Assembly: GCA_043798985.1 (NCBI GenBank)
Contig: JAZDOE010000018.1
Span: forward strand, 8,057 to 72,056
Direction of reading: 5' to 3'
Length of the DNA stretch: 64,000 bases
Source: Candidatus Falkowbacteria bacterium
GTDB lineage: Bacteria > Patescibacteriota > Patescibacteriia > UBA11705 > JACRDX01
Shown here: piece by piece, positions 1 to 64,000 of the stretch
Layout of the letters: every line of letters starts with the position of its first letter
Numbering within the stretch: position 1 is the stretch's first letter
Position numbers and translations under genes: made by a program
The notes under the pieces: model-generated
Told to the model about the DNA's origin: nothing
Database searches by the model: none
Seen by the model: the letters and a program-made list of their open reading frames with translations, nothing else

Positions 1-215
1 GATCAATTATAGATCCGGGCGTGAATGGCATGTTGGTTGAGCCGAAAAACAGTGGCGATATTGCTGACAAAGTAAAATTTTTAATTCAGCGGCCGCAGTT
101 AATGGCAACAATGGGACAAAACGGCGCAGAGCGGGTAAATGCGCATTATCGCTGGCCAATAATCGCGAAAAAATTAGAAGGAATTTACAATCGGATTTTG
201 CGAAAAACGAGTTGA
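1..215 (+). CDS. Glycosyltransferase family 1 (GT4-like), C-terminal fragment; the gene starts upstream of the window
   Basis: The ORF frame is open to the window edge. The translation NGMLVEPKNSGDIADKVKFLIQRPQL...YRWPIIAKKLEGIY has the typical GT1 C-terminal pattern. Confidence 0.5.
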   Translation, partial: SIIDPGVNGMLVEPKNSGDIADKVKFLIQRPQLMATMGQNGAERVNAHYRWPIIAKKLEGIYNRILRKTS

Positions 216-252
216 AACAATTTATTAAATTTGCTATTATTTCAATCGACGC

Positions 253-333
253 GGGGGGTTTGTATAGTGGTAGTACGGAGGTCTCCACCCCACTGCTCGC
301 GAGCAGCGGGGTCCAAAACCTCTATCGCAGGTT
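253..333 (+). other. Truncated tRNA-Trp-like fragment (tRNA positions ~1-55) carrying a 26-28 nt GC-rich palindromic insertion in the anticodon loop
   Basis: 253-286 is identical to 589-622 of the intact tRNA-Trp (acceptor 5' half, D-arm, anticodon stem 5', CTCC of the loop). 287-312 is the palindrome ACCCCACTGCTCG|CGAGCAGCGGGGT (12 of 13 positions pair). 315-333 matches AAAACCTCTAGCGCGGGTT of the tRNA with 2 substitutions. Homology ends inside the T-loop. Confidence 0.6.
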
Positions 334-335
334 AT

Positions 336-581
336 ATGTTTTACGTATATTTATTAACAGACGAGAATCAAAAAATTTATATAGGATATACAGAAAACTT
401 GCCACGGCGGATAGCCGAACATTCTGCGTGCAAGGTTTATACGACGAGAAGGATGGCGAGACCTAAGTTGTACTATCATGAAGCGTATTCAGATAAAGAA
501 TCTGCAAGAAATAGAGAAAAAGGATTGAAACAGTTTGGCTCTGCATATGTTGGATTATTAAAGAGAATTGGGTTAAAATGA
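336..581 (+). CDS. Small GIY-YIG nuclease-superfamily protein (YhbQ/UPF0213-like), 81 aa
   Basis: MFYVYLLTDENQKIYIGYTENLPRRIAEH contains the GIY...YIG motif and the Arg/Glu spacing of YhbQ-like proteins. The ORF-track start at 231 overlaps the tRNA-like fragment, so the ATG at 336 is preferred. Confidence 0.65.
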   Translation: MFYVYLLTDENQKIYIGYTENLPRRIAEHSACKVYTTRRMARPKLYYHEAYSDKESARNREKGLKQFGSAYVGLLKRIGLK

Positions 582-588
582 AAATCGC

Positions 589-662
589 GGGGGGTTTGTA
601 TAGTGGTAGTACGGAGGTCTCCAAAACCTCTAGCGCGGGTTCGATTCCTGCACCCCCTGCCA
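589..662 (+). tRNA. trnW: tRNA-Trp (anticodon CCA)
   Basis: Manual cloverleaf. Acceptor GGGGGGT/ACCCCCT. D-stem GTAT/GTAC with loop AGTGGTA. Anticodon stem GAGGT/ACCTC with loop CTCCAAA. T-stem GCGGG/CCTGC with loop TTCGATT. Discriminator G followed by an encoded CCA. Confidence 0.85.
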
Positions 663-779
663 GGTAGTCAAAGCGGAAGTGAATGGGTAGTTTCATCTAC
701 CCCCGCCAGCAAAAGTGTCCGAACTTCTGGCCAATACTTCTGCCAATTTTCAAAATTCGGATTTTGGGCGATTGTTGGT

Positions 780-2150
780 ATGATGGATGAAAGTATGTTG
801 AAAAAGATAATTAAAAAAATGCTGCCGAAAAATGTTTTAGGATGGTATCATTTTTTGTTGGCAAAATTTGGGGCAATGCTTTACGGATTTCCATCTCGGA
901 AAATGGTGATTATTGGAATCACCGGCACAAAGGGCAAAACCTCAACCGCGAATTTTATTTGGTCGGTTTTGAGCGCCGCTGGTTTTAAAACAGGTATTAT
1001 TACAACGGCCAACATTCGTATCGGCGATCAGGAAATTTTGAACAAATACCACATGACAATGCCCGGCAGATTTATTTTGCAAAAAACAATGGCTGAAATG
1101 GTTGATGCTGAATGCAAATTTTGCGTGGTTGAGACGACGTCAGAAGGCATAAAACAATGGCGCCATGTTGGCATTGATTATGACATTGCCGTGTTCACGA
1201 ATTTGTCGCCAGAACATTTGGCATCGCATGAAAATGATTTTGAAAAATACAAAGAGGCAAAAGGAAAAATGTTCGCCGCGTTGAATGTTAAAAAGCACAA
1301 AACAATTGACGGCCGCGAAATTGACAAAGTGATTGTCGTGAATTCTGACGATGAAAACAAGGATTTTTTTGTCAATTTCGCGGCCGATAAAAAGGTGACT
1401 TTTGCGCTGGAAGCGCATCCCCGCCTGCCGGCAGGCACGGCGCCTTTGGCGGAGGGTTTCCTTGGGGCGGATATTGTTGCGCAAAATATTGTTGAACTTC
1501 CGGACGGCGTGACGTTTAAAGTTGGCGACAATAATTTTCGGCTGAACATTGTCGGCGGCTTTAATGTTTACAACGCATTGCCAGCGATTATCGTTGCCAA
1601 TCTATTTGGCGTTGATAACGCGGCAATACAACGCGGGTTTGAAAATCTGGCGCAGATTCCCGGACGCATGGAAGAAATAAAACAAGGACAAAATTTCAGA
1701 GTTTTTGTTGATTACGCGCATGAGCCAAAAAGCATGGAAGCGGCATTGAACGCGACGCGCAAAATTGTTGGCAATGGCAAATTGATTGTTTTGCTTGGCG
1801 CAGAAGGTGGTGGTAGAGACAAAACAAAACGTCCTGCAATGGGGAAAGTGGCAGGAGAATTGGCGGATTTTGTTGTAATAAGCAATGTTGATCCATATGA
1901 AGATGATCCGGCCGCGATTTTGAGGGATATTAAAGTCGGCGCAGAGGCTGTCGCTAAAATTGAAAATATTAATTTGTTTGTAGTTGAGGATCGGCGAAGC
2001 GGAATTCGCCGCGCATTGCAATTGGCAAATGTTGGCGACATTGTTTTAATCACCGGAAAAGGCGCGGAACAATCTATAACAATTGCCGGTATAAAATATC
2101 CGTGGGATGACCGAAGCGTTGTCGCAGAAGAGCTGACGAAAATTAGATAG
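780..2150 (+). CDS. murE: UDP-N-acetylmuramoyl-tripeptide synthetase, MurE-like Mur ligase
   Basis: P-loop IIGITGTKGKTST. Motifs NLSPEHL, DYAHEP, and GGGRDKTKRPAMG (the MurE DRDKxKRP signature). The start is set after the tRNA; the ORF-track start at 603 overlaps the tRNA. Confidence 0.75.
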   Translation: MMDESMLKKIIKKMLPKNVLGWYHFLLAKFGAMLYGFPSRKMVIIGITGTKGKTSTANFIWSVLSAAGFKTGIITTANIRIGDQEILNKYHMTMPGRFILQKTMAEMVDAECKFCVVETTSEGIKQWRHVGIDYDIAVFTNLSPEHLASHENDFEKYKEAKGKMFAALNVKKHKTIDGREIDKVIVVNSDDENKDFFVNFAADKKVTFALEAHPRLPAGTAPLAEGFLGADIVAQNIVELPDGVTFKVGDNNFRLNIVGGFNVYNALPAIIVANLFGVDNAAIQRGFENLAQIPGRMEEIKQGQNFRVFVDYAHEPKSMEAALNATRKIVGNGKLIVLLGAEGGGRDKTKRPAMGKVAGELADFVVISNVDPYEDDPAAILRDIKVGAEAVAKIENINLFVVEDRRSGIRRALQLANVGDIVLITGKGAEQSITIAGIKYPWDDRSVVAEELTKIR

Positions 2151-2177
2151 TATAGGCGTTATCCACAACCCTCAATT

Positions 2178-2405
2178 ATGTTGGTTGCGGATTTATTTGT
2201 TATGCTGGAATTGAACAAAATAAAAAATAGCGTTGTCAGCGAACTTCAGCCATTTCAATTGGCAGTTAAAGAAGAATTTGATAGATTAAACAGCAAAATA
2301 GATAGGTTGATTGCGCGGATGGATGTGCATAATGATGTGCAGATGCTTAAAATGCGTGTTGGAACGGTAGAGGAAAAAGTCGCGCAGCTTGAAAAAAGTT
2401 TATGA
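2178..2405 (+). CDS. Hypothetical small coiled-coil protein
   Basis: 75-aa ORF with heptad-like charged sequence and no recognisable motif. Confidence 0.3.
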   Translation: MLVADLFVMLELNKIKNSVVSELQPFQLAVKEEFDRLNSKIDRLIARMDVHNDVQMLKMRVGTVEEKVAQLEKSL

Positions 2406-3142
2406 TTTTAATTTACATAATCGGCAGTGTTGTTTTGGTAAGTTTGATAAGCCTTGTTGGCGCGGTCGTGTTGTTGAAGCGAAATTTTTTGGAAAGTAAA
2501 ATGTTATATTTGGTAAGTTTTTCTGTTGGCGCTTTGTTGGGCGATGTTTTTATTCACATCATGCCAGAGCTTGCGGCAACAACGCAGCTGAATTTTGGAA
2601 TTTCAATTTGGATTTTAATTGGTTTGCTGATATTTTTTGTTTTGGAAAAGTTTATTTTCTGGCATCATTGCCATAGAGTTGACGCGCATAAACACGCGCG
2701 GCCAGTTGGCTACGCGATTTTGGTTGGAGATGGGTTGCACAATTTTATTGACGGCGCCATAATCGCCGGAGCGTATTTGGTAAGTGTGCCGCTCGGAATC
2801 GCGACAACATTGGCCGTTGTTTTGCATGAGATTCCGCAAGAAATTGGGGATCTGGGCGTGTTAGTCTACGCTGGGTTCACAAAAGCGCGCGCGCTTTTGT
2901 TTAATTTGTTGTCAGGATTAATCGCAGTAATAGGCGCAATTTTGACAATTGCCGCGGCAAAGCTAATCAATGGGTTGGAACCGATTTTGCTGGCAGTGGC
3001 AGCTGGCGGGTTTATTTATATTGCTGGTTCTGATTTAATTCCAGAATTGCACAAAGAAATCGGTTGGAAAAAATCAACGTGGCAATTGATTACAATTATT
3101 TTGGGAATTAGCGTTATGGCTGGATTATTGTTGATTGAATAA
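2402..3142 (+). CDS. zupT: ZIP family metal transporter (ZupT-like)
   Basis: Multi-TM protein with the HEIPQEIGDLGVL ZIP signature and the His-rich loop HHCHRVDAHKH. Confidence 0.8.
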   Translation: MILIYIIGSVVLVSLISLVGAVVLLKRNFLESKMLYLVSFSVGALLGDVFIHIMPELAATTQLNFGISIWILIGLLIFFVLEKFIFWHHCHRVDAHKHARPVGYAILVGDGLHNFIDGAIIAGAYLVSVPLGIATTLAVVLHEIPQEIGDLGVLVYAGFTKARALLFNLLSGLIAVIGAILTIAAAKLINGLEPILLAVAAGGFIYIAGSDLIPELHKEIGWKKSTWQLITIILGISVMAGLLLIE

Positions 3143-3169
3143 ATATAAAATTAATTTTGATAAAAAATA

Positions 3170-3195
3170 CCCCTTGCCAAGTTTTGGCAAGGGGG
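3170..3195. terminator. Bidirectional rho-independent terminator hairpin between convergent genes
   Basis: CCCCTTGCCAA-GTTT-TGGCAAGGGGG is a perfect 11-bp stem with T/A-rich flanks on both strands. It sits between the ZIP gene (+) and the phosphoesterase gene (-). Confidence 0.5.
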
Positions 3196-3204
3196 TTTAT
3201 GTCT

Positions 3205-3981
3205 CTACTTTCCAACGCGGAGCCGCTCTGCGAAGCCCATCGGCAATCCGCGCGCTCGCATGTGTTGAACCGTGGCTTCCACGTCGTACTCAACGCGGCA
3301 AAACCGCAAGGTGCGTTTTTCCGGCGCTTCCAAATCCAGAATCACGAAGCTCGCGCGCGGGTCTCTATCTCTTGGCTGGCCCACGCTTCCGACGTTGACT
3401 AAATAGCGGCAGTCTGGATTTAATGAGATTGAACACTCTGCGAGGCGCTTTTTTGGAGAATCCGGTCGTTTTACTCGTTTGCCGGTCTGCAAATTCCACG
3501 CGTGAAAACCAAGAATGTGCGTATGGCCAAGCATGATGAGTTGGTGGTCGGTTTGTGTCAATTGAAGTTCTGATTCTTTTTCGTACGGAAACACGTATGG
3601 CCATCGTTCAAGACTGCGCACGCAACTGTGGCTGGAAAAGAAAATTCCGTTCTGCTGGCGCCGTGGCAGTTTTTCAAGCATGCGTAGCGCAGTGCCAGAG
3701 AATTCGTTTTTTGTAAAAACAATCATCCTTGCGACGGCTGATTCGTTATCTGCAAGTTTGTCCATGTTTGCTCTGCAAATCGCTGCTTCATGGTTGCCAA
3801 GAAGCATGATTGCGCCATTGCCGGTCAAGGTTTCCACGACTTCTTTTGGCCATGGTCCATAGCCAATCGCGTCGCCCAGCGAAATCAGCACATCAACTCC
3901 GCAGTTTTGTTGCATGTACTCAATGCACGCATTCAGGGCAAGCAAGTTGCCATGAATATCAGCCAGAAAACCGTATCGCAT
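3205..3981 (-). CDS. Metallophosphoesterase (calcineurin-like phosphoesterase)
   Basis: MRYGFLADIHGN...GDAIGYGPWP...GNHE carries the D-x-H, GD and GNHE metal-ligand motifs. Confidence 0.75.
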   Translation of the reverse strand: MRYGFLADIHGNLLALNACIEYMQQNCGVDVLISLGDAIGYGPWPKEVVETLTGNGAIMLLGNHEAAICRANMDKLADNESAVARMIVFTKNEFSGTALRMLEKLPRRQQNGIFFSSHSCVRSLERWPYVFPYEKESELQLTQTDHQLIMLGHTHILGFHAWNLQTGKRVKRPDSPKKRLAECSISLNPDCRYLVNVGSVGQPRDRDPRASFVILDLEAPEKRTLRFCRVEYDVEATVQHMRARGLPMGFAERLRVGK

Positions 3982-4086
3982 GGTTGCCTCCTGTTTAGCG
4001 TTAAGGTTAAGGAACCGTTGGTTCTGTTGATAATTTAGCGCATTTTATTATTTTTGTCAATTTGTGATAATATTAACAAATTTCAA

Positions 4087-4115
4087 TTGCAAGATTGATT
4101 GAATCGCGGTAAAAT
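4087..4115 (+). promoter_or_regulatory. Putative sigma70-type promoter upstream of the thioredoxin pair
   Basis: TTGCAA - 17 nt - TAAAAT, ending 8 nt before the ATG at 4124. Confidence 0.35.
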
Positions 4116-4123
4116 GAAAGCAT

Positions 4124-4378
4124 ATGAAAATCATCAAAATTGGGGCAATTTGGTGCCCTGTTTGTATTGTTTTAAAAAATAATTTGATGGAATTTCAAAA
4201 GCAAAATCCGGATTTGCGGGTTGAATATATTGATATTGACGATAATCCGGAAGTTAAACAAAAATACGAAATTGATGATGTGCCAGTGATAGTTGTTTTA
4301 GACGATACAAATAATGTTGTGACGAAATTTCAAGGCGAGGATGCGTTAAACAATTTATTAAAATTTATCGAAAAATAA
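4124..4378 (+). CDS. Thioredoxin-fold protein (CxxC = CPVC)
   Basis: GAIWCPVCIVLK active-site-like motif in an 84-aa protein. Confidence 0.55.
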   Translation: MKIIKIGAIWCPVCIVLKNNLMEFQKQNPDLRVEYIDIDDNPEVKQKYEIDDVPVIVVLDDTNNVVTKFQGEDALNNLLKFIEK

Positions 4379-4384
4379 AAAAGT

Positions 4385-5623
4385 ATGTTGAGAAAAGCCA
4401 TTTATATATTTTTGGTTTTGTCGGTTGTGCTTAGCATGTTGCTATGGAGTTTTGGCGTTGGCGCGCAATGGAAAATGCCGCGCGTTTATTTGTTTCACAG
4501 CAAAGATTGCCCGCACTGCGTTGAGGAAATAAAATTTCTGACAAAATTAAAAACCGAAATGCTTGGGTTGGAAGTCGCAACTTTTGAAATTTCAGAAAAC
4601 AAGTTGGATCAAGCGGCTTTTAAGGCTGTGGCAGGGGCGTTCAACTTGCCGGTTGGTGGCGTTCCGTTGACAATTATTGGCCAAGACATGGTGAGCGGCT
4701 TTGATAATGAAAAATCAATTGGAGAGACGATCAAAGCCGCCATTCAAAAAAATATTGGGGTCACAGATTTGCTTGAGCCAATAATTTTGCAGGCTTCGCC
4801 TGATTTTTTGAAGAAAAATTTGATAAAAACAGCCGAGCCACAAAAAGTTGACCAGCCACAAATTGTTCAGAATGGCGCGAAAACAATGCAACTTCCGATT
4901 TTTGGGAAAATCAATATTGGAAAGTTGTCCTTGCCGATTTTGACCGTTGTTTTGGGATTTGCGGACGGATTTAATCCATGCGCCATGTGGATTTTGGTGT
5001 TTTTAATCACGTTGCTATTGGGACAAAGCTGGAAGCGCAGGCTGATTTTGGGCGGAACATTTATTTTTATTTCCGGATTTGTTTATTTTTTATTCATGGT
5101 CGCATGGCTGAATTTTTTTCTATTTGTTGGGTTAAATTTTTGGATACGTTTGATTGTCGGCGGGCTGGCTGTTGTAATGGGCGTGTTGCAATTAAAAAGG
5201 TTTTTTGAAAAACCAAACGTTGGTTGCGCGATTGCGGGCGCTGAACAAAAGAGAAGCATTGTCCAGCGGGTTAAAGAAGTGGTGCAAAGAAAAAATTTGT
5301 GGTTGGCATTGGCAGGATTGGTTATTATCGCAGCAGGAGTAAATTTGCTGGAAATGTTTTGTTCGTTGGGTTTGCCGGCGATTTACACCAATGTTTTGAG
5401 CGCGAGCAATTTAGTGACATGGAAATATTACGCGTACTTGCTCGGATATATTTTCTTTTACATATTGGACGACATTGTTGTGTTTGTCATCGCGATGGCG
5501 ACATTGAAAATCACTGGTGTTGAAAATAAATATAAGCGGTTTATCAACCTTGTTGGCGGTGTGATAATATTATTGATTGGCATTTTATTGTTGTTCAAGC
5601 CGGGTTGGTTAATGTTTTCATAA
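4385..5623 (+). CDS. Membrane thiol-disulfide protein: N-terminal thioredoxin-like domain (CPHC) fused to a CcdA/DsbD-like transmembrane domain
   Basis: SKDCPHCVEEIKFL motif. Cys-containing TM helices FNPCAMW and LEMFCSLGLP, as in the CcdA/DsbD family. Multi-TM C-terminal half. Confidence 0.5.
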   Translation: MLRKAIYIFLVLSVVLSMLLWSFGVGAQWKMPRVYLFHSKDCPHCVEEIKFLTKLKTEMLGLEVATFEISENKLDQAAFKAVAGAFNLPVGGVPLTIIGQDMVSGFDNEKSIGETIKAAIQKNIGVTDLLEPIILQASPDFLKKNLIKTAEPQKVDQPQIVQNGAKTMQLPIFGKINIGKLSLPILTVVLGFADGFNPCAMWILVFLITLLLGQSWKRRLILGGTFIFISGFVYFLFMVAWLNFFLFVGLNFWIRLIVGGLAVVMGVLQLKRFFEKPNVGCAIAGAEQKRSIVQRVKEVVQRKNLWLALAGLVIIAAGVNLLEMFCSLGLPAIYTNVLSASNLVTWKYYAYLLGYIFFYILDDIVVFVIAMATLKITGVENKYKRFINLVGGVIILLIGILLLFKPGWLMFS

Positions 5624-5643
5624 AATAATTAATTTTTAAAACT

Positions 5644-5937
5644 ATGGCATTAATGTCTGACCGTAAAGAAACGCAAGACGAAATTGTAATCGTCTTCAAG
5701 TATCAAGCCGCATGGTATTTGTTTTTGCTGATAGCTTTAGTTGCAAGTTTTTTTACTCGTAGATTAGAGTTAGAAATGTACATGATAGCGGGGCTGGTTG
5801 TGGTCTCGTGCGTTTTTATTTTTGGAAAAGCAAAGGCAAATAGCGAAGTTAAGCGGGCGATGAAAAATGGTAAAGTTCAGGTTTCCGGAAGTCGTTTTTC
5901 TTTTCGCAATCCAATAACATTTACCATTAAAAAATAA
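5644..5937 (+). CDS. Hypothetical small membrane protein
   Basis: 97-aa ORF with two hydrophobic helices. It is the first gene of the long + strand island. Confidence 0.3.
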   Translation: MALMSDRKETQDEIVIVFKYQAAWYLFLLIALVASFFTRRLELEMYMIAGLVVVSCVFIFGKAKANSEVKRAMKNGKVQVSGSRFSFRNPITFTIKK

Positions 5938-5938
5938 A

Positions 5939-7240
5939 ATGGGGTTTGGAATTTTGAAAAATAAATTTATTCAGAATAGTTTTATTTATGTGGCAGGAAC
6001 AATTGCCGCGGGATTTTTGGGTTATATTTTTCAATTTGTCATTTCGCGAAAATTATCAGTCGCGCAATACGGCGAATTCCAAAGTTTAATGGCTGCGTCA
6101 GCGATTTTCGGCATCGTAAGTTCCGCTATAAGTTATTTTGTAATAAAATACAGTTCGGTTTTCGCGAAAAATAATGATTACGCAAGCAACAATTCTTTTT
6201 TAAAATTGACAAACGCGAAAATGCGAAAGCTGGCGATCTTGTTGGTCGTCGGTTTTTTGTTATTGTCGCCGATTTTGAAAAATTATTTACGGCTTGATGA
6301 TTATTATGGATTGATTTTGGTCGCGCTGACGTTATACGTTGGTTTAATAACAACCGGATACACGGCAACGCTTTCCGGCTGGCAAATGTTCGCGATTTCC
6401 AGTGGAATTGGAATATTTTTTGGGATTTTAAAGTTGTTGGCCGGTATAATTGGCACGCAACTTAGCCCAACGTCAACGAGCATTTTGTTTTTTCTGTTGA
6501 TTTTTAGCGGAATATCGGCGTTTGTTAGCTATTGGGTTGTTCGACAAAAATTTTACAACAAAACAACTGTAGAGACGGGATATATCCCGTCTCTACAATG
6601 GAAACAAAAATATTTCGCGACGCTTGATGTTGGCAAAAGTATATTGCCAATTACATTGTTCGCGTTGGCTGTCGCGCTTTTGCAAAACATTGATTTGCTG
6701 ATTGTTAAAAATTTGACCACCGCGGAAATCGCCGGGCAATATGCCGCGCTTAACGTTTTAGGAAAAATAATTTTTTGGATAAATGGCGCGATTATCGCGG
6801 TGGTTTTGCCAACCGCCTGCGCGACTGGAATTGATGGCAACCGGCCAAGCCGAAAATTGGCATTTAGCGCTTATGGGCTTATTGGATTTGTAAGTTTGTG
6901 CGGCATTGCCGCTTATTTCATCGCGCCGAACTTTATTGTTTCATTGTTGTTCGGCGCGAAATATTTAATCTTTGCAAAAGAACTTTGGCTGTTTGGTGTA
7001 ATGGCATTTGCTTTGTCAATTTTAATGTTAGAAGCGAATTTCGCTTACGCGCGTCATGATTTTCGCGTTAATTACATTATTGGCAGCGTTGTTCTGATGA
7101 TGATTATCGGAATTTACGGTTGGCACGCTACAATTCAGATTGTTGTTTTGGATATTATTGTCGCGATGCTGTTGGGTTTTATCGGCATGATAATTTTGAA
7201 TAATTGTCAAACAAAAAACATTGCAAAAACGGTTGTATAA
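5939..7240 (+). CDS. Polysaccharide biosynthesis protein / Wzx-like oligosaccharide flippase (polytopic)
   Basis: 433 aa and about 12 predicted TM helices, matching MOP/Wzx topology. Located at the head of the glycosyltransferase island. Confidence 0.55.
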   Translation: MGFGILKNKFIQNSFIYVAGTIAAGFLGYIFQFVISRKLSVAQYGEFQSLMAASAIFGIVSSAISYFVIKYSSVFAKNNDYASNNSFLKLTNAKMRKLAILLVVGFLLLSPILKNYLRLDDYYGLILVALTLYVGLITTGYTATLSGWQMFAISSGIGIFFGILKLLAGIIGTQLSPTSTSILFFLLIFSGISAFVSYWVVRQKFYNKTTVETGYIPSLQWKQKYFATLDVGKSILPITLFALAVALLQNIDLLIVKNLTTAEIAGQYAALNVLGKIIFWINGAIIAVVLPTACATGIDGNRPSRKLAFSAYGLIGFVSLCGIAAYFIAPNFIVSLLFGAKYLIFAKELWLFGVMAFALSILMLEANFAYARHDFRVNYIIGSVVLMMIIGIYGWHATIQIVVLDIIVAMLLGFIGMIILNNCQTKNIAKTVV

Positions 7241-7255
7241 GCATAAGATGGCAGT

Positions 7256-8203
7256 ATGATAAAAAAGATTTCAATTGTTGTGCCTGTTTATAACGAGGAA
7301 GCAAATGTTCAGATGCTTTATGATTCATTGATTAAATTGTTGCGCCCGCTTTTGACCAAGTATGATCATGAATTGATTTTTGTGGATGATGGCAGCGATG
7401 ATGGCAGCGCTAAAGTTATTGAGACGTTCAGCCAGCAAGATGCGCGAGTTAAGTGCATTGAATTTTCAAGGAATTTTGGCAAAGAAGCCGCGACAACTGC
7501 CGGAATAAATAATGCGACTGGCGACGCGGTTTTGTTGATTGACGCTGATTTGCAACATCCCGTGGAAAAAGTTTCAGAATTTTTGTCAAAGTGGGAAGCT
7601 GGCGCTGAAATCGTAATCGGAATCCGCGAGAAAAATCAAAAAGAAGGGTTGGTTAAATGGTTTGGTTCAATTGTTTTTCATAAATTAATGCAATGGATTG
7701 GTGAGACGAAAATAATTCCACGCGAAACAGATTTTCGTTTGTTGGATCGCAAAGTTGTTGATGAATTTAATAAATTGACAGAACGAAATCGAATGACGCG
7801 CGGGTTGATTGATTGGTTGGGATTTCGGCGAGATTATGTTTATTTTATCGCGAACCCGCGCTCTGCGGGCAAGGCTGGTTATGGTTTTTTGAAACTGACT
7901 CGGCTGGCATTCACCAGCTTTGTAAGTTATAGTTTGCTGCCCTTAAAATTGGCCGGATATTTGGGAATTTTTATTACATTAATTTCTGGTAGCCTCGGTT
8001 TATTTGTGTTTATTGAACGATATTTGCTGAACGATCCATGGAAATTGGAAATTCGCGGAACTGCGATTTTGGCGATAATAATTATGTTTTTGGTCGGCAT
8101 CATATTGATTTGTTTGGGGTTGATTGCTTTGTACATTGCCAATATTCACGGCGAAGTCAGCCGCCGGCCGATGTATATTCTCCGTAAAAAAAGTATTGAT
8201 TGA
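7256..8203 (+). CDS. GT2 polyprenol-phosphate glycosyltransferase (ArnC/GtrB/DPM1-like)
   Basis: N-terminal GT2 domain (IVVPVYNEEANV, DDGSDDGS, DADLQH) plus two C-terminal TM helices, typical of the ArnC/GtrB architecture. Confidence 0.75.
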   Translation: MIKKISIVVPVYNEEANVQMLYDSLIKLLRPLLTKYDHELIFVDDGSDDGSAKVIETFSQQDARVKCIEFSRNFGKEAATTAGINNATGDAVLLIDADLQHPVEKVSEFLSKWEAGAEIVIGIREKNQKEGLVKWFGSIVFHKLMQWIGETKIIPRETDFRLLDRKVVDEFNKLTERNRMTRGLIDWLGFRRDYVYFIANPRSAGKAGYGFLKLTRLAFTSFVSYSLLPLKLAGYLGIFITLISGSLGLFVFIERYLLNDPWKLEIRGTAILAIIIMFLVGIILICLGLIALYIANIHGEVSRRPMYILRKKSID

Positions 8204-8206
8204 ATT

Positions 8207-9145
8207 ATGCCAAAACGAATTTTAGTGACAGGCGGCGCGGGATTTATTGGCTCGCATTTGTGTCGGCGATTGTTGGCAGACGGAAATTTTGTTTTATGTC
8301 TGGATAATTGTTTCACTGGCTCGCACGAGAACATTGTGGAATTGTTGGACAATAAAAATTTTGAGTTTATCCGTCATGATATTGTTGAGCCGATTCTGTT
8401 AGAAGTTGACCAAATTTATAATTTGGCGTGTCCTGCTTCGCCCATTCATTATCAATTTAATCCAGTGAAAACAATTAAAACAAATGTCATTGGCACGTTG
8501 AACATGCTTGGCTTGGCAAAACGCGTTAAGGCGCGAATTTTGCAAGCGTCAACTTCCGAGGTTTATGGCGATCCAGTGGAACATCCGCAAAAAGAAACTT
8601 ATTGTGGCAACGTAAATCCGATCGGCATTCGTTCGTGTTATGACGAGGGAAAGCGGTGCGCCGAAGCGTTAATGATGGATTATCACAGGCAAAATAAAGT
8701 TGATATTAGAATCATTAGAATTTTTAATACATATGGTCCGCGAATGCATCCGAATGATGGCCGTGTTGTTTCAAATTTTATTGTGCAAGCATTGAAGAAT
8801 GAGCCGATTACTTTAATGGGAGACGGAAATCAGACACGATCATTTCAGTACGTTGACGATCTGATTGAAGGAATGACGCGCATGATGAACAATGAAATTA
8901 ATTTTATTGGGCCCGTGAATATTGGAAATCCGGGTGAGTTTACAATAAAGCAATTTGCTGAAATGGTTTTGAAATTCATTCCGGAAAGCAAGAGCCAAAT
9001 TGTTTTTACGGAATTACCGCAAGATGATCCGAAAAAACGCAAACCAGACATTTCATTGGCAAAAGAAAAATTGGGTTGGGCGCCAACGGTGCCGTTGGAA
9101 ATTGGTTTGCAAAAGACAATTGAATATTTTCGTGGCATAATTTGA
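8207..9145 (+). CDS. UDP-glucuronate decarboxylase (UDP-xylose synthase-like SDR)
   Basis: [57 protein letters not shown]. Near-collinear with UXS/ArnA decarboxylase-domain proteins. Confidence 0.85.
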
Positions 9146-9171
9146 AATTTGTAATTTGGCATTTGTTATTT

Positions 9172-10497
9172 ATGAAAATTTCAATATTTGGCGTTGGCTA
9201 TGTTGGCTTGGTGAGTGGCGCGTGTTTTGCCGAGCTTGGCAATGAAGTTTTATGTTGTGATATTAATGCTGAAAAAATTTCTGATTTGAAAAACGGGATA
9301 ATTCCGATTTTTGAGCCAGGTTTAAAGGATATTGTTGATCGAAATGTAAAATCCAACCGTTTATTTTTTACAACAAAGGCAGAAGAAGCGGTTAAATTCG
9401 GAGACATTATATTTATTGCAGTTGGCACACCGCCAAAAGAACATGGCCAAGCAGATTTAAAATATGTTTATACGGTTGCCGAAACAATTGGCGAGTATTT
9501 GGATAAAGATCAAAAAATCATTGTTGATAAATCAACCGTTCCGGTTGGCACAGCAGAAGAAGTGCGGACGATTATTGGGAAAAAATTAAGTTGTCGGGGA
9601 CAAAGTTTTAACTTTGCGGTTGTTTCAAATCCAGAATTTTTAAAAGAAGGCGACGCGATAAATGATTTTATGAAACCCGATCGCGTTGTTGTTGGTTGCG
9701 ATAAGGATTGGGCAAAAAAAATAATGGAAGATTTATATTTGCCAGTGACAAAAAACGGCCATTCGATTTTTTTTATGGATTTGAAATCAGCCGAAATGAC
9801 AAAATATGCGGCAAATGCATTGCTGGCAACAAAAATTTCTTTCATGAATCAAATGGCAAATCTTTGCGAAATGACCGGCGCTGACATTGAACAAGTCAGA
9901 AAAGGAATTTGCGCTGATCGCAGAATCGGACCACATTTTTTATATCCCGGATGCGGTTATGGCGGAAGTTGTTTTCCGAAAGATGTGCAGGCGCTTGCCA
10001 GTTTGTCGAAAAAATTTGGCTATACTCCGCAGTTGTTAGATGCTGTTGAAAATATCAATGAAACGCAAAAAGAAATTTTAGCGAAAAAAATTGTCGCGGG
10101 ATTGGGCGATTTAATTAGTAAAAAAATCGCGGTTTGGGGCTTGGCATTTAAGCCACAGACAGATGATATGCGCGAAGCGCCGGCGATAATTACGATTGAA
10201 CGATTATTGGCAAAGGGCGCGCGCATAAGTGCTTATGATCCTGTTGCGATGAAAGAGGCGAAGAAAATTTTCCGCGACAGAATTGATTATGCGTTTGACA
10301 TGTATGATTGTTTGCGCGACGCGGACGCGTTGGTGGTGATTACCGAGTGGCCAGAATTTAAATTACCTGATTTCGCGAAAATAAAAAGTTTATTGCGCGC
10401 GCCGATAATTTTTGACGGCAGGAACATTTATTCGCCAGAAAAAATGAAAGAATTGGGATTTAAATATTTTTGTATCGGCCGGCCAGTTTTATGCTGA
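9172..10497 (+). CDS. ugd: UDP-glucose 6-dehydrogenase
   Basis: MKISIFGVGYVGLVSGACFAELG Rossmann motif. Catalytic GGSCFPKD. Motifs NPEFLKEG and WGLAFKPQTDDMREAP. Confidence 0.85.
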   Translation: MKISIFGVGYVGLVSGACFAELGNEVLCCDINAEKISDLKNGIIPIFEPGLKDIVDRNVKSNRLFFTTKAEEAVKFGDIIFIAVGTPPKEHGQADLKYVYTVAETIGEYLDKDQKIIVDKSTVPVGTAEEVRTIIGKKLSCRGQSFNFAVVSNPEFLKEGDAINDFMKPDRVVVGCDKDWAKKIMEDLYLPVTKNGHSIFFMDLKSAEMTKYAANALLATKISFMNQMANLCEMTGADIEQVRKGICADRRIGPHFLYPGCGYGGSCFPKDVQALASLSKKFGYTPQLLDAVENINETQKEILAKKIVAGLGDLISKKIAVWGLAFKPQTDDMREAPAIITIERLLAKGARISAYDPVAMKEAKKIFRDRIDYAFDMYDCLRDADALVVITEWPEFKLPDFAKIKSLLRAPIIFDGRNIYSPEKMKELGFKYFCIGRPVLC

Positions 10498-11465
10498 AAT
10501 ACAGTTTTATAATACCAGTAAAAGAGATAAACAATTATGTTCGGGAAGCGGTTCCGAAAATTCTTGAAATTGGCCGCGAGGATTTTGAAATAATTTTATA
10601 TGTTGATATTGCGAATTCGGAGACTTGGTTGAAAACGCGGCAAATCGCAACTGGCCCGGGCGGGCCGGCAATGAAGCGAAGTTTAGCGGCGCGCGACGCG
10701 CAAGGTGAGATTTTGGTTTTTATCGATGATGATGCATATCCTAAAAAAGATTTTTTGGAAAAACTTGACGAAGCGTTTAAAAATGAAAATGTCGTTGCCG
10801 TTGGCGGGCCGGCGATTACGCCGGCTAATAATAATTTTTGGCAAAAAGTTTCCGGCGCGGTTTTTTTAAGTAAACTGTCCGGCGGGTTCCCCGAAAGGTA
10901 CGCGCCGGTCGGCTCAAAAAAGTTTATTGATGATTGGCCGAGCGTGAATTTGTCGGTGCGTAAGGATGCGTTTGCAAAAGTCGGCGGTTTTAAAAGTTCT
11001 TTTTGGCCCGGAGAAGACACATTGTTCTGCGAAGAATTGGTAAAAGAAACCGGTAAAAATATTTTATATGATCCTGCGGTAATTGTTTTTCATCATCGTA
11101 GAGAAGGATTTTTCAGGCATTTGAAACAGGTCGGTGCGTACGGGCTGCATCGCGGTTTTTTCGCGAAAAAGTTCGGCGGCGCGTCGTTGAAATTAAAATA
11201 TTTTTTGCCGAGTTTGTTTTTACTGTTTATCGTCCTTGGCGCAGGATTAAGTTTCGTTTCTTTTTTGCTTTTTAAACTTTACATTGCCGGATGGGCGATT
11301 TATTTATTGGCATTATTGAAAGCATTGCTGGATATTAAACAGTATGAAGCAAGTTGGCTGGTCGCGTTGCATTCGTTGTATTACATCGTGGCAACACATA
11401 TAGTTTACGGATGGCATTTTTTGCGTGGTTTATTTAAAAAAGAATTAGTTAGCAAGTTGCGGTAA
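10491..11465 (+). CDS. Glycosyltransferase family 2 with C-terminal TM helices; contains a GC-rich palindromic in-frame segment
   Basis: FIIPVKEINNYVREA, FIDDDAYP, FWPGEDTLFCEE. 10653-10669 GGCCCGGGCGGGCCGGC encodes TGPGGPAM. Confidence 0.6.
   Translation: MLKYSFIIPVKEINNYVREAVPKILEIGREDFEIILYVDIANSETWLKTRQIATGPGGPAMKRSLAARDAQGEILVFIDDDAYPKKDFLEKLDEAFKNENVVAVGGPAITPANNNFWQKVSGAVFLSKLSGGFPERYAPVGSKKFIDDWPSVNLSVRKDAFAKVGGFKSSFWPGEDTLFCEELVKETGKNILYDPAVIVFHHRREGFFRHLKQVGAYGLHRGFFAKKFGGASLKLKYFLPSLFLLFIVLGAGLSFVSFLLFKLYIAGWAIYLLALLKALLDIKQYEASWLVALHSLYYIVATHIVYGWHFLRGLFKKELVSKLR
10653..10669. repeat. GC-rich palindrome GGCCCG-GG-CGGGCC inside the GT2 gene
   Basis: Shares CCGGGCGGGC with the 11.8 kb copy. 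It encodes GPGGPA. Confidence 0.55.
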
Positions 11466-11471
11466 ATATTT

Positions 11472-12959
11472 ATGAAGATTGCCATATCATTTCCACCATT
11501 AAAATCAGAAAAAGGCATTCCTTTGCTTTCGCAAAATCGGCAGTTCCAATGGTTCAATAGCCCCACTTATATTTATCCCATGATTCCGGCGAGTGCCGCA
11601 ACTTTGTTGAAAAAAAATGGACATGAGGTTATTTGGGACGATGGAATCGCTGAAAAAATGGAGTATGACAAATGGCTAGAGCGAATTGTTGAAACGCAGC
11701 CGGACATTATCGCGATTGAAACAAAAACTCCGGTTGTAAAAAAACATTGGCAGATTATTAATGATTTGAAAGCACAATCTTTGAAAATTGAAAACCCGCC
11801 TGCCGGGCGGGCAGGTTGGAAATTGAAAATTGTGCTGATGGGCGATCATGTGACAGCATTGCCAGAAGAGTCAATGAAAAATTGCGATGTTGATTTTGTG
11901 ATTCAGGCTGGGGATTTTGATTTTATTTTGTTAAGCATTGCGAATAAACTTTCAGGACAAGGCGAGTTGGAAGGTGGAATTTGGTATAAAGAAAATAGTG
12001 AAATAAAAAATAGCGGCGCGTATGATTTGCACAAACATTCGCTGGATGAATTGCCAATGATTGATCGCGAACTGACGCACTGGAAATTGTATGCGTTTGA
12101 AAATGGAAATTTTAAATATACACCTGGTTCATATATGATGAGTGGTCGTGATTGCTGGTGGGGAAAGTGCAGCTTTTGTTCTTGGACAACTTTGTTCCCC
12201 GGACAAAATTTTCGGACGCGTTCCGCGAAAAATGCGCTTGATGAAGTTGGCGCGCTGATTGGTTTGGGGGTAAAAGAAATTATGGAAGATTCCGGAACAT
12301 TACCGATAGGTGATTGGCTAAAAGAATTTTGCGAGGGGATGATTGCGCGTGGCTATAATAAAAAAGTGACGATGAGTTGCAACATGAGAATTAACGCAAT
12401 TAAAGATGTTGAAATTTGGAAAATGATGAAAGCTACGGGATTTAGACTTGTTTTGTTCGGTTTGGAATCAGCAAACCAATTGACATTGGATAGACTTAAT
12501 AAAAATTTAAAAGTTGAAGAAATTGAAAACGGGTTAAAAATTTGTAAACAAGCGGGCTTGGAGCCGCACATTACGGCAATGATGGGTTATCCGTGGGAAA
12601 CGCTGGCAGATGCGCAAAACACGGTCGTTTTGGCGAAGAATTTATTTAAAAAGGGTTATGTTGATACTTTGCAAGCAACGATTGTAATTCCTTATCCGGG
12701 AACGCCATTGCATAGATATTGTAACGAAAATAATTTGTTGAATTTTGAAGATTATGATCGGTTTGATCAACGGGAACAGGTTATGAAAAGCGCGCTAACA
12801 ACCGAAGATGTGCGTAAGTTAACTCAAAATTTGTACCGCGCGTGGATGAGCCCAAGTTTTATCGCGCGGAAAGTTTTTTCGATGAGAAATGTTGCTGATT
12901 TTAAATATTTATTTAAAGCCACGATGAAATTATTCGGGCATTTAATGGATTTTAAATAA
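11472..12959 (+). CDS. B12-binding-domain radical SAM protein (class B-like) with a non-canonical Cx4Cx2C cluster motif
   Basis: N-terminal B12-binding-like Rossmann region. The segment SGRDCWWGKCSFCSW. Downstream rSAM barrel motifs. In-frame GC palindrome at 11795-11815. Confidence 0.55.
   Translation: MKIAISFPPLKSEKGIPLLSQNRQFQWFNSPTYIYPMIPASAATLLKKNGHEVIWDDGIAEKMEYDKWLERIVETQPDIIAIETKTPVVKKHWQIINDLKAQSLKIENPPAGRAGWKLKIVLMGDHVTALPEESMKNCDVDFVIQAGDFDFILLSIANKLSGQGELEGGIWYKENSEIKNSGAYDLHKHSLDELPMIDRELTHWKLYAFENGNFKYTPGSYMMSGRDCWWGKCSFCSWTTLFPGQNFRTRSAKNALDEVGALIGLGVKEIMEDSGTLPIGDWLKEFCEGMIARGYNKKVTMSCNMRINAIKDVEIWKMMKATGFRLVLFGLESANQLTLDRLNKNLKVEEIENGLKICKQAGLEPHITAMMGYPWETLADAQNTVVLAKNLFKKGYVDTLQATIVIPYPGTPLHRYCNENNLLNFEDYDRFDQREQVMKSALTTEDVRKLTQNLYRAWMSPSFIARKVFSMRNVADFKYLFKATMKLFGHLMDFK
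11795..11815. repeat. GC-rich palindrome CCTGCC-GGGCG-GGCAGG inside the radical SAM gene
   Basis: Shares the 10-mer CCGGGCGGGC with 10656-10665. It encodes PAGRAGW. Confidence 0.6.
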
Positions 12960-12960
12960 T

Positions 12961-14586
12961 ATGGAATTGCCATTGGTTTCAATTATAATTACGACGAAAA
13001 ACGAAGAAAAAAATATTGAAAATTGTTTGGCGTCAATAAAAAGCCAGACATATCCGGTTGATAGAATAGAAGTTATTGTTGTTGACAATTCTTCGTCAGA
13101 CAAAACGAAGGAAATCGCGCTGAAATATACCGACAAGGTATTTAATAAAGGACCAGAACGAAGTGCGCAAAGAAATTTTGGAGTTGAAAAAAGCGCGGGC
13201 GAGTATTTTTTGTATTTGGACGCAGACATGATTTTGCAACCGGGAATCATTGATGAATGCGTTTCTTTAACGCAAAAGGACGTTGGCATAGTTGGTTTGT
13301 ATGTTCCGGAAATTGTAACGGGCGCAAAATTTTGGAGCGAGGTTCGCAGATTTGAGCGGAGTTTTTATCATAGTACGGTAATTGATTGCGTTCGATTTAT
13401 AAAACGTAAAACATTTATAGAGGTTGGCGGATTTGATGAGACAATGACTGGCCCGGAAGATTGGGATTTGGATAAAAAATTGCGACTACGTGGGCAGGTA
13501 GCATTAATTAAGACACATCTTTTTCATAACGAAGCAGAGTTTGATCTTAAAAAGTACTTGTCAAAAAAAGCGTATTATATAAAAAGCCTTGATAGGTATA
13601 GCGACAAATGGGGTAAAAATGATGCTGATGTTAAAAAGCAATTAGGAGTTTGCTATCGGTTGATAACCGTATTTACAGAAGACGGAAAATGGATTAAGCT
13701 GATTATGCATCCGGTGTTAACGTCGGGAATGTATTTGTTACGAGTTTTAGTGGGAATAAAATATTGCTGGGCGCTGTTGCAAAAAATTTTGTCCAACCAT
13801 GAAGAAATTCCCAAAAAACAAAAAAACATTGACGAGGAAAGGGAATGTAGAAAAACAGAGATTGTTTCTGTCGGGAAAGCGGAATTGGCTGGTTTTGATG
13901 AGTCCGCAGACTATTTATATAAATTTTTGATGGCAAATAATATTTTAAATTCACAGGAGCATAGTGGTCAATGCTTGGAATTAGGCTGTGGTTTTGGCGC
14001 GTTCACTTTTAAGTTGGCTAAATTGGGCTATAATATTTGCGGTACTGACGTTTCCGAAGAACAAATTGAGTTTAATAATAAAAGATGCGTAGAAAATAAT
14101 TTATCACCAATGTTTAAAGTGTTGAACATAACGACCTTGGATAAGATGGCGGGAGAAAGTGTTGATTATATTTTTCTAACGCAACTATTACATCATTTGG
14201 TTAAAATAGAGGACATTTTTGCGGAACTATTTAGAATTTTAAAACGAAACGGTAAGATTATTATTATAGAAGCCAATACGAGTAATTTTTTGCGCTTCAT
14301 CACCGCGGCTCTTATTAAAATTGATATAGATATATTCAAAAGACGACTTCGATTGGCGGCGCATTCCAACGAAGGATTCCATCTTATTCGAACATATAAA
14401 AAATGTATCAAACAACACGGAAATTTTTCTTTTTATCCATATTGCACGTCCAACAATTATTCTATTCCCAAATATAGGATATTTTCTAGATTGTTGTCTT
14501 TTTTTCATTTGTCGCCGAAATATTATGCTACGGATATTTGTTTAGTTGGGGCAAAAGAAAAGCCTGCGCCTTGTGTTCAAAAATAG
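12961..14586 (+). CDS. Bifunctional GT2 glycosyltransferase / class I SAM-dependent methyltransferase fusion
   Basis: N-terminus VSIIITTKNEEKNIENCLASIKSQTY...DADMIL is GT2. C-terminus CLELGCGFGAFTFKLAKLGYNICGTDVSEEQI is methyltransferase motif I. Confidence 0.65.
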   Translation: MELPLVSIIITTKNEEKNIENCLASIKSQTYPVDRIEVIVVDNSSSDKTKEIALKYTDKVFNKGPERSAQRNFGVEKSAGEYFLYLDADMILQPGIIDECVSLTQKDVGIVGLYVPEIVTGAKFWSEVRRFERSFYHSTVIDCVRFIKRKTFIEVGGFDETMTGPEDWDLDKKLRLRGQVALIKTHLFHNEAEFDLKKYLSKKAYYIKSLDRYSDKWGKNDADVKKQLGVCYRLITVFTEDGKWIKLIMHPVLTSGMYLLRVLVGIKYCWALLQKILSNHEEIPKKQKNIDEERECRKTEIVSVGKAELAGFDESADYLYKFLMANNILNSQEHSGQCLELGCGFGAFTFKLAKLGYNICGTDVSEEQIEFNNKRCVENNLSPMFKVLNITTLDKMAGESVDYIFLTQLLHHLVKIEDIFAELFRILKRNGKIIIIEANTSNFLRFITAALIKIDIDIFKRRLRLAAHSNEGFHLIRTYKKCIKQHGNFSFYPYCTSNNYSIPKYRIFSRLLSFFHLSPKYYATDICLVGAKEKPAPCVQK

Positions 14587-14648
14587 CTTTTATGGATGTG
14601 TTTGTGGCAAATGGGAAAGGACTAAGCTGACTACGCATCCGATAGGGA

Positions 14649-17600
14649 ATGCATTTTGTGAAAACTATGGAAAATAATCAAAGTGGAGACAAAAAAGTTG
14701 TTTATATTGGGATGAGTGCGGATCTTATACATCCGGGGCATCTTAATATTATAGAAGAAGGGCGAAAGCTCGGGGAGGTTGTAATTGGTCTTTTAACCGA
14801 CGCGGCGATTGCGAGTTATAAGAGATTGCCGTATATGTCTTACGAGCAAAGGAAAATCGTAATGGAAAATATAAAGGGCGTTGATCGAGTTGTTCCTCAG
14901 GCAACCTTGGATTACGTGGCGAATTTAAAAATGATCAAACCGGATTATGTTTTGCATGGTGATGATTGGAGAACCGGTGCGCAGCAAACAACGAGAACTC
15001 GGGTGATTGAAGCATTGAAAGAGTGGGGCGGAAAGCTTGTTGAAATTCCATATACTCCGGGAATTTCTTCGACTCAATTAAATAAAGCGCTCAAAGAAAT
15101 CGGCGTGACGCCAGACGTGAGAATGAAGAGATTAAAGCGGCTATTACAAGCAAAACAATTAGTTAGAATAATGGAGGCGCATAGCGGGTTGACAGGATTG
15201 ATTGTTGAAAATATTCACATTAGCAGAAATGGCGCAAATAAGGAATTTGATGGAATGTGGTTGAGTAGCTTGACAGAATCCACTTGCAAAGGAAAACCAG
15301 ACATTGAAGCTGTTGATATTACTTCGCGATTACAAACATTGAATACCATTGCCGAAGTCACGACTAAACCCATCATTTTTGATGGAGACACCGGCGGTCA
15401 GGTTGAACATTTTATTTATACGGTCAGAACATTAGAACGATTGGGCGTATCCGCGGTTATAATAGAAGATAAGACGGGATTAAAAAGAAATTCATTGCTG
15501 GGAACGGATGTTCAACAGTTTCAGGACAGTATTGAAGACTTTTCACAAAAGATTTCAGCCGGAAAACGCGCACAGATAACTCGTGATTTTATGATTATTG
15601 CTCGCATAGAGAGTTTAATTTTAAAGAAGGGCGTGGCTGACGCGATAAAAAGAGCAGATGTTTACATAAAGGCTGGGGCTGATGGGATAATGATTCACAG
15701 CAAGGAAAAAGATCCGCAGGAAATATTTGAGTTTTGCCGCGCGTACAAAAAGCTTGAGAGGGTCGTTCCTTTGGTGGTCATTCCAACTACATACAATCAA
15801 ATTACAGAGCAAGAGTTGATTGACCATGGGGTTAATGTTGTTATTTACGCGAATCATCTTTTGCGAAGCGCTTATCCGGCAATGGTAAAAGCAGCAACTT
15901 TGATTTTGGACAATGAACGGGCAATGGAAGCTGATGCGGTGTGTATGCCGATAAAAGAAATTTTGTCGCTTATTCCGTGCAGAGAGAATAATGTAAAAAT
16001 CGTTGATGGTATCAATGTGCCAGATTTTTGTAAATTTTTAAAAAACCTTGGAATAAATTTTTATTGTGGAGTTCCAGATTCCTTATTGAAAGATTTTTGT
16101 GCATATTTATTGGATAATCTGTCCGCGACCGAACATATTATTGCGGCAAATGAGGGCGGGGCGATCGGCTTGGCAACTGGGTATTATTTAGCTACGCAGA
16201 AACTTCCAGTTGTTTATATGCAGAATTCCGGTTTAGGTAATGCGACAAATCCGCTCGTTTCTTTGGTTGATCCAAAAATTTATTCAATCCCAATGTTACT
16301 TTTTATCGGTTGGCGCGGTGAGCCGAATAAAAAAGATGAACCTCAACATTTAAAACAGGGTGAAATAACCCTTGATTTATTAAAAGATATGGGCATTGCT
16401 TATGATATTTTGCCCAATTCATTTGATTCCGCGTGCAAGATTGTTGAGGATGCATATAAGAAAGCAAAACAAGAACAGCGTGCGCGGGCAATGATTGTTA
16501 AAGAGGGAACCTTTTTGTCGTATGTTCAAAAATCCTCGATAAAAAATGAGTATGAACTAAGTAGGGAAGATGCGATTGAAATTATTGCCGCGACGATTGA
16601 AGATACTGCGGCAATTATTTCTACCACTGGCAAATGTTCGCGAGAGCTTTTTGAATATAGAGAAAAAAACGGCGGTGATCATAAAAAAGATTTTCTTACC
16701 GTTGGCTCGATGGGGCATGCTTCGCAAATCGCGCTGGGCATCGCTCAAGAAAAAAGGGATAGGCAGATTTATTGTTTGGATGGAGATGGCGCGGCGATTA
16801 TGCATCTTGGGGCGATGGCGATTATTGGAAACAACGCGGTCGGCAATTTTAAACACATTATTTTAAATAATGGCGCGCATGAATCTGTCGGCGGACAGCC
16901 AACTGTTGGTTTTTCAATAGATTTTTGCGCGATCGCCAAAAATTGTGGTTATAAACAAGCAATATCGGCAAAAACCGAGCAAGAGTTGCGGGTAGCATTG
17001 GATTTTTTGAAAAACAATAACGGTCCTACGTTGCTGGAGGTGCGTGTTAAATGTGGTGCGCGGGCTGATTTGGGACGGCCGACAATCACGCCACAGCAAA
17101 ATAAAGAGGAATTTATAAAATATTTGCAAGAGGGCATTCCTCAACAGCAAGAAGAATTTTTTGGCATTGGGAAGCTGGCTGAAATTTTAAGAAAAAACGG
17201 GGCAAAAAAGATTTTTTTTGTTCATGGAAAAGAATCATATTCAATGAGCGGCGCTCAATATCTTATAGAACCGATTTTGAAAGATTTTGAAGCCACGCAT
17301 TTTTTTGAATTTGACTTAAATCCAAAAATTGAAGATGTGAAGCGGGGGGTAGCCGAGTTTTTGCGAGAAAAGCACGATATAGTTATCGGGTTGGGTGGCG
17401 GTAGTGCGATAGATATGGCAAAAGCGATTAGGGTTTTGGCGGCACAAGATCAACGAGTCGCGGCAGAAGAATTTGTTACGGGTGTTAAAAAAATAAATAA
17501 CCGTGGGGTACCGCTTGTTGTAATTCCTACCACAGCTGGAACAGGAAGCGAGGCAACTCATTTTGCTGTTGTGTATATTGAAAAAAACAAGAATTCGTTG

Positions 17601-18275
17601 AATAGCCCGTTTGTTTTGCCAGATTATTTCATTTTAGATCCTGTTCTTATTCGTCAATTACCAGCAAAAATTATGGCATCGAGCGGAATGGACGCATTGT
17701 GTCAAGCAATCGAATCATTTTGGTGCATTAACTCAACAAAAGAATCAAAAGAATATTCAAAGAAAGCGATTGAGTTAGCGATTGATAATTTAGAGGGGGC
17801 TTATGCCGGAGATATGAATGCGCGTGGGAAAATGCTTTTTGCCGCAAATTTAGCCGGTAAGGCGATAAACATTACGCAGACAACAGCCTGCCATGCCATA
17901 TCATATCCGATTACGAGCTATTTTGGCGTTGCGCATGGACACGCCGTAGCATTAACGCTCAGCGAAATGTTGAAATATAATTTTGAGATTTCAGAGAATG
18001 ATGTTTTGGATTCGCGCGGAGCAGGGTATGTAAAGGAAATGCTCAAAGAGTTACTGATAATTTTACGTGTTAATGACGTTGAATCGGGCGTTTATTTTCT
18101 TAAGGATTTAATGCAAAAATTGAACCTACCGACGCGGTTATCGGAGCTGAACATTAAGAGCGCGGAAGACATTGAGTTGATCATCAAAAATGGTTTTAAT
18201 CCAGATAGAGTAAAAAACAACCCGCGTGCATTGACAGAAGACAATTTAAGAAAAATTTTGCAAGTTATTTATTGA
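14649..18275 (+). CDS. Four-domain phosphonate biosynthesis fusion: cytidylyltransferase (TagD/Fom1-like), PEP phosphomutase, phosphonopyruvate decarboxylase, Fe-dependent alcohol dehydrogenase
   Basis: Domain 1 is an HxGH nucleotidyltransferase ([18 protein letters not shown]). Domain 2 is PEP mutase/ICL superfamily ([21 protein letters not shown] matching the EDKxxPKxNSL mutase motif). Domain 3 is a TPP enzyme ([29 protein letters not shown]). Domain 4 is an Fe-ADH ([24 protein letters not shown]). The 1208 codons are continuous. Confidence 0.75.
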
Positions 18276-18288
18276 AGATTAGGGTTAT

Positions 18289-19083
18289 ATGGAAAAAGAA
18301 GTTGTGCCCAAACAAACAGCAATGGCTTCAAGAAAGGACTATGATTTTACGGCGGTGCCGATGAGATTTTTTGCTTCTTTTTTTGCAAAATGGCTTGCTA
18401 CTCTTGGCGTAACTCCGAATCAGATAACATTATTCAATTTTTTAGTGCTTACCCCGGTCATTTCGTATTTTTTTATAAGAGGTGGGTATCTGGAAAATTT
18501 GATTGCTTTTGGGTTTATTTTTGTATATATGATATTTGATTTGTGCGATGGGATGGTTGCGCGATTAAGATCTTTACAGTCTGGATTCGGACAAACTCTT
18601 GATAGCAGTTTGGATAGAATTTTTCAAGGAGTATTGTTTATTTCAGTGATTTGTGGAGTTGTTTTGACCTCCGCAAACTGGCGGTGGGCTATTCCTGGAA
18701 TGTTGTTATTGTTTGGGCAAGGAATGGCGAACTGCATGGGCTTGGAATTTGAGAAACGGTTTGGGTTTGATGGATATTCCGGATTGCCCACTTTTAACGA
18801 AAAGTTTAAGTTGGGTGGCGTGGTTACTTTAGTAGATAAGTTTTTAAAGAATATCATTGTCCCGCATAATTTTTGGTATATTTTAATTTTTACGTGTAGG
18901 TACCAGTTTTTCCTCGGTATTTTATTTGATCAATTGGGGATATTTTTGATAGTTTTTGCGATAGCTATAAATATTAGATGGATCGTTTTATATCTTTTAC
19001 TAATGCGCTATTTGTATGGCGGAAAAAGTAAGTTACGAAGCCTTACGTTTTTAAAGGAGCTAGAATATGAAAAACGGAGTTAA
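18289..19083 (+). CDS. CDP-alcohol phosphatidyltransferase-family membrane transferase
   Basis: PNQITL plus DLCDGMVARLRSLQSGFGQTLDSSLDRI, which fits D-G-x2-A-R-x8-G-x3-D-x3-D. Polytopic membrane protein. Confidence 0.65.
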   Translation: MEKEVVPKQTAMASRKDYDFTAVPMRFFASFFAKWLATLGVTPNQITLFNFLVLTPVISYFFIRGGYLENLIAFGFIFVYMIFDLCDGMVARLRSLQSGFGQTLDSSLDRIFQGVLFISVICGVVLTSANWRWAIPGMLLLFGQGMANCMGLEFEKRFGFDGYSGLPTFNEKFKLGGVVTLVDKFLKNIIVPHNFWYILIFTCRYQFFLGILFDQLGIFLIVFAIAINIRWIVLYLLLMRYLYGGKSKLRSLTFLKELEYEKRS

Positions 19084-19121
19084 GCCGAGTATAATGTTAA
19101 TGATTAAAGGTTGAGTTTCAT

Positions 19122-21782
19122 ATGAAGATTGTTTTTGTCGTTGCGGGGGATGAAAATTTGGGGGTAGAATATTTAGCGGACTATTTGAAGAAAAATCATC
19201 ATCAAGTTGAGTTATTGTATGACCCGCAAATATTTGGAAAAGCGCACTTAAACATTTCTTTTTTAGGAAGATTGTTTGATTGGAAAAAATTAAATTTAAA
19301 AAAAATAAAAAGAGCCAGTCCTGATATAGTTGGTCTTTCTTGCGTCACGGCAACATATCAGTGGGCGAGAGATTTTGCAAAATTGGTAAAGACGGAATTG
19401 AGCATCCCGATCATTTTTGGTGGAGTTCATCCAACATTGGTTCCTGAGCTAGTTATAAAAGATGATTTTGTGGACATGGTTTGCGTGGGGGAAGGAGAAG
19501 AACCCCTTTTAGAGCTGCTGGATAGTTTGACGAACAATGCGCAGCGAACCGACATTAAAAGTCTTTGGTTTAAAAAAGGGGGGCAAATAATTAAGAATGA
19601 GGCGCGAGCATTGACAGAAAATATAGATAATTATTGCCTTGATAAAGAATTGTTTTTGGACATTTTGCCTAAGAATTTCAGAAAGGAGATAAATTATTTG
19701 ACGAGCAGGGGTTGCCCGTATAGGTGCACGTATTGTGGAAATGAACAAAAGGCTAAAATTTTTCAGGGTAGGGGAAAATATTTAAGACAAAAGAGCGTCC
19801 AGAGCGTGATCGCAGAACTTCAAAAGATAAAAAATGAGTACTCGTCCCAATACGTTGTTTTTGTTGATGATGTTTTAACGATGGATAGAGCTTGGTTTAG
19901 AGAGTTTAGCAAAATTTACGCAGAAAAAATAGGGTTGCCATTTACCTGTTTTGCACATTGTAAAATCATGGATGAGGAATTGATGATATTATTGCGTGAT
20001 GCTGGATGTAAGCTGATTGGATTTGGAGTGCAGTCAGGATCAGAGGAGACAAGGAGGAACGTGTTAAATAGGTATGAAACCAATGAGGAAATTTTGCAAG
20101 CGGCGGAGCTGTGCCGCAAGTATCAGATGCGGTTTATGGTCGATCACATTTTTGACATCCCATTTGATGATACAAACAATCTTGAATCTTTAAGGTTTTA
20201 TAATAAGGTGCGGCCGACAATGCTGAATGCGTTCAATCTGTTATATTTTCCTTGCGCAAAGATAATAGATTCCGGAATAAAGAGCGGAAAGATAACTGAC
20301 GCCGACGTCACCCTGATAAACGAGGGGCGATCAGTTGTCTACGAAACTGGAGCGGCGACTAGAAAAATAAAAGGAAATAAGAAAGACAATTATAGGAAAT
20401 ATGCGCTGCTTTATCAGCTGATGGTTTTATTTCCTCAACGATTTTTTGAAAAAATTTTGAAGCGGCAAAAAATAGTTGACCTCATTGGGATGTTTTCCCT
20501 TTCGTTCGTTTCAGTTGCCAGGATATTAGTCAATATAAAAGCTGGGCATGGATTTATTCCGCTTAGGATTATCAAAGATGAGATTTATTGGATGGTAAAA
20601 ACAGTCAAAGAAAGATCCTCTTGGCGTCCCAGAAAAGATGCGATGGATAAAATTTTAATTATATCGCCGTTTGTTTCTCCAAATGTTGGTGGGGCGGAGA
20701 CGCACATAGATGATTTAAGCGACTATTTAGCTCAAAAAAATTTTGATGTCCAAATTTTAACTTATCAACCATTAACGACGGACGCCAGTGGCGCATCTAA
20801 AGAAATGAGGGGCGCGCGGATAAAGATTAGAAGATATGCATGGTTTGGTCATAATATCTTCCATCGACTAGCGAATTTTCCGATTTTAAATTTTTTATAT
20901 ATAACTCCGTATTTGTTTGTTCGTTCTTTCTTTTTTATGTTAAGTAATAGCCGAAACTTCCGATTGATAAACGCTCACGGGCTTAATGCTGTATTTATCG
21001 CCGTTGTTTTAAAAATTTTTTTTAACAAAAAGATTGTCTTCAGCACAATGGCTCTTTATGATTTCAGGGACGGTTCGGTATTTAAAAAAATTACACAGCG
21101 TGTTTTGCGTAAGGTTGACCGGATTCTTGCACAGTCCGAAGAATCCAAAGCTGAATTTGTCTCCCTTGGTTTTCCCGTGGAAAAAATTGATGTTTTTGTT
21201 CACTGGGTGAATGTGAGTCGTTTTTATCCGATTGAGAAAAATGAAGCTAGATATCATTTAGGGTGGGAGAACAAGTTTACAGTAATTTTTGTCGGGAGAT
21301 TGATTTTTTTAAAAGGAGTGGATTTAGTTATTCGCGCTGCCGAGGCATTACAAGACATAACTTTTGTAATCGTTGGAGATGATGGCCCTCTTTTAGAGGA
21401 CGTTGCGCGCGCCTCAAAAAATATGAAAAATTTAAATTTTGTTGGCAAAGTAGAATACTCGGCATTGTCAAAATATTATAATGCGGCGGATATTTTTCTT
21501 TATCCGGCGAGGTATAAAGAGGATATGGCGCGTGCGATAAACGAATCGCTTGCCTGCGGAACGCCTGTTTTGGTGGCAAATATTGGCGCGGAGCCATATA
21601 CAATTGACTCCTCGGTCGCTCGGCTTATTGTGCCGGAGGTTGAAAGTATTGTCGCGACAATAAAAGCCTTGAAGCAAACTCCATCGTTGTTATTGGACAT
21701 GCAAAGAGCCGCTCCGAAGTTTATCAAAGAGCTGAATCAAAAGGTTGCTGATATAATCATTGAGGGCTATAATAAAGCATGA
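19122..21782 (+). CDS. Fusion protein: N-terminal B12-binding radical SAM (class B, Fom3-like architecture) and C-terminal GT1 (GT4) glycosyltransferase
   Basis: The B12-binding-like N-terminus is followed by TSRGCPYRCTYCGN (canonical CxxxCxxC). The C-terminal half ILIISPFVSPNVGGAETH...ESLACGTPVLVAN is a GT4 fold. Confidence 0.7.
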   Translation: MKIVFVVAGDENLGVEYLADYLKKNHHQVELLYDPQIFGKAHLNISFLGRLFDWKKLNLKKIKRASPDIVGLSCVTATYQWARDFAKLVKTELSIPIIFGGVHPTLVPELVIKDDFVDMVCVGEGEEPLLELLDSLTNNAQRTDIKSLWFKKGGQIIKNEARALTENIDNYCLDKELFLDILPKNFRKEINYLTSRGCPYRCTYCGNEQKAKIFQGRGKYLRQKSVQSVIAELQKIKNEYSSQYVVFVDDVLTMDRAWFREFSKIYAEKIGLPFTCFAHCKIMDEELMILLRDAGCKLIGFGVQSGSEETRRNVLNRYETNEEILQAAELCRKYQMRFMVDHIFDIPFDDTNNLESLRFYNKVRPTMLNAFNLLYFPCAKIIDSGIKSGKITDADVTLINEGRSVVYETGAATRKIKGNKKDNYRKYALLYQLMVLFPQRFFEKILKRQKIVDLIGMFSLSFVSVARILVNIKAGHGFIPLRIIKDEIYWMVKTVKERSSWRPRKDAMDKILIISPFVSPNVGGAETHIDDLSDYLAQKNFDVQILTYQPLTTDASGASKEMRGARIKIRRYAWFGHNIFHRLANFPILNFLYITPYLFVRSFFFMLSNSRNFRLINAHGLNAVFIAVVLKIFFNKKIVFSTMALYDFRDGSVFKKITQRVLRKVDRILAQSEESKAEFVSLGFPVEKIDVFVHWVNVSRFYPIEKNEARYHLGWENKFTVIFVGRLIFLKGVDLVIRAAEALQDITFVIVGDDGPLLEDVARASKNMKNLNFVGKVEYSALSKYYNAADIFLYPARYKEDMARAINESLACGTPVLVANIGAEPYTIDSSVARLIVPEVESIVATIKALKQTPSLLLDMQRAAPKFIKELNQKVADIIIEGYNKA

Positions 21783-21785
21783 TAT

Positions 21786-22772
21786 ATGCAAGAATTTTAT
21801 AAAGGAAAGAATGTATTAATTACTGGCGGGGTGGGTTTTATTGGCAGTAGTATCGCAAAAAAGTTAGTCGAATTTGGTGCCAATGTTTTTATTATGGATT
21901 CGATGTGCCCGGATTACGGCGGCAATCTTTTTAATATTGAATCTATAAAGTCGTCTGTCAATGTTAATATTTCAGATATGCGCGATCCGTATAGTACAGA
22001 ATATTTGGTGAAAGGTAAAGATGTAATTTTCAATTTAGCGGGGCAGGTCAGTCATATTGATAGCATGAAAAATCCTTTTCAGGATTTAGAAATAAATTGT
22101 ACCGCGCAACTTTCTTTGCTGGAACTTTGCAGGAAGGTTAATCCCGCCGTGAAAATTGTTTTTGCATCAACCCGCCAGATTTATGGGAGAGCTGAATATT
22201 TGCCCTTAGACGAGAAGCACATTGTTAATCCAATAGATGTCAATGGGATAAATAAAGCAGCCGGAGAGCGCTACCATACTTTATACAATAATATTTATGG
22301 AATAAAAGCGTGTGCGTTACGACTAACGAATACTTATGGTCCTCGGCAATTAATCAAACATAATAAGCAGGGATTCATTGCGTGGTTTATTAATAGGTTG
22401 GTAACGAATAATAAAATAGCCATTTTCGGTGATGGAATGCAGACTCGAGATTTTAATTATATCGACGATGTTGTGAATGCGTTTCTCGTGGCTGGGAAAA
22501 ACTCGGTAGCTGATGGCGAAGTATTTAACTTGGGGGGCACTGAGCCAGTAACCTTAAAGGCCCTAACAGAACAAATGATTGAGATAAACGGTGCGGGAGA
22601 ATATGAGTTGGTGCCCTTTCCAGATGAAAAAAAGCAGATTGATCTTGGTAGTTGCAGTTGCAGTTTCGACAAAATAAAAAATGTTTTGGGGTGGGTTCCA
22701 GTGGTTTCTTTAAGGGATGGTCTTATTGCGACACTCAATTACTATAAGGAGCACAAGGCGCATTATTTATAA
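21786..22772 (+). CDS. NAD-dependent sugar epimerase/dehydratase (extended SDR)
   Basis: VLITGGVGFIGSSIAKKL glycine-rich motif. YxxxK context. The length is typical of NDP-sugar epimerases. Confidence 0.75.
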   Translation: MQEFYKGKNVLITGGVGFIGSSIAKKLVEFGANVFIMDSMCPDYGGNLFNIESIKSSVNVNISDMRDPYSTEYLVKGKDVIFNLAGQVSHIDSMKNPFQDLEINCTAQLSLLELCRKVNPAVKIVFASTRQIYGRAEYLPLDEKHIVNPIDVNGINKAAGERYHTLYNNIYGIKACALRLTNTYGPRQLIKHNKQGFIAWFINRLVTNNKIAIFGDGMQTRDFNYIDDVVNAFLVAGKNSVADGEVFNLGGTEPVTLKALTEQMIEINGAGEYELVPFPDEKKQIDLGSCSCSFDKIKNVLGWVPVVSLRDGLIATLNYYKEHKAHYL

Positions 22773-22781
22773 ATATTTTTT

Positions 22782-23876
22782 ATGATTCCATTTTTTGAGT
22801 TAAAGCGACAATATGCGCTGATTAAAAATGCTATACACGAGGAACTGAATGGGATTTTTGAGCGCGGCGTTTATATTTTGGGCGATGAAAATAAAAAATT
22901 TGAACAAGAATTCGCTGATTATTGTGGAGTTGGTTATGCGATAGGTTGTAATTCTGGGACCGATGCTTTGAAATTGGCGATGCTATCGCTAAATATTGGA
23001 GCAGGAGACGAAGTTATAACAGTCTCGCATACAGCAGTTCCAACTGTTTCCTCAATTTATGAGGTTGGAGCCACGCCGGTTTTTGTTGATATAGAAAAAG
23101 ATGGTTTTCTGATGGATGTGAATAAGATTGAAAAAGCTATCACCGCAAAGACAAAAGCGATCATTCCTGTTTCTTTATACGGTGAAGCATGCGATATCCA
23201 GAAAATAAACGAGATAGCTGCAAAATATAACCTATCAGTGATTGAGGATGCGTGCCAAGCGCATGGAGCTATAAGCGCCGGAGTGAAAATTGGTGCCAGA
23301 GCGTTATTAACAGCTTTTAGTTTTTATCCAACGAAGAATTTAGGCGCTTATGGTGATGCTGGTATGGTTACAACCAACAACAAAGAGTTGGCGGGCAAGC
23401 TAGTCAATCTCAGGTTCTATGGAGTGGCAAATAAGGAAAAATATGAGCATACGTTGAGGGGGATCAATTCTAGATTAGATGAAGTACAAGCCGCCATTTT
23501 ACGGATTAAATTAAAATTTTTGGATAGTTGGAATAAACGACGTAGAGAAATTGCGGATTTTTATTTTAAAAATATAAAAAATTCGAATATCGTTTTGCCC
23601 AAAACAAGAGAAGCGGGAGGGCATGTTTTTCATTTATTCGTTATTAGATTTGTAGATAGGGATCGCTTGAAAAAGTATTTGCTTGATAACGGTGTTATTG
23701 CTTTAGTTCATTACCTTTTGCCAGCTCATAAGCAGCCAGTTTTTGCTGGCTTGCAACGAGAGGCATTGCCAGAAACAGAAAAAATTAGCAAGGAAATATT
23801 GTCTTTGCCGGTTTTTCCTGAATTGAAGCAAGAAGAGTTGGAAAAGATTGTTTTTTTGCTTAATAATTTTAAATAA
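22782..23876 (+). CDS. DegT/DnrJ/EryC1/StrS-family PLP-dependent sugar aminotransferase (ArnB-like)
   Basis: FELKRQYALIKNAIHEELNGIFERGVYILGDE, GCNSGTDAL, SFYPTKNLGAYGDAG. Confidence 0.8.
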   Translation: MIPFFELKRQYALIKNAIHEELNGIFERGVYILGDENKKFEQEFADYCGVGYAIGCNSGTDALKLAMLSLNIGAGDEVITVSHTAVPTVSSIYEVGATPVFVDIEKDGFLMDVNKIEKAITAKTKAIIPVSLYGEACDIQKINEIAAKYNLSVIEDACQAHGAISAGVKIGARALLTAFSFYPTKNLGAYGDAGMVTTNNKELAGKLVNLRFYGVANKEKYEHTLRGINSRLDEVQAAILRIKLKFLDSWNKRRREIADFYFKNIKNSNIVLPKTREAGGHVFHLFVIRFVDRDRLKKYLLDNGVIALVHYLLPAHKQPVFAGLQREALPETEKISKEILSLPVFPELKQEELEKIVFLLNNFK

Positions 23877-23888
23877 TGGTCTATTTTT

Positions 23889-24611
23889 ATGAGCGATTTG
23901 AACACGCCAGTCGATTATAATTTTGACGTACACGCACCACTAAGCTTTATGTATTATTTTACAAAACAATACATGGAGCAGACGCGGCGAACGATCTTGT
24001 CGTGCGGCAAAAATATTGGAGGATTGACACTATATGATATTGGCATTGGGCGCGGTCGTGCGCTGCAAATGTTTAAACATTTAGGCATTCAAAACGTAAT
24101 CGGCTTTGAGATTTCTATGGAAGAAGTAAAATTCGCTGAAAACCAGGCGGCTCGATTAAATATGAATCTAACGGTAGTTGCTGATTCCGCAGATAATATG
24201 GAGCTAAAAAAGATCGCAAATGACAGTTGTAGGTTGGTGACAATGATGAATGTTTTATTTTGTGTAAACGATAAAGTTAAATCTACCATGATTGGACAAG
24301 CAAAAAGGATACTTTGTGCAGGCGGAATTTTGATTGTCTTGGACATGCAAAGACCGTCTTTGTTGTCATTTTTTAGCCTTTTATCAGGTAAGCCGTGGAG
24401 ATTTTTTGGGGAAAAAGAATTTTTGCGTTTGATGGAACCATTACGACCAATCGCAATCGCCGAATCTAATCATTTTTATTTTGAGAATAGAACAATGACC
24501 TTTATAAATAAGTTTCTAAGATTTAATATTTGTTATGCGCTGGACGCGATTGCGCGATTTTTTAAAATACCAGGAGCAACTAAAACGTTCATATTTATTA
24601 AAGAGAATTAA
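23889..24611 (+). CDS. Putative SAM-dependent methyltransferase (weak)
   Basis: YDIGIGRGRALQMF motif-I-like segment. Otherwise uncharacterised. Confidence 0.3.
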   Translation: MSDLNTPVDYNFDVHAPLSFMYYFTKQYMEQTRRTILSCGKNIGGLTLYDIGIGRGRALQMFKHLGIQNVIGFEISMEEVKFAENQAARLNMNLTVVADSADNMELKKIANDSCRLVTMMNVLFCVNDKVKSTMIGQAKRILCAGGILIVLDMQRPSLLSFFSLLSGKPWRFFGEKEFLRLMEPLRPIAIAESNHFYFENRTMTFINKFLRFNICYALDAIARFFKIPGATKTFIFIKEN

Positions 24612-24632
24612 ACGTGGGACAAAAAATAAGAT

Positions 24633-25880
24633 ATGGATAAAGAGAAGGACGGCAATGAAATCAAAATAGCCCATTTATATTTTTATGGAGATCAGCATCA
24701 TAAAGATAACGAAGCGGCTCGCTGCAAAAAGAGAGTGATTTCGGACGGTGGATCAAATATTCATACAAATTTTTTGCTTCGGATAAAGGAGCGCGTCGAA
24801 ATAATAATTCATACGTACCAGGACAACTATCAGGTAAAAAATTTTTTTGGTGATTCACCAAGCATAAAGATAAAAGAATATGCGACGCTTTCTGGACTAT
24901 TTAAAAAATATCTATTGAGAATAGAGACTGTTACTCGGTGTTTTTATCCGGGTTTGATTTTTTTATTCAAAAAATTAAAAGAAGATTTTTTAGTAACGCA
25001 GACAGATTTCTTGCCAGATACTTTTGCTGCCTTTTGCGCAAAGATCCGTAATCCTAAAATTATTTGGATAGCATCTTTTTTCTTGGCAGCGCCCGCGCCT
25101 TGGGATAGGCAATCTCCATATAGGGGCAAGCGCTGGATTATTGGATTGTTTTATTGGTTATTGCAAATTCCGTCTATTTGGTTTATAAAACTAAAGGCCG
25201 ATAAAATTATTGTAACCTCAGAACCAGACGTTGTTCAATTTGTTAGCGAGAAGAGGGATAAATCTAAGATTATTGTTGTCCAGGGGGGGGTGGATATTAC
25301 AGATTCTGAAAAATATTTAGGAGCAGGGATCGTTGTGCCGGTTGAGCAAAGAAAGTATGATGCATGTTTTGTCGGCAGGTTTCATTGTCAAAAGGGCGTG
25401 CTTGAATTGGTGGATATTTGGAAAAAGGTTTGTGCACAAAAGCCGACAGCAAAACTGGCAATGATCGGAATCGGACAGTTGGAAAGTGACGTGGAAAAAC
25501 GTATTAAAGAGCATAGTTTGGCAGACAACATTGATTTGCTTGGATTTAAAGATGGCGGAGAAAAATATGAAATTTTTAAGCAAAGTAAAATAATGGTGCA
25601 TCCTGCTACTTATGATAGCGGAGGAATGGCAGCAGCTGGCGGAATGGCATGGGGATTGCCGGCCGTCTCGTTTGATCTAGAAGCGTTGCAGACGTATTAT
25701 CCAAAAGGAATGATTAAATCAGTAATTGGCGATGATCAGGGTTTTGCGGATAATTTGATTAAATTACTAGACGATAAAGATTTGTATGCTCGTACAACAA
25801 CGGACGCATTATCGTTGATTAGGGATGTCTGGAATTGGGATAAACGTGCGGACGAAATGTATAAAAAAATGTTTTTATGA
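24633..25880 (+). CDS. Glycosyltransferase family 1 (GT4)
   Basis: C-terminal GT1 domain (ACFVGRFHCQKG, HPATYDSGGMAAAGGMAWGLPAVSFD). Confidence 0.65.
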   Translation: MDKEKDGNEIKIAHLYFYGDQHHKDNEAARCKKRVISDGGSNIHTNFLLRIKERVEIIIHTYQDNYQVKNFFGDSPSIKIKEYATLSGLFKKYLLRIETVTRCFYPGLIFLFKKLKEDFLVTQTDFLPDTFAAFCAKIRNPKIIWIASFFLAAPAPWDRQSPYRGKRWIIGLFYWLLQIPSIWFIKLKADKIIVTSEPDVVQFVSEKRDKSKIIVVQGGVDITDSEKYLGAGIVVPVEQRKYDACFVGRFHCQKGVLELVDIWKKVCAQKPTAKLAMIGIGQLESDVEKRIKEHSLADNIDLLGFKDGGEKYEIFKQSKIMVHPATYDSGGMAAAGGMAWGLPAVSFDLEALQTYYPKGMIKSVIGDDQGFADNLIKLLDDKDLYARTTTDALSLIRDVWNWDKRADEMYKKMFL

Positions 25881-26749
25881 GTTGCAACTTGTGCGGTTCA
25901 AATAATACAGTTCTTTTGTTTAATACTTGCAATTTACATGGCAGGCACATGTTGGATTCAAAAGATATTTTTAAAATTGCGCGATGCGTGGATTGTGGAA
26001 ATATTTTTGTGGATAATATAAAAGTTGACGATACGTATTATAAAAAATATTATTGTTCTGATTATTATGAGCAACCAGCCAAATTACCGAAAATAGTTGG
26101 CTGTTTTTTAAAATTATTTTCGAGAATATCTCGACACAGGAAAGAAAAAGCGATTATAAAAACTTTGGATGTTCGTAAAACAAAGTATAAGATTTTGGAC
26201 ATTGGCTGCGGCACTGGAAGTTTTTTGTTGGGGCTTGATCCTGTAAAATTTGAAAAGTTCGGAGTGGAAATAAGCCCGACCGGTCAAAAAATTTGTCAAG
26301 AGCAAGGGTTGAACGTTTTTTGCGGAAAATTAGAGGGTGCAAATTTTGCTGATCAATTTTTTGACGCGATTACCGCTTGGCATGTTTTTGAGCATCTTGA
26401 AAAACCAGTTAAAACACTGAGCGCGGCGCGGCGAGTATTGTCAGATGATGGAATTTTAGTTTTTCAGGTTCCAAATGCGGATGGTTTTGGTTTTCAATAC
26501 GGGCAACAAAAATGGTTTCATTCTGACTCGCCGCGCCATTTATGGTTGCCGAACAGGAAAAGCATAGATTTTCTTTTGCAAAAAACCGGCTTCAAGATTT
26601 TGGAAGTGAAGAATGAATTTTATGATTATCCGCTTGATCTTTTTTGGTCAGTGCGCAAATCAAAGATGCGCTTTCTGTTTTATCCATTTTATTTTGTCGC
26701 AAAGATATTGAGCAAAGAGACACTGACTTTTGTTTGTAAAAAAATATGA
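25877..26749 (+). CDS. Class I SAM-dependent methyltransferase with N-terminal Cys-rich (zinc-ribbon-like) segment
   Basis: CNLCGS...CVDCGN, then ILDIGCGTGSFLLGL, then WHVFEHL. Confidence 0.6.
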   Translation: MSCNLCGSNNTVLLFNTCNLHGRHMLDSKDIFKIARCVDCGNIFVDNIKVDDTYYKKYYCSDYYEQPAKLPKIVGCFLKLFSRISRHRKEKAIIKTLDVRKTKYKILDIGCGTGSFLLGLDPVKFEKFGVEISPTGQKICQEQGLNVFCGKLEGANFADQFFDAITAWHVFEHLEKPVKTLSAARRVLSDDGILVFQVPNADGFGFQYGQQKWFHSDSPRHLWLPNRKSIDFLLQKTGFKILEVKNEFYDYPLDLFWSVRKSKMRFLFYPFYFVAKILSKETLTFVCKKI

Positions 26750-27384
26750 AAACCGCGATTTACGCAAAATATGTGCAGGACTTATGCAAAGAGTTTGTGA
26801 AAAAACAGGATAAGGTTTTTGATTGCGGCTGTGGCGATGGTTCTAAAACAAAAATTTTGATGCAATATTCTGACAACGTGATCGGCGGCGATCTTGACAA
26901 CAGAGTTGCGCTGGAGTTTAAAATAAATTTTAGAAAAATAATGCCCACACAATATGGCGACGAAAATGATTTTGATGTTGTTTTCTCGTTCGACGTGATT
27001 GAGCATATTAAGAACGATGCCGATTTCTTGGTGGAGTTAATGAGAATAACAAAACCGACAGGAGTGATAATTGTCGGTACGCCGAACAAAAATAGGCTCT
27101 CAAATAAAGTCACTGCGTTGATAAATGGCGAAATACAATATCCGCGTAAATTGGGATTTCACTATGAGAGCGGCGGTGATATAATTCATGTCAGAGAATA
27201 TACAAAACGAGATTTATTGGATTTGGCAGAAAAATTGAATATCAAAAATGTAGTTATTCGCGCTGGATTTTTGGGGCTTTATACTCCATTTGGCGCGGTT
27301 GGATTTAAAGGATTGAATCAAAAAAGATTTGCCGAATATGCGCAGCATTTGTTTTTAATTATAAAAAAATATGCAAAAAAATAA
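26746..27384 (+). CDS. Class I SAM-dependent methyltransferase
   Basis: VFDCGCGDGSKT motif I. DVVFSFDVIEHI post-I motif. Confidence 0.6.
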   Translation: MKTAIYAKYVQDLCKEFVKKQDKVFDCGCGDGSKTKILMQYSDNVIGGDLDNRVALEFKINFRKIMPTQYGDENDFDVVFSFDVIEHIKNDADFLVELMRITKPTGVIIVGTPNKNRLSNKVTALINGEIQYPRKLGFHYESGGDIIHVREYTKRDLLDLAEKLNIKNVVIRAGFLGLYTPFGAVGFKGLNQKRFAEYAQHLFLIIKKYAKK

Positions 27385-27871
27385 TCAACAATCGATAATT
27401 GAAAAATTCATGTATTTTATTTTGGACGTTGATGGTGTGTTTACGACGGGACAATTTTTGTACACAGCCGATGGAAAATTTGCTAAAGTGTTTGGCCCAC
27501 ATGATAGTGATGGCATAAAATTGGTTTCCGAATTCTTGAAAGTTCAGGTGATTAGCGCTGACAAACGTGGCTGGCTGATTACAAAAAAACGTATTGCTGA
27601 TGATATGGGGCTGCAATTAGATAATGTCGTTGAGGCAGAACGGATAGATTGGTTCCGCAAAAATTTTGATCTTTCAAAAACCATTTACATGGGAGACGGG
27701 ATTTATGATGCCAAAGTTTTTGAATTGGTGGCATATAGCATTGCGCCGGCCGACGCGTTTTATATTGCACGGGAAAAAGCAAGCTTTGTTACAAAATGTA
27801 AAGCAGGAGAAGGCGCTGTCGCCGAAGCGTGTTTGCATATTTTGGAAAAATTTTTTAATCAAAAAATATGA
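27371..27871 (+). CDS. KdsC-like HAD-superfamily sugar-phosphate phosphatase
   Basis: FILDVDGVFTTG (DxD nucleophile) plus YMGDGIYDAKVFELVAYSIAPADA (GDxxxD). The length matches the KdsC/YrbI family. Confidence 0.7.
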   Translation: MQKNNQQSIIEKFMYFILDVDGVFTTGQFLYTADGKFAKVFGPHDSDGIKLVSEFLKVQVISADKRGWLITKKRIADDMGLQLDNVVEAERIDWFRKNFDLSKTIYMGDGIYDAKVFELVAYSIAPADAFYIAREKASFVTKCKAGEGAVAEACLHILEKFFNQKI

Positions 27872-28689
27872 AAATAGACAGAGATACGATCTGCTGTGTT
27901 TCTATTGCCGAGCGACCTGGTAATTTGGGCGCGGCAATTTTTAACGCGGCGTTTCAGGAATTGAATTTGAATTATGTTTACAAGCCATTTTGTGTTTTTG
28001 CGAAAGATTTGCAAAAAGCGATTAACGGTATGCGCGCGTTTGGCATTCGCGGTTGCGGCGTTTCAATGCCACATAAAAGTACAGTAATGCAATATTTAGA
28101 TAAGATCGATGAGGCGGCGAAGAGGATTGGCGCGGTAAATACAATAGTAAATGACGATGGCGTTCTATCTGGGTATAATACTGATTATGTAGGATTTAAA
28201 CGTGCGCTGGCAGAGAGTTATGCTGTATGCAGGAAAAAAGCATTTATTATTGGCGCTGGTGGAGCGGCGCGGGCGATTATTGTCGCGCTAAAAGACGGCG
28301 GTGCGGCTGAAATCTATCTTACTAATCGTGACGAGCAAAAAGGATTAGATTTGGCAAAAGAGTTCTCTTTGCATTATTATCCGTTTGACAAACGAGCAGA
28401 ATTAAGTGCTGATATTTTGGTTAACGCGACGCCGGTCGGCATGGCCCCGAATGCAGAAGAATTGATAATTGACAAACAAGTACTAGTGCACTATCATGCG
28501 TGTATGGACGTTGTAGTGTCTCCAAGAAAAACTGGTTTAATTTTAGCGGCAGAAGCGGCTGGAAAAATTGCCATTCATGGGGTGAAAATGGCACTATATC
28601 AGGGGCTCTCACAGTACGAATTGTATACAAAGTTATCTGCGCCAATCGATATTTTACAAAAGAGCATGCAGAAGTATTTAAATAATTAA
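27868..28689 (+). CDS. Shikimate/quinate dehydrogenase-like (AroE family) oxidoreductase
   Basis: GVSMPHKSTV, NTIVNDDGVLSGYNTDYVGF, then a GAGGAARAI Rossmann motif. Confidence 0.6.
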   Translation: MKIDRDTICCVSIAERPGNLGAAIFNAAFQELNLNYVYKPFCVFAKDLQKAINGMRAFGIRGCGVSMPHKSTVMQYLDKIDEAAKRIGAVNTIVNDDGVLSGYNTDYVGFKRALAESYAVCRKKAFIIGAGGAARAIIVALKDGGAAEIYLTNRDEQKGLDLAKEFSLHYYPFDKRAELSADILVNATPVGMAPNAEELIIDKQVLVHYHACMDVVVSPRKTGLILAAEAAGKIAIHGVKMALYQGLSQYELYTKLSAPIDILQKSMQKYLNN

Positions 28690-28700
28690 CTTGGTACACT

Positions 28701-30287
28701 ATGGATTATAAGGTTTGCATTTTAGCTGCTGGCGCGGGGACACGAATGGGAGAGTTTTCAAATGTTATAAATAAAGCGGTACTTCCCATCAACTTTAAGG
28801 CCGTAATTTCCCATATTATCGAAAAATTTCCTAAGGAGATTGAGTGCGTTATTGCGGTCGGTCATAAAAAAGAAACCGTACAAGATTATTTGACGATTGC
28901 GCACACGGATAGAAAAATTACTTTTGTAGAGGTTGATAAATACATTGGACCGGGTACAGGACCAGGGTATTCATTGCTTAGCTGTAAAAATCAGCTACAA
29001 TGTCCTTTTATTTTTTTTGCCGCAGACACACTCGTGTTGGAAGAAATTCCAGAGCCAGATAAGAATTGGTTTGGCATTGCGCCGGTAAAAGAGACAGAAA
29101 AATATTGCACGGTAAAAATAAAAAATAATTTGATTTATCAGCTCGATGACAAAGTCAAAAATGACAATAAATTCGCGTTTATAGGGTTGGCGGGCGTAAA
29201 AGATTATCAACAATTTTTTGAAGCATTGGAGAAGAATAAAGAAAGTATAAGTGGAGAAATACAGGTTTCAAATGGATTTAGAAAATTGGTTGATAGTCAG
29301 CTGATTCCCGTGGGATTTACTTGGTTTGATACTGGTTCTATAGAAAATTACGACAAAACAAATAAAAATTTTACTGCGGAGATTAAAAAATTCGACTTTA
29401 GCAAGGGGCAGGGAGATGAATTTTTGTACTTCGTAAATGGCAAAGTGATCAAATTTTTCGCTGATCAAAAAATTGCTGCTAACCGTTATGCGCGCGCGCA
29501 GAGTGCGTTAAAAGGATTGTGCCCCAACATAGAAGCCTATCGTGGGAGTTTTTATTGTTACAAAAAGGTTGATGGGCAAACGCTATATAGCATTTTGAAT
29601 AGACAGACTGTAAAGAATTTTTTGGTTTGGGCGAAGACGCATCTATGGAAAAAGCAATTGCTTTCCGAGATTGAAAATGAAGAGTTTTGGGCCGCCTGTA
29701 AAAAGTTTTATATAGATAAAACAACGAAGAGATTGCAGTCGTTTTATGAAAAAACAGGCATAGAGGATGGATATACATATATAAATGGAGTCTATGTGCC
29801 GCCGCTAAAAAATTTGTTTGATAAAGTCGATTGGGGGCAGATTACAGATGGTACGCCGAGTAATTTTCACGGAGATTTGCAATTTGATAACATTTTGGTA
29901 ACGCGTGATATCGTGAGCAACTTAGAGAAATTTATTTTGCTTGATTGGCGACAAGATTTTGCTGGTTTGACAAAGATCGGAGATCTTTACTACGATTTCG
30001 CAAAATTATACGGGGGAACCATTATTTCATATCAATTAATAAAGGAAGGCCTATTTTCGTTTGACATGAGCGGCGCCAGTGTTTATTACAATTATCACCT
30101 AAAAAACGATTTGATCGAAGCAAAAGATGAGTATGAGGCGTTTATAAATAAAAATGGATTTGATTTGAAAAAAATAAAAACTATAACCGCGATTATATTT
30201 TTGAATATGTCTCCCTTGCACAAAGAGCCGTTTAATTTGATGCTGTATTTCATGGGGAAGAGTATGCTTTATAAAGTAATTAGTTGA
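28701..30287 (+). CDS. Bifunctional sugar/alcohol-phosphate nucleotidyltransferase (N-terminal) and APH/choline-kinase-fold kinase (C-terminal); LicC-LicA-like or MurU-AmgK-like
   Basis: VCILAAGAGTRMGE...NKAVLPI is an NTP-transferase motif. The C-terminal HGDLQFDNILV is the APH/ChoK Brenner motif. Confidence 0.6.
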   Translation: MDYKVCILAAGAGTRMGEFSNVINKAVLPINFKAVISHIIEKFPKEIECVIAVGHKKETVQDYLTIAHTDRKITFVEVDKYIGPGTGPGYSLLSCKNQLQCPFIFFAADTLVLEEIPEPDKNWFGIAPVKETEKYCTVKIKNNLIYQLDDKVKNDNKFAFIGLAGVKDYQQFFEALEKNKESISGEIQVSNGFRKLVDSQLIPVGFTWFDTGSIENYDKTNKNFTAEIKKFDFSKGQGDEFLYFVNGKVIKFFADQKIAANRYARAQSALKGLCPNIEAYRGSFYCYKKVDGQTLYSILNRQTVKNFLVWAKTHLWKKQLLSEIENEEFWAACKKFYIDKTTKRLQSFYEKTGIEDGYTYINGVYVPPLKNLFDKVDWGQITDGTPSNFHGDLQFDNILVTRDIVSNLEKFILLDWRQDFAGLTKIGDLYYDFAKLYGGTIISYQLIKEGLFSFDMSGASVYYNYHLKNDLIEAKDEYEAFINKNGFDLKKIKTITAIIFLNMSPLHKEPFNLMLYFMGKSMLYKVIS

Positions 30288-30293
30288 TAATTT

Positions 30294-31301
30294 ATGCTGC
30301 GGCAACCTTTGACATCTACCATAGGGATCGGTCCTATGAGCTCTGAAATTATTGAGGCTGTTTTTCGTTTTTCGCATTACCACAGAAAACAGTTGATGTT
30401 GATCGCGTCAAAAAATCAAATTGATCATAGCGGTGGCTATGTAAATAATTGGAATACTGCACAATATGCGGCATTTATTGCAGAAATAAAAAAAATATAT
30501 CCAATGAGCGATGTAAAAATTTGCAGAGATCATTGTGGACCTGGATTCAATGGAATCGACGAGATAGCCGATTGTTATAAAACAATAGAAGATGATATAA
30601 AAAATGGCTTTGACCTGATGCACATTGATTTCTGTCATTTTAAAGGTGATAAAGGACAGCAGTTGGAAGAAACTAAAAAGGCAATAGAATATTGTTTAAA
30701 ATTACGACCTGATATCTATTTGGAAATTGGCACCGACGAAAATTATGGCGCAAATTATAACCTTCCAATTTTGGAAGAAATTGCACGAGAACTGGATTAT
30801 TTTAAAAATTTTTGCGTGCCTGAGTTTTATGTTGTGCAAACAGGCACGGTCGTTAAAGAAATCGGACAGGCAGGACACATTAACAAAGAGGCCGTTGAGC
30901 AAATCAGCGCAATCCTTAAAAGTAAGGATGTAAAATTAAAGGAACATAACGCTGATTATCTTTCAAAAGACGAGATCGTTTCCAGAAGAGGGATTGTGGA
31001 TGCCGTGAACATTGCTCCGCAGCTTGGGGTTGTTCAAACAAAGATTGTTTTGTCAAAATGCCTAATTTATGGAATAGATCCGTCAGAATTTTTGGAAGAA
31101 GTTTATAAAAAGGGTAAGTGGAAAAAGTGGATGGATAAAAATACCATGGAAAACAAGTTGCTTTGTTGTGAAATTGCAGGGCATTATCATTTCGCTTCTG
31201 ATTCTTATAAAAAAATTATTTTAAAATTAGCAGAACGAGAAGAGATTAAGGAAAACTTGATAAGTGTTGCGTCAGATATTATATCGCATTATTTAACTTA
31301 G
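30294..31301 (+). CDS. GatZ/KbaZ-family protein (tagatose-bisphosphate aldolase accessory / ketose-phosphate-binding TIM barrel)
   Basis: IGIGPMSSEIIEAVF, LIASKNQIDHSGGYVN, CRDHCGP and MHIDFC parallel the GatZ motifs ICSVCSAHP, EATSNQVNQFGGYTG, GGDHLGP and IHLDCS. Confidence 0.5.
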   Translation: MLRQPLTSTIGIGPMSSEIIEAVFRFSHYHRKQLMLIASKNQIDHSGGYVNNWNTAQYAAFIAEIKKIYPMSDVKICRDHCGPGFNGIDEIADCYKTIEDDIKNGFDLMHIDFCHFKGDKGQQLEETKKAIEYCLKLRPDIYLEIGTDENYGANYNLPILEEIARELDYFKNFCVPEFYVVQTGTVVKEIGQAGHINKEAVEQISAILKSKDVKLKEHNADYLSKDEIVSRRGIVDAVNIAPQLGVVQTKIVLSKCLIYGIDPSEFLEEVYKKGKWKKWMDKNTMENKLLCCEIAGHYHFASDSYKKIILKLAEREEIKENLISVASDIISHYLT

Positions 31302-31321
31302 TATTTAATTAATTTAATTTT

Positions 31322-31699
31322 ATGTATCCTAAAACGGTGATAAAACCATGGGGCAAGGAGATTTGGTTAGAATTAAATGACAGATATTGCTATAAGAGGA
31401 TTTATATTAACGCCGGAACCAGGACGAGTTTTCAGTATCATGAAAAGAAACAAGAAACAAACTACATTATTGAAGGCGAGGCGGAAGTGTGGTTGGAGAA
31501 TGAAACCGGTGAAATCGCAAAAAGGAAAATGGGCGTAAATGACTTTTTTAATGTTATTCCTCCGCGGAAGCACAGAGTTATTGCGATTACTGACTTGATT
31601 CTTCAAGAGGTTTCTACCCCTGAAGTTGATGATGTCATTCGAATTGAAGACGATGCTGCTCGACCAAGCGGAAGAATTGCGGCAGAGCACAAGAATTAG
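31322..31699 (+). CDS. Cupin-domain protein (sugar isomerase/epimerase-like small barrel)
   Basis: KPWGKEIW...FQYHEKKQETNYIIEGEAEVW is a cupin_2 pattern. Confidence 0.5.
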   Translation: MYPKTVIKPWGKEIWLELNDRYCYKRIYINAGTRTSFQYHEKKQETNYIIEGEAEVWLENETGEIAKRKMGVNDFFNVIPPRKHRVIAITDLILQEVSTPEVDDVIRIEDDAARPSGRIAAEHKN

Positions 31700-31719
31700 C
31701 GTTTTGCAAATAAAAAGAT

Positions 31720-32994
31720 ATGCGGTTGTGTTTTTATAATCCGCACGCGATAATCAATGCCACAGGTGAAACCGTCGTATCAAGATTGGCACAATTTTTT
31801 GGTACTAACAAAAAAAAACTGAGAAAGCACGTTCAGAAATATTCATTTTTGTTAAATATTTTAAGAAACAAAAAATACAAAACGGCCATTATCGTCGATG
31901 GCGCAGAAACTTCGTTCGGAGCGGTTTTAAATAGAATCTTGCTCCTTAAAAATAATCAATTCATCTACTGCGCGATCTCTTTTGTAGAAATATACATTTG
32001 GTGTTTGTTAAACAAAATAAATCCATTGAAACAAACGATAATTTTCAATAAAAAAAGATTGCGAATAGACGAAGATATTTTGTTTGGCTTTGCGTTCTGT
32101 TCGGAGTTATTTTTAAACGAACAATTACTGAGTAAAAGTATAATGAAATCCTTTAACGGTCTAAAGATCTTGCATGCTTCTCATTTTTATAAATTTACAA
32201 AACGCGTCGCTGAGAATGTTCATAAAGCGGGAATTAAATACATGGTTGCAGAAACCGATCTGAAAAAGTCGCCGTATTTTAATAAGTTTTTTGGTTTTAT
32301 TGAAAAAGTGTATATTCTGCCACATGTTTTGAGAGAAAAATATATAAAAATTACGGATTTCGCAAATAGAAAAAATATTTGCCTTGCGCTGGGAACGCTT
32401 GTGATTGAAAGTGCGCAGGACAAATCCAACCAAGACTATTTGGAATTTTTCAAAATAGACACATTGCATCCGATGAGAAAAATCATTTTTGAAAATAAAG
32501 ATAATCTTCCGCAAATTGATTGTTGCATTAACCTTCATAATAAAGACAGGATGGTGATTTCGCAAAAATCAAAATGGTACAACAAAAACGGTTTTTTCAA
32601 ATTGTTCTACGATTTATTTTTTTTAGCAGAGGGAAAAGAATATCACAGCATGGACATTGTGAAAAAATATAATGAATATAAAATGTTTATCGCGCCCGAA
32701 GAAAATATCGGTTTAACCTCTATAAACGTATGCGAAGGAATGGCTTGCGGCTGCGCGTATATAGGGCTGGATAGCGATATGTATAAAGATATGGGCATGA
32801 TTGGCACGCAACATTATATTGCGTATGACGGCATGTTTGAAGATTTAAAAAATAAAATAAATTATTATCAAAATCATCCGAGCGAGCTGGAACAAATCGC
32901 GCAAAACGGTTATGTGTTTGCGCACGAAAATTTTGCGGAAGAAAAAGTGGTCGCAGATTTTTGGACTTACTTGGAAAAATTGATACAACGATAA
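31720..32994 (+). CDS. Divergent glycosyltransferase family 1-like protein
   Basis: C-terminus EGMACGCAYIGLDSDMY...ELEQIAQNGYVFAHENF resembles GT1 C-terminal domains. The N-terminus is unassigned. Confidence 0.4.
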   Translation: MRLCFYNPHAIINATGETVVSRLAQFFGTNKKKLRKHVQKYSFLLNILRNKKYKTAIIVDGAETSFGAVLNRILLLKNNQFIYCAISFVEIYIWCLLNKINPLKQTIIFNKKRLRIDEDILFGFAFCSELFLNEQLLSKSIMKSFNGLKILHASHFYKFTKRVAENVHKAGIKYMVAETDLKKSPYFNKFFGFIEKVYILPHVLREKYIKITDFANRKNICLALGTLVIESAQDKSNQDYLEFFKIDTLHPMRKIIFENKDNLPQIDCCINLHNKDRMVISQKSKWYNKNGFFKLFYDLFFLAEGKEYHSMDIVKKYNEYKMFIAPEENIGLTSINVCEGMACGCAYIGLDSDMYKDMGMIGTQHYIAYDGMFEDLKNKINYYQNHPSELEQIAQNGYVFAHENFAEEKVVADFWTYLEKLIQR

Positions 32995-35576
32995 TGAAAA
33001 ATTGTTTTAATTCAGTACGGTCTATTAAGATTGGCATTATTTTTTTAACATGTCTTTTCTTTTTAATTTTGCTGATTCTATACTCTCAAAATTATTTGCT
33101 TTTGGGCGGGGAGGGGAATTATATTACTGATTTTCAGCTCACAAAAGACGCGGGGATTTTTACATGGGTTTCGCACATTCAAGGATTGGGATTTCCAAGC
33201 CCTATCTTAAATGCGCTTCGTGGAATTTTCGACCTATTCGCGCTGCTACAAAAATTAACGCTTTCTTTTAAGGTTGCAAATATTGTAAGTGCTTGGCTGG
33301 TTTATATTCTGCCCTTTCTTTCAATGTTTTGGCTGTTAAGCAAAATATTGAAAAGGAGTTTTCCCCTTGCGTATTTTGTTTCATTATTTTATATCATAAA
33401 TCCTTTCAGTACGTTCCATTTACAAGGATTAATGTTTTGGAATATTGCGCTGCTGTTTGTTCTGCCTTTGATTTTCGGCGTGCTTTATAAATATTATTCT
33501 CATGGCTTAAAACTGTTTTTCTTTTTTGGATTGTTGACCAGTCTCTTATCCTTTTCGCTCGCGAATATTCCTTATTTGGGTATTTTCCAGATTTTTTTAT
33601 TCAGTTCATTGATTATAATTCCCTACATGCAAGAAAAAACGCCGCGCGTCCGCGCTGTTGTTAAAAATATCGTCATAACGGAACTAAGTTTTTTGCTTTT
33701 TAACGCGTGGTGGTTTTTAAATCTGTTGCGTTTTCAGATGCAGGACATTGGTCTTTATTATACAAAAGAATTTGCCGTTAGTTGGGCGCAGGCTTATGCG
33801 GGCGATGGAAGTATAATAGCGAAACTTTTCTCATTAACTTCATTAATTTCAAGCAACGATGATAATTTTTTTGCAAGTTTTTTTTACAGCATTCCGATGA
33901 GGCTGATTCTGCTTGTGCCATTTGGATTACTTACCTTTCAGTTTTTTATAAAGCCAAGCAAAGAATATTCTGTTGATAAAAAAATTGTTTCAATTCTCGC
34001 GCTTTTCGTTGCAGGGATTATGTTTTTTGCCAAAGGCGCGAATCAACCACTCGGCGAGCTGTATATTTGGATGCTGAATCACATTCCGTTTTTTATTATC
34101 TTCAAAAGTCCGATAGAAAAATTTTCTTTGCTTTTTGTCTTTTTTTTGGCGCTCACGATGATTTATGTTTTTAAAAATATAAAAACCAAATGGGCGTATT
34201 GTTTGTTTGCAGTTTACCTGACCGCGTGCAGCATCCCATATCTTAGTTTGAATTTTATGCCTGATTTTAGATTCGAAAAAGGCGCCCAAGGAGAAGAGGA
34301 TAAATATATTTCCAAAAAATATGTTTATAAAGAAAATTATTTTGCGGCGGCAGAATCGCTCAATAAACAAAAATTAGAATGTCGATATTTAAGTTTGCCC
34401 GGCTCAGCGAATTACCAGGTAACTTTATTGAACCATGATGGCAATAAATATTACCGCGGCATGGATCCATTCGTTTATTCGGTTAATAAGCCTTTTATTA
34501 CATCCTACTCAACGCCCGCTTTGAATTTTATATTTTACGGTCTCTCGAACGATTCCATTGAAATTTTTTTAAACGCGTTTAATATAAGAAAGATAATCGT
34601 AAATCAAGATCTCTATCCATCATTTGGCAGGGTGGAGAAGGAGCTTCCCGAAGAATTGATAAGTATTTTTTCTAAAAAATATAAAAAAGAAGATTTTAGC
34701 CCAATAACAGTTTTTAGCGTGAAAGATTTTTTGCCGCTTATTTATGTCCCACGCAATTTGATAGTAGCGGAAAACGCTACTGAGCTATCTGCTATTCTTT
34801 CGGAAGCAGATTATAAAATTGATTCGGCGATTTATTTTAAAAATCAGCTTAGTGATAAGGAGACGCAGCCATCTCTGGCGGCAAAAGGCGTCCTTCCGGC
34901 GGTAGAATTCAAAAGAATCAACTCGATTAAATATCGCGTCGTTTTGCATCAAGCGCACGGTGAGTTGCCTGTAATTTTTAACGAATCGTTTCATGCTGGC
35001 TGGAAATTGTATCCGACAAATTTGCAGTCGGTTGATAGCGTTGGTCTGCAGAACAGGCTTGCAGATTATAATATTTTGGATGGCAACGAAGATGATCAAG
35101 CGACAATCGATGAGGTTAAAAATTATATTCAACAAGGATTTATAACCTCGCTTGGCAACGGCAAAGAAAAGACGGTAAAGCATTGGCGACTAGTCGTTGA
35201 TAAGAAAAAATTGGATTACATAGAAAAATATAAAATTGATTTTGTATCTAAAAATTTTCATGGCACAATTCAAAATAATAATCTTATCGATGGAAATTTT
35301 TATGAGACATGGCGATTCAATTCGCTTGCTAACCATGGCAGCCATGTAAAAGTGAATGGTTTTTTTAATAGTTGGATTATTAACGTGGACGATATTTGCG
35401 CTGGAAAAACGTTATGCCAGTGGAATCCTAACGGAACCTATGACATGGAATTAATTTTAGAATTTTCGCCGCAACGATTATTTTATTATGGGCTGGCGAC
35501 GTCTATCGCAACACTGTTTTTGTCGCTCGCATCTTTGTTCTTTGTGAGTTTAATAAAAAAACACGCGAAACAATAA
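32994..35576 (+). CDS. Large polytopic membrane protein (about 12-14 TM N-terminal domain plus soluble C-terminal domain); candidate GT-C/YfhO-like glycan transferase or polymerase
   Basis: Topology inferred from the hydrophobicity pattern only. The start is chosen at the ATG overlapping the upstream stop (TAATG); the ORF track gives 32961. Confidence 0.3.
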   Translation: MKNCFNSVRSIKIGIIFLTCLFFLILLILYSQNYLLLGGEGNYITDFQLTKDAGIFTWVSHIQGLGFPSPILNALRGIFDLFALLQKLTLSFKVANIVSAWLVYILPFLSMFWLLSKILKRSFPLAYFVSLFYIINPFSTFHLQGLMFWNIALLFVLPLIFGVLYKYYSHGLKLFFFFGLLTSLLSFSLANIPYLGIFQIFLFSSLIIIPYMQEKTPRVRAVVKNIVITELSFLLFNAWWFLNLLRFQMQDIGLYYTKEFAVSWAQAYAGDGSIIAKLFSLTSLISSNDDNFFASFFYSIPMRLILLVPFGLLTFQFFIKPSKEYSVDKKIVSILALFVAGIMFFAKGANQPLGELYIWMLNHIPFFIIFKSPIEKFSLLFVFFLALTMIYVFKNIKTKWAYCLFAVYLTACSIPYLSLNFMPDFRFEKGAQGEEDKYISKKYVYKENYFAAAESLNKQKLECRYLSLPGSANYQVTLLNHDGNKYYRGMDPFVYSVNKPFITSYSTPALNFIFYGLSNDSIEIFLNAFNIRKIIVNQDLYPSFGRVEKELPEELISIFSKKYKKEDFSPITVFSVKDFLPLIYVPRNLIVAENATELSAILSEADYKIDSAIYFKNQLSDKETQPSLAAKGVLPAVEFKRINSIKYRVVLHQAHGELPVIFNESFHAGWKLYPTNLQSVDSVGLQNRLADYNILDGNEDDQATIDEVKNYIQQGFITSLGNGKEKTVKHWRLVVDKKKLDYIEKYKIDFVSKNFHGTIQNNNLIDGNFYETWRFNSLANHGSHVKVNGFFNSWIINVDDICAGKTLCQWNPNGTYDMELILEFSPQRLFYYGLATSIATLFLSLASLFFVSLIKKHAKQ

Positions 35577-35596
35577 ACGAAATTTTCTGAAAAGCT

Positions 35597-36709
35597 ATGA
35601 CTAAAATAAAAATAATTTTAAACTGGCTTAAAAACATAAAAGTCATTTATAATCTTCGAGAATTTTTTGTTTTTTATCTATCAAAATTTTCAGAATTTAA
35701 AAAGCTACCCGCTGATAAAAAATATTTACTCTCTAATTACGGTTTTGTCGGTAGTTATTGCTCGCGGCTTTTTGTTGACCATGCTCCTGTTTTTATGGAA
35801 TCGGAAATAAAAAATATTGCGGAAAAGGTTTTTGACGATGAGGATTCAAGGAAGTTATATTATCTGTTTTTTTTAAGGCAAATGCATTGCGCATATTTTG
35901 TTGATGGTTGGGAAAAATATTATGATGACGAAAGAACGTTTGAAGAAAAATTGAGGAAAATAAAATCTGCTATAGCAAGCAATGTTATTTTTGTGGGGAA
36001 CCTTTTTTTCACTAAAACAAAGAAGAAAAAAAAATTTATTCTAAACTTTACAAACGGTGCAACTTATATTTTGCCAATCAATTGGTTTGAGATAAGTGTT
36101 TTTTGCATGAAGCTCGGATTGCCATACTTAAAAGCCGAATATCTTAGTTATATAAAAAGGGGGAACGTCATAGATGCGGGCGCGTTCGTGGGGGACAGTA
36201 GTATTGTCTTAGCTGAATACACCGACGAAAAAGTATTTGCTATAGAAGCACACGCGGAAAATTTTAAATTATTGGAAAAAACAGTAGCGTTAAATAATCT
36301 ACAAACCAAAATAATTGCTTTAAATGCAGCGCTGGATAGAGAAGTCAGGCGGGTTAATATTATCAGCAGTGGCGCGGGTGCGCGAACGGCTGTCGCTGAC
36401 GGTCAATTTTGCACCGTTTCGACTGTGACTTTGGATAAGTTATTTGAAAACAAAAGTCAAAAAATCAGCCTCATAAAACTTGACGTGGAGGGATTTGAAA
36501 TGAATATACTCTTAGGCGCCGATCAGGTGATTCGGCGAGACAAGCCAGTCCTTTTTGTCTCTATTTATCATAGTGGCGAACAATTTATTAACGTTCCGTT
36601 ACAACTTAAAGAAAAATACTCGGATATTTATAGTTTTAAGTTTATTGATTGTAATCCCGTTCATCCGTTGGCGGAAAAGGTTTTGTTGTGCTTGCCTAAA
36701 GATGTTTGA
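35597..36709 (+). CDS. FkbM-family methyltransferase
   Basis: VIDAGAFVGDSSIVLAEY...VFAIEAHAENFKLLEK...NL matches the Methyltransf_21/FkbM core. Confidence 0.6.
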   Translation: MTKIKIILNWLKNIKVIYNLREFFVFYLSKFSEFKKLPADKKYLLSNYGFVGSYCSRLFVDHAPVFMESEIKNIAEKVFDDEDSRKLYYLFFLRQMHCAYFVDGWEKYYDDERTFEEKLRKIKSAIASNVIFVGNLFFTKTKKKKKFILNFTNGATYILPINWFEISVFCMKLGLPYLKAEYLSYIKRGNVIDAGAFVGDSSIVLAEYTDEKVFAIEAHAENFKLLEKTVALNNLQTKIIALNAALDREVRRVNIISSGAGARTAVADGQFCTVSTVTLDKLFENKSQKISLIKLDVEGFEMNILLGADQVIRRDKPVLFVSIYHSGEQFINVPLQLKEKYSDIYSFKFIDCNPVHPLAEKVLLCLPKDV

Positions 36710-38406
36710 TTCCAAAAGTTGATATGCGATTTCCTAGTAAAAAAAACATGGTTTCACTGCTGCCCTATTTTCTGATTATTTGCGCAATTGCGCTGCCGTG
36801 GTTTTTATCTTCTGCATATTTATTTTTTGTGGATTTATCATGGGGGCCAATTATTAATATTGATTGGCATGGATCTTATTTGTTTCTTACGCTGATATTT
36901 AGATTGTTAACATACTTTTTGTCGAGTGCCCTTGTGGAAAAAATTTTTATTTCAGCGATCTTGCTATTTATTCTTTTAGGCGGAAGAGCGTTAGTTATGT
37001 CGGTTTTGAAATTATGTCAGAACGATGCGTTGGATGGTCATAATGGAGTAGTTTTTGTTTTAAGTTTGTTTTTACTGTTTAATCATTTTGTTTATGATCG
37101 TGCGCTGTATGGGCAATTTGGTATTCTCGCGGCTTATGGTGCATTGCTTTTTTTGTTTGCTTACTCATTGAGAACGTTGAAAGAATTAAATCCACGGTAT
37201 TTGATTTACGCGATAGCGTCAGCTACGATCAGCATAATGTTTGCAATTCATTTCATTTTTTTGGTTGCGATAATTTTTTTGTTATTATTTTGGGGCTTAT
37301 TTGCACAACAAAAGTTAATTAGAGCACGGAAGTTGAATAAGTCTCTTTGGCAAGCGCTGTTCCTTTCCGTGCTAATATTTTTGATTCTTAATGCAAATTG
37401 GTTGGCATTTTTTTTCCTCGGTGAAGGTGCATCACTAATTGCGCAAGATATTGGCCGACAAGACTTAAATATTTTTAAAACCGCGGGTATAACGCAAACA
37501 GAAGCAGTGTCGAACGTCTTTTTTATGGGGGGGTTCTGGGCAAAGGATATGAATCGGTATGTTGACATGGCCGCTTTAAAACAAAACTGGGGTAGAAGTT
37601 TTTTTCTGTTATTGCCATTAATTTGCTGGGGTGTGATAAAAGGATTACGAAACAGCAAACAAGAGCCGAATTTGTTTTATTTCACAATTGGTTTGATAAT
37701 AATTTTTGCTACGACGTTTATTTTAGCATTAGGAATAAGTACGCCATTTAGTAGCAAAATAACATTATTGCTATTTAACAACTTTCCGCTTTATAAAGGA
37801 ATGCGTGAACCGCAAAAATGGGTAGCGCTCATTGTAATCATTTACACAATATTTTTATCTATCGGGGTAAAAGAATTTTTTAAATTAAAAATCATTGCTA
37901 AAGATCATATTTTGTTTAAAATTATTTTGACGCTGGTGATTATTATGCAGGCTCCGTTGCTACTTTGGGGATTTGGCGGGCAGATAAAACCGGTTGATTA
38001 TCCAAAAGATTGGTATAGGGTTGATAAGATTACCGCAGGCAATGCGATATCTCAAAAATGCGATGATAAAATTTTATTCTTACCATGGCATATGTACATG
38101 GGATTTCAGTGGGTTGGCCGTGTCATTGCCAATCCGGCAAAAGTATTTTTCCAATGCCCTGTTATAAGCGGAACAAATATGGAAGCAGGCCCGATTTATG
38201 ACAATAGCGGTGACCCAACGGGACAAAAAGTCGCGGCATGGATTTCTGCTCAGGGTGAAACCAACTTGTTTGTTTCAGAAAAAATAAAATATATTATTTT
38301 AGCCAAAGAAGTAGATTGGCAAGGTTACGCTTGGATAAATTCTTTGACAAATTTGCAATTGATTAAAGATTCTGAAACGCTTAAACTATATAAAGTAGTT
38401 GAATAA
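36706..38406 (+). CDS. Polytopic membrane protein, uncharacterised (candidate GT-C/ligase/polymerase)
   Basis: 566 aa and more than 10 hydrophobic helices. Confidence 0.3.
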   Translation: MIPKVDMRFPSKKNMVSLLPYFLIICAIALPWFLSSAYLFFVDLSWGPIINIDWHGSYLFLTLIFRLLTYFLSSALVEKIFISAILLFILLGGRALVMSVLKLCQNDALDGHNGVVFVLSLFLLFNHFVYDRALYGQFGILAAYGALLFLFAYSLRTLKELNPRYLIYAIASATISIMFAIHFIFLVAIIFLLLFWGLFAQQKLIRARKLNKSLWQALFLSVLIFLILNANWLAFFFLGEGASLIAQDIGRQDLNIFKTAGITQTEAVSNVFFMGGFWAKDMNRYVDMAALKQNWGRSFFLLLPLICWGVIKGLRNSKQEPNLFYFTIGLIIIFATTFILALGISTPFSSKITLLLFNNFPLYKGMREPQKWVALIVIIYTIFLSIGVKEFFKLKIIAKDHILFKIILTLVIIMQAPLLLWGFGGQIKPVDYPKDWYRVDKITAGNAISQKCDDKILFLPWHMYMGFQWVGRVIANPAKVFFQCPVISGTNMEAGPIYDNSGDPTGQKVAAWISAQGETNLFVSEKIKYIILAKEVDWQGYAWINSLTNLQLIKDSETLKLYKVVE

Positions 38407-38410
38407 AATT

Positions 38411-39151
38411 ATGGCAGCAAAAGAAAAAACGCGCAACATATTGAAGTTTTTGTTGAATGATATTGCGGAAATTTTTCCTTTGCTGTTTGTTTTCTATGCT
38501 GCTGCTTTTTTGCTATCCTTAGTTTTTGAATCATGGAAATTGTATTTTAATTGGCCAATATTCCACGTTAACATTTTAATTTTGGGTTTGTTTAGTTTTT
38601 TGAGCGAATACGGACGCAAAAAATTTGCTACGATAGTTTCTTTTATAAAAGTAGAGGCAAAAAAAATCGTTGCGTCAACGTTAAACAAATCAATGTTCCG
38701 TGATAAAAAAGTAAACATTCTTAATTTACTATTCATTATTTCAGAAATCGCGATTACGTATATTTTTGCGATCATTAAACGAGCAGTAATTGGTTTGCTA
38801 AAACTTATTATTAAAATCATCGCGCTTGCTTTGGATATTCGCCAGCAAGGATTTAAAAACTATTTAAAATTTGTTTTGCTTGCAATTATTTTAACCTTTG
38901 CGATTACGAAAGGAGCAAATGTTGTTGAATTACTGATTTGGATTTACGCGTTTCGTGCGATATTTGTAGGCATTGATAGTCGCATTAGCGCTGGTATTGC
39001 TTTGGCCTTGTTGGCAACCTGCCCGATTTTATTAATTTTAAAAAAGAATGCGATAGCCGAACAATCTGCTGTTTTTGCGTATTATTTTTTGGTTATAGTT
39101 GTAATCACGCAAATTATTGAATTACGCCGCGAATCAAAAACAAAGAAATAA
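38411..39151 (+). CDS. Hypothetical membrane protein
   Basis: Hydrophobic helices. The start is set at the ATG just after the upstream stop; the ORF track gives 38399. Confidence 0.3.
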   Translation: MAAKEKTRNILKFLLNDIAEIFPLLFVFYAAAFLLSLVFESWKLYFNWPIFHVNILILGLFSFLSEYGRKKFATIVSFIKVEAKKIVASTLNKSMFRDKKVNILNLLFIISEIAITYIFAIIKRAVIGLLKLIIKIIALALDIRQQGFKNYLKFVLLAIILTFAITKGANVVELLIWIYAFRAIFVGIDSRISAGIALALLATCPILLILKKNAIAEQSAVFAYYFLVIVVITQIIELRRESKTKK

Positions 39152-39363
39152 TGGAATTTATCCACAAGCCAGATTTTTAAAAGTATTGTAAAAAGAGTAT
39201 AATATAAATGTAGAAATTTTATAAATAATGAATTCAACGTGAGGCGCCGTAGATTATTCTATTTTTGGATCCTCTCCTTAAGGGGATAGAATAGTTTATA
39301 AAGCCAATAATCACAAACGGGTCGGGTGGTTAAAAGCGTTGAAATAAAGAAAGGAACACGAAA

Positions 39364-40830
39364 ATGGCTGAAAAAATAAAAGCTATTTTGAAAGATGAAC
39401 GGAAAGTAAGCAAAGCGCTATTTATCGCGATTTTAGTTTTCGCGATGGTCGTGATTTTTGACTTGCCTGCGCTTTTTACTGCATATGCTACTCAAAATTC
39501 TGAAAATGGCTGGGGGTATGGAAGTCCTGTCGGATATGCTTGGGGTTATGGTTACTGGTCTGAGGTAACCCCAACGTTGGCGCTAACCTATAATAGCTGC
39601 GCGGCAGATTGTCAAATTGCGAGAAACACGGCAATTACTATTACTGCGACATTCAGTTCTTCTCCTGCAACGCAACCAGACATCAGCATAGATCTTCCTG
39701 GCACAACTTATGACACCGCATATACTGCTATGAGCGGAAGTGGGGCGGTAAGAACGTATAGCTATACAACGGCGAGTGTTTCCGCGACTTCCACGGCTAC
39801 CGTAAGCATACAGACCGCTGGTGGTGCGGCGCACACCCCGACCCCATCAAACAGCACGCTTAGCATCACTGTTCCCGGAGGTGAAAGTGGCGGCGCGACA
39901 GTGACAGATACAACTGCCCCAACGATTAGCAGTGTTGTAGCAACGCCAAAAGCAACAGAAGCGACGATTACATGGACGACAAACGAAGCTTCTGTGACTT
40001 GGATTGATTACGGAACAACAACCACTTATGGTAAACAGACGCTTACAAGCGCTTTTGTCACTGCTCACTCTGTCACTTTGACTGGCTTGACCGCAGGGAC
40101 AACGTATCACTACAAATTAAGTGCGAAAGATGTTTCTTCAAACTTAAATGTTGGCAGTGATGCTACGTTCAAAACTTTGACGGTCGCGGAAGAAGTGAAG
40201 AAGGCAGAAGATGCTAAGAAAGCGGAGGAAGCCAAAAAAGCAGAAGTGGTAAAAGAAGAAGTAAAGAAAGAAGAAACAAAAGCTATTACCCCGGTGACGA
40301 CCGTTGTTGAACCACAAAAGCCAGCAAAGCAAGATGTTGCTAAAGAAAAAGATGGCTTAATCTTTTATATCAAGACCACAAAAGCATTGCCTACAAAGAG
40401 CGCTGACTGGAAAGTCGTACACTTTGTCGCGTATGGCACTAGCAATACTGTAAAATTGGCTGCCGCGGAAAGAAAAGACATGCTGACTGATTACAAAGCG
40501 ATTTATGGCAAAGTGCCAGCAACTACTGGCGATTGGTCAAATGTTGATTCAATGGCAACGGGCGTAAAACCAGCGACAAGATCTTTGGTAGCTGAAAAAG
40601 CAGCGTTTAAAGATTTTATAAAGGTCTATAAACGTGTACCAAACTTCAAGGTTGCGGGTGATAATATGGGCTTGCAGTATATCGCGTATAAGTTGCGACC
40701 AGCGGTGAAAGATGCGGCAAAAGAAAAAGCTGCGACAGCAACGTTTAAGGCAATTTACAAAGTTACGCCAAAGACTTCTGCGCAAATGGCAGTTGTTAGA
40801 GCGATTGCTTACTCTGGAGCAAAACGATAA
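39364..40830 (+). CDS. Cell-surface protein with N-terminal anchor, Thr/Ser-rich region, fibronectin-III-like domain, Lys/Glu-rich repeats (KAEDAKKAEEAKKAE) and a C-terminal domain
   Basis: N-terminal TM/signal segment. ITWTTNEASVTWIDYGTTTTYG...TTYHYKLSAKD is Fn3/PKD-like. Low-complexity charged repeats. Confidence 0.5.
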   Translation: MAEKIKAILKDERKVSKALFIAILVFAMVVIFDLPALFTAYATQNSENGWGYGSPVGYAWGYGYWSEVTPTLALTYNSCAADCQIARNTAITITATFSSSPATQPDISIDLPGTTYDTAYTAMSGSGAVRTYSYTTASVSATSTATVSIQTAGGAAHTPTPSNSTLSITVPGGESGGATVTDTTAPTISSVVATPKATEATITWTTNEASVTWIDYGTTTTYGKQTLTSAFVTAHSVTLTGLTAGTTYHYKLSAKDVSSNLNVGSDATFKTLTVAEEVKKAEDAKKAEEAKKAEVVKEEVKKEETKAITPVTTVVEPQKPAKQDVAKEKDGLIFYIKTTKALPTKSADWKVVHFVAYGTSNTVKLAAAERKDMLTDYKAIYGKVPATTGDWSNVDSMATGVKPATRSLVAEKAAFKDFIKVYKRVPNFKVAGDNMGLQYIAYKLRPAVKDAAKEKAATATFKAIYKVTPKTSAQMAVVRAIAYSGAKR

Positions 40831-40841
40831 GAAATTCAAAA

Positions 40842-40873
40842 ACAGTCCTGATGTAATGTCAGGGCTGTTTTTT
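40842..40873 (+). terminator. Rho-independent terminator after the surface-protein gene
   Basis: ACAGTCCTGA-TGTAATG-TCAGGGCTGT (10-bp stem including one G-U pair) followed by TTTTT. Confidence 0.6.
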
Positions 40874-40907
40874 GTTAATCAATTTGGTATAATTATTACA
40901 ATGAAGC

Positions 40908-41960
40908 ATGCGTATGGACACTGCGATTTTTGATTATAATTTGCCTAAAAATTTAATCGCGCAACAGCCGGCCAAACAACGAGATCGTTCGCAGCTTTTT
41001 ATTTATAATCGCGCAAACGACGAAATTGAACACAAAAAGTTTTTTGAGCTGATTGATTATTTAAAAAAGGGCGATATATTAGTTTTAAATAACACAAAAG
41101 TATTGCCAGCGCGTCTTTTTGGCAAAAAAGAGCAGACTGGTGGCAATGTTGAGGTTTTGTTGCTTAGACAACTTACGGCCAGGATTTGGGAATGCTTATT
41201 GCGTGTTCGTGGAAATAAAAAAAATACATTTTTGGTTTTTCCAAAAAATTTATCCGCGCAGATTTTAAAACCGCACACGAATGAAACATGGCAAGTTCAG
41301 TTTGATCTGCCGGAAAATGATTTTAAATTGTATTTGCAGAAATATGGCGCAATGCCTTTGCCGCCGTACATTAAATCAAATTCCCCCGAAGGGGCCCCTT
41401 CGGGGCAGGCATCAATTTTGAAAAAACAGTACCAGACGATTTTTGCCAAATATGATGGTTCAGCTGCGGCTCCAACAGCCGGATTGCACTTTACCAAAGA
41501 ACTTTTGTCTAAAATTCGACAAAAAGGTGTGGCAATAAAATATATCACCCTGCACGTTGGCTTAGGCACGTTTGCGCCGGTTCGCGAGCAAACGATTGAA
41601 CAGCACAAAATGCACTCGGAAGTTTATAAAATGAGCCAGCCAACATATAAAACTCTTCTTGCCGCAAAAAAACAAGGCCAGCGAATAATTGCGGTCGGCA
41701 CCACAGTCGTTAGGACGCTGGAAACGGTTTTTAATGCCAGCCGACCGCGATTATCCGGCGAAACTGACATTTTTATTTATCCGGGCTATGACTTTAAAAT
41801 GGTTGACGCGATGATAACGAATTTTCATTTGCCAAAATCAACGCTACTAATGTTGCTCGCGGCATTTGTGGGCAGAGAAAAATTAATGGAACTTTATAAA
41901 ATCGCGATAGAAAAACAATATAGATTTTACAGTTTTGGAGATGCGATGTTCATTGAGTAA
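40908..41960 (+). CDS. queA: S-adenosylmethionine:tRNA ribosyltransferase-isomerase
   Basis: FDYNLPKNLIAQQPA, PLPPYI, AAPTAGLHFT. Carries an in-frame palindromic insert at 41384-41405 (see findings). Confidence 0.85.
   Translation: MRMDTAIFDYNLPKNLIAQQPAKQRDRSQLFIYNRANDEIEHKKFFELIDYLKKGDILVLNNTKVLPARLFGKKEQTGGNVEVLLLRQLTARIWECLLRVRGNKKNTFLVFPKNLSAQILKPHTNETWQVQFDLPENDFKLYLQKYGAMPLPPYIKSNSPEGAPSGQASILKKQYQTIFAKYDGSAAAPTAGLHFTKELLSKIRQKGVAIKYITLHVGLGTFAPVREQTIEQHKMHSEVYKMSQPTYKTLLAAKKQGQRIIAVGTTVVRTLETVFNASRPRLSGETDIFIYPGYDFKMVDAMITNFHLPKSTLLMLLAAFVGREKLMELYKIAIEKQYRFYSFGDAMFIE
41384..41405. repeat. Perfect 22-nt GC-rich palindrome CCCCGAAGGGGCCCCTTCGGGG inside queA
   Basis: Read directly from the sequence. 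It encodes PEGAPSG, between the conserved PLPPYI and YQT motifs. Confidence 0.8.
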
Positions 41961-41995
41961 ATTCTAAGCACGAATCTCGAAATTCTAAACAAGCA

Positions 41996-42080
41996 CGAAA
42001 TTCGAATTTCCCAATATTTGAAACATTCTGATTTCGGGCTTCTGATTTGTTTCGAATTTAGGATTTCGGATTTCAAATTT
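41996..42080. repeat. Intergenic repeat family B (copy 1)
   Basis: 42003-42042 CGAATTTCCCAATATTTGAAACATTCTGATTTCGGGCTTC. Also contains the perfect palindrome GAAATTCGAATTTC. Confidence 0.5.
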
Positions 42081-42089
42081 TAGCAGTTT

Positions 42090-42587
42090 ATGCGTTATTC
42101 CAATAAACAACAACTTGAACAAAAGTATAAAGAAAAGTTGGAAACAGCGAAATTGGATGATCGCGAAATGTTTGAATTAAAAAAGGACATGGAAGAATAT
42201 AAACAAGATAAAATCAAAAAAGCGGGAAAGCGCGGCCGCAAGAACGCTATTAGATTTTATTGCGGAGCAATATTTTTGGTGATATTTCTTGCGGCCGTTG
42301 GTTTAATTTTTTATTTTTATCTGCAAATCAAAGACAATTTGGCCGAAGAATTTTTAAAACAAAAAGAGGCTTTGCCTCAAAATGTTGAGCAGCTGCAAAA
42401 TACGATTACTGACGCGCAAGAAAAAATAAACGCGGCATACGCAACTTATCAAGAAGCGAAAAAGACCTACGAAGAATTGAAAGCAATAAAAAATGCCAGC
42501 GTGGAAAAAATAAATCAAGCAAAAGCGCTTATGGATCAAGCAAGCGTGGCGCTTGAGAATGTCAAATTGCAAATGTCAAATCAATAA
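42090..42587 (+). CDS. Hypothetical coiled-coil protein with one TM helix
   Basis: 165-aa ORF with charged heptads and one hydrophobic helix. Confidence 0.35.
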   Translation: MRYSNKQQLEQKYKEKLETAKLDDREMFELKKDMEEYKQDKIKKAGKRGRKNAIRFYCGAIFLVIFLAAVGLIFYFYLQIKDNLAEEFLKQKEALPQNVEQLQNTITDAQEKINAAYATYQEAKKTYEELKAIKNASVEKINQAKALMDQASVALENVKLQMSNQ

Positions 42588-42618
42588 CAAATTCCAAATG
42601 TCAAAATCAAAATTTATG
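42557..42618. repeat. Intergenic motif family A (AATGTCAAA / TTTGACATT units), copy upstream of rsmI in reverse orientation
   Basis: Three AATGTCAAA units within 62 nt. Confidence 0.5.
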
Positions 42619-43254
42619 TTATATATAGTCGCAACGCCAATCGGAAATTTAAAGGACATTACTTTGCGCGCGGTGGAAGTTTTAAAGAGCGTTGACATTG
42701 TTTTTTGCGAAGATACGCGGCAGACAAAAAAGCTACTGGATCATTATCAAATTGATAAGAAAATGATAAGCTTGCATCAGCATTCCAGCGACGAAAAAAT
42801 CGCAGGGTTACTGCGACAGTTTGAAAATATTGCCTATGTCACAGATGCTGGCACGCCCGGAATTTCTGATCCTGGCAATCGTTTGGTTGAAATCGCAATT
42901 CAACTTAATGTCGCGATTTGTCCGATTCCCGGACCATCAGCCGCAATAGCCGCTCTTTCTGTCGCAGGATTCGCGACTGACAAATTTTTGTTTCTGGGTT
43001 TTTTGCCAAAAAAAGGACAACAAAAAGTTTTTGAAAAAATAAAAAATTCCGACTGCGCGGTTTGTTTTTACGAATCACCGCACAGAATTCTTAAAACTCT
43101 CGGCGCGTTGGAAAAAGTGCTTGAACCAACCCGGCAAATGGTTATTTGCAGAGAATTAACGAAAAAATTTGAAACAATTTACCGAGGAACAGCCGAAGAA
43201 TTGTTAAAACAAGTTAAACCCAAAGGCGAATTTGTCATAATCATTGCACCATAA
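42616..43254 (+). CDS. rsmI: 16S rRNA (cytidine1402-2'-O)-methyltransferase RsmI
   Basis: LYIVATPIGNLKDITLRAVEVLKSVDIVFCEDTRQTKKLL. The alternative ATG at 42598 lies inside the intergenic repeat motif. Confidence 0.75.
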   Translation: MLYIVATPIGNLKDITLRAVEVLKSVDIVFCEDTRQTKKLLDHYQIDKKMISLHQHSSDEKIAGLLRQFENIAYVTDAGTPGISDPGNRLVEIAIQLNVAICPIPGPSAAIAALSVAGFATDKFLFLGFLPKKGQQKVFEKIKNSDCAVCFYESPHRILKTLGALEKVLEPTRQMVICRELTKKFETIYRGTAEELLKQVKPKGEFVIIIAP

Positions 43255-43265
43255 TAATTTTTGCT

Positions 43266-44741
43266 ATGAAAAAATTCTATATCACAACTACTTTGCCGTA
43301 CGTTAACGCTGATCCGCACATTGGTTTTGCTTTGGAAATTGTGCAAGCTGACGCTATTGCCAGATACCAACGTCTGCTTGGTAAGGAAGTAATTTTTAAT
43401 ACAGGCACAGATGAACATGGCTTGAAAATTTATCGCAAGGCATTGGAAAACAAAGAGGAACCACAGCAATATTGCAATAGATACGCGGCAAAATTTGACG
43501 CGTTGAAACAGGCGTTGAATTTGAGCTACACCAATTTTATCCGCACCACAGACACACACCACATGGCCGCGGCACAGGAATTTTGGCGGCGGTGTTTAAA
43601 AAACGATGATATTTATAAAAAAAATTACAAAATCAAATATTGCGTCGGATGTGAATTGGAAAAAACCGATTCAGAATTAGTTGATGCTAAATGTCCTTTG
43701 CATCCGAATTTAGAATTAGAAGTAATTGAAGAAGAAAATTATTTTTTTAAATTTTCTAAATTTCAAAAATCATTATTAAAATTTTACGAGAAAAATTCCA
43801 GTTTTGTCATTCCAACCAACCGTTTACAAGAAATTAAAAATTTTGTGGAAAGGGGATTGAAGGACTTCAGTATTTCTCGCTTGAAAATAAAAATGCCTTG
43901 GGGCGTGTCAGTGCCGAACGATGAAGAGCAAGTGATGTATGTGTGGTTTGACGCGTTGATCAACTATATTTCTACGCTTGGCTGGCCCAATGATGAGAAA
44001 AATTTCAAAAAGTTTTGGCCGGGCGTGCAAGTGGCTGGTAAAGACAATCTGCGCCAACAGAGCGCCATGTGGCAGGCGATGTTGATGTCTGCTGGATTGC
44101 CAAATTCTGAACAGATTTTTATACATGGTTTTATTACTTCGGACGGACAAAAGATGAGTAAGTCTCTCGGAAATGTAGTTGATCCGTTTGAAATTGTGAA
44201 AAAATATGGAACAGATGCCACGCGCTATTTTTTGCTTGGTGGCTTGCCATCTTATGATGACGGCGATTTTACCATTGCCAGGTTTGAAGAATTTTACACT
44301 GCCAATCTTGTCAATGGCATAGGAAACCTCACTTCCCGCATTTTGACAATGTTGGAAAAATATTCTGATAACAAAATTCCAGCCAAAGCAAAAGGGCTTT
44401 TGGATATTGATAGTTTTTGGCAAAGCTATGATGTCGCGTTTCGCAATTTTGAATTTGATAGCTTAATTGAAATCATCAACAATTTAGTGGCCAAATGCGA
44501 TAGTACTATTTCTGAACAAAAACCATGGGAAAAAGCCAAAAAAGGCGAGAACGTTTCTGTTCTGCTTTATCAATTGGCGGAAACTTTGCGCCATCTCGCT
44601 GTCGCGTCGCTTCCAATTATTCCAGAATCAGCCGAAAAAATACTGCAACAACTTAACACAGAAGACAAAACGCATTCTTGGGGGAAATTGAGCAAAGGCA
44701 ATGTCATCAAAAAGAGCGAGATATTGTTTCCCAGATTATAA
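43266..44741 (+). CDS. metG: Methionyl-tRNA synthetase (short form)
   Basis: FYITTTLPYVNADPHIGFA matches the HIGH region. KMSKSLGN is the KMSKS motif. Confidence 0.9.
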   Translation: MKKFYITTTLPYVNADPHIGFALEIVQADAIARYQRLLGKEVIFNTGTDEHGLKIYRKALENKEEPQQYCNRYAAKFDALKQALNLSYTNFIRTTDTHHMAAAQEFWRRCLKNDDIYKKNYKIKYCVGCELEKTDSELVDAKCPLHPNLELEVIEEENYFFKFSKFQKSLLKFYEKNSSFVIPTNRLQEIKNFVERGLKDFSISRLKIKMPWGVSVPNDEEQVMYVWFDALINYISTLGWPNDEKNFKKFWPGVQVAGKDNLRQQSAMWQAMLMSAGLPNSEQIFIHGFITSDGQKMSKSLGNVVDPFEIVKKYGTDATRYFLLGGLPSYDDGDFTIARFEEFYTANLVNGIGNLTSRILTMLEKYSDNKIPAKAKGLLDIDSFWQSYDVAFRNFEFDSLIEIINNLVAKCDSTISEQKPWEKAKKGENVSVLLYQLAETLRHLAVASLPIIPESAEKILQQLNTEDKTHSWGKLSKGNVIKKSEILFPRL

Positions 44742-44751
44742 AGCACGTAAA

Positions 44752-44803
44752 TTTTGACATTTGGATTTAATTTGACATTTTAATTTTGATATTTGAAATT
44801 TAC
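44752..44803. repeat. Intergenic motif family A copy upstream of cvpA
   Basis: TTTTGACATTTGGATTTAATTTGACATTTTAATTTTGATATTTGAAATTT. Confidence 0.55.
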
Positions 44804-44809
44804 AAACGT

Positions 44810-45313
44810 ATGTTGCTATTTGACTACATTTTGCTCGGTGCATTGTTACTTTTCGTGTTTTACGGTTTTCGCGCCGGCTTTATACAAAGTGTCGGCGCGC
44901 TAATCGGCTTGGTCGTTGGTTCAGTTTTTGCCAGCCGTTATTTTGAGGCAATCGGCAATATTCTCGGCGGCTCAAATTTGATGAAAATGCTGGCGTTTTT
45001 CATCTTGTTCGGGTTGATCACAAAACTGATTGGTTTTGTTTTCAAAATAGTCGGTAAAATTTTCAAAATTATTACAGTTTTACCGCTTTTGGCACAGTTG
45101 GACAAATTGTTGGGCGCGATTTTCGGGGCCGCCGAAGGTATTTTATTTTTGGCGATCATGTTATTTTTCTTGTCAAAATTCCCAATCAGCGCGTGGCTTA
45201 CGAATTCAATGGGCGCTTCAATTATCACGGCAACATTATTAAAAATCTCCGCGATATTCATGCCGCTATTTCCAGTCGCGATCAAACAAATAGAAACATT
45301 AATCAAAAAATGA
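44810..45313 (+). CDS. cvpA: CvpA-family membrane protein
   Basis: MLLFDYILLGALLLFVFYGFRAGFI is a CvpA-like N-terminus, followed by 4 TM helices. The ORF track gives 44786. Confidence 0.6.
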   Translation: MLLFDYILLGALLLFVFYGFRAGFIQSVGALIGLVVGSVFASRYFEAIGNILGGSNLMKMLAFFILFGLITKLIGFVFKIVGKIFKIITVLPLLAQLDKLLGAIFGAAEGILFLAIMLFFLSKFPISAWLTNSMGASIITATLLKISAIFMPLFPVAIKQIETLIKK

Positions 45314-45314
45314 A

Positions 45315-46148
45315 ATGATTGACACGCACGCGCATGTAAATTTCAATGCGTTCAAAAAAGATTCAGATGAAGTTATAAAAAGGGCATTATTAAACAACGT
45401 CACGATTATTAATGTTGGCGCACAATTTACAACAAGCACTCGCGCAGTTGTTTTTGCGGACGACTATGCTAATTGTTTTGCCGCGGTTGGTTTGCATCCG
45501 ATTCATTTGCAAGACATGACAATTGAAGAAGAGGGCGTAAGTTTTACAACTAGAAAAGAAAATTTTTCATACGAAGATTATAAAAAAATGGCGAGTCAAC
45601 CCAAAGTTGTGGCAATTGGCGAAACTGGTTTAGATTATTGGCATTTGAACGATCAAGAGCCGTTGGAAATCGCGATTGAAAGACAAAAAAAAGTGTTTCA
45701 CGAACATATTAAATTGGCAAATGAATTAAACCTGCCAGTAATCGTTCACTGTCGGGGGGCAAATGGCAACATGGATCCAGCTTATGTTGAAGTTTTGGAA
45801 GAATTAACAAAACAACCGCCAAAAAACGGGGGAGTAATGCATTGTTATGGCGGACCAATTGATTTGGTTGAGAAATTTACAAAACTTGGACTTTATATTA
45901 GTTTCAATGGAATTCTAACTTTTGATAAAACCGGAAAACTTGCGGAAATTTTAGCCGCAACGCCAGACAATAGAATTTTAGTTGAAACAGATTGTCCATA
46001 TTTGACGCCAGAACCGTATCGTAGCAAGCGCAATGAACCTGCGTTTGTTGAATTGGTCGTGCAAAAAATCGCCGCGATAAAAGGTGTGCCGTTTGATGAA
46101 GCTGACAAACTGACAACAACTAACGCGAAACGACTATTTGCAATATAA
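45315..46148 (+). CDS. tatD: TatD-family metal-dependent hydrolase
   Basis: MIDTHAHVNF, GETGLDYW, HCRGA and ETDCPYL metal-ligand motifs. Confidence 0.8.
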   Translation: MIDTHAHVNFNAFKKDSDEVIKRALLNNVTIINVGAQFTTSTRAVVFADDYANCFAAVGLHPIHLQDMTIEEEGVSFTTRKENFSYEDYKKMASQPKVVAIGETGLDYWHLNDQEPLEIAIERQKKVFHEHIKLANELNLPVIVHCRGANGNMDPAYVEVLEELTKQPPKNGGVMHCYGGPIDLVEKFTKLGLYISFNGILTFDKTGKLAEILAATPDNRILVETDCPYLTPEPYRSKRNEPAFVELVVQKIAAIKGVPFDEADKLTTTNAKRLFAI

Positions 46149-46151
46149 AAA

Positions 46152-47906
46152 ATGCCAATTTACTCGCCAAAACCATTCGTTTCTACCTATGAAAATAAAC
46201 GGGCGCTAATTCTGCTTATTTTTTTTATTATTTTTGCGGTGGCAATTATCATCAGACTTTTTGATTTACAAATAATCAAACACAATTATTTTGCCGCGCT
46301 CGCTGAAGACCAGCACGAGATTTTTAAAAAACTTGTGCCGGAGCGCGGCGAAATTTTTTGTCATAATAGCGCGAGCGACCCATTTGCCATTTATCCTTTG
46401 GCAATAAATCGCGATGTTTATTTGGTTTACGCTGTTCCGACTTTGATTACAAACGCGGAACAAACTTTAAAAAAGCTTGAATCAGTTTTATTGCTGGCAA
46501 ACGTTTCGCGCGAACAATTATTAGCGCGACTGAACAAGCAAAATGATCCGTATGAACCGATTTTAAAACGCGTTGAAGAAGAACAAATCAAACAATTGGA
46601 AGAACTCAACATTGCTGGCATAAAATGGCTTAAAGAAAAAGGCAGATTTTATCCGGAAAACAATTTGGCTTCGCACATTCTTGGTTTTGTGAACCAAGCG
46701 GACAATCAGGAAACCGGCGCGTATGGGCTTGAAGCATATTACAACAAAGAACTCACCGGCGTGCCCGGATTTTTGCGCGGCGAAGTTGGCAACCTTGGCA
46801 ATTTTATCGCGCTTGGCCAGCAAGACGTGGTGCCAGCTGAAAATGGCGCGGACGTTATTTTAACAATAGACAAAAACATTGAATTTTTCAGTTGCAAAGA
46901 ATTGGCAATAGCGGTGAGAGAATTTGAAGCTGACAATGGCTCTTTGATTGTGATGGAGCCGCAGACCGGAAAAATTTTGGCAATGTGCAATGCGCCTGAT
47001 TTTAATCCAAACAAATACAATGAAGTTGAAAGCGTTAAAGATTTCACAAATTCAGCCATAAGCGTCGCGTACGAGCCGGGTTCTATTTTTAAGCCTGTGA
47101 CGATGTCAGCGGCAATAGAAGAAAAAGCCGTCACGCCTGAAACAACATATCAGGATCCCGGGCAAATCAAAATTTCTGATTTTACAATTTACAATTATGA
47201 CAAAAAATCTCACGGCACGCGCACAATGACGCAGGTGCTTGAAGAATCGCTGAATACTGGCGTTGTTTTTGCCGGTCGTAAAATTGGAATTGAAAAATTT
47301 ACAGAATATGTAAAAAAATTCGGCATGGGCGCAAAAACAAAAATTGACATGTTCAATGAAGCTGTTGGCAATATTGCGTCCTTAAACAAAAAACATGAGC
47401 TTTACATGGCAACAGCGTCGTTTGGACAGGGGATTATGACAACGCCTTTGCAAATGGTTTCCGCCTACTCGGCAATTGTGAACAACGGCAAATTGATGCG
47501 GCCATATATTGTTGAAGAATTGCGCTTTGACAATAAACCAGCGCAGATTACACAGCCGCAGGTCGTCAGACAGGTGATTTCGCCTGAAACAGCGAAAAAA
47601 GTCGCGGCAATGCTGGTTTCTGTTGTAAACAATGGCCACGCGAAAAACGCCAAGATTCCCGGCTACCTTGTCGGCGGAAAAACAGGCACAGCTCAAATTG
47701 CTGATCCAAATTCTGGAAAATATAGCGAAAATGTCACGCATTCTTTTGTGGAGTTTGCGCCGTTCAACAACCCTAAGTTTGTATTAATTGTAAAATTGGA
47801 AAACGTTAAAAAAGTAAAATACGCGGAAAGTTCAGCTTTGCCAACGGCAACAAAAATCGCGAAATTCATTTTGGATTATTACGCGGTTGAGCCGGAAGTG
47901 AAATAA
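46152..47906 (+). CDS. Penicillin-binding protein 2 / FtsI-type peptidoglycan D,D-transpeptidase
   Basis: N-terminal TM. The transpeptidase motifs SxxK, SxN and KTGT are present (GSIFKP, SLN, GGKTGTA). Confidence 0.8.
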   Translation: MPIYSPKPFVSTYENKRALILLIFFIIFAVAIIIRLFDLQIIKHNYFAALAEDQHEIFKKLVPERGEIFCHNSASDPFAIYPLAINRDVYLVYAVPTLITNAEQTLKKLESVLLLANVSREQLLARLNKQNDPYEPILKRVEEEQIKQLEELNIAGIKWLKEKGRFYPENNLASHILGFVNQADNQETGAYGLEAYYNKELTGVPGFLRGEVGNLGNFIALGQQDVVPAENGADVILTIDKNIEFFSCKELAIAVREFEADNGSLIVMEPQTGKILAMCNAPDFNPNKYNEVESVKDFTNSAISVAYEPGSIFKPVTMSAAIEEKAVTPETTYQDPGQIKISDFTIYNYDKKSHGTRTMTQVLEESLNTGVVFAGRKIGIEKFTEYVKKFGMGAKTKIDMFNEAVGNIASLNKKHELYMATASFGQGIMTTPLQMVSAYSAIVNNGKLMRPYIVEELRFDNKPAQITQPQVVRQVISPETAKKVAAMLVSVVNNGHAKNAKIPGYLVGGKTGTAQIADPNSGKYSENVTHSFVEFAPFNNPKFVLIVKLENVKKVKYAESSALPTATKIAKFILDYYAVEPEVK

Positions 47907-47998
47907 ATTTCAAATATCAAATTACAAATGTCAAAGTTTGGAATTTGATATTTGACATTGATTTGATATTTGACATTTGAGCTTTGAAATTAATTGTG
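47907..47998. repeat. Intergenic motif family A, inverted double copy upstream of murF
   Basis: AAATTTCAAATATCAAATTACAAATGTCAAA in reverse orientation, followed by TTTGATATTTGACATTGATTTGATATTTGACATTTGAGCTTTGAAATT in forward orientation. Confidence 0.55.
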
Positions 47999-48012
47999 CT
48001 ATATTTGATGGC

Positions 48013-49308
48013 ATGAAAAAAATCCTGTGTTTGATTCTACGATTTTTCGCGAAGTGCGTTATTCATAAATACGCGCCGGTTGTTATTGGCATTACAGGCA
48101 GTGTTGGTAAAACTTCAACAAAAGAGGCGATTTTTACTGTTTTGCGAAAAAAATGTCCCAACCTTAGACAAAATATAAAAAATTATAACAATGAAATCGG
48201 CTTGCCGCTTACGATCATTGGCGCTGACACCGGCAATGCAAATCCAATCGCGTGGCTAAGGGTTTTTGCTAAGGCAATCGGGTTGTTGTTAAAATTTGAC
48301 GTGAATTATCCGACAATTTTAATTTTGGAAATGGGAGCTGATAAACCAAATGACATTGAATATTTAATAAAGATCGCGCCGTGCCAAATCGGGGTGTTAA
48401 CAAAAATCGGCACGGCGCACATTGAGTTTTTTGGTTCAATTGAAAAAATCGCTGAAGAAAAACAAAAAATAATTTCTCATTTGGATTCAAGCGGTTTTGC
48501 AATTGTAAATTTTGATGACGCGCGCGCACAAAAGGCATTGAAAAACACAAGCGCCCAAATAATCACTTTTGGAATCAACGAGGGCGCTGACGTGCGCGCG
48601 CTGGAATCAACAATGCAGAACTCTGCCTCATCGGCAGACAAGAACTGCAACTTGGGTTTAAGTTTCAAATTGAATTATAAAGGTTCAAGCGTTCCTGCTT
48701 TTTTGCCAAACATTATTGGCGCGCATCAAATTTACCCGGCGCTCGCCGCGACTGGCGTCGGGCTCGCGCTTGGAATGAACCTCATTGAAATTTCCGAAGC
48801 TTTGCGTAATTATTTGCCGCCAAAGGGTCGGATGAATTTGATAGAAGGAATCAACGATTCAACAATCATTGATGACACTTATAATTCGTCGCCAGAAGCC
48901 GCGATTTCGGCGATTGAAACTCTCGCGCAAATGAAGTTCAACGGAACTGGTCGCAAAATCGCCGCGCTTGGCGACATGTTGGAGCTTGGCGATTCAACTG
49001 AAAAAAGTCATTATGACATTGGCAAATTTTGCGCCGAACAAAAAATTGATGTTTTGATTTGTTCCGGAAAATTCGCGGAAATGACAAAACGCGGAGCAGT
49101 AGAGCATGGCCTGGAATTGGGTCAAGTGTTCGTTGTGGATAACTCTGTTGCTACTGGACAATTGCTAAAAAACATGATAAAAAATGATGACATTGTATTG
49201 ATAAAAGGTTCGCAAGGAAGCCGCATGGAAAAAGCTGTAAAGGCTGTCATGTTAGCACCGGAAAAAGCAGGAAAATTGCTGGTTCGGCAAGAATCAGGCT
49301 GGTTGTAA
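48013..49308 (+). CDS. murF: UDP-N-acetylmuramoyl-tripeptide--D-alanyl-D-alanine ligase
   Basis: VVIGITGSVGKTSTKE P-loop. DDTYNSSPEAAISAIETL...GRKIAALGDMLELGD is the MurF C-terminal motif. Short N-terminal region. Confidence 0.8.
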   Translation: MKKILCLILRFFAKCVIHKYAPVVIGITGSVGKTSTKEAIFTVLRKKCPNLRQNIKNYNNEIGLPLTIIGADTGNANPIAWLRVFAKAIGLLLKFDVNYPTILILEMGADKPNDIEYLIKIAPCQIGVLTKIGTAHIEFFGSIEKIAEEKQKIISHLDSSGFAIVNFDDARAQKALKNTSAQIITFGINEGADVRALESTMQNSASSADKNCNLGLSFKLNYKGSSVPAFLPNIIGAHQIYPALAATGVGLALGMNLIEISEALRNYLPPKGRMNLIEGINDSTIIDDTYNSSPEAAISAIETLAQMKFNGTGRKIAALGDMLELGDSTEKSHYDIGKFCAEQKIDVLICSGKFAEMTKRGAVEHGLELGQVFVVDNSVATGQLLKNMIKNDDIVLIKGSQGSRMEKAVKAVMLAPEKAGKLLVRQESGWL

Positions 49309-49319
49309 AAATTAAACGC

Positions 49320-49394
49320 GCCGGGTTCGTCTAGTGGTTAGGACATTAGGTTCTCAACCTAAGAACACGGGTTCGATTCCCGTACCCGGTACCA
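49320..49394 (+). tRNA. trnE: tRNA-Glu (anticodon CTC)
   Basis: Manual cloverleaf. Acceptor GCCGGGT/ACCCGGT. D-stem GTCT/GGAC. Anticodon stem TTAGG/CCTAA with loop TTCTCAA. T-arm ACGGG-TTCGATT-CCCGT. Discriminator A followed by an encoded CCA. Confidence 0.85.
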
Positions 49395-49403
49395 AATGGG
49401 TTC

Positions 49404-49434
49404 TCGCCCTTCGGGCGACCACCCGCAGGGTGGG
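49404..49434 (+). other. Two tandem GC-rich hairpins immediately 3' of tRNA-Glu
   Basis: TCGCCC-TTC-GGGCGA (49404-49418) and CCACCC-GCA-GGGTGG (49419-49433). The same GC-hairpin style as the intragenic palindromes. Confidence 0.5.
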
Positions 49435-49460
49435 ACACCCCTTGGCGGTACCAAAAATAC

Positions 49461-49485
49461 AGAAATCTCATCGGTTTCTTTTTTT
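49461..49485 (+). terminator. Rho-independent terminator downstream of tRNA-Glu
   Basis: AGAAATC-TCATC-GGTTTCT stem followed by TTTTTT. Confidence 0.45.
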
Positions 49486-49575
49486 GTTAGTTTAGGCTAA
49501 TTTTGCTTATTTTTTTATTAAGCTTGCTATATTTTTATAATTATGCTAAGTTGAATTGTTCTTCACTAGAACTGT

Positions 49576-49594
49576 TGTTTGGATATTCCAAACA
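49576..49594. promoter_or_regulatory. Palindromic operator-like site TGTTTGGA-TAT-TCCAAACA upstream of the first island gene
   Basis: Perfect 8-bp inverted repeat, 34-52 nt upstream of the ATG at 49628, which has an AGGGGG RBS. Confidence 0.35.
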
Positions 49595-49627
49595 GCAAAA
49601 GCTCTTTTGACAGCAAGGGGGATAGAG

Positions 49628-50164
49628 ATGGAAAAGCTTGACTTCACGCAAGTCGAAATCGGCCACTGGTCAGTGAAAGTGGATCTTGATGTTGCAATGG
49701 CTCACTTCGCATTTCTCACCGAGACTTTGCAGTGGGTGCAAAAACACGGACAGGAGATGATAGCAAGGCTGGCGAATCTCAGCTATGAAGAGTGGATAGC
49801 GCTTCTTGAGAAGGCCGTTTATCTGTGGCGAGACATTCCCAGATCACGTTCTGTCAGTGCGTTTTTCGTCGCAGTTATTGAGCGAGGCATCACTGACTTG
49901 ATTCCTCTCGCAGTTTCTAAGAATAACGAAGCGCTGGCAACAGCGTGGTTCCACTCGATTGCTTATCAGCTTCAACCAGGTGCGAGACTTGGCATCGGAG
50001 CAGATACTTGCGGCGATGATAAGAGTCGGGAGCTCATTGAGCGCCTTGCTCGCGTCGCGCAAATACTCACGGCCGAACATCTCCTTGAAAGCTTGTCATC
50101 AAGTCGTTGCCCCGGAGATAGTTCTGCGCAGAAGCTTTTTGTCAAGCACTTCACGAATTGGTAG
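49628..50164 (+). CDS. Hypothetical protein encoded in the GC-rich insert
   Basis: ORF with a strong RBS (AAGGGGGATAGAG-ATG). GC about 50-55%, against about 35% for the flanks. No recognisable motif. Confidence 0.4.
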   Translation: MEKLDFTQVEIGHWSVKVDLDVAMAHFAFLTETLQWVQKHGQEMIARLANLSYEEWIALLEKAVYLWRDIPRSRSVSAFFVAVIERGITDLIPLAVSKNNEALATAWFHSIAYQLQPGARLGIGADTCGDDKSRELIERLARVAQILTAEHLLESLSSSRCPGDSSAQKLFVKHFTNW

Positions 50165-50189
50165 TTGACTCGCTAACGCGCAATTCTAA

Positions 50190-50227
50190 CCCCTTGCGGA
50201 CAAACCGTCTGCGAGGGGATTTTTTTG
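50190..50227 (+). terminator. Rho-independent terminator
   Basis: CCCCTTGCGGAC-AAACC-GTCTGCGAGGGG (12-bp stem including two G-U pairs) followed by ATTTTTTT. Confidence 0.55.
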
Positions 50228-50332
50228 GTTATTGACTTTTAATAAAAAACGTGCAAATATTATTACAGATTCAGCGGAAATACCGCGGAACCTTAACAAC
50301 CTCAGATTGTCCCATGGGGACAGGAGGGTCGC

Positions 50333-51097
50333 ATGAGAAAGGATGGAGCGTTCAGGGCATTGCTTGACTTTGCCAGAGAGAACCCTGATTGTCTTAGCAA
50401 TCAAGTCGATGAAATGGCCGAGGCAATCATCATTGCGCTTGCTGATGGAGGAATGCATCCTCGCCAGCTTTTCGCTCGCGTATTGAATTCTACTGATCCG
50501 AACTTTCTTTTCGCTGTCGTGTACAACAAACTGGCGCAAGACGAAGCCAAACGGCTGGAACTTCTTGACGCGGTAGTGACCGCAGATGAAATGATTTGGC
50601 ACGACGCAATTCTCAACGCCAAAACCGTGGCAAACAAGTTCGCGCGCGCGGAAGACTTTGAACACCTGCTCAAAAATCACCGCGACGCGCTCTTGTATCA
50701 GCGCGACGAACGTCCGTTGTTCTTGTTTGTTCCCTCCGATGAATACTGGCGCAAACGTGTGCGGTGGTACATTGCGAAGAGAGATTGGCGGCGCGCGTGG
50801 GACGAATTCCGCAAGGCGCGCCGCGGATTTTTCAACGGACCGAAAGAAGAAGCCCCGCGGTTTGGGAAGATTGACATGACGTGGTATTGCTACGAAGCTT
50901 CGAAGGAGACGCTTGTCGCACTGATACGCGAGCTTTTCAATGGCATGGTCTCTCGTGGCGTCTTTGCGAAGCTCATCGATTCAGAGTGCGTCCCCAGCGT
51001 TGAAGGTGCGATGGCTATCAAGCTTACCGAATACTTCCGCGAACAGCGCAACGCGCAGCGCCGGAAGAAGTGGGACGTAGCGCGGCGCAAGGTGTAG
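50333..51097 (+). CDS. Hypothetical Arg/Ala-rich protein encoded in the GC-rich insert
   Basis: 254-aa ORF with a GGAGGG RBS and high GC. The overlapping minus-strand 164-aa ORF is judged an antisense artefact. Confidence 0.45.
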   Translation: MRKDGAFRALLDFARENPDCLSNQVDEMAEAIIIALADGGMHPRQLFARVLNSTDPNFLFAVVYNKLAQDEAKRLELLDAVVTADEMIWHDAILNAKTVANKFARAEDFEHLLKNHRDALLYQRDERPLFLFVPSDEYWRKRVRWYIAKRDWRRAWDEFRKARRGFFNGPKEEAPRFGKIDMTWYCYEASKETLVALIRELFNGMVSRGVFAKLIDSECVPSVEGAMAIKLTEYFREQRNAQRRKKWDVARRKV

Positions 51098-51120
51098 TCC
51101 GCGGACTGTGACCAACAAGG

Positions 51121-51148
51121 AGAGAGCTAAAAGTTCTCTCCGTTTTTT
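51121..51148 (+). terminator. Rho-independent terminator closing the GC-rich insert
   Basis: GGAGAGA-GCTAAAAGT-TCTCTCC followed by GTTTTTTTT. Confidence 0.6.
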
Positions 51149-51206
51149 TTAACAAACATTAACATTTCATTTTGGGGATAGTTGTGATATTATATGTCTA
51201 TAAAAT

Positions 51207-52355
51207 ATGAAAATAGCAATCAATCTTACGCGAGAAAGCGTTGGTGGCATCACATGGTCTAACATTAATTTGATTAACCATTTGTATGGTTTGGATTACG
51301 AATTCGTTGGTTTGGAATTAAACGGCAGGATGTACATGAAAGGTCCGTCTCTGTTTAGAAATTTTTCGCCTGAAATTTTTGAACATCATATTATTAACAT
51401 TCATCACTTACCGCTGATTGGCATTTTAGACAAAGCCAAAAATATTAAAGACGTTGAAGCCGCCTATAAAGAGCCGATAAAAATTATCAGGAATGTTTTG
51501 AGAGAAACAAAACCAGACATCATTTTATTAAGCGGCACATACTATATTCCTTGGCTCATATCAATAGCCGCAAAACTGGAAAAAATCCCTGTTGTATTGT
51601 GGTATTCCGGAGTCCTATCCAGAGAAACTGAAAGCCAGCCCGATCACAGAAAAAGGCTTTTCTCTGCAATGGAAAAAAGCCTTGCGTCTCGGGTGGCCAG
51701 AATTGTTTTCCCCTCACGACTCTGCAAAGATGTCGTAGAAAAGGAAGTTGTGAAACACAAAATCAAAAACAGTTACATTATACCAAACCCGGTTTCAAGC
51801 ATTTTTACAGAACATTGCGCCGTAGAATATTCGCTTGTGCGCAGAATCGCGGCGGTTGGCCGTTATTCAAAGGTAAAAAATTTTGATTCATTTTTCGCGT
51901 TGCACAAAGAACTTTTGCGACGCAAATGGCGGCATAGCGCCTGTTTCGTCACCAATCCTGATGCGCGCATTAAAAAACTTCCAAAGGCAATTGAAGTTCT
52001 TCCGCCAATGACCCCTGATGGTTTAAAAAAATTTTATATTTCTCAAGGTTTAATAGTTTGTCCATCAACATTTGAAACTTTCGGGAATGTTCCGATGGAA
52101 GCCGCTTGTCTCGGCGTTCCAGTATTGGTGAGCGACAAAATGGGCTGCGCGGAAATACTAAAAAAAGTTGGTCTTGAAAACATGGTAATATCATTTGATG
52201 ATATTGGCAAAGTGGCTGACCGCGCGCAACAGTTATGCGGTCAATCAATACTGCCCCAACAATTAAATGCGCTTAAAAGAATCTTAGATAACCATTTAAT
52301 AAGCGAAGAAATTAATGCTGTACTGCTCAATGTAATCAAGCGCTCCGTGAATTGA
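51207..52355 (+). CDS. Glycosyltransferase family 1 (GT4)
   Basis: C-terminal FETFGNVPMEAACLGVPVLVSD. The N-terminal half is GT4-like. Confidence 0.6.
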   Translation: MKIAINLTRESVGGITWSNINLINHLYGLDYEFVGLELNGRMYMKGPSLFRNFSPEIFEHHIINIHHLPLIGILDKAKNIKDVEAAYKEPIKIIRNVLRETKPDIILLSGTYYIPWLISIAAKLEKIPVVLWYSGVLSRETESQPDHRKRLFSAMEKSLASRVARIVFPSRLCKDVVEKEVVKHKIKNSYIIPNPVSSIFTEHCAVEYSLVRRIAAVGRYSKVKNFDSFFALHKELLRRKWRHSACFVTNPDARIKKLPKAIEVLPPMTPDGLKKFYISQGLIVCPSTFETFGNVPMEAACLGVPVLVSDKMGCAEILKKVGLENMVISFDDIGKVADRAQQLCGQSILPQQLNALKRILDNHLISEEINAVLLNVIKRSVN

Positions 52356-52621
52356 CTTTGCGTTGTTAGCGCGCTATACTGAACTAAGATAAATAACTAA
52401 AATTTATGTTTGGATTTTTTGAAAAACAAGCTACTGAAAAGGCGGGGTTCACGAGTCAAGAAAGCGCAAGATTAAAAGAGAGTTGTAAAACGCCAGAGCA
52501 AACAACTACTGCCGAACTTTTTGGCGCAAGCTCCGAGTTCCTAGAGAAACGCTTACGCGCTTAATTTAATATTTGCAGATTCGTAACATTTGTAAGATTC
52601 GTAGGTTCGTAGCCATAACTT

Positions 52622-52897
52622 ATGACAAAAATTGAACAAATTGACATTATAATCGCGAAACTTGATGTTGATATAAAAGATGAATCAAAAACACTGATGG
52701 CTGATTTTTTTCGGTCAATTCAGGACCAGCCGCTTTTTGACAAAATGGTTGACCTGCTCAACCGATTCCCGTCGGTTTTAGATAATTTTGCCAAATGTTT
52801 TCAGGATAAAATCGGGTTTTTCAAAAGCAATGGCGCTGATACTGATTGGCAAAAAATCATTGATGTTGAAAAACAAGCGATAGAGAATATTCAATGA
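52622..52897 (+). CDS. Hypothetical protein
   Basis: 91-aa ORF with no motif. Confidence 0.3.
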   Translation: MTKIEQIDIIIAKLDVDIKDESKTLMADFFRSIQDQPLFDKMVDLLNRFPSVLDNFAKCFQDKIGFFKSNGADTDWQKIIDVEKQAIENIQ

Positions 52898-52928
52898 ATT
52901 GAGTGGGTTGTTTATCTCGCTATCATTT

Positions 52929-52968
52929 ACCCACCAAAAGCTTACGCATTTAGGTGGGTTGTTTTTTT
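52929..52968 (+). terminator. Putative terminator upstream of lexA
   Basis: ACCCACC...GGTGGGT stem (17-nt loop) followed by TGTTTTTTT. Confidence 0.4.
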
Positions 52969-53039
52969 ACTTAGAAAAACAAAGTTATCCACACTTGCTG
53001 TTCTTGTTCGCTTTTTGTTCGGTGGTATAATAGTAATAT

Positions 53040-53651
53040 ATGAATAAAGCTATCCTAACAAAAAGACAGGCCGAACTGTTGAACTTCGTCAAAACTTTTC
53101 AGAAAGATTATGGTTATTCACCGAGCTACCGCGAAATCGGACAAGGACTTGGATTAAAATCAACCGCGACTGTTGCCGGTCATTTGCAAACCTTAAAAAA
53201 GAAGGCGTATTTGAAATTTTTTGAAAATGAAAATCGCTCTATTGAACTGACGCACAAATCGTTCTGCCTCGGTAAAACCATGGACTTACCGCTTGTGGGG
53301 CTAATCACTGCTGGCGAGCCGATTGAGGCCATAGAAGATAGGGAGATGTTTGCTGTGCCAGCGGCATTGATTCGGGACGAAAACAGCTTTGTTTTGAAGG
53401 TAAAGGGCAGTTCAATGATTGATGAGGGGATTTGGGATGGCGATTATGTTGTGGTTGAGCGAAATCACTACCCTAAAAATGGTGATATTGTCGTCGCTTT
53501 ATTGAGCAATGCTTATGCCACGCTTAAAAAATTCTATCGCGAAAAAAACGCGATAAGACTTCAGCCGGCAAATCCGCTAATGCAACCAATTTATTGCAAA
53601 GACGTTGCAATCCGCGGAATTGTCCGCGCAATCATCAGAAAATTCGCGTAA
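53040..53651 (+). CDS. lexA: LexA repressor (S24 peptidase)
   Basis: N-terminal wHTH (YSPSYREIGQGLGLKSTATVAGHL). Catalytic Ser in GSSM, and Lys in ATLKKF. Confidence 0.85.
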   Translation: MNKAILTKRQAELLNFVKTFQKDYGYSPSYREIGQGLGLKSTATVAGHLQTLKKKAYLKFFENENRSIELTHKSFCLGKTMDLPLVGLITAGEPIEAIEDREMFAVPAALIRDENSFVLKVKGSSMIDEGIWDGDYVVVERNHYPKNGDIVVALLSNAYATLKKFYREKNAIRLQPANPLMQPIYCKDVAIRGIVRAIIRKFA

Positions 53652-53702
53652 ACTTATTTTATTTGCGGCGATGTTGTAAATTTGTTATACTGGCATAACA
53701 AC

Positions 53703-54865
53703 ATGGCACTAATATCCATTGAAAAAATGCCAGATTTGAATAGCCGAATTGTTTTAGTTCGCTGCGATTTTAATATCAACCTAACTGCTAAAAAACAACT
53801 ATTGGACACGACAAAAATAATTCGCAGCTACAAAACAATAAATTATTTATTGAACAAAGGCGCGAAAGTTGTTATCATTTCGCACCTTGGCAGACCAACG
53901 CGAAAAGATGCAAAGCTTTCGTTGCGGCCGATTTATAATTTTCTTAAAAAAGATTTTCCAACGGCAAGGTTTATTGAACGATCTGTTTTAACAATCAGCG
54001 AAAAACCTGTAAATGGCGATTTATTTTTGCTGGAAAACATTCGTTTTTACAAAGGCGAATGGAAAATGACGCAAAATTCGCGAAGCATCTTGCCACATTG
54101 GCGGATTTTTACGTGAATGAAGCATTTAGCGCGTCGCACAGAAAACACGCTTCGCTCGCGGCAATCACAAAATATCTAAAACCATTTCATGGTTTTAATT
54201 TTATTGAAGAAGTTTCAACGTTAAAAAATCTGAAAATTAAAAAGCCAGCGCTGCTCATTCTCGGCGGGCTGAAAGTTGATGACAAATTGCCAATGATAGA
54301 AAAATTGGCGCCAAAATTTTCAAATATTTTACTTGCTGGTGGATGCTCGTTTTTATTTTATAAAAAATTAGGAATTAACGTTGGCGCATCCAAAATTGAT
54401 AAAGCAGCGCTGGCCTGCCTCGCCGGCGGGCAGGCTTCAACGTCGCTGCGACGTTTGTTAAAAAATAAAAAGATATTATTGCCGATTGATTTGATTGTCG
54501 CGAACGCGAAGACGCTGAAGAAGGCTAGGAATGTAGCTTGTAGCAGGGTAGGTTGTGGGATAGAAAAAGGTGAAGCGATTTTTGATGTTGGCCCTCGCAC
54601 AATTTTAAAATGGTCAGAACTTATAAAAAAAGCGCGGACAATAATCTGGCTCGGGCCAGTTGGTTATGTTGATCACAAACAATTCAGTCACGCGAGCGCG
54701 ATGCTGGCGAAAATTATTGGCAGCCGCGCGAGCGGACGAGCCGTTGGAATCGTTGGCGGCGGAGAAACATTGTATTCGGTGAACAAATCCGGCATGGCAA
54801 AATATTTTGATTACATTTCAACCGGCGGCGGCGCTACTTTAAAATTTTTGAGTGAAAAGGAGTGA
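53703..54865 (+). CDS. pgk: Phosphoglycerate kinase, split into two ORFs by an apparent -1 frameshift at about 54059-54062
   Basis: ORF 53682-54116 carries VLVRCDFN, ISHLGRP and LLENIRFYKGE. ORF 54059-54865 carries MENDAKFAKHLATLADFYVNEAFSASHR and GGLKVDDKL. Joining them with a -1 shift restores a collinear Pgk. Confidence 0.75.
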
Positions 54866-54877
54866 GACAATTCTGTC

Positions 54878-54975
54878 ATTTCGACCCTGTTTAGCGGGGG
54901 AGAAATCCCTCGTAAAAGGCATTTGCCAAGGGATTCCTCACCCTTTCCAAGGGTTCGGAATGACATCAACGCATC
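54878..54975. repeat. GC-rich structured element with about 13-bp terminal inverted repeats (MITE-like or small structured RNA)
   Basis: GTCATTTCGACCC at 54878-54890 pairs with GGGTTCGGAATGAC at 54958-54971. These flank internal hairpins (GGGGGAGAAATCCCTC, and CCCTT-TCC-AAGGG). The element is intergenic and its GC is far above local background. Confidence 0.3.
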
Positions 54976-55017
54976 CTTAACAAAAACCAACCATTAAACA
55001 ATAAAATTTTAAAACGT

Positions 55018-55806
55018 ATGTGTGAAACAAACAACTCAACTTGCTCATGCAAAATGTGGGCGCACAGAATAGGGAGCATTATTTTGGCGGTTTTGGCGAT
55101 TTGTTTATCATTATTTTTGATATTACAAGCGCGCAATTTAATAAAAGCTTACAATTACATTGGCAAATCCGAACAAACTCCAAACGTGGTGACCATCAGC
55201 GCAGAAGGCAAAGTGACGGCCGTTCCAAATGTCGCGACAGTTCAAATCAGCACAACCACAACAAGGGTGACAGTTGCTGACGCGCAAGCTGAAAACACGA
55301 AAAAGATGAATGACCTGATCGCAGGCGTTAAAAAAGAAGGAGTTGCTGACAAAGACATAAAAACAAGCGACTATTCAATTTATCCGCAATATGACTGGAA
55401 TGGCAACAAAAATGTTTTGTCCGGATATACTGTTAATCAAACATTGACTTTGAAAATCAGAGACACGAAAAAAATAAACGCGATCTTAAAATTGGCTGGC
55501 GAAAAGGGCGCGAACAGCATTAGCAATTTGAATTTTGAAATTGATGATCAGGACGCGCTAAAAGAGCAAGCTCGTGAAAAAGCGATTGTGAACGCGAAAG
55601 CAAAAGCAGAGACACTGGCAAAATCTCTTGGCGTTAAATTGGATAAAATAATTTCGTTTTCAGAATCAACTGATATGCCGGTTTACATCGGCTATTCAAA
55701 ATACGCGGAAGGCGGTGGAATGGGCGGCGGGGGAGCATCACCAAACATTCAAACAGGTGAAAACGAAATCAAGGTTTTCGTGAATATCACGTACGAAATT
55801 TTATAA
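55018..55806 (+). CDS. SIMPL-domain (DUF541, BP26-like) protein
   Basis: N-terminal TM, then VTISAEGKVTAVPNVATVQIS...YTVNQTLTLKIRD, typical of SIMPL proteins. Confidence 0.6.
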   Translation: MCETNNSTCSCKMWAHRIGSIILAVLAICLSLFLILQARNLIKAYNYIGKSEQTPNVVTISAEGKVTAVPNVATVQISTTTTRVTVADAQAENTKKMNDLIAGVKKEGVADKDIKTSDYSIYPQYDWNGNKNVLSGYTVNQTLTLKIRDTKKINAILKLAGEKGANSISNLNFEIDDQDALKEQAREKAIVNAKAKAETLAKSLGVKLDKIISFSESTDMPVYIGYSKYAEGGGMGGGGASPNIQTGENEIKVFVNITYEIL

Positions 55807-55808
55807 AT

Positions 55809-57065
55809 ATGAAAATAGCGAAAATTTGGGCGCAGGAAATTTTAGATTCGCGCGGCAATCCGACTGTTGAAGCTTTTGTTAAACTTGAAAACAAAATGAT
55901 TGCCAGCGCGAGTGTGCCGTCCGGCGCGTCAACCGGCGTTCACGAAGCATTGGAATTGCGCGATAATGACAAAAAACGCTATGGCGGCAAAGGCGTTTTG
56001 ATTGCCGTGAAAAATATTGAAGAAAAAATCGCGCCGGAATTAAAAGGAATTAACGTCACACATCAGAGAACCGTTGACGCGCTCATGTTAAAATTGGACG
56101 CGACCAAAAACAAATCAAAATTAGGCGCCAACGCAATTCTAGCGGTTTCGCTAGCATGTTGTCGCGTTGGCGCGGCCAGCCTTAATTTGCCGCTATACAA
56201 ATATATCCGCGCGACCTATGGCTTAAAAGAGCGCGGATGGAAATTTCCAATTCCAACGATGAACATTATCAATGGCGGCAAACACGCGGACAATTCGCTT
56301 ACTGTTCAGGAATTTATGATTGCTCCGATTGCCAAAACTTTTACAAAAAGAATGCAAATCGGCGATGAGGTTTTTCAGACGTTGAAAAAATTATTGAAAG
56401 AAGCTGGCCAGCAAACATTGGTTGGCGACGAAGGCGGCTTTGCCCCTAACCTCAAGAAAAACGAGAATGCACTTGATTTTATTATCACAGCAATAAAATC
56501 AGCTGGTTACAAACCCGGTAAAGATGTTTTTTGCTGCGTTGATTTGGCGCTGTCTGAATATTTTGACAAAAAAACCAACAGCTACTCGTTAAACGACAAG
56601 TTAGGTAAAAAATTTATTTCCGCTGACGCTGTAATCAAAACAATTAGCGCGTGGACTAAAAAATATCCGATTTTGTCACTTGAAGATCCGCTCGCAGAAG
56701 ATGATTGGGACAATTGGCAAAAATTAACAAAAAAACTTGGCAAAAAAGTGACGCTGGTCGGCGACGATTTGTTTGTCACAAACACACAACGTTTACAAAA
56801 AGGCATTGACGCGAAAATCGCCAACGCGATTTTAATCAAACTCAATCAAATCGGCACGCTTTCTGAAACCATTGATGCCATTTATCTTGCGAAAAAGAAT
56901 AATTACAAAGTAAGCGTTTCGCATCGCTCTGGCGAAACGTGCGACACATTTATCGCAGATTTGGCGCTGGCAGTGAACGCTGATTTTATAAAAGCTGGCT
57001 CTTTGTCGCGCTCCGAAAGACTTTGCAAATATAACAGACTACTAGAAATAGAGAATGAATTATAA
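55809..57065 (+). CDS. eno: Enolase
   Basis: ILDSRGNPTVEA, SVPSGASTGVHEALELRD, IKLNQIGTLSETI. Confidence 0.9.
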   Translation: MKIAKIWAQEILDSRGNPTVEAFVKLENKMIASASVPSGASTGVHEALELRDNDKKRYGGKGVLIAVKNIEEKIAPELKGINVTHQRTVDALMLKLDATKNKSKLGANAILAVSLACCRVGAASLNLPLYKYIRATYGLKERGWKFPIPTMNIINGGKHADNSLTVQEFMIAPIAKTFTKRMQIGDEVFQTLKKLLKEAGQQTLVGDEGGFAPNLKKNENALDFIITAIKSAGYKPGKDVFCCVDLALSEYFDKKTNSYSLNDKLGKKFISADAVIKTISAWTKKYPILSLEDPLAEDDWDNWQKLTKKLGKKVTLVGDDLFVTNTQRLQKGIDAKIANAILIKLNQIGTLSETIDAIYLAKKNNYKVSVSHRSGETCDTFIADLALAVNADFIKAGSLSRSERLCKYNRLLEIENEL

Positions 57066-57068
57066 TTT

Positions 57069-58670
57069 ATGAAAACAAATAAGTTGGTTGCACTTATTAT
57101 TTTGGATGGCTGGGGCATTGCTCCGCCCAACGATGGAAACGCGATTGCTCTCGCGAAAACTCCATATTTTGATCAGCTGATTAGCCGCTATCCAACGCGC
57201 ACGCTTTTGGCGTCTGGCGAGGCCGTTGGTTTGTCTTGGGGCGAAATGGGAAATTCAGAAGTCGGGCACCTTAATCTTGGCACCGGCAGAATTTTTTACC
57301 AAAATTTGCCACGCATTGACAAAGCAATTAGCGACAAAAGTTTTTTTGAAAATCCGCAATTTTTAGGCGCGATTGAACACGTGAAACAAACAAATGGCGA
57401 TTTGCATTTGCTCGGAATTTTAAGCGAAGGCCGCGTGCATGGCATGTTGTCTCATCTTTACGCACTGCTGGATCTTTGTAAAAAAGAACATTTTAAAAAA
57501 GTTTACATTCACGGATTTCTTGACGGAAGAGACACGATTTACAATAGTGGCGCGGATTTTGTAAAAGAATTACAAGAAAAAATTGACGAGATTAAAGTTG
57601 GCGAAATCGCCAGTTTGTGCGGCCGGTTTTACGCGATGGATCGGGATAGACACTGGGAAAGAACAGAAAAAGCTTATCGCGCGATTATTGAAGGCAAAAG
57701 TGAAGCATACGCGAAAAACGCAGTCAGCGCGATTGACGCGTCTTACCACAAAAAAGTTTTTGACGAAGAATTTGTGCCGGTTGTTATCGGTTCCGCGCAA
57801 AAGCCCGTAGCAACAATTAAAAATGGCGATTCTGTAATATTGTTTAACTATCGTTCTGATCGCGCGAGACAATTGGCAGAAGCATTAACAAACCCTAAAT
57901 TTGACAAATTTGAGCGCGTCCCTATGGCAGACATTTTCGTTGTCAGCATGACAGAATACGAAACCCCGAAGGGGTCCCCTTCGGGGACCAATAATAACAT
58001 CCATGTCGCGTTTCCCAAAGAACCTGTAAAAACATGTTTGGCAAAAACACTTAGTGAAAACAAAATAAAACAATTGCACGTCGCGGAAACGGAAAAATAC
58101 GCGCATGTCACTTTTTTCTTTAACGGCGGCAAGGAGGAGCCGTATCCAATGGAATCACGAATTATGATCCCATCGCCGCGCGTTTCATCCTACGCGGAAA
58201 TTCCGGAAATGTCTGCAAAAAAAATCAGCGACGCGCTTGAGCAGGAAATTTTGAAAGAAAATATAAATTTTATTGTTGTCAACTATGCAAATCCGGATAT
58301 GGTTGGACACACCGGCGACTTAAAAGCGGTTATAAAAGCGGTTGAAACCACTGATAAACAATTGGAACGCGTTATAAATTTAATTTTATCAAAAAAAGGC
58401 ATCGCGCTTATTGTTGCTGACCATGGCAATGCCGAGGAAATGATAAATTTGCAAACAGGCGAAATTGATAAAGAGCACAGCACAAATCCAGTTCCGTTTA
58501 TTGTTATCGGAGAAGAATTTGAAGGAAAATTATTGGAAACAGAAGAAGCAATTGGTCGTGATTTGAGTTTACTGCGACCGTCCGGTATTCTTAGCGACTT
58601 GGCGCCGACGATTCTGAAACTTTTGAACATTAAACGTCCGAAAGAAATGAGCGGGCAAGACTTATTGTAA
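57069..58670 (+). CDS. gpmI: 2,3-bisphosphoglycerate-independent phosphoglycerate mutase
   Basis: LIILDGWGIAPP, GNSEVGHLNLGTGR, ADHGNAE. Contains the palindromic insert at 57964-57986. Confidence 0.85.
   Translation: MKTNKLVALIILDGWGIAPPNDGNAIALAKTPYFDQLISRYPTRTLLASGEAVGLSWGEMGNSEVGHLNLGTGRIFYQNLPRIDKAISDKSFFENPQFLGAIEHVKQTNGDLHLLGILSEGRVHGMLSHLYALLDLCKKEHFKKVYIHGFLDGRDTIYNSGADFVKELQEKIDEIKVGEIASLCGRFYAMDRDRHWERTEKAYRAIIEGKSEAYAKNAVSAIDASYHKKVFDEEFVPVVIGSAQKPVATIKNGDSVILFNYRSDRARQLAEALTNPKFDKFERVPMADIFVVSMTEYETPKGSPSGTNNNIHVAFPKEPVKTCLAKTLSENKIKQLHVAETEKYAHVTFFFNGGKEEPYPMESRIMIPSPRVSSYAEIPEMSAKKISDALEQEILKENINFIVVNYANPDMVGHTGDLKAVIKAVETTDKQLERVINLILSKKGIALIVADHGNAEEMINLQTGEIDKEHSTNPVPFIVIGEEFEGKLLETEEAIGRDLSLLRPSGILSDLAPTILKLLNIKRPKEMSGQDLL
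57964..57986. repeat. GC-rich palindrome CCCCGAAGGGG-T-CCCCTTCGGGG inside gpmI
   Basis: Identical to the queA element apart from a central T. It encodes PKGSPSG. Confidence 0.8.
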
Positions 58671-59087
58671 AAATAAAATGTACAAAGCCGGAATTGCCAT
58701 GCCTGCCACAAAACCCCAAACAATTTCCCAAAAAGTATGCCCGATCCGCTCTTCCAGAAATTCGTATTTCGCGCCCTCTGTTGGCGCTAAAACATGGACG
58801 GTCTTATTAATAAAATTCGCATGTTTGCCGATAATGCGCCGCAAAACACCAGCATCCCAGATTATTAAAATCGCCAAAACCAACGCGATAGCAAAGTCAG
58901 ATGAATTTAGTCCATGATAATAGCCGATTAACGTGGCAAGACAAACAACAAGCGCAGTATGTGACGATGGCATGCCTCCCGGAGAAAAAAAGTCTCGCCA
59001 ACTGAATTTGTTCTTTAATCCGTGCAATGTGCCTTTAATAATTTGGACGATGATCAGTGTCGCGAGCGGAACGATTACGAATACCAT
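58662..59087 (-). CDS. Divergent PAP2 / DUF212 membrane protein (YuiD-like)
   Basis: GGMPSSHTALVVCLATLIGYYHG core of the DUF212 family. Confidence 0.6.
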   Translation of the reverse strand: MVFVIVPLATLIIVQIIKGTLHGLKNKFSWRDFFSPGGMPSSHTALVVCLATLIGYYHGLNSSDFAIALVLAILIIWDAGVLRRIIGKHANFINKTVHVLAPTEGAKYEFLEERIGHTFWEIVWGFVAGMAIPALYILFLQ

Positions 59088-59119
59088 AAAGTTATAAATA
59101 CGAATACCCGCTTCGCCAT

Positions 59120-59215
59120 AGCTTCAGCGAGGCGAGTCGAAATACGAAACAAATTAGAAATCAGAATGTCCCAATATTGAATCATTGTGATTTCGTGCTT
59201 CAAATTTCGAGCTTC
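59120..59215. repeat. Intergenic repeat family B (copy 2), in the divergent region between DUF212 and manC
   Basis: 59163-59201 AGAATGTCCCAATATTGAATCATTGTGATTTCGTGCTTC. About 85% identical to copy 1, in the same orientation. Confidence 0.5.
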
Positions 59216-59236
59216 TTTGTTAATATATCATCAAAT

Positions 59237-60376
59237 ATGAATTTTGTCATTTTGGCGGGAGGCGGTGGAACGCGCTTGTGGCCACTAAGCAGAGAAAGCA
59301 AGCCCAAACAATTCACAAAATTATTCGGCAATAAAACGTTGATTGAGCTAACCTATGAACGTTTGCGCAAAATCGCGCCGCCGGAGAAAATTTTTGTTAT
59401 CTTAAATAAAAATCTGTTAAGTTTGGCAAAAAAATTCCTTCCGCAAATTTTGATTCGCAATTACATTATTGAACCTTCGCGCAGAGACACAACCGCGGCA
59501 TTTGGTTTGGCATGCGCAAAACTTTTCAACATCGCTCCTGACGAGCCTGTCGCGTTTATTCCGTCCGATCACTTTATTGGCGACACAAAATTGTTTTGCA
59601 AAACATTACAAACCGCGGAAACATTAATAAATAAAACGCAAAAGCTTGTTGACATTGCCGTTTTGCCAACGTTTCCAAGCACAGCGCTTGGCTATACCAA
59701 AATTGGCAAATTGGTCAATAACGAGAATTGCCCGCTTCGGCTCGCGCAGAGCAAGGCGAGCATTGAAATTTTTTCTTTTTTGGGACACAAAGAAAAACCA
59801 AACTTTGATAAAGCAAAAAAATATATTCAAAGCGGAAAATATCTTTGGCACGCCAGTTATTACATGTGGACGCCAAGAAAATTTTTAGAGGCTTTTGAAA
59901 AATATTCACCAAATAATTATAAATTTATAAAACAGATGGCGCGCGCGTTGCGATCCGCCCCGGGCGGAGAAGCAATCTCCGGCGCGCGCAAAAACATTAT
60001 TGAAAATGCTTTTAACAAAATAACCCCTCAATCGCTGGATTACACCATCACGGAAAAAATAAAACCCAGCGAAGTTTTGATAATCAAAGGAAGTTTTGGA
60101 TGGAGCGACGTGGGCGCTTTTGATGTTTTATATGACGCGCAGAAAGCAACGGCTGACACAAATGGCAATGTGAGCCACGCGAATTTTGTCGCCATGGACA
60201 GTTCACATTGCCTTGTCTATGGAATTAAAAATAAGCCAATCGCCGCGATTGGCGTCAATAACTTAGCAATTATTGATACTCCGGACGCACTTTTGATTTG
60301 CCCTTTGAATCGCGGCCAAGAAGTGAAAAAAATAATAACACAAATAAAAATTCAAAAGAAAACCAACCATCTATGA
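59237..60376 (+). CDS. manC: Mannose-1-phosphate guanylyltransferase
   Basis: MNFVILAGGGGTRLWPLSRESKPKQF. The nucleotidyltransferase domain has ManC-like downstream motifs. The ORF-track start at 59177 lies in the intergenic repeat. Confidence 0.7.
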   Translation: MNFVILAGGGGTRLWPLSRESKPKQFTKLFGNKTLIELTYERLRKIAPPEKIFVILNKNLLSLAKKFLPQILIRNYIIEPSRRDTTAAFGLACAKLFNIAPDEPVAFIPSDHFIGDTKLFCKTLQTAETLINKTQKLVDIAVLPTFPSTALGYTKIGKLVNNENCPLRLAQSKASIEIFSFLGHKEKPNFDKAKKYIQSGKYLWHASYYMWTPRKFLEAFEKYSPNNYKFIKQMARALRSAPGGEAISGARKNIIENAFNKITPQSLDYTITEKIKPSEVLIIKGSFGWSDVGAFDVLYDAQKATADTNGNVSHANFVAMDSSHCLVYGIKNKPIAAIGVNNLAIIDTPDALLICPLNRGQEVKKIITQIKIQKKTNHL

Positions 60377-61035
60377 TGCTTAAGGAATTTTTTTTCGCGC
60401 TACCAAGCTTTATAAACAGTTTGCCAGAACACGGATATTTGATTATTTTAGCGTTTTCCATTCTTGAGGCATTGGCATTTGTCGGAGTTTTGTTTCCGGG
60501 AACAATCATCGTAATCATTCTTGGCTTTTTTTCATTTTTAAAATATTGGAATTTTGCCGCGGTATTTTTCTTAATTTTTATTGGCGCTGTTATTGGCGAT
60601 ACTTTCAGTTTTTGGCTTGGCAAAAAATATGGCATAAACATCCTCGCAAAACTTAGCAAATATCGTCTTTATAGATTCTTGGGGCTAGACTTAGCCGCTG
60701 AATTTTTAGGCAGTAATGAACGCAAAAGCATTATTATTGGTCGTCTGATTGGCCCTTCGCGCGCGTTCACGCCGTTTTTGGTTGGAGCGGTTGGCATGCG
60801 CTTTAGAAAGTTTCTCAACGCTGACATTTTGAGCGTTTTTTTATGGTCAATTTTATACTTGGGAATTGGCGCGATGTTTGGCTCGTCAATGCCTTTGATT
60901 GAAAAATTAATAGACCACGTTGAATCTTTATTTTTATTTTTCATCGGCATAATTTTATTGTCTTCGTTCATTGCAAAACTTGTTTTCAAACGACCATTGC
61001 AAAAAGAAATTCGGAATCCTGAAACTATAAACTAG
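60373..61035 (+). CDS. DedA/VTT-domain membrane protein
   Basis: GYLIILAFSILEALAFVGVLFPGTIIVIILG is the DedA core. ATGA overlap with the manC stop. Confidence 0.7.
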   Translation: MMLKEFFFALPSFINSLPEHGYLIILAFSILEALAFVGVLFPGTIIVIILGFFSFLKYWNFAAVFFLIFIGAVIGDTFSFWLGKKYGINILAKLSKYRLYRFLGLDLAAEFLGSNERKSIIIGRLIGPSRAFTPFLVGAVGMRFRKFLNADILSVFLWSILYLGIGAMFGSSMPLIEKLIDHVESLFLFFIGIILLSSFIAKLVFKRPLQKEIRNPETIN

Positions 61036-61038
61036 AAA

Positions 61039-61995
61039 TTGGGGTTTATGCTTTTCAAAAAAAGAACACTGATAATTTTATTGATTATCGTCGGCACGTT
61101 GCTTGTAATAAATTTTCGGTTTGGCTGGCATCGGGATATTGGCATTGCGCAAACGTTTGTAATTGAAAAAGGGCAGGGATTGTCTGAAATCAGCGACGCG
61201 CTGGCGCAGAAAAAAATTATTAAACGCCCGCTTGGCTTTAAAATTTATGCAGTTTTAACGGGCAATTACGACAATTTGCTGGCCGGCAAATTTTTTTTAC
61301 CGCAAAAAATCAGCATAAAAGATTTGATGAAAATTTTGACAAATGAAAAATTCATGCAACTTGAAACCGAAATAACGATTATTGAAGGCTGGAACAAAAA
61401 CGAAATCGCTGATTATTTGGAACAAAAACAATTGGTTGACAAAAAAACGTTTTTAAAAGCAGCTAATGATTTGGAAGGATTTTTATATCCTGACACTTAC
61501 AGAATTTATCAGGCGACAACAGCCGACGAGATTATCAAAAAAATGCTGGATAATTTTAACACCAAACTGACCATTGATTTGAAAAACAAAATTGAGCAAC
61601 AGCACAAAACAATTCCGCAAATTCTGACAATGGCAAGTATTATTGAAAAAGAAATGACCGGCTTGGAAAATCGCAAAATCGCTTCCGGAATTTTTTGGAA
61701 AAGAATCAAACAGGGGATTCCATTGCAATCTGACGCGACAATAAATTTCATCACGCAAAAAGGCATGACTCAACCCAATTACGTTGACCTAAAAATTGAC
61801 AGCCCCTATAACACCTACAAAAATTATGGCCTGCCACCCGGACCGATTTGCAATCCGGGCCTTGAAGCGATTATCGCATCAATTGAGCCAACCGCGAGCC
61901 AATATTATTATTTTTTAACAACCAAAACAGGTGACGTGATTTTCAGCAAAACCTATGAAGAACATTTGAAAAACAAGCAAAAATATTTAAACTAA
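61039..61995 (+). CDS. mltG: Endolytic murein transglycosylase MltG (YceG-like)
   Basis: N-terminal TM. ITIIEGWNKNEIADYL, and GLPPGPICNPG at the C-terminus. Confidence 0.8.
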   Translation: MGFMLFKKRTLIILLIIVGTLLVINFRFGWHRDIGIAQTFVIEKGQGLSEISDALAQKKIIKRPLGFKIYAVLTGNYDNLLAGKFFLPQKISIKDLMKILTNEKFMQLETEITIIEGWNKNEIADYLEQKQLVDKKTFLKAANDLEGFLYPDTYRIYQATTADEIIKKMLDNFNTKLTIDLKNKIEQQHKTIPQILTMASIIEKEMTGLENRKIASGIFWKRIKQGIPLQSDATINFITQKGMTQPNYVDLKIDSPYNTYKNYGLPPGPICNPGLEAIIASIEPTASQYYYFLTTKTGDVIFSKTYEEHLKNKQKYLN

Positions 61996-62043
61996 AACCC
62001 CTTAACTTGCGAATAGCCGCGGGTTGCGATATAGTTAAAATAT

Positions 62044-62517
62044 ATGGAAAAAGATGAGATTTTAAGCTTGGCAATTGAACTTTTACGCGAGGAAGAAGAA
62101 TTTCTCGTGCCAATTTTAAAATTGCATACGCTGATTTTGGACGAGCAAGAAACCTGCGGACTGACCATTGAAGAACTGACAAAACTATTGAGCAATGACG
62201 ACCGCTTCTTTATTTTAGAAAGCCAAAGCACGCAAGAACCATGGGAAGACGATGATGATGACAAAATGGAAGCGCTTGGATTTTACAAAGGGCCACGAGC
62301 TATGCTGATGGAACGCAAACCAAGCAAAGATGAATTGAGCGCTGCAATCAAAGAATCAATGCAACAAATGCTTTATAGCCTGAAACAAGCGTATCACGTT
62401 GGGGACAATGACCCTGACGACACAGAAGAAACGGAATTTTTGCAGATTATGACAAAAGCACGCGATCTAGAACGCAAATTTGACGATGCTTTTCAGGAAA
62501 CAGAAAAAGACACCTAA
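62044..62517 (+). CDS. Hypothetical acidic protein
   Basis: 157-aa Glu/Asp-rich ORF. Confidence 0.3.
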   Translation: MEKDEILSLAIELLREEEEFLVPILKLHTLILDEQETCGLTIEELTKLLSNDDRFFILESQSTQEPWEDDDDDKMEALGFYKGPRAMLMERKPSKDELSAAIKESMQQMLYSLKQAYHVGDNDPDDTEETEFLQIMTKARDLERKFDDAFQETEKDT

Positions 62518-62549
62518 TTTTGACATTTGAAATTTGATATTTGAAATTT
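62518..62549. repeat. Intergenic motif family A copy upstream of the GT1 gene
   Basis: TTTGACATTTGAAATTTGATATTTGAAATTT is the 31-nt core, nearly identical to the reverse complement of 47907-47937. Confidence 0.55.
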
Positions 62550-62557
62550 CCTTTAAT

Positions 62558-63769
62558 ATGGCTATTGATATTTTTGGATACGAAAAAGACAAAATTGATA
62601 TTATCATGTTTAACATGGCAACGTTTTATGATTGGGACAGGGGAGTGGTTAATCGGAATTACAATGTAATGAACGAGCTGGCAAAAAATCCGCGCGTAAA
62701 CCGGATAATCGGCGTTGATTTTCTGCCAATCAAACTTAGGCAGGCAACAGGACATTATTTTAAAAATCTTTTATTAGAAATAAAAACCGCGGAAATGATT
62801 TATGGCGACCTTACCAGCGCTTGTTATCGCAAAACCGACAAAATCTACGCGTACACAACAATTGATTCAATTTTTTCTTTTAAAATCGTCGCGCGAGAAT
62901 TGCGCAGAATAGAAAAAATTCTGAATTTGCGCAACATTGTTTTTTGGTCATATAATCCGATGTTTGTTGAATTTATAGGTCGGTTGAACGAACGGCTTAT
63001 TGTTTTTGACACTGTGGATAACTGGATAGAGCACTCAATTTATCCGAAATTGCTGTCGCGAAAGCGCTTGTGCGCAAATTACAAAATAATTAGCGAAAAA
63101 GCTGACTTGATATTTACAGTGTCAGAAGAATTATTGGATTTTTATAAAGAAATGGGACGGAAAAAGGATATGACTTGGATACCAAATGGCGTTGATTTCG
63201 CGCATTTTAATGATTCTGAAAAATTGGCAAAAGAAAACGAACTGTCCAAAATTGATAAAAAAATAATTGGCTATCTTGGCACAATTGAGAATCGGTTAAA
63301 TTTTGATTTGTTGACCAAAATCGCGGATAACAATAAGGACAAAGTCCTTGTTTTGGTCGGACCAGTTTGGCCGTCTGTGAAAAGCAAGGTTGCGGCGCTC
63401 GCGAAGCGAAAAAATGTGAAAATTATCGGCCGCGTCAAATATAATGACGCGCCGAGCTATATTAGCCGTTTTGACGCGGCCATTATTCCGCATCAATCAA
63501 CCGGTTTGGTAAAATCAATGAATCCAATGAAACTTTACGATTATCTTGCCTGCGGCAAGCCGATTATTACAACATCTGTCCCGGGCGCTGAAATGTTTAA
63601 AGAACAGATTTATATTTCAAAAAATGATTCTGAATTTTTACAAAATATAGCGCGCGCGATGACAGAAGATTCTTTGGAAAAGACGGCCGCGCGTCGCGCG
63701 GCCGTGAAGCCGCATTCATGGTCATCGCGCGTCTCCCAAATGACCGATCTGGTTTTTAAAAAATTATGA
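62558..63769 (+). CDS. Glycosyltransferase family 1 (GT4)
   Basis: GT1 C-terminal domain (GYLGTIENRLNFDLL, VKSMNPMKLYDYLACGKPIITT). The ORF track gives 62534, which overlaps the intergenic motif. Confidence 0.6.
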   Translation: MAIDIFGYEKDKIDIIMFNMATFYDWDRGVVNRNYNVMNELAKNPRVNRIIGVDFLPIKLRQATGHYFKNLLLEIKTAEMIYGDLTSACYRKTDKIYAYTTIDSIFSFKIVARELRRIEKILNLRNIVFWSYNPMFVEFIGRLNERLIVFDTVDNWIEHSIYPKLLSRKRLCANYKIISEKADLIFTVSEELLDFYKEMGRKKDMTWIPNGVDFAHFNDSEKLAKENELSKIDKKIIGYLGTIENRLNFDLLTKIADNNKDKVLVLVGPVWPSVKSKVAALAKRKNVKIIGRVKYNDAPSYISRFDAAIIPHQSTGLVKSMNPMKLYDYLACGKPIITTSVPGAEMFKEQIYISKNDSEFLQNIARAMTEDSLEKTAARRAAVKPHSWSSRVSQMTDLVFKKL

Positions 63770-63775
63770 TTTTAT

Positions 63776-64000
63776 GCAAAATAAAATCAAAGACAAAAAC
63801 TATTTCTTTGTTGATGAATCTGGCGACCCAATTTTTTATGATCGTTATGGCAACTGCATTGTCGGAGATGACGGATGCTCAAAAATTTTAATAATAGGCT
63901 TTATAATGGCAGATAACCCTAGCCTATTAAGAAAAGAAGTTGCGAAATTGCAGAATGAAATAATTAACGATCCATATCTCAAAGGCATACCGTCCCTCGA
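63776..64000 (+). CDS. Partial ORF, DUF3800-like N-terminus; continues past the window end
   Basis: YFFVDESGDP...ILIIGFIM resembles the DUF3800 N-terminal motif. Confidence 0.25.

Follow-up and report, generated by a model that had tools for sequence, protein, structure and literature searches.

A candidate variant phosphonoglycan cluster with a CDP-alcohol phosphotransferase and a B12-radical SAM–glycosyltransferase fusion in a Candidatus Falkowbacteria genome

Known phosphonate systems and the composition of the locus

The early fosfomycin pathway of Streptomyces wedmorensis comprises Fom1—a cytidylyltransferase (CyTase) fused to PEP mutase (PepM)—Fom2, FomC, and Fom3, and runs from PEP via phosphonopyruvate (PnPy), phosphonoacetaldehyde (PnAA), and 2-hydroxyethylphosphonate (HEP) to CMP-HEP. 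In Pnt/phosphonoglycan clusters, LicD-like transferases accompany a PepM that is fused to PntC or to a CTP_transf_like domain (Rice et al. 2019, PMC6697681). Phosphonoglycans that bear HEP are described for Glycomyces and Stackebrandtia (Yu et al. 2014, as cited by PMC8942020 and PMC13576164). In Nostoc and Burkholderia, predicted phosphonolipid clusters consist of a CDP-alcohol phosphatidyltransferase, an NTP transferase, pepM, ppd, and AEPT (PMC5987646).

The window, i.e. the whole stretch of 64,000 nucleotides analysed here, stems from a MAG of Candidatus Falkowbacteria, an uncultured member of the CPR. It carries the following features:

11472..12959, + strand: second B12-radical SAM protein (rSAM_B), cluster motif CWWGKCSFC, two genes 5' of the phosphonate enzyme
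12961..14586, + strand: GT2–methyltransferase fusion, immediately 5' of the phosphonate gene
14649..18275, + strand: four-domain phosphonate enzyme, 1208 aa (Pfam PF01467, PF13714, PF02776/PF02775, PF00465/PF25137)
18289..19083, + strand: CDP-alcohol phosphotransferase family membrane protein (CDP-OH), 264 aa, proposed CMP-HEP:acceptor phosphonyltransferase (PF01066)
18538..18615, + strand: catalytic signature of CDP-OH, read from the translation
19122..21782, + strand: fusion, 886 aa, of a class B (B12-binding) radical SAM part (rSAM_A, residues 1–~500) and a GT4 part (residues ~505–886)
19155..19517, + strand: B12-binding Rossmann domain of the fusion, residues 12–132
19713..19736, + strand: radical SAM cluster motif C198-x3-C202-x2-C205 (CPYRCTYC)
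20685..21719, + strand: GT4 (GT-B) glycosyltransferase domain, residues 522–866
21786..22772, + strand: SDR sugar-nucleotide dehydratase/epimerase (Pfam), conserved partner of the fusion
22782..23876, + strand: DegT-type aminotransferase (Pfam), conserved partner of the fusion
23889..24611, + strand: SAM methyltransferase (Pfam), same operon-like run as the fusion
24633..25880, + strand: GT1/GT4 glycosyltransferase (Pfam), same run
25877..26749 and 26746..27384, + strand: two SAM methyltransferases (Pfam), same run
27371..31301: separate module of a 528-aa NTP transferase, a HAD phosphatase, an AroE-like dehydrogenase, and a GatZ-like protein
32961..35576, + strand: 871-aa polytopic membrane protein with ~10 N-terminal TM segments, probably GT-C-like

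The four-domain enzyme features a Fom1-type cytidylyltransferase (CyT, residues ~14–151), a PEP mutase with the EDKxxxxxNS motif (residues ~160–445), a phosphonopyruvate decarboxylase (Ppd, residues ~460–830), and an Fe-alcohol dehydrogenase (residues ~838–1208). The PepM and Ppd domains both exceed NCBIfam equivalog cut-offs (407.7 against 319.55 for TIGR02320; 492.5 against 312.5 for TIGR03297), while the dehydrogenase remains below that of the Phn_Fe-ADH model (179 against 423.7). With the solved CyTase domain of Fom1 (PDB 5x3d), the CyT domain shares 68% identity (E 7.6e-65). Hence, CMP-HEP is the product expected from the sequence, and the enzyme would convert PEP via phosphonopyruvate, phosphonoacetaldehyde, and HEP to CMP-HEP.

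The locus thus shares the four early activities with the fosfomycin pathway and has a class B radical SAM gene nearby as well, but differs in four respects: all four activities are fused in one protein; the surroundings are a glycan cluster, with no equivalents of FomD or Fom4 (HppE) seen; the radical SAM domain comes from a CPR family associated with glycan clusters, members of which are also found without phosphonate genes; and CMP-HEP is proposed to serve as transfer donor rather than as transient intermediate. With Pnt/phosphonoglycan clusters it has in common a CyT–PepM fusion amid glycosyltransferases and methyltransferases, and a CMP-phosphonate as proposed donor for cell-surface decoration. 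Here, however, the transferase is a CDP-alcohol phosphotransferase family membrane protein instead of LicD, the host belongs to the CPR, and some related loci appear to import the head group instead of making it. The Nostoc and Burkholderia clusters resemble the locus by enzyme family and gene set—the same family paired with PepM and a nucleotidyltransferase—and by the logic of a CMP-phosphonate donor and an alcohol acceptor; they are AEP-type and read as lipid-directed, whereas the window is HEP-type with CDP-OH inside a glycan cluster.

The explanation that accounts best for the locus as a whole, with about an even chance of being correct, is that the genes of the four-domain enzyme, CDP-OH, and the fusion belong to a single cell-surface glycan cluster (~7.2–39 kb, all + strand) made of two cooperating modules, one of which would provide a head group and the other a sugar. 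On this reading, the locus would be a variant form of phosphonoglycan cluster.

The CDP-alcohol phosphotransferase and its gene neighbourhoods

The CDP-OH gene starts 13 bp past the stop codon of the four-domain gene, and its product matches PF01066 with 61.6 bits (E 1.5e-16, cut-off 22). Its motif, D84-LC-D87-G88-MV-A91-R92-x8-G101-QTL-D105-SSL-D109, agrees exactly with the family signature D-x2-DG-x2-AR-x8-G-x3-D-x3-D, of which the initial annotation had given the part from DG onward. Among 15 members of the clade, D84, D87, G88, G101, and D109 are invariant, and A91 and D105 nearly so. The clade is small and consists of proteins of ~250 aa with conserved motifs of their own, e.g. TPNQ, FGQxMA, LKNIIVP, and TCRY; a plasmid collection yielded only weak partial matches to the window protein. 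The AlphaFold model (pLDDT 89.3) superimposes best on the CDP-alcohol phosphotransferase AF2299 (TM 0.6, 26–27% identity), which is also the top sequence match (E 4e-14). Fold and catalytic motif are shared with AF2299, IPCT-DIPPS, and PIP synthases (PIPS), all of which use polyol-phosphate acceptors, DIPPS also with a soluble CDP-polyol donor. Compared with these, CDP-OH lacks the cytoplasmic domain of AF2299, has lower identity to DIPPS and PIPS, stays far under the cut-offs of the AIPS, PIPS, and DIPPS equivalogs (57 bits against 180 for AIPS and 53 against 170 for PIPS), and carries the clade-specific motifs. Orthology to PgsA or PssA, which had been raised as a check, is ruled out by the scores, which are 22.8 bits for PgsA (cut-off 109) and 31.4 bits for PssA (cut-off 107).

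Co-occurrence was counted over 11 loci (window included) that contain a clade member, are informative, and are not redundant with one another. Together with the rSAM_A loci treated below, they form a small sample, chosen partly via the CDP-OH gene and covering ±10 kb on MAG contigs only. PepM lies adjacent or within 7 kb in five of these (window, L006, L008/L015, L014, and L018). HEP-type as well as AEP-type pathways occur, the latter in L014, where PepM::PntC and AEPT stand beside the clade member. Three more loci combine a cytidylyl- or nucleotidyltransferase with either a transporter or a decarboxylase-like gene: a Ppd-like decarboxylase, an Fe-ADH, and an NTP transferase in L002; a stand-alone PF01467 cytidylyltransferase and an MFS transporter in L010; and a PhnD-like binding protein, an ABC transporter, and an NTP_transf_3 protein in L004. 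Neither PepM nor cytidylyltransferase is in view near CDP-OH in L005/L007/L013 (a related Falkowbacteria genome, −14 to +10 kb) or on the short contigs L016 and L017, so CMP-HEP cannot be the sole donor of the clade, unless the genes lie elsewhere. Conversely, no CDP-OH gene lies within 10 kb of the HEP modules of L019 and L025. A Fulvitalea plasmid carries the same CyT–PepM/Ppd/reductase module (66% identity), followed by LicD rather than CDP-OH.

Most likely, CDP-OH is a phosphonyl head-group transferase and does what LicD does next to this HEP module in Bacteroidota. The membrane enzyme would bind CMP-HEP via the metal site DxxDGxxAR...GxxxDxxxD; an acceptor hydroxyl would attack the phosphonate phosphorus, and CMP would be released to leave an O-P(O)(O-)-CH2CH2OH phosphonate ester. 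As acceptor, a lipid-linked glycan precursor put together on the cytoplasmic side is most probable, with one of its sugar hydroxyls as the reacting group, and CDP-OH would thereby take the part thought to be that of LicD-type transferases in other phosphonoglycan clusters. That the enzyme moves the head group of a CMP donor onto an acceptor, as proposed earlier, is supported by the expected supply of CMP-HEP, by the PepM neighbours in five loci, and by the scores that set it apart from PgsA and PssA.

CDP-OH could instead be a general part of CPR glycan clusters with no phosphonate specificity, using CDP-polyol, CDP-inositol, CDP-glycerol, or CDP-DAG, and standing beside PepM because both are glycan-cluster genes. 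The outcome would be a phospho-alcohol decoration or a PI-like lipid anchor on which GT4 enzymes build. Clade members in L005, L016, and L017 without PepM or CyT are consistent with this, as are the top curated-family and structural matches, which are archaetidylinositol-phosphate/PIP synthases and AF2299/DIPPS. Furthermore, the module at 27371–31301 could make another activated alcohol or acid, and an inositol-monophosphatase family gene is found at the edge of the L001 cluster. However, the AIPS and PIPS scores given above are far from membership, and CDP-OH directly adjoins PepM in three arrangements: in the window it follows the ADH domain, and in both L008/L015 and L014 it precedes PepM; L014 is a phosphonate cluster but not an obvious glycan cluster. 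PepM-less loci, moreover, often have a cytidylyltransferase and a transporter instead, including the PhnD-like phosphonate-binding protein. A donor other than a CMP-phosphonate is therefore considered rather unlikely.

Choline and ethanolamine phosphotransferases represent the canonical chemistry of the family, and the eukaryotic ones accept CMP-AEP for phosphonolipids. A membrane lipid as acceptor would fit this chemistry equally well: CDP-OH would then use CMP-HEP with a diacylglycerol-like acceptor to form a phosphonolipid, and the fusion would be functionally unrelated. The CDP-alcohol phosphatidyltransferase genes in the Nostoc and Burkholderia pepM clusters were so interpreted (PMC5987646). 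Yet in at least nine of the 11 loci, CDP-OH either is flanked by genes for glycosyltransferases, DegT, and methyltransferases or has a GT-C-like membrane protein as its neighbour, and lipid-synthesis genes were seen in none. The window copy of the 871-aa membrane protein has no Pfam match, but its homologues directly adjoin CDP-OH in L008/L015 and L018, the latter recorded as PF11847 GT-C_AftD; altogether, a GT-C/AftD-like protein is the direct neighbour in three loci. This setting makes a lipid acceptor an improbable choice.

The radical SAM–glycosyltransferase fusion

The four domains of the fusion all exceed their Pfam cut-offs, in agreement with the earlier call of both genes and of the CPYRCTYC motif: PF02310 (66.3 bits, cut-off 32.1), PF04055 Radical_SAM (residues 193–347, 71.5 bits), PF13439 Glyco_transf_4 (residues 522–700, 55.1 bits), and PF00534 Glycos_transf_1 (residues 712–866, 90.3 bits). 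C198, C202, and C205 are invariant across 43 members of the radical SAM family. An independent metagenome contig encodes a full-length orthologue of 891 aa (P0002, 66% identity), so the fusion is no assembly artefact. The architecture is as rare as had been supposed, with a GT domain on only three of the 120 best-scoring cluster representatives; the others are stand-alone proteins of ~500 aa. The GT4 types differ between the fusions of the window and L001 on the one hand and L002 on the other, which indicates two independent fusion events. Stand-alone GT4 orthologues (40–50% identity) adjoin stand-alone rSAM_A in L003, L004, L006, L010, and L018, and a GT4-family gene is fused to rSAM_A or located within one gene of it in nine of 13 loci.

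rSAM_A belongs to a large CPR/DPANN family (1165 matches) found in glycan clusters. The orthogroup is tight: its members reach 406 bits or more with the window domain, other radical SAM paralogues of the same loci at most 135. DegT is present in 12 of the 13 loci, and an SDR dehydratase/epimerase is adjacent in several. The closest relative, L001 (69% identity), has the synteny fusion–SDR–DegT–MT–GT1–MT, including the run at 23889..27384, and contains neither a phosphonate gene nor a CDP-OH gene. The SDR–DegT order is kept at 60–66% identity in phosphonate-free L001 and at 50–62% in L003.

The fusion appears to tailor the sugar rather than the phosphonate. It would act jointly with the adjacent SDR dehydratase/epimerase, DegT aminotransferase, and SAM methyltransferases in making and attaching a tailored amino-deoxy sugar: its GT4 half would transfer the sugar, and its B12-radical SAM half would modify that sugar or its nucleotide precursor by radical chemistry. 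The nearest analogues are GenK, GenD1/GntE, and Fms7—class B radical SAM C-methyltransferases of aminoglycoside sugars—and HpnJ of hopanoid glycoside tailoring, which share the B12-binding domain and CX3CX2C core. The surroundings of GenK, GenD1/GntE, Fms7, and HpnJ, with GT4-family glycosyltransferases, DegT-type aminotransferases, and SAM N/O-methyltransferases, resemble those of rSAM_A (in part after PMC12931638). Unlike these, rSAM_A is covalently fused to a glycosyltransferase and matches no curated family; the likeness is an analogy of working mode, not family membership. Every NCBIfam match reaches at most ~40% of its cut-off, and PhpK, HpnJ (82 bits against 578), QCMT, and BchE at most ~25%. 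The model (pLDDT 91.7) matches TsrM, QCMT, CysS, OxsB, and TokK at TM 0.59–0.67 with 15–17% identity, and AprD4 with 13%. By analogy with GenK and GenD1, the chemistry would most likely be C-methylation at an unactivated carbon—a prediction of the commonest chemistry of the class only, since there is no close curated family and the matched structures are just 13–17% identical.

The initial annotation had read the genes as an operon that may methylate CMP-HEP and transfer the product to a lipid or glycan. Head-group transfer from CMP-HEP is retained, but the Fom3-like step finds no support in a glycan-cluster family with orthologues in phosphonate-free loci. In that proposal, rSAM_A would convert CMP-HEP to CMP-2-hydroxypropylphosphonate, or methylate after transfer, and CDP-OH would install the methylated phosphonate. 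In its favour, the upstream enzyme holds all of Fom1 (CyTase and PepM), Fom2, and FomC; rSAM_A and CDP-OH are at most three genes apart in seven loci; and the model of the PhpK family is one of the stronger NCBIfam matches, albeit a weak one (96 bits against a cut-off of 600). A HEP module occurs in five of 13 rSAM_A loci (window, L006, L018, L019, and L025), with a Ppd-like set in L002—well over the genome-level pepM frequency of ~5%, which leaves room for a phosphonate-directed role. Methylation of the phosphonate is nevertheless very unlikely: orthologues of 42–69% identity occur in L001, L003, and L021, where the part of the cluster in view lacks genes for PepM, cytidylyltransferase, and CDP-OH, and in L005 without PepM and CyT; HEP-positive and HEP-negative loci interleave in the NJ tree, with the window copy sister to that of L001; rSAM_A was fused twice independently to glycosyltransferases but never to CyT, PepM, or CDP-OH; and cytidylyl activation is already accounted for because head-group transfer needs a CMP donor, as in LicD-containing clusters.

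A second B12-radical SAM gene, rSAM_B at 11472–12959, had been overlooked in the initial annotation. Orthologues of the segment that it forms with the GT2–methyltransferase fusion (11472..14586) are found in L001, L004, L005, and L010.

Predicted donor synthesis and the CDP-alcohol phosphotransferase

Features of the proposed donor and transferase side
14649–18275: four-domain protein of 1208 aa consisting of CTP_transf_like (CyTase), PEP mutase (PepM), Ppd, and Fe-ADH domains
18289–19083 (+): CDP-alcohol phosphotransferase family protein (CDP-OH) of 264 aa, scoring 61.6 bits with PF01066 (cut-off 22)

The PEP mutase domain of the four-domain protein scores 407.7 with TIGR02320 (cut-off 319.55) and contains a 10-residue motif fitting EDKxxxxxNS. 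The phosphonopyruvate decarboxylase (Ppd) domain scores 492.5 with TIGR03297 (cut-off 312.5), and the Fe-alcohol dehydrogenase domain is assigned at the family level only (179 against a cut-off of 423.7). The CyTase domain matches the crystallised cytidylyltransferase domain of Fom1 (PDB 5x3d) with an E value of 7.6e-65 and 94 of 138 residues identical (68%). Because the Fom1 domain yields CMP-2-hydroxyethylphosphonate (CMP-HEP; PMC6697681), the four-domain protein is expected, by homology, to make this compound as well. The four domains, joined in one protein here, are distributed over two to four separate genes in the CPR loci L006, L018, L019, and L025; fusions of Ppm with TPP domains account for only 0.1% of Ppm proteins (Rice et al., PMC6697681). 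Among cultured bacteria, the most similar PepM (66% identity) is encoded on plasmid pFA2 of Fulvitalea axinellae (locus L023; NZ_AP025316.1 288548–293006), where a LicD family gene comes after those for CyT-PepM, Ppd, and phosphonoacetaldehyde reductase. The HEP module of this plasmid is thus like that of the window, but the transferase belongs to a different family—LicD in Fulvitalea, CDP-OH in the window. LicD is the transferase type proposed for phosphonoglycan clusters (PMC6697681).

The initial annotation of 18289–19083 as a CDP-alcohol phosphotransferase with a perfect motif holds. In addition to the PF01066 score, the translation features the exact family signature D84-LC-D87-G88-MV-A91-R92-x8-G101-QTL-D105-SSL-D109, the core residues of which are invariant or nearly so among 15 clade members. 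The predicted structure (pLDDT 89.3) is a polytopic all-helical membrane fold as in solved PF01066 members. Its best PDB match is AF2299 (TM 0.59–0.60, rmsd 3.9 Å, 26–27% identity), which is also the best solved relative by sequence (E 4e-14), followed by PIP synthases and IPCT-DIPPS. An orthologue of PgsA or PssA, the identity singled out for checking in the initial annotation, is rejected with 22.8 bits for pgsA (cut-off 109.1) and 31.4 bits for pssA (cut-off 107). The scores for the PIP and AIP synthase equivalogs are likewise below the NCBIfam cut-offs (PIPS 52.9 against 170; AIPS 56.7 against 180). As judged by sequence, CDP-OH is not a housekeeping phospholipid synthase.

CDP-OH belongs to a clade of proteins of approximately 250 aa that share the motifs TPNQ, FGQxMA, LKNIIVP, and TCRY beyond the catalytic signature. 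A word-indexed protein search recovered just 7–19 proteins, whereas exhaustive HMMER searching revealed a larger family, with 46 cluster representatives at E ≤ 1e-30 and scores that tail off gradually beyond this limit. In a plasmid collection, the CDP-OH protein found weak partial matches only, and none of the inspected pepM loci on plasmids of Burkholderia and Rhizobium has a CDP-OH neighbour.

Gene neighbourhoods and the acceptor

A locus search with six close CDP-OH sequences yielded three genomic and seven metagenomic loci, several of them redundant. The window proteins were mapped onto the fetched loci by tblastn; removal of duplicates left 11 informative CDP-OH loci. In this small sample of MAG or metagenome contigs—partly chosen via the CDP-OH gene and covering ±10 kb only—a PEP mutase gene is adjacent to or at most 7 kb from CDP-OH in five of the 11 loci: the window, L006, L008/L015, L014, and L018. 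In L008/L015, PepM starts approximately 90 bp downstream of CDP-OH; in L006, CyT-PepM, Ppd, and ADH lie 6.5 kb downstream. Downstream of CDP-OH, L014 encodes PepM fused to NTP_transf_3, a class V aminotransferase, and another NTP transferase, making it an AEP-type Pnt cluster. L018 features a contiguous, unfused run of CyT-PepM, Ppd, Fe-ADH, GT4, rSAM, DegT, methyltransferase, and CDP-OH. The L006 contig (SOET01000053.1) is labelled Candidatus Kuenenia hertensis (Planctomycetota), and its genes are 40–70% identical to those of the Falkowbacteria window; the contig may be mis-binned, or the cluster may have been transferred horizontally.

Three further loci of the 11 carry head-group-type genes without PepM. 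L002 features a split Ppd-like decarboxylase, an Fe-ADH, and an NTP transferase. In L010, genes for an HD protein, a stand-alone cytidylyltransferase (PF01467), and an MFS transporter come immediately downstream of CDP-OH (10792–13391), and the cluster edge of L004 (18038–21527) encodes a PhnD-like phosphonate-binding protein, an ABC transporter, and an HTH::NTP_transf_3 protein. Since transporter and nucleotidyltransferase genes accompany CDP-OH in L010 and L004 without PepM, these two loci suggest that the head group is imported rather than made. In the remaining three loci—L005/L007/L013, which represent one related Falkowbacteria genome seen over −14 to +10 kb, and L016 and L017, contigs of only 8–9 kb—no PepM, Ppd-like, CyT, or NTP-transferase gene is in view. 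In some genomes, the donor for the clade member must either be a different compound or be produced elsewhere.

The expected PEP mutase slot of L002, directly upstream of the split decarboxylase, is occupied by an ORF of 309 aa (6483–7412). A divergent PepM was rejected for this ORF, as it has no Pfam or NCBIfam match and no EDK...NS motif; it may be unrelated, or it may supply the keto-acid substrate by a non-homologous route.

The PepM and head-group neighbours, the parallel with LicD in Fulvitalea, and the CDP-alcohol phosphatidyltransferase genes drawn in phosphonolipid clusters make it most likely, as far as sequence and context can tell, that CDP-OH uses CMP-HEP as the donor and places its HEP-phosphonyl group on a hydroxyl of the acceptor. 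Predicted phosphonolipid clusters of Nostoc and Burkholderia already include CDP-alcohol phosphatidyltransferase genes (PMC5987646). Head-group transfer from a CMP donor to a lipid or glycan had been proposed for this gene in the initial annotation; transfer from a CMP donor gains support from the nearby PepM genes. As the acceptor, we favour a lipid-linked glycan, with a lipid as the alternative, because the CDP-OH gene is almost always wedged among glycosyltransferase, DegT, and methyltransferase genes and, in three loci, lies directly beside a GT-C/AftD-like membrane protein. A homologue of this membrane protein is encoded in the window at 32961–35576.

The rSAM::GT4 fusion and its family

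Domains of the 886-aa fusion protein, window 19122–21782 (+)
Residues 12–132: B12-binding domain, PF02310 66.3 (cut-off 32.1)
Residues 193–347: radical SAM core, PF04055 71.5 (cut-off 29.5), with the CX3CX2C motif C198PYRC202TYC205
Residues 522–700: N-terminal half of GT4, PF13439 55.1 (cut-off 28.5)
Residues 712–866: C-terminal half, GT1, PF00534 90.3 (cut-off 26.4)

The annotated fusion of a B12-binding radical SAM (rSAM) domain bearing CPYRCTYC with a GT4 glycosyltransferase is borne out, with all four Pfam domains above their thresholds. An identical protein is recorded from a Candidatus Falkowbacteria MAG, and the fusion is real, since an independent contig encodes a full-length orthologue of 891 aa (66% identity). 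Its presumed rarity is also confirmed: The first 500 residues have 1165 relatives at E ≤ 1e-3, and just three of the best 120 carry a GT domain. Nearly all of these 120 are stand-alone proteins of approximately 500 aa from CPR bacteria or DPANN archaea with 36–54% identity. The orthogroup of this part, rSAM_A, is tight, with members scoring at least 406 bits against the window domain and other B12-rSAM paralogues in the fetched loci at most 135 bits. A plasmid collection searched with rSAM_A gave nothing above 28% identity.

None of the NCBIfam models reaches its cut-off with the rSAM domain (BchE 103.5 against 481; HpnJ 82.3 against 578; QCMT 72.3 against 360). The same applies to the PhpK P-methyltransferase family (TIGR04479, 96.4 against 600), raised as a precedent in the initial annotation. 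The rSAM_A model (pLDDT 91.7) matches TsrM, QCMT (9ccb), CysS, OxsB, and TokK about equally (E 1e-16 to 1e-20, TM 0.59–0.67, 15–17% identity); AprD4 shows 13% identity. Both sequence and predicted fold identify the domain as a class B (cobalamin-binding) rSAM enzyme but do not reveal its chemistry. A scan of the window for a cobalamin riboswitch found none.

Thirteen rSAM_A loci from the same small ±10 kb sample of contigs were compared (the window, L001–L006, L010, L018–L021, and L025). In nine, a GT4-family gene is either fused to rSAM_A or no more than one gene away; 12 encode a DegT aminotransferase, and several have an SDR sugar-nucleotide dehydratase/epimerase directly alongside. The GT domains fused in the window and in L001 are of one type, stand-alone orthologues of which (40–50% identity) neighbour rSAM_A in L003, L004, L006, L010, and L018. 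In L002, the fused GT domain is of a different type, akin to a separate gene of the window at 24633–25880. Because these types differ, the fusion arose at least twice, a good indication that rSAM_A and a glycosyltransferase act jointly. The closest relative is L001 with 69% identity over the rSAM part and the gene order fusion-SDR-DegT-MT...GT1-MT-FkbM. Between its GT2 gene and the fusion, L001 has another rSAM paralogue where the window has the four-domain gene and CDP-OH.

That the rSAM half methylates CMP-HEP in the manner of Fom3, as the initial annotation suggested, was weighed by gene context and the rSAM_A loci. In favour of rSAM_A acting directly on the phosphonate, a HEP module of the CPR type occurs in five of the 13 loci (CyT 62–70% and PepM 59–65% identical to those of the window)—far above the approximately 5% of bacterial genomes with phosphonate biosynthetic genes. 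However, CMP-HEP would have to be available wherever a Fom3-like enzyme occurs, and orthologues are present where no such supply is in view: L001 features no phosphonate or CDP-OH gene within the 18.9 kb seen, L003 and L021 no PepM, cytidylyltransferase, or CDP-OH gene in view, and L005 no PepM or CyT. In a neighbour-joining tree of the rSAM_A sequences, loci that carry the HEP module are interspersed with loci that lack it, and the window branches with L001, which is phosphonate-free. We consider direct action on the phosphonate improbable. The cluster is unlikely to be a new fosfomycin-like methylation pathway, and the methylated phosphonate is the least supported part of what had been put forward. 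We read the HEP cassette as a frequent accessory of the rSAM_A glycan pathway; the rSAM_A/GT4/DegT sugar or its neighbour is probably what gets phosphonylated, which would account for the frequency of the cassette.

Proposed pathway and further genes of the cluster

The proposed pathway comprises two modules. In the first, CMP-HEP would be made, and CDP-OH would esterify HEP onto an acceptor hydroxyl with release of CMP. In the second, the rSAM::GT4 fusion, the SDR, the DegT, and three to four SAM methyltransferases would build and install a heavily tailored amino-deoxy sugar. Class B rSAM methylases act on aminoglycoside sugars. By analogy with these enzymes (listed in PMC12931638), the B12-rSAM half may carry out a radical modification, most plausibly C-methylation. 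The genes belong to a long same-strand run from approximately 7.2 to 39 kb. Same-strand gaps of 3–62 bp, among them those of 13, 38, 3, and 9 bp, fit co-transcription; promoter and terminator scans gave counts no different from shuffled sequence.

The route by which CMP-activated phosphonates reach cell surfaces has been described as unresolved, and LicD-like enzymes are the candidates usually named (PMC6697681). A joint reading, which is possible and which we put forward with some doubt, is that rSAM_A represents a large uncharacterised B12-rSAM family tailoring surface-glycan sugars of CPR and DPANN, physically partnered with GT4 and here fused to it, and that the CDP-OH clade is the missing transferase esterifying CMP-phosphonates (HEP, AEP) onto that glycan and not onto lipid. 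If true, the clade would provide the first case of a CDP-alcohol phosphotransferase that combines a phosphonate donor with a glycan as acceptor, and some CPR lineages would scavenge environmental phosphonates via PhnD/ABC or MFS transporters and a stand-alone cytidylyltransferase. The predicted four-domain CMP-HEP synthase and CDP-OH offer a compact, directly testable two-gene system for phosphonate surface transfer that could explain part of the HEP esters in environmental polysaccharides, and the natural rSAM::GT4 fusion is a handle for finding the rSAM substrate. Surface-decoration clusters of PepM, cytidylyltransferase, and transferase are of a known kind, as are CDP-alcohol phosphatidyltransferase genes beside pepM. 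New are CPR as the host lineage, a HEP-type pathway that is contained in one protein and paired, within a glycan cluster, with a small clade of CDP-OH proteins, and the joining of rSAM to GT4 in a large, uncharacterised class B rSAM family associated with glycans; there are also hints of a scavenging variant, which would be new as well.

CPR bacteria and DPANN archaea are generally thought unable to make cobalamin. The CPR glycan clusters contain up to eight B12-rSAM genes in a single locus, a number that points to extensive radical tailoring of surface sugars with cobalamin obtained from others. An extreme concentration of class B rSAM genes is seen in L021 (1–21575; ENA ERZ27247363 contig k141_1479939), where eight B12-binding rSAM genes and a SPASM rSAM gene lie in one glycan-type cluster among GT1/GT2, methyltransferase, and asparagine-synthase genes.

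Further genes of the window
5939–7240: polytopic membrane protein, no Pfam match, weak likeness to a Polysacc_synt (Wzx-like) protein of L004
11472–12959: second B12-rSAM gene (rSAM_B), with the CX4CX2C motif CWWGKCSFC at residue 228 and not CX3CX2C
12961–14586: GT2::methyltransferase fusion
27371–31301: second small pathway, with a KdsC-like HAD phosphatase, an AroE-like shikimate dehydrogenase, a 528-aa NTP transferase, and a GatZ/KbaZ-like protein
36706–38406: polytopic membrane protein, no Pfam match, weak match to MmpA 'trehalose lipid delivery' (76 bits, cut-off 210)

The rSAM_B gene and the GT2::methyltransferase fusion were absent from the initial annotation. The best match of rSAM_B is HpnJ, below threshold (147 bits against 578), and the gene adjoins a GT2 gene in L004, L005, and L010. 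In its L001 orthologue (1–2259), an intein that contains Hint/intein-splicing and LAGLIDADG domains interrupts the gene, and the parts on either side are 66–88% identical to the window protein. In the second small pathway, the AroE-like dehydrogenase lies just at the cut-off of TIGR00507 (202 bits), and the C-terminal half of the NTP transferase matches no assigned family; these genes may make another activated sugar acid or polyol.

Follow-up and report, generated by a model that had tools for sequence, protein, structure and literature searches.

Five genes lie tightly packed on the + strand of a Candidatus Falkowbacteria surface-glycan island, at positions 27371-31699 of the window, by which we mean the whole 64 kb stretch of DNA analysed. 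The open reading frames sit exactly where a first-pass annotation had placed five adjacent genes, all on this strand, and its family calls (KdsC-like phosphatase, AroE-like member of the shikimate dehydrogenase (SDH) family, nucleotidyltransferase (NTase)-kinase fusion, GatZ-like protein and cupin) were all reproduced by Pfam, TIGR, PDB or Foldseek matches. Adjoining frames overlap by 4-14 nt or are separated by gaps of 6-20 nt, and the layout is therefore operon-like.

Products of the five genes

The first gene (27371-27871, +, 166 aa) encodes a KdsC-like (C0-type) HAD sugar-phosphate phosphatase. It matches the KdsC-type model TIGR01670 at 9.6e-18 with 64.6 bits, which is below the cut-off of 106.95, and AQ2171 and KdsC in the PDB at 6e-14 to 1e-12; the catalytic motifs DVDGV and GDGIYD are seen in the sequence. 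The second (27868-28689, +, 273 aa) encodes an SDH-family NADP(H) oxidoreductase (Pfam Shikimate_dh_N, 3e-21) whose top solved relative is SdhL of H. influenzae (HI0607, 1NPY; 2e-51); the two have in common the RP[SG]N[FL]G loop, the loss of Tyr215 and a retained catalytic Lys/Asp pair. K70, N91, D106 and Q245 are kept, the Ser14/Ser16 loop and Tyr215 of AroE are substituted, and the shikimate-carboxylate residues are gone. As an enzyme of the SdhL/HI0607 type lacking these residues, in a window where no aro genes occur anywhere within the 64 kb, it is not a housekeeping AroE, and we rejected that identity. At the same time it differs from the SdhL class in scoring 245.7 against PRK12550, under the equivalog cut-off of 306, in lying in a glycan operon, and in being interchangeable with an unrelated reductase (see below). 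It also matches the 5-ketofructose reductase 7COK, and keto-sugar reduction is known for SDH-family enzymes (PMC7954740; also 7COK), so that the fold is capable of such chemistry.

The third gene (28701-30287, +) encodes a 528-aa fusion. Its N-terminal part (28701-29405, +; residues about 1-235) is a sugar-1-phosphate NTase domain with Pfam matches to NTP_transf_3 and NTP_transferase and the invariant motifs GxGTR, K25 and WFDTG. In a family-profile alignment, positions 4-225 match RmlA (3HL3, 5e-13), GalU and HddC (5XHW); such sugar-1-phosphate NTases align over the full length, including the C-terminal sugar-binding WxDxG region, whereas the match to LicC, IPCT and TarI is confined to the N-terminal nucleotide-binding part (for LicC, the N-terminal half). 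The AlphaFold model has low confidence over this half of the protein. The remainder (29418-30287, +; residues about 240-528) has a choline-kinase/APH fold (ELK) and is proposed to be an anomeric sugar kinase. This half of the window's protein has no Pfam match; divergent orthologues match PF01636 (APH) directly, the motifs HGDLQFDN and LLDWRQD are invariant, with the Brenner motif and Mg-binding Asp present, and the AF2 model (pLDDT about 90 over residues 240-528) returned ethanolamine/choline kinases, FN3K and macrolide/APH phosphotransferases (Mph) as top Foldseek matches, the nearest structural relatives acting on small primary alcohols (ethanolamine, choline).

The pairing of an APH/ELK-fold kinase with a sugar-1-phosphate NTase is shared with AmgK-MurU and NahK/GlmU-type salvage. 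Orthology to MurU/AmgK was rejected, since the fusion scores 18 bits against the MurU equivalog model (cut-off 370); AmgK and LicA models gave no match at E <= 0.01. Unlike AmgK-MurU, the two domains are fused, appear to act in de novo synthesis alongside an isomerase, a phosphatase and an epimerase-like enzyme, and lie in a surface-glycan island rather than a cell-wall-recycling context.

The fourth gene (30294-31301, +, 335 aa; NCBI starts the protein at Met15) encodes a short GatZ/KbaZ-like TIM barrel of the class II aldolase superfamily. Its Pfam score of 26.1 falls just short of the cut-off of 26.7, and its model (pLDDT 84) reaches a TM of 0.76 to GatZ 2FIQ and 3TXV in Foldseek, followed by class II FBP/TBP aldolases, with YdjI, FBA and GatY among the matches. 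By alignment, D79, H80, D148 (D/E) and H218 correspond to GatZ Asp87, His88, Glu171 and His257, the catalytic residues proposed for that enzyme (PMC11907403), so that the catalytic Asp-His and the Glu/Asp and second His metal ligands are retained, and the loop H-[NS]-x-D-Y (here HNADY) is as in GatZ, replacing the HG(G/A)SG phosphate loop of the aldolases. E. coli GatZ and KbaZ, once named 'aldolase chaperones', are C4 epimerases that alone convert fructose-6-P to tagatose-6-P (PMC11907403). The protein differs from GatZ in being about 85 residues shorter (335 versus 420 aa) and in three substrate-contact positions (Glu44 to Ile, Lys279 to Asn, Cys20 to Gly), the Asn, at position 239, being the residue found in the aldolase GatY. 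It also lies in an anabolic glycan island with no GatY/KbaY partner, whereas GatZ/KbaZ serve galactitol/GalNAc catabolism. The retained GatZ residues and loop suggest an epimerase rather than an aldolase role, although, with the differences just listed, an aldolase or other retro-aldol reaction might be catalysed instead.

The last gene (31322-31699, +, 125 aa) encodes a monocupin resembling type II phosphomannose isomerase (PMI), scoring 32.9 against PF01050 (cut-off 23.6). KPWG, Q38, H40, E45, H84 and a C-terminal DDVxRxxDD motif are invariant, and with them the Q/H/E/H metal quartet and the type II PMI motifs. The type II PMI-GMP enzymes (AlgA, XanB, ManC) likewise combine an NTase with a PF01050 cupin bearing this site and the KPWG and DDVxR motifs, and in some relatives the cupin is joined to the NTase-kinase. 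On the other hand, the cassette cupin is a protein of its own or, where fused, occupies the N-terminal rather than the C-terminal end, ManC and the NTase are not orthologous, and a kinase and phosphatase stand in place of phosphomannomutase. The window also holds a separate ManC-like gene at 59177-60376.

Recurrence, fusions and flanking genes

The block, with most or all of its genes side by side, recurs in 79 species-level genomes (GTDB species loci) from CPR, DPANN, Bdellovibrionota, Planctomycetota, Verrucomicrobiota, Elusimicrobiales, SAR86, Pelagibacteraceae and others, the cultured Sulfuriflexus mobilis being one carrier; in a divergent clade the gene order is rearranged. Since the same genes adjoin in 79 independent loci, their grouping is not due to chance. 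Moreover, the parts are fused in other genomes: the cupin to the N-terminus of the NTase-kinase in at least seven proteins, the GatZ-like protein to the NTase-kinase in two (P0362 and L046), and the KdsC-like HAD to the NTase in L040 and L051, besides HAD_2-NTase, IMPase-NTase and NTase-kinase-GT2 proteins. Recurrence as a block and fusion between parts establish the five genes as one functional unit.

Per-gene occurrence was counted over 80 cassette loci. The HAD gene is present in 58 of these, and IMPase/FBPase-family phosphatases replace or accompany it in eight. A linked reductase occurs in 67/80, SdhL-like in 42 loci and a FabG-like SDR in 25, with both together in none (Fisher p = 1.5e-11), and this mutual exclusion suggests that two unrelated folds serve the same oxidoreductase function. 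Some complete loci, including that of S. mobilis, have no linked reductase, and the AroE-like enzyme is therefore a replaceable or accessory reductase, not part of the pathway core.

Glycosyltransferases (GT2, GT1/GT4, Glyco_trans_1_2), methyltransferases and Wzx-type flippases dominate the flanks of the cassettes. When 137 genes immediately flanking the cassettes were sorted by family, the 25 commonest families included no TagF-, LicD- or CDP-alcohol-type transferase, and there was no DHQS/EEVS- or MIPS-type cyclase in or adjoining any cassette examined. In the window, the cupin gene is followed by one for a Glyco_trans_1_2/GT90-like protein (31720-32994, +, 424 aa; PF13524 at 6.6e-6, PF05686 at 3e-5), which, by its adjacency, is a candidate for transferring the sugar made by the cassette. 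In the closest relatives its homologues (cluster 8, nine loci) lie directly 3' of the cupin gene, and PF13524 is found in 8/137 immediate flanking genes.

A proposed route to a nucleotide-activated sugar

The cross-phyla synteny, the fusions and the glycosyltransferase, flippase and methyltransferase flanks strengthen the first-pass view that these genes jointly make a nucleotide-activated unusual sugar. On balance, we think the five genes are probably a horizontally mobile module, complete in itself, in which a ketose phosphate of central metabolism becomes an NDP-activated rare sugar that neighbouring glycosyltransferases can use. The folds, retained catalytic residues, co-occurrence, fusions and glycan context are observed; the order of reactions, the part of the GatZ-like protein as an epimerase rather than an aldolase, the action of the kinase at the anomeric carbon and the substrate are inferred. 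Using retro-aldol/aldol chemistry in the manner of GatZ/KbaZ from E. coli, the GatZ-like metalloenzyme would epimerise C4 of a ketose phosphate; the PMI-like cupin would isomerise the product to an aldose phosphate; the APH-fold kinase domain would add a phosphate at C1, the KdsC-like HAD would take off the terminal phosphate, and the NTase domain would yield the NDP-sugar. The SdhL-like enzyme may perform a keto-reduction or tailoring step, left to the SDR elsewhere and skipped in a few lineages. Our simplest concrete guess would lead from fructose-6-P via tagatose-6-P and a talose/galactose-type hexose-1-P to NDP-hexose, and a heptose derived from sedoheptulose-7-P would be equally allowed.

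The kinase and phosphatase steps would amount to phosphate relocation in the style of HddA/GmhB in GDP-heptose synthesis, and their order is proposed by analogy with that system. GDP-D-glycero-alpha-D-manno-heptose is made by the GmhA isomerase, HddA kinase, GmhB HAD phosphatase and HddC NTase, and the route proposed here follows the same logic, from ketose phosphate through aldose phosphate and a C1-phosphorylated bisphosphate to dephosphorylation at the terminal position by a C0-type HAD and then nucleotidylyl transfer. One of the better PDB matches to the NTase-domain profile is HddC (5XHW/6JQ8), and HldE, from the ADP-heptose counterpart, is likewise a kinase-NTase fusion. The components differ, with a PMI-type cupin rather than the SIS-fold GmhA, an APH/ChoK rather than a GHMP or ribokinase fold, a KdsC-like phosphatase rather than GmhB, and the GatZ-like enzyme and usually a reductase in addition. 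The linear scheme would work with no reductase at all, yet most loci have one, and it is therefore probably incomplete for the window's version of the cassette. We found no paper that describes the five-gene module; conserved in ultra-small bacteria and archaea as well as several ordinary phyla, it most likely provides an undescribed route from a common ketose phosphate to a nucleotide-activated rare sugar.

Alternative products and routes

The GatZ-like protein could instead be a DHAP- (or DHA-)dependent class II aldolase, joining a triose unit to an aldehyde (e.g. lactaldehyde, methylglyoxal-derived) or an aldose phosphate to give a 6-deoxy-ketose or higher ketose phosphate. The reductase would then supply or reduce the carbonyl partner, the phosphatase free the ketose, the cupin isomerise the free sugar, the kinase act at C1 and the NTase activate the product, in effect fucose/rhamnose catabolism reversed, then salvage. 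This would use all six activities, the reductase too, and it accords with the superfamily fold and its aldolase matches, the GatY-like Asn239, the IMPase/FBPase-family phosphatases, and the free ketoses used by known SDH-family and SDR keto-sugar reductases. We nevertheless consider it unlikely: the loop that binds the DHAP phosphate is swapped for the GatZ-type one, the cupin signatures are those of a phosphosugar rather than a free-sugar isomerase, and S. mobilis and other complete loci do without a linked reductase.

The first-pass annotation had left the product as a sugar, polyol or cyclitol, with a phosphocholine-like head group as a further option. The full-length NTase match to RmlA, GalU and HddC, against a match to LicC over the N-terminal half, and the lack of TagF-, LicD- and CDP-alcohol-type transferases among the 25 commonest families in the immediate flanks favour a true sugar over the other options. 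A teichoic-acid-like polyol phosphate donor, for which the ketose phosphate would be epimerised, dephosphorylated and reduced by SdhL/SDR to an alditol before the choline-kinase-like domain re-phosphorylated a primary hydroxyl to give a CDP-alditol, is quite improbable. Synthesis of CDP-ribitol and CDP-glucitol normally pairs an NTase with a reductase, ethanolamine/choline kinases are the nearest matches of the kinase model, and the NTase has weak matches to inositol-1-P, ribitol-5-P and phosphocholine cytidylyltransferases; but such a donor would leave the strictly conserved cupin without a role, GT2, GT1 and a fused GT2 occur in place of the transferases just named, and some complete loci lack the reductase.

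A cyclitol or carbasugar pathway, in which the AroE-like enzyme would reduce a carbocyclic ketone from an aldol-type cyclisation and the NTase-kinase activate the cyclitol (cf. valienol/validamycin), seems very doubtful. Carbocycles are the canonical SDH-family substrates, C7-cyclitol pathways contain the same activities (kinase, epimerase, reductase, NTase, HAD phosphatase), and eight loci carry an IMPase-family gene; yet no DHQS/EEVS- or MIPS-type cyclase accompanies any cassette examined, the shikimate-carboxylate residues are lost, and the SDH-like gene is interchangeable with a generic FabG-like SDR and, in some loci, dispensed with. We give hardly any credence to a homologue of AmgK-MurU (for MurNAc recycling) or LicA-LicC (for phosphocholine), serving in salvage or head-group supply beside three unrelated neighbours, despite the identical domain architecture and a weak PDB match to LicC (1JYK, 1.6e-3), given the model scores above, a gene context without peptidoglycan-recycling or lic genes, an island cytidylyltransferase that already serves a phosphonate head group, and the synteny of the other three genes with the NTase-kinase in many phyla, the cupin and GatZ-like protein also being fused to it.

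Enzymes encoded by the cassette

Five plus-strand ORFs, with overlaps of 4–14 nt and gaps of 6–20 nt, fill positions 27371–31699 and are enclosed by a long plus-strand glycan island (~7.2–39 kb), with housekeeping genes beyond. The first-pass annotation had read the five, without database searches, as a KdsC-like HAD phosphatase, a shikimate-dehydrogenase-family protein, a nucleotidyltransferase (NTase)-kinase fusion, a GatZ-like protein and a cupin, and our profile and structure matches reproduced all of these identities. Source annotations describe the proteins as ‘NTP transferase domain-containing’, ‘phosphotransferase’, ‘non-catalytic aldolase subunit’ or hypothetical. The next gene (31720–32994, + strand, 424 aa) encodes a Glyco_trans_1_2/GT90-like protein, homologues of which lie directly downstream of the cassette in its closest relatives.

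The GatZ/KbaZ-like protein (30294–31301, + strand, 335 aa) gave a weak N-terminal Pfam match and scored below the family thresholds (26.1 versus 26.7 for PF08013, 25 versus 569 for TIGR02810). At the same time, its structural model (pLDDT 84) superposed best on 2FIQ and 3TXV in a Foldseek search (TM 0.76, E 2e-13), with class II FBP/TBP aldolases and YdjI as the next matches after GatZ. When aligned with E. coli GatZ, GatY and divergent cassette homologues (alignment A3), residues D79, H80 and H218 were invariant and position 148 was always Asp or Glu; these four positions align with Asp87, His88, His257 and Glu171 of GatZ. In GatZ, Asp87 is the proposed catalytic base and His88, Glu171 and His257 are the proposed Zn ligands, and F6P/T6P C4-epimerase activity has been shown for both GatZ and KbaZ (PMC11907403). 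The cassette protein also has in common with GatZ an H-[NS]-x-D-Y loop at the place of the HG(G/A)SG phosphate-binding loop of true aldolases. Direct comparison with GatZ shows that it is ~85 residues shorter and that Glu44, Lys279 and Cys20 of GatZ are replaced in the alignment by Ile37, Asn239 and Gly13, respectively. We conclude from these comparisons that the GatZ-like protein is predicted to be catalytically competent and to represent a distinct, shorter subfamily.

The NTase-kinase fusion (28701–30287, + strand, 528 aa) carries its NTP-transferase domain in the N-terminal 235 residues and is 100% identical to an NCBI MAG protein (P0001) of Candidatus Falkowbacteria, a CPR lineage, which identifies the genome of the window. 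The AlphaFold model of this half was too poor (pLDDT ~30–40), and a profile-to-PDB sequence search was used instead. The NTase-domain profile (A7) aligned over its full length (positions 4–225) with RmlA (3HL3, 4.6e-13) and GalU (3JUJ, 5.5e-11), followed by HddC, whereas the phosphocholine cytidylyltransferase LicC aligned only with positions 3–113, the N-terminal nucleotide-binding half. Full-length similarity to sugar-1-phosphate nucleotidyltransferases favours a glycosyl-1-phosphate as the substrate of the NTase domain. The C-terminal kinase half had no Pfam match in the window protein, while its divergent orthologues matched PF01636 (APH) directly. Its AlphaFold model (residues 240–528, pLDDT ~90) yielded 40 Foldseek matches at E ≤ 1e-3, nearly all of them ELK-fold kinases, and placed it among ethanolamine/choline kinases, fructosamine-3-kinase and macrolide/aminoglycoside phosphotransferases. 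The segments HGDLQFDN (390–397) and LLDWRQD and residue D415 are invariant, supplying the HxDxxxxN catalytic loop and the Mg-binding Asp. Orthology to LicA/LicC is improbable on curated thresholds and on context, and LicD- or LicB-type families were not among the 25 commonest families of the immediate cassette flanks. Orthology to AmgK/MurU was rejected, as the fusion scored 18.2 bits with the MurU model NF045697 (cut-off 370) and its context is a glycan island, not peptidoglycan recycling.

The HAD hydrolase (27371–27871, + strand, 166 aa) is closest to the KdsC type, with the C0-type motifs DxDGV (DVDGV, residues 19–23) and GDxxxD (GDGIYD, 108–113) and with PDB alignments to KdsC and AQ2171 (6e-14 to 1e-12) that cover the whole protein. 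It did not reach the curated KdsC cut-offs (TIGR01670, 64.6 versus 106.95, 9.6e-18; NF007019, 58.4 versus 208) and was therefore rejected as a KdsC orthologue; no Kdo genes (kdsA/kdsB/kdsD context) were seen in the cassette or the surveyed flanks. The phosphatase is exchangeable, with an IMPase-family protein in eight loci and a HAD_2 fusion in one (L023). The cupin (31322–31699, + strand, 125 aa), of the mannose-6-phosphate isomerase (PMI) C-terminal type, passed the PF01050 gathering threshold (32.9 versus 23.6). K8-P-W-G, Q38, H40, E45, H84, D104 and R107 were invariant among 14 cassette cupins, and the resulting Q/H/E/H metal site and DDVxRxxDD motif are typical of type II PMI domains. It is the sole PMI-type cupin among the window ORFs scanned; a separate ManC-like mannose-1-phosphate guanylyltransferase (59177–60376) has NTP_transferase and ManC beta-helix domains but no PMI cupin at its C-terminus.

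The reductase and the spread of the cassette

The shikimate-dehydrogenase-family protein (27868–28689, + strand, 273 aa) matched Shikimate_dh_N, Shikimate_DH and SDH_C in Pfam, and a PDB search gave HI0607/SdhL (1NPY, 2e-51) as its closest solved relative, with a further match to the SDH-family 5-ketofructose reductase 7COK. In an alignment with E. coli AroE (A5), the AroE catalytic pair Lys65/Asp102 (E. coli numbering) was kept as the invariant K70 and D106, as were N91, Q245 and an NADP-type Arg. In place of the Ser14/Ser16 loop of AroE there is a longer A-x-R-P-x-x-x-G loop, and Tyr215 is replaced by Val in the window protein and by Val, Ile or Ala across cassette homologues. From AroE structures we take Ser14, Ser16 and Tyr215 to be the residues that bind the shikimate carboxylate and hydroxyls, and with that loop and Tyr215 replaced, the SdhL-like protein is therefore not a housekeeping shikimate dehydrogenase. 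Equivalog scores (TIGR00507 passed marginally, 202.2 versus 200.2; PRK12550 245.7, below 306; all others below cut-off), the lack of aro neighbours and the interchange with another reductase described below led us to the same rejection. Two findings would have spoken against the unusual-sugar reading of the first-pass annotation, namely an AroE orthologue with aro genes nearby or a MurU/AmgK orthologue in peptidoglycan recycling, and neither was borne out. Annotation of the ORFs found no aro gene anywhere in the 64 kb window.

Among 80 loci, 42 had an SdhL-like gene, in 25 a FabG-like SDR took its place (frequently located between the GatZ-like and cupin genes), no locus had both and 13 had neither, a mutual exclusion that is strongly significant (Fisher’s exact test, p = 1.5e-11). 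Some of the 13 reductase-less loci are truncated contigs. Others are complete and still have no linked oxidoreductase, namely L002 and L026 (Yanofskybacteria), L065 and L066 (labelled Bdellovibrionales and Marinagarivorans) and L085 of Sulfuriflexus mobilis, and on that account we dropped the reductase as an obligatory core step. Since it can be omitted or replaced, the conserved core consists of the HAD, the GatZ-like protein, the cupin and the NTase-kinase; two unrelated folds can serve in the SdhL-like role, which some lineages dispense with or encode at another site. In one paper, an sdhL gene adjoins a sorbose operon.

More than 2,500 relatives of the fusion protein reach E ≤ 0.001 in a 90%-identity collection, as do 682 clusters E ≤ 1e-30 in a 50%-identity library, and a scan in which each GTDB species was represented by a single genome yielded 79 loci. 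A phmmer tally of the ORFs in these loci showed that the same genes adjoin the fusion in nearly all uncut loci. Carriers include CPR bacteria (Falkow-, Yanofsky-, Buchanan-, Kaiser-, Yonath-, Andersen- and Komeilibacteria, Saccharibacteria) and DPANN archaea (Woese-, Pace-, Nano- and Iainarchaeota), as well as divergent carriers at 35–50% identity, with the order HAD-GatZ-cupin-NTK-SDH (NTK, NTase-kinase), in Bdellovibrionota, Planctomycetota, Verrucomicrobiota, Elusimicrobiales, SAR86, Pelagibacteraceae, Flavobacteriaceae and Myxococcaceae. Across domains of life, conservation is very strong (60–79% identity). The Falkowbacteria NTase-kinase is 65–70% identical to DPANN copies but 48–63% identical to several CPR copies, which points to movement of the cassette between domains. 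The closest relatives of the fusion (68–78% identity; L004–L008, L049 and L057) lie on contigs titled Gammaproteobacteria, Pseudomonadales or Bdellovibrionales, suggesting either very recent transfer or mislabelled bins, and DPANN and CPR copies come next. A scan of viral contigs revealed no relative and hence, within its sensitivity, gave no indication that phages carry the cassette. In Yanofskybacteria, GIY-YIG homing-endonuclease genes directly follow the cupin (L002, 11035–11301; L003, 10341–10628), and one NTase-kinase homologue (P0481) has a GIY-YIG/NUMOD3 module on its N-terminus, which suggests invasion of the cassette by mobile elements.

Fusions in other genomes tie the parts of the cassette together: cupin-NTase-kinase in seven proteins, NTase-kinase-GatZ and KdsC-HAD-NTase in two each, and also HAD_2-NTase, IMPase-NTase and NTase-kinase-GT2. 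Immediate neighbours across loci are methyltransferases, GT2 proteins, Wzx-type flippases, Glyco_trans_1_2-like proteins and WavE, and the commonest families of the immediate flanks include no TagF-, LicD- or CDP-alcohol-type phosphotransferases. Many DPANN loci (L016, L018, L019, L021, L051 and others) have, besides a DUF218 protein, an extra stand-alone NTase-domain paralogue of ~235 aa, which occurs in 18 loci; this extra NTase is fused to a methyltransferase in L050 and to a WavE-like domain in L054. The cassette is also present in the complete genome of S. mobilis, a cultured gammaproteobacterium in which its function is directly testable (AP018725.1, 1,742,393–1,763,973; locus 7125–13555); HAD, GatZ-like protein, a 274-aa protein, cupin, NTase-kinase, a 378-aa methyltransferase and GT2 are encoded there with no linked reductase. 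The 274-aa protein of this clade has no Pfam match and looks GT-A-like by eye only; it recurs in eight loci (cluster 11), each time at the same position, with the GatZ-like gene on one side and the cupin on the other.

A putative route to an activated sugar

Going beyond the folds, residues, synteny and fusions, we infer a scheme in which the GatZ-like enzyme would epimerise a ketose phosphate at C4, the cupin would convert the product to an aldose phosphate, the kinase domain would make an aldose-1,n-bisphosphate, the HAD would take off the terminal phosphate to leave the aldose-1-phosphate, and the NTase would make an NDP-sugar for the adjoining glycosyltransferases. A bisphosphate with an anionic group at C1 would resemble the natural substrates of KdsC, in which a carboxylate and a terminal phosphate occupy opposite ends. 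Starting from F6P, the pathway would yield a hexose of the talose or galactose type, and starting from sedoheptulose-7-P a 4-epi-heptose. The core matches the GDP-/ADP-heptose pathway activity for activity (isomerase, C1 kinase, HAD phosphatase, NTase), but, except for the NTase, the folds differ or have only the superfamily in common, and a GatZ-type retro-aldol/aldol enzyme is added. The cassette would be a nucleotide-sugar pathway, a kind of system already known, with its parts put together in a novel manner. Searches of open-access papers brought up no description of the module, only work on the GatZ epimerases, on the 5-ketofructose reductase and on the sdhL gene beside the sorbose operon, which is slight evidence that no description exists.

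The scheme is weakest in having no required step for the reductase present in the window, which might act by reducing an intermediate with a keto group or by modifying the product, in analogy to SDH-family and SDR keto-sugar reductases. An aldolase-first de novo route would use all six activities, but the phosphate loop is of the GatZ, non-aldolase type and the cupin is of the PMI type, and we consider that route unlikely. Slightly less credible again is an NDP-alditol donor, which would suit the choline-kinase-like fold and has a precedent in an NTase paired with a reductase, but which would leave the cupin without a role and fits poorly with an NTase of sugar-1-phosphate character and with neighbouring glycosyltransferases. 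A cyclitol route is very improbable, there being no cyclase in or next to any cassette examined.

The boldest reading, a possibility well short of an even chance, is an undescribed anabolic route in which C4 epimerisation by a GatZ-family enzyme precedes activation and leads to an NDP-sugar without a known pathway, perhaps NDP-D-talose or a 4-epi-heptose such as D-glycero-D-talo/galacto-heptose, with exchange between CPR and DPANN and a role for SdhL. If true, the GatZ family and the orphan SdhL class of shikimate-dehydrogenase homologues would gain their first role in biosynthesis, and the CPR-DPANN exchange would make the module a shared surface-glycan trait of ultra-small episymbionts. Nucleotide-sugar pathways set which monosaccharides are displayed, and the surface chemistry of host-attached CPR/DPANN is almost unexplored. 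Once solved, the module would provide two orphan enzyme classes, SdhL and the short GatZ-like proteins, with their first physiological functions; it could also bring to light a new activated sugar and yield enzymes with which rare-sugar nucleotides can be made.

Other features of the window

Outside the island, a phosphoglycerate kinase ORF (54059–54865, 268 aa) covers positions 120–379 only of the PGK profile, the N-terminal third being absent, possibly due to a frameshift, an assembly error or an unlisted upstream start. The island itself encodes GT2 and GT4 glycosyltransferases, NDP-sugar dehydratases/epimerases, a DegT aminotransferase, many methyltransferases, B12-radical-SAM enzymes and a four-domain phosphonate-synthesis fusion. 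Five ORFs within it or at its edge had no Pfam or NCBIfam match (32961–35576, 36706–38406, 38399–39151, 4385–5623 and 5939–7240, encoding 871, 566, 250, 412 and 433 aa, respectively) and may be polymerase, ligase or membrane components. The phosphonate-synthesis fusion (14649–18275, 1208 aa) joins cytidylyltransferase-like, PEP mutase, phosphonopyruvate decarboxylase and Fe-alcohol dehydrogenase domains (TIGR02320, 408 bits; TIGR03297, 493 bits) and is directly followed by a CDP-alcohol phosphatidyltransferase (18289–19083); the pair resembles a full pathway by which the same glycan could receive a cytidylylated head group of the 2-hydroxyethylphosphonate type. Further unusual proteins of the island are encoded at 19122–21782, 11472–12959 and 12961–14586: a GT4 glycosyltransferase joined to a B12-binding radical-SAM domain (886 aa), a B12-radical-SAM enzyme that stands alone and a fusion of GT2 with a methyltransferase. 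B12-radical-SAM genes are found near the cassette in other genomes as well (cluster 6, 13 loci).

Follow-up and report, generated by a model that had tools for sequence, protein, structure and literature searches.

Two conserved housekeeping genes in a 64,000-nucleotide stretch of Candidatus Falkowbacteria DNA (hereafter the window) each contain a near-identical GC-rich palindrome in frame, which raises the question of how the same short sequence came to lie within unrelated coding regions. Copy 1, CCCCGAAGGGGCCCCTTCGGGG at 41384-41405 (unstranded, as are all the palindromes given below), lies in queA, which encodes tRNA ribosyltransferase-isomerase (40908-41960, + strand; Pfam PF02547, E 1.6e-132), and contributes the peptide PEGAPSG. 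Copy 2, CCCCGAAGGGGTCCCCTTCGGGG at 57964-57986, has a central T and lies in gpmI, the gene for cofactor-independent phosphoglycerate mutase (57069-58670, + strand; Pfam iPGM_N and Metalloenzyme), where it encodes TPKGSPSG. Both conform to a perfect palindrome of 22-24 bp, composed of (G)CCCCGAAGGGG, 0-1 nt and CCCCTTCGGGG(C), and termed P here. The 11-mer CCCCGAAGGGG occurs four times on the two strands of the window, these being the two palindromes, against 0.19 expected, a count reached in none of 100 shuffles; the window also has five perfect palindromes whose arms reach 10 nt or more with a loop no longer than 1 nt, where Markov-1 simulations gave 0.39 and, in 100 runs, never more than 3. 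An initial annotation, made from the sequence alone, had given the sequences and positions of these palindromes, which match exactly and lie far above chance expectation, and the in-frame peptides that it reported, SPEGAPSGQ in queA and TPKGSPSGT in gpmI, were both recovered. Its figure of about 35% GC for the host genes was too low (39-42% without the inserts), and its view of P as a dimer of two C(UUCG)G mini-hairpins is less well supported, since the predicted fold is a single long hairpin of 9-10 bp (-16.9 kcal/mol as RNA for copy 1) and one variant has concerted changes in its arms. All six frames of P are free of stop codons, and its peptides are rich in Pro, Gly and Ser (PEGAPSG, PKGPLRG, PRRGPFG).

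Alignment with relatives showed that P in queA and gpmI is an insertion and not ancestral. The queA copy falls between the PLPPYI and YQT motifs, where the nearest QueA relatives (87, 87, 72 and 65% identity) lack exactly 7 residues (21 nt) and have a loop of equal length in all four. Copy 1 is absent from the queA DNA of the relatives L001, L002 and L003, and no half-palindrome was found in the relatives' empty queA sites. QueA had been thought to exceed the E. coli protein by about 8 residues; an insert is indeed present, but its length is 7 residues against close relatives and 11 in alignment with Thermotoga maritima 1VKY. In GpmI the insert lies immediately beyond residue 298, where the iPGM_N domain match ends, and its 8 residues are absent from 16 of 16 aligned relatives (57-76% identity). 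Structural modelling, suggested earlier as a check on whether the inserts occupy loops, agreed: the AF2 model of QueA has coil at residues 147-166, and in that of GpmI the insert alone forms a disordered loop, no other segment having a pLDDT below 50. For a palindrome of 22-23 nt, the genes gained a net 21 nt (queA) or 24 nt (gpmI), and the junctions therefore vary by -1 to +2 nt. Across 38 low-GC copies of P, 28 have no flanking direct repeat and the remainder have repeats of 1-3 nt of varying length, no target-site duplication of fixed length being found among them; the flanks show a preference for G/C at -1/+1.

The identical palindrome was found at no fewer than 36 genome loci and at least 36 metagenome loci, giving at least 66 distinct copies. 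Two outcomes had been named beforehand as grounds for rejecting an inserted element, namely orthologues with equivalent loops and the absence of further copies; neither was obtained. At least 22 of the genome loci are labelled as Candidate Phyla Radiation (CPR) lineages, including Berkelbacteria, Peribacteria, Doudnabacteria, Paceibacteria, Jorgensenbacteria, Saccharibacteria, Falkowbacteria and Kaiserbacteria, and across many unrelated CPR bacteria the palindrome lies within genes, between them or in broken tRNA copies. Degenerate copies occur close by, up to 4 copies in 8 kb, and no solo half-sites were found in about 390 kb of fetched loci. Local statistics are biased, the loci having been chosen for containing P.

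At least 20 of the 66 copies are in frame inside conserved genes, at least 18 of these genes being outside the window. The hosts include the CCA-adding enzyme, SOD, SMC, MurD, MiaA, RecG (twice), ComEC, OFOR-beta, KsgA, QueG, TrmD and PNPase, and the open frame runs uninterrupted through the coding copies. The copy in SOD corresponds to a 7-residue gap in alignment to solved structures (the net lengths for SOD and the CCA enzyme come from distant alignments), and in all four cases examined the insert coincides with a gap in homologues or a modelled coil.

The identical palindrome thus occurs in genes, in spacers and in broken tRNA copies of unrelated bacteria, and is therefore apparently an undescribed, very small selfish element. 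We consider it probable that P is a REP-like mini palindromic insertion element of 22-24 bp that has spread within and between CPR genomes; the polarity of insertion, the number of copies and the coding copies all match the earlier proposal that mini palindromic elements of a so far undescribed family are tolerated in frame. No previous description of P was found in the literature searched. We infer that P would enter where DNA is broken, duplicating no fixed length of target, that selection would purge copies that shift the frame or strike structured segments, and that hairpin-templated correction (quasipalindrome template switching) may preserve its perfect symmetry; a copy in L051 with concerted changes in its arms, described below, speaks for the last of these. 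No transposition event, intermediate or within-population polymorphism of P was observed.

The closest known parallel for in-frame insertion is with the Rickettsia palindromic elements (RPE), palindromic repeats that lie in frame in unrelated housekeeping genes, where the extra peptide is tolerated, and that, like P, occur in both coding and non-coding DNA without an encoded transposase (PMC10969869). RPE are about 150 bp long (PMC10969869) and form ten families restricted to Rickettsia, and membership would call for some 100-150 bp and a conserved peptide of about 35-50 residues, whereas P is a single perfect hairpin of 22-24 bp that adds 7-8 residues and occurs in many CPR classes. No Rickettsia record is present among the 36 genome loci with P, most of which are CPR MAGs. 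P was therefore rejected as an RPE on size and on occurrence in Rickettsia, while sharing insertion in frame into unrelated conserved genes; a sequence relation is not expected, and there are no comparison data.

REP/REPIN sequences with RAYT resemble P in being short, GC-rich, dispersed palindromes without target-site duplication, some copies of which are tied to one nuclease gene (definition of REPs after PMC3733652). REPs are extragenic, imperfect, 20-40 bp long with a GTAG or CGTC head, present in hundreds of copies, and flank an HUH tyrosine transposase. P, in contrast, is a perfect palindrome, often intragenic and low in copy number, its associated gene encodes a GIY-YIG nuclease, and its ends are CCCC/GGGG with no GTAG or CGTC tetranucleotide. 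Thus P fails as a REP/REPIN by its head, its extragenic site and its copy number (at least 20 of 66 in ORFs, 1-5 exact copies found per genome), and it fails as a MITE by the lack of a fixed-length target-site duplication. In yeast mitochondria the var1 GC cluster is an in-frame GC-rich element in a coding region. We know of no bacterial counterpart of mitochondrial hairpin elements at the size of P, nor of a nuclease/tRNA-fragment module for such elements. The mitochondrial GC clusters and hairpin elements of Volvox, sponge, placozoan and Nematomorpha are GC-rich like P, lie in AT-richer compact genomes, intrude in frame into coding sequence and show presence/absence polymorphism (PMC6649704, PMC2670323, PMC7813641), but are organellar and usually 30-300 bp.

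A possible source of mobility lies near the start of the window. A truncated 5' copy of tRNA-Trp (253-333, + strand), extending from the acceptor 5' strand to the T-stem 5' strand when compared with the intact tRNA, carries in its anticodon loop a 24-nt near-perfect palindrome, CCCCACTGCTCGCGAGCAGCGGGG (288-311), with one A/C mismatch, CCCC...GGGG ends like those of P and CCA on both sides (RNA fold -16.9 kcal/mol, z -3.9). It is followed by a stand-alone ORF for an 81-residue GIY-YIG nuclease (336-581, + strand; PF01541, E 8.9e-12) and, 8 nt 3' of the stop codon, by an intact tRNA-Trp(CCA) (589-662, + strand; ARAGORN and Rfam). Besides this GIY-YIG ORF, no nuclease gene of the mobile-element type was found in the window, and Pfam scans of the remaining ORFs gave no transposase or recombinase (the rest of the genome was outside the scan). 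The module at 253-662 has the same architecture as modules that contain P, with a different palindrome; the window-like form recurs in L081 and L082, and the form with P is found in L047, L037, L044 and L060. Relatives L078 and L079 have the GIY-YIG ORF without tRNA fragment or palindrome, both of which L081 and L082 possess. The hairpin flagged earlier in the tRNA-Trp fragment occupies the place of the palindrome in equivalent modules of other genomes. It had also been considered related to P, as had a hairpin at 49404-49433; both exist and fold strongly, but their sequences differ from that of P, the latter being the tRNA-Glu trailer, a separate element of 51 nt.

In the modules with P, the palindrome is found directly upstream of the GIY-YIG ORF, within the D-loop of a 5' tRNA fragment (tRNA-Tyr, tRNA-Ile or tRNA-Ser), at positions differing by 2 nt. 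Five tRNA-Ser/GIY-YIG modules have P as their best-conserved block, invariant while the ORFs and tRNAs have 58% mean column identity, and P occupies two positions, 2 nt apart, in the tRNA-Ser modules. A GIY-YIG ORF is present within 300 nt of seven of the 66 copies, where 1.47 would be expected, and none of 5000 permutations gave as many. Perfect palindromes whose arms measure 9 nt or more lie within 150 nt upstream of 9 of the 18 GIY-YIG hits scored (8 of 17 distinct ORFs, a disrupted one in L020 having matched twice), compared with 4.8% of random windows. Among loci fetched through the nuclease alone, three of five have an upstream palindrome, the near-perfect one of the window included. Five stand-alone ORFs match PF01541 (E 8.9e-12 to 8.8e-16), and the CPR proteins, of 81-86 residues, consist of the catalytic domain alone, with no activity shown. 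This enrichment lends support, in the absence of cleavage data, to the alternative raised in the initial annotation that P is a nuclease target. The free-standing GIY-YIG homing endonuclease SegB of phage T4 is likewise encoded by a small gene among tRNA genes, and cleaves in the tRNA gene region to leave mostly 2-nt 3' overhangs (PMC2330249), which may be compared with the 2-nt spacing of P in the tRNA-Ser modules. The CPR cassettes differ from SegB in being chromosomal, in encoding 81-86 residues, and in being flanked by a truncated tRNA duplicate and preceded by a palindrome; as a GIY-YIG homing cassette, the module at 253-662 has the expected catalytic domain (PF01541), without cleavage data.

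It is possible, though inferred and not shown, that P is mobilised by these nucleases. The small, stand-alone, tRNA-adjacent enzymes would supply the breaks or recognise P, which is the most speculative step and one that we put forward only tentatively; P would in that case stand to the nuclease as REP sequences stand to the RAYT transposase. A fuller two-part CPR system, in which tRNA-anchored nucleases of about 80 residues act with perfect palindromes of 22-26 bp (CCCC...GGGG) as cis-sites aimed at tRNA loops, and seed housekeeping genes in frame off-target, is a conjecture that is similarly doubtful. Only about 10% of P copies are near a GIY-YIG gene, neither window copy is (the 336-581 ORF is 41 kb away), and the subfamily beside P elsewhere differs from that of the window.

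That P stays conserved in modules which have otherwise diverged is explained by a selected cis-function no less well than by selfish mobility. P might be bound or cut by a conserved CPR protein, might serve the GIY-YIG cassettes as an operator or as a hairpin governing RNA stability, or might be an uptake-type signal, its genic copies being by-products or kept for function. Very distant lineages share the identical 22-mer, variants retain the C4/G4 blocks with changes clustered at positions 5 and 7, and both arms of one copy, CCCCAACGGGGCCCCGTTGGGG in L051, have changed in concert, its flanks equalling those of a normal copy 90 nt away. Such a site nevertheless seems unlikely to account for P, whose copies come from insertion and not substitution, include degenerate ones within ORFs, and have no common position relative to genes outside GIY-YIG modules. 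P occurs sporadically, in a few tens of 185,579 species among the matches listed, and the exact copies found in any one genome number 1-5. Uptake signals, in contrast, are present in hundreds to thousands of copies per genome; with two copies in 64 kb, similarly few elsewhere, and an insertion origin, P was rejected as a DNA uptake sequence (DUS/USS).

Alternatively, P could be non-mobile filler, captured while double-strand breaks were mended by end joining or short-patch copying, its source being either a palindromic oligonucleotide present in abundance or existing copies of P. The variable junctions and lack of target-site duplication would agree with this, a palindromic single strand could by inference self-anneal into a blunt duplex, and the L003 relative encodes a protein with a LigD_N domain. 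Yet we know of no source for such an oligonucleotide, Pfam scans found no Ku or LigD among the window ORFs, and repeated landing in tRNA D-loops is left unexplained, so that capture appears quite improbable. Mutation is known to yield perfect palindromes by template switching, and local formation of each palindrome from existing sequence, by this quasipalindrome conversion or by hairpin-primed synthesis, is plausible for singletons in the window such as the 30-nt perfect palindrome TGTAGAGACGGGATATATCCCGTCTCTACA (6568-6597), which overlaps a window-specific 4-residue insertion in a membrane protein and accounts for a net gain of only 12 of its 30 nt. As a general origin it is very unlikely, and for P it is ruled out by the shared sequence, the same 22-mer recurring in at least 66 unrelated flanks and the relatives' empty queA sites lacking a half-palindrome. 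Assembly or sequencing artefacts and chimeras can scarcely be entertained: each source protein is known from a single contig and palindromes can confuse de Bruijn assemblers, but both copies preserve the reading frame, the flanks are not inverted duplicates, and the same in-frame palindrome is recovered from independent NCBI, JGI, ENA and Logan assemblies, with several contigs in both collections.

To our knowledge, no mobile or insertional repeat as short as P has been described, and if the preferred reading of P as a mobile element is right, the same holds for dispersed insertion elements. In that case P would also be the first bacterial case, Rickettsia aside, comparable to the selfish palindromes that inhabit protein-coding genes. 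CPR genomes are otherwise very poor in mobile elements. P supplies a concrete mutational origin for the short loop insertions, specific to particular lineages, that are common in CPR proteins, and if the two-part system were true, palindromes would be a major source of the many that are unexplained; annotators are warned that such Pro/Gly-rich segments would be DNA-level parasites and not functional motifs. Truncated tRNA, palindrome and minimal GIY-YIG gene recur as a trio, which gives a testable starting point towards a new mechanism of mobility or targeting driven by nucleases.

Similar insertions are not confined to P. The GC-rich palindrome GCCTGCCGGCAGGC (1423-1436), distinct from P, lies within a window-specific 9-residue insertion in a Mur ligase and belongs to the same class of event, though to another family; the L003 relative has a different palindrome, GCCCCGCCAATGGCGGGGC, in the same Mur ligase loop. 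When the window was compared with L003 orthologues, four of the six window-specific insertions of at least 3 residues were found to carry hairpins.

A perfect palindrome of 22-24 bp occurs in two protein-coding genes of the window, as CCCCGAAGGGGCCCCTTCGGGG at 41384-41405 in queA (ORF 40908-41960) and as CCCCGAAGGGGTCCCCTTCGGGG at 57964-57986 in gpmI, which encodes a cofactor-independent phosphoglycerate mutase (ORF 57069-58670). When the window was read back, both copies lay where the initial annotation had placed them, and both are in frame as it had claimed, encoding SPEGAPSGQ in QueA and TPKGSPSGT in GpmI, two proteins with 100% identity to Candidatus Falkowbacteria MAG proteins; the GC content of the host genes, given there as about 35%, was measured at 39-42%. 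The 11-mer arm has four occurrences in the window, which are the two palindromes with both strands counted, against 0.19 expected, and none of 100 shuffles reached four. Perfect palindromes with arms of at least 10 nt number five in the window versus 0.39 in simulations.

The proposal that the two copies are insertions is borne out by relatives that lack them. The nearest QueA relatives (87, 87, 72 and 65% identity) are all without the seven residues and share one loop length. Exactly 21 nt are missing at the queA site in the DNA of three of these relatives (loci L001, L002 and L003), and none of these empty sites contains a half-palindrome. The eight residues in GpmI are likewise absent from all 16 aligned relatives (57-76% identity). 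Alignment to T. maritima QueA (1VKY) leaves an 11-residue gap at the insert, and alignment to the Geobacillus mutase (1EJJ) gives gaps at the GpmI insert as well. In the AlphaFold model of GpmI (mean pLDDT 88.6) the sole segment below 50, residues 300-308, is the insert, predicted to be coil between two strands directly past the end of the iPGM_N domain match; the QueA model also has coil at the insert, but is weak there (pLDDT below 50 over 150-192), and nothing beyond "coil" can be read from it. As a separate observation, three CPR homologues of QueA (P0016, P0054 and P0010) have unrelated insertions rich in Pro/Ser/Ala/Gly, both in this loop, behind the PLPPYI motif, and in other loops; short GC-rich inserts may land repeatedly at the site.

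Comparison of the window with its L003 orthologues (63-75% identity, one pair 42%) revealed hairpins or palindromes in four of six window-specific insertions of at least three residues, namely those in a Mur ligase (1437), a membrane protein (6584), queA and a second Mur ligase (48619); L003 has a palindrome of its own in the same loop of the ligase found at 1437 in the window. Further GC-rich palindromes or hairpins, for which insertion is not implied, lie in ORFs for a ZIP transporter (2879-2900), a radical SAM enzyme (11795-11815), phosphoglycerate kinase (PGK; 54413-54433), a nucleotidyltransferase (59954-59968) and a GT1 glycosyltransferase (63683-63705), and CCTGCC...GGCAGG arms are common to several of these five.

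The palindrome is dispersed well beyond this contig. A scan for the exact palindrome, with zero or one central base, in one genome for each of 185,579 species recovered it at 36 or more loci, at least 22 of them labelled CPR and from many classes, with several copies in some genomes. At least 36 JGI metagenome loci also have it, some on contigs recovered in the genome scan as well; pooled and freed of duplicates, the two scans yield at least 66 unique exact copies. Degenerate copies occur near exact ones; the 8 kb of locus L041, for example, contain four copies. No copy was present in the viral contigs of IMG/VR, and a phage vector is therefore unsupported.

Recognisable genes with long open frames contain at least 20 of the copies. 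Stop codons are missing from every frame of the palindrome, which encodes PEGAPSG, PKGPLRG or PRRGPFG, the reading frames being used in the ratio 8:9:3; two of the three PRRGPFG cases are in C-terminal tail segments that appear by eye to be of low complexity. The hosts include the CCA-adding enzyme (between its LLGR and KDID motifs), Fe/Mn superoxide dismutase (SOD), SMC, MurD, MiaA, RecG (one exact and one degenerate copy), ComEC, the beta subunit of a 2-oxoacid:ferredoxin oxidoreductase, a radical SAM enzyme, a NUDIX protein, KsgA, QueG, TrmD, the tails of PNPase and of a type IV coupling protein, and a GIY-YIG protein itself. In SOD the palindrome is a clean seven-residue gap when aligned to solved structures. 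A mini-intron was rejected: the coding copies hold frame, as translation predicts and as removal by splicing or excision would not need, and there is no positive evidence for removal.

Together, these data are probably best read as a REP-like mini palindromic insertion element, which survives in genes only in frame and in loops. It behaves like the Rickettsia palindromic elements, but is about six times shorter and in a different phylum. It resembles REP sequences, yet lacks their head tetranucleotide and their extragenic habit, and no RAYT transposase appeared among the window ORFs scanned with Pfam. Coding palindromes and GC clusters of mitochondria are similar to it as well.

The predicted RNA fold of every copy is a single hairpin of 9-10 bp (-17 to -19 kcal/mol). 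The initial annotation had described a pair of mini-hairpins, a structure disfavoured by the long hairpin being the minimum-free-energy fold, by the absence of any solo 11-nt half-site and by one variant that covaries across the arms; it is not fully excluded, since the mismatches of degenerate copies are concentrated in the GAA/TTC triplets. The covarying variant is in L051, where one ORF has two copies 90 nt apart with identical flanks, the second of which, CCCCAACGGGGCCCCGTTGGGG, has both arms altered in concert, implying that the symmetry is actively kept. Quasipalindrome template switching can preserve palindrome symmetry without selection. That the palindrome is a selected cis-site is considered unlikely. 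A transcription terminator was rejected, as no consistent T-run follows the copies in a flank listing inspected by eye, and Rfam at gathering thresholds matches two tRNAs only, with no known RNA family over the palindromes. On one high-GC metagenome contig (L053, 1115-1147) one and a half copies are arranged as CCCCGAAGGGG CCCCTTCGGGG CCCCTTCGGGG, which, judged from sequence, is a hint that the 11-nt half may undergo duplication by itself.

The junctions were also informative. Net lengthening amounts to 21 nt for queA and SOD and to 24 nt for gpmI, and probably also to 24 nt for the CCA-adding enzyme, as inferred from motif spacing. A G precedes the palindrome in 55% of cases, with a C following it, so that many copies are 24-nt palindromes. 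A classical transposon was rejected because the copies have no consistent target-site duplication, their flanks show no conservation past this G/C at -1/+1, and no transposase or recombinase emerged when 59 ORFs of the window, some 50 of which are distinct and gene-sized, were scanned with Pfam. The junctions fit instead a course in which the palindrome enters at breaks, the ends are slightly processed, and selection then retains the copies that keep the frame. That the palindrome is merely filler DNA captured during break repair is given slightly less credence than a cis-site. An origin by local template switching is refuted for the palindrome sequence, as the flanks of the copies are unrelated and a local origin is therefore excluded. 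An assembly artefact is considered very unlikely.

There is an association between the palindrome and small GIY-YIG genes beside tRNAs. The window has a module at 253-662, in which a tRNA-Trp copy, truncated and bearing the 24-nt near-perfect palindrome CCCCACTGCTCGCGAGCAGCGGGG in the anticodon loop, precedes a GIY-YIG ORF of 81 residues (336-581; PF01541) and then an intact tRNA-Trp (589-662). Among relatives of this ORF, fetched without regard to any palindrome, L081 has the same layout with a perfect palindrome, ATCCAGCCTTTCGCGAAAGGCTGGAT, at the same anticodon-loop site, and L082 has it with CCCCGCCCTTCGCGAAGGGCGGGG, also perfect, in a pseudo-tRNA-Cys; two of the fetched relatives have none. 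A perfect palindrome with arms of at least 9 nt lies no more than 150 nt upstream of nine of 18 scored GIY-YIG hits (eight of 17 distinct ORFs, one disrupted ORF in L020 having matched twice) versus 4.8% of random windows. Seven of the 66 copies of the palindrome have a GIY-YIG ORF within 300 nt where 1.47 are expected, and none of 5000 permutations reached seven.

In L047 a 26-nt 5' fragment of tRNA-Tyr carries the palindrome in its D-loop, with a GIY-YIG ORF 10 nt later and then an intact tRNA-Tyr. The arrangement in L037 and L060 is of this type, but with tRNA-Ser, and there, relative to its place in the equivalent fragments of tRNA-Ser in L044 and L014, the palindrome lies 2 nt deeper in the D-arm; L034 (tRNA-Ile) and L039 (tRNA-Ser) have a tRNA fragment and palindrome with no ORF between. 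When five tRNA-Ser modules are aligned (58% mean column identity), no block is better conserved than the palindrome. Dependence of the element on GIY-YIG nucleases is tentative, a lead rather than a result. The module recalls T4 segB, a free-standing GIY-YIG gene in a tRNA cluster. In the searchable literature, neither the palindrome nor the module turned up as described, whether the sequence was looked for or palindromes, REPs or MITEs of CPR/Patescibacteria; palindromes and hairpins also go unmentioned in a paper on tRNA introns of Patescibacteria.

Other features near tRNA genes were also seen. Other CPR genomes share the module layout, at tRNA-Trp, Cys, Tyr, Ser and Ile, and have a perfect palindrome in each case. 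A second copy of the tRNA-Glu 3' end (CGGTACCA, 49387-49394) occurs at 49446-49453, and the two copies enclose a 51-nt GC-rich element (fold -28 kcal/mol, z -4.4) that resembles a small insertion accompanied by duplication of 8 nt from the end of the tRNA. L020 has a GIY-YIG cassette between duplicated tRNA-Asn 3' ends. Another conserved GC-rich motif, ATCCTTCGCTAAAGCT(T/A)CGGA..GCAGGC, occurs immediately downstream of tRNA genes, or in their vicinity, in distant CPR genomes (L020 2669-2700, L034 5581-5610, L027 ~7340-7370) and is probably another short element family.

Elsewhere in the window, PGK is in two overlapping ORFs (53682-54116 and 54059-54865), its conserved sequence changing frame after ...RFYKGE, near 54055-54065, beside an A-run; the split is a 1-nt indel, and the gene may be a pseudogene, contain a frameshift site or have been misread in sequencing. 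Genes that neighbour each other in the relative L003 are separated in the window by about 30 kb (9142-39151) of glycan and phosphonate-type biosynthesis genes. Among the products of this block are a 1208-residue protein that fuses PEP mutase, TPP decarboxylase and Fe-ADH, B12-radical SAM enzymes, numerous glycosyl- and methyltransferases and a DegT aminotransferase. GC skew runs unusually high, at about 0.13-0.31 as far as 32 kb, beginning at the window's start and covering most of the block.
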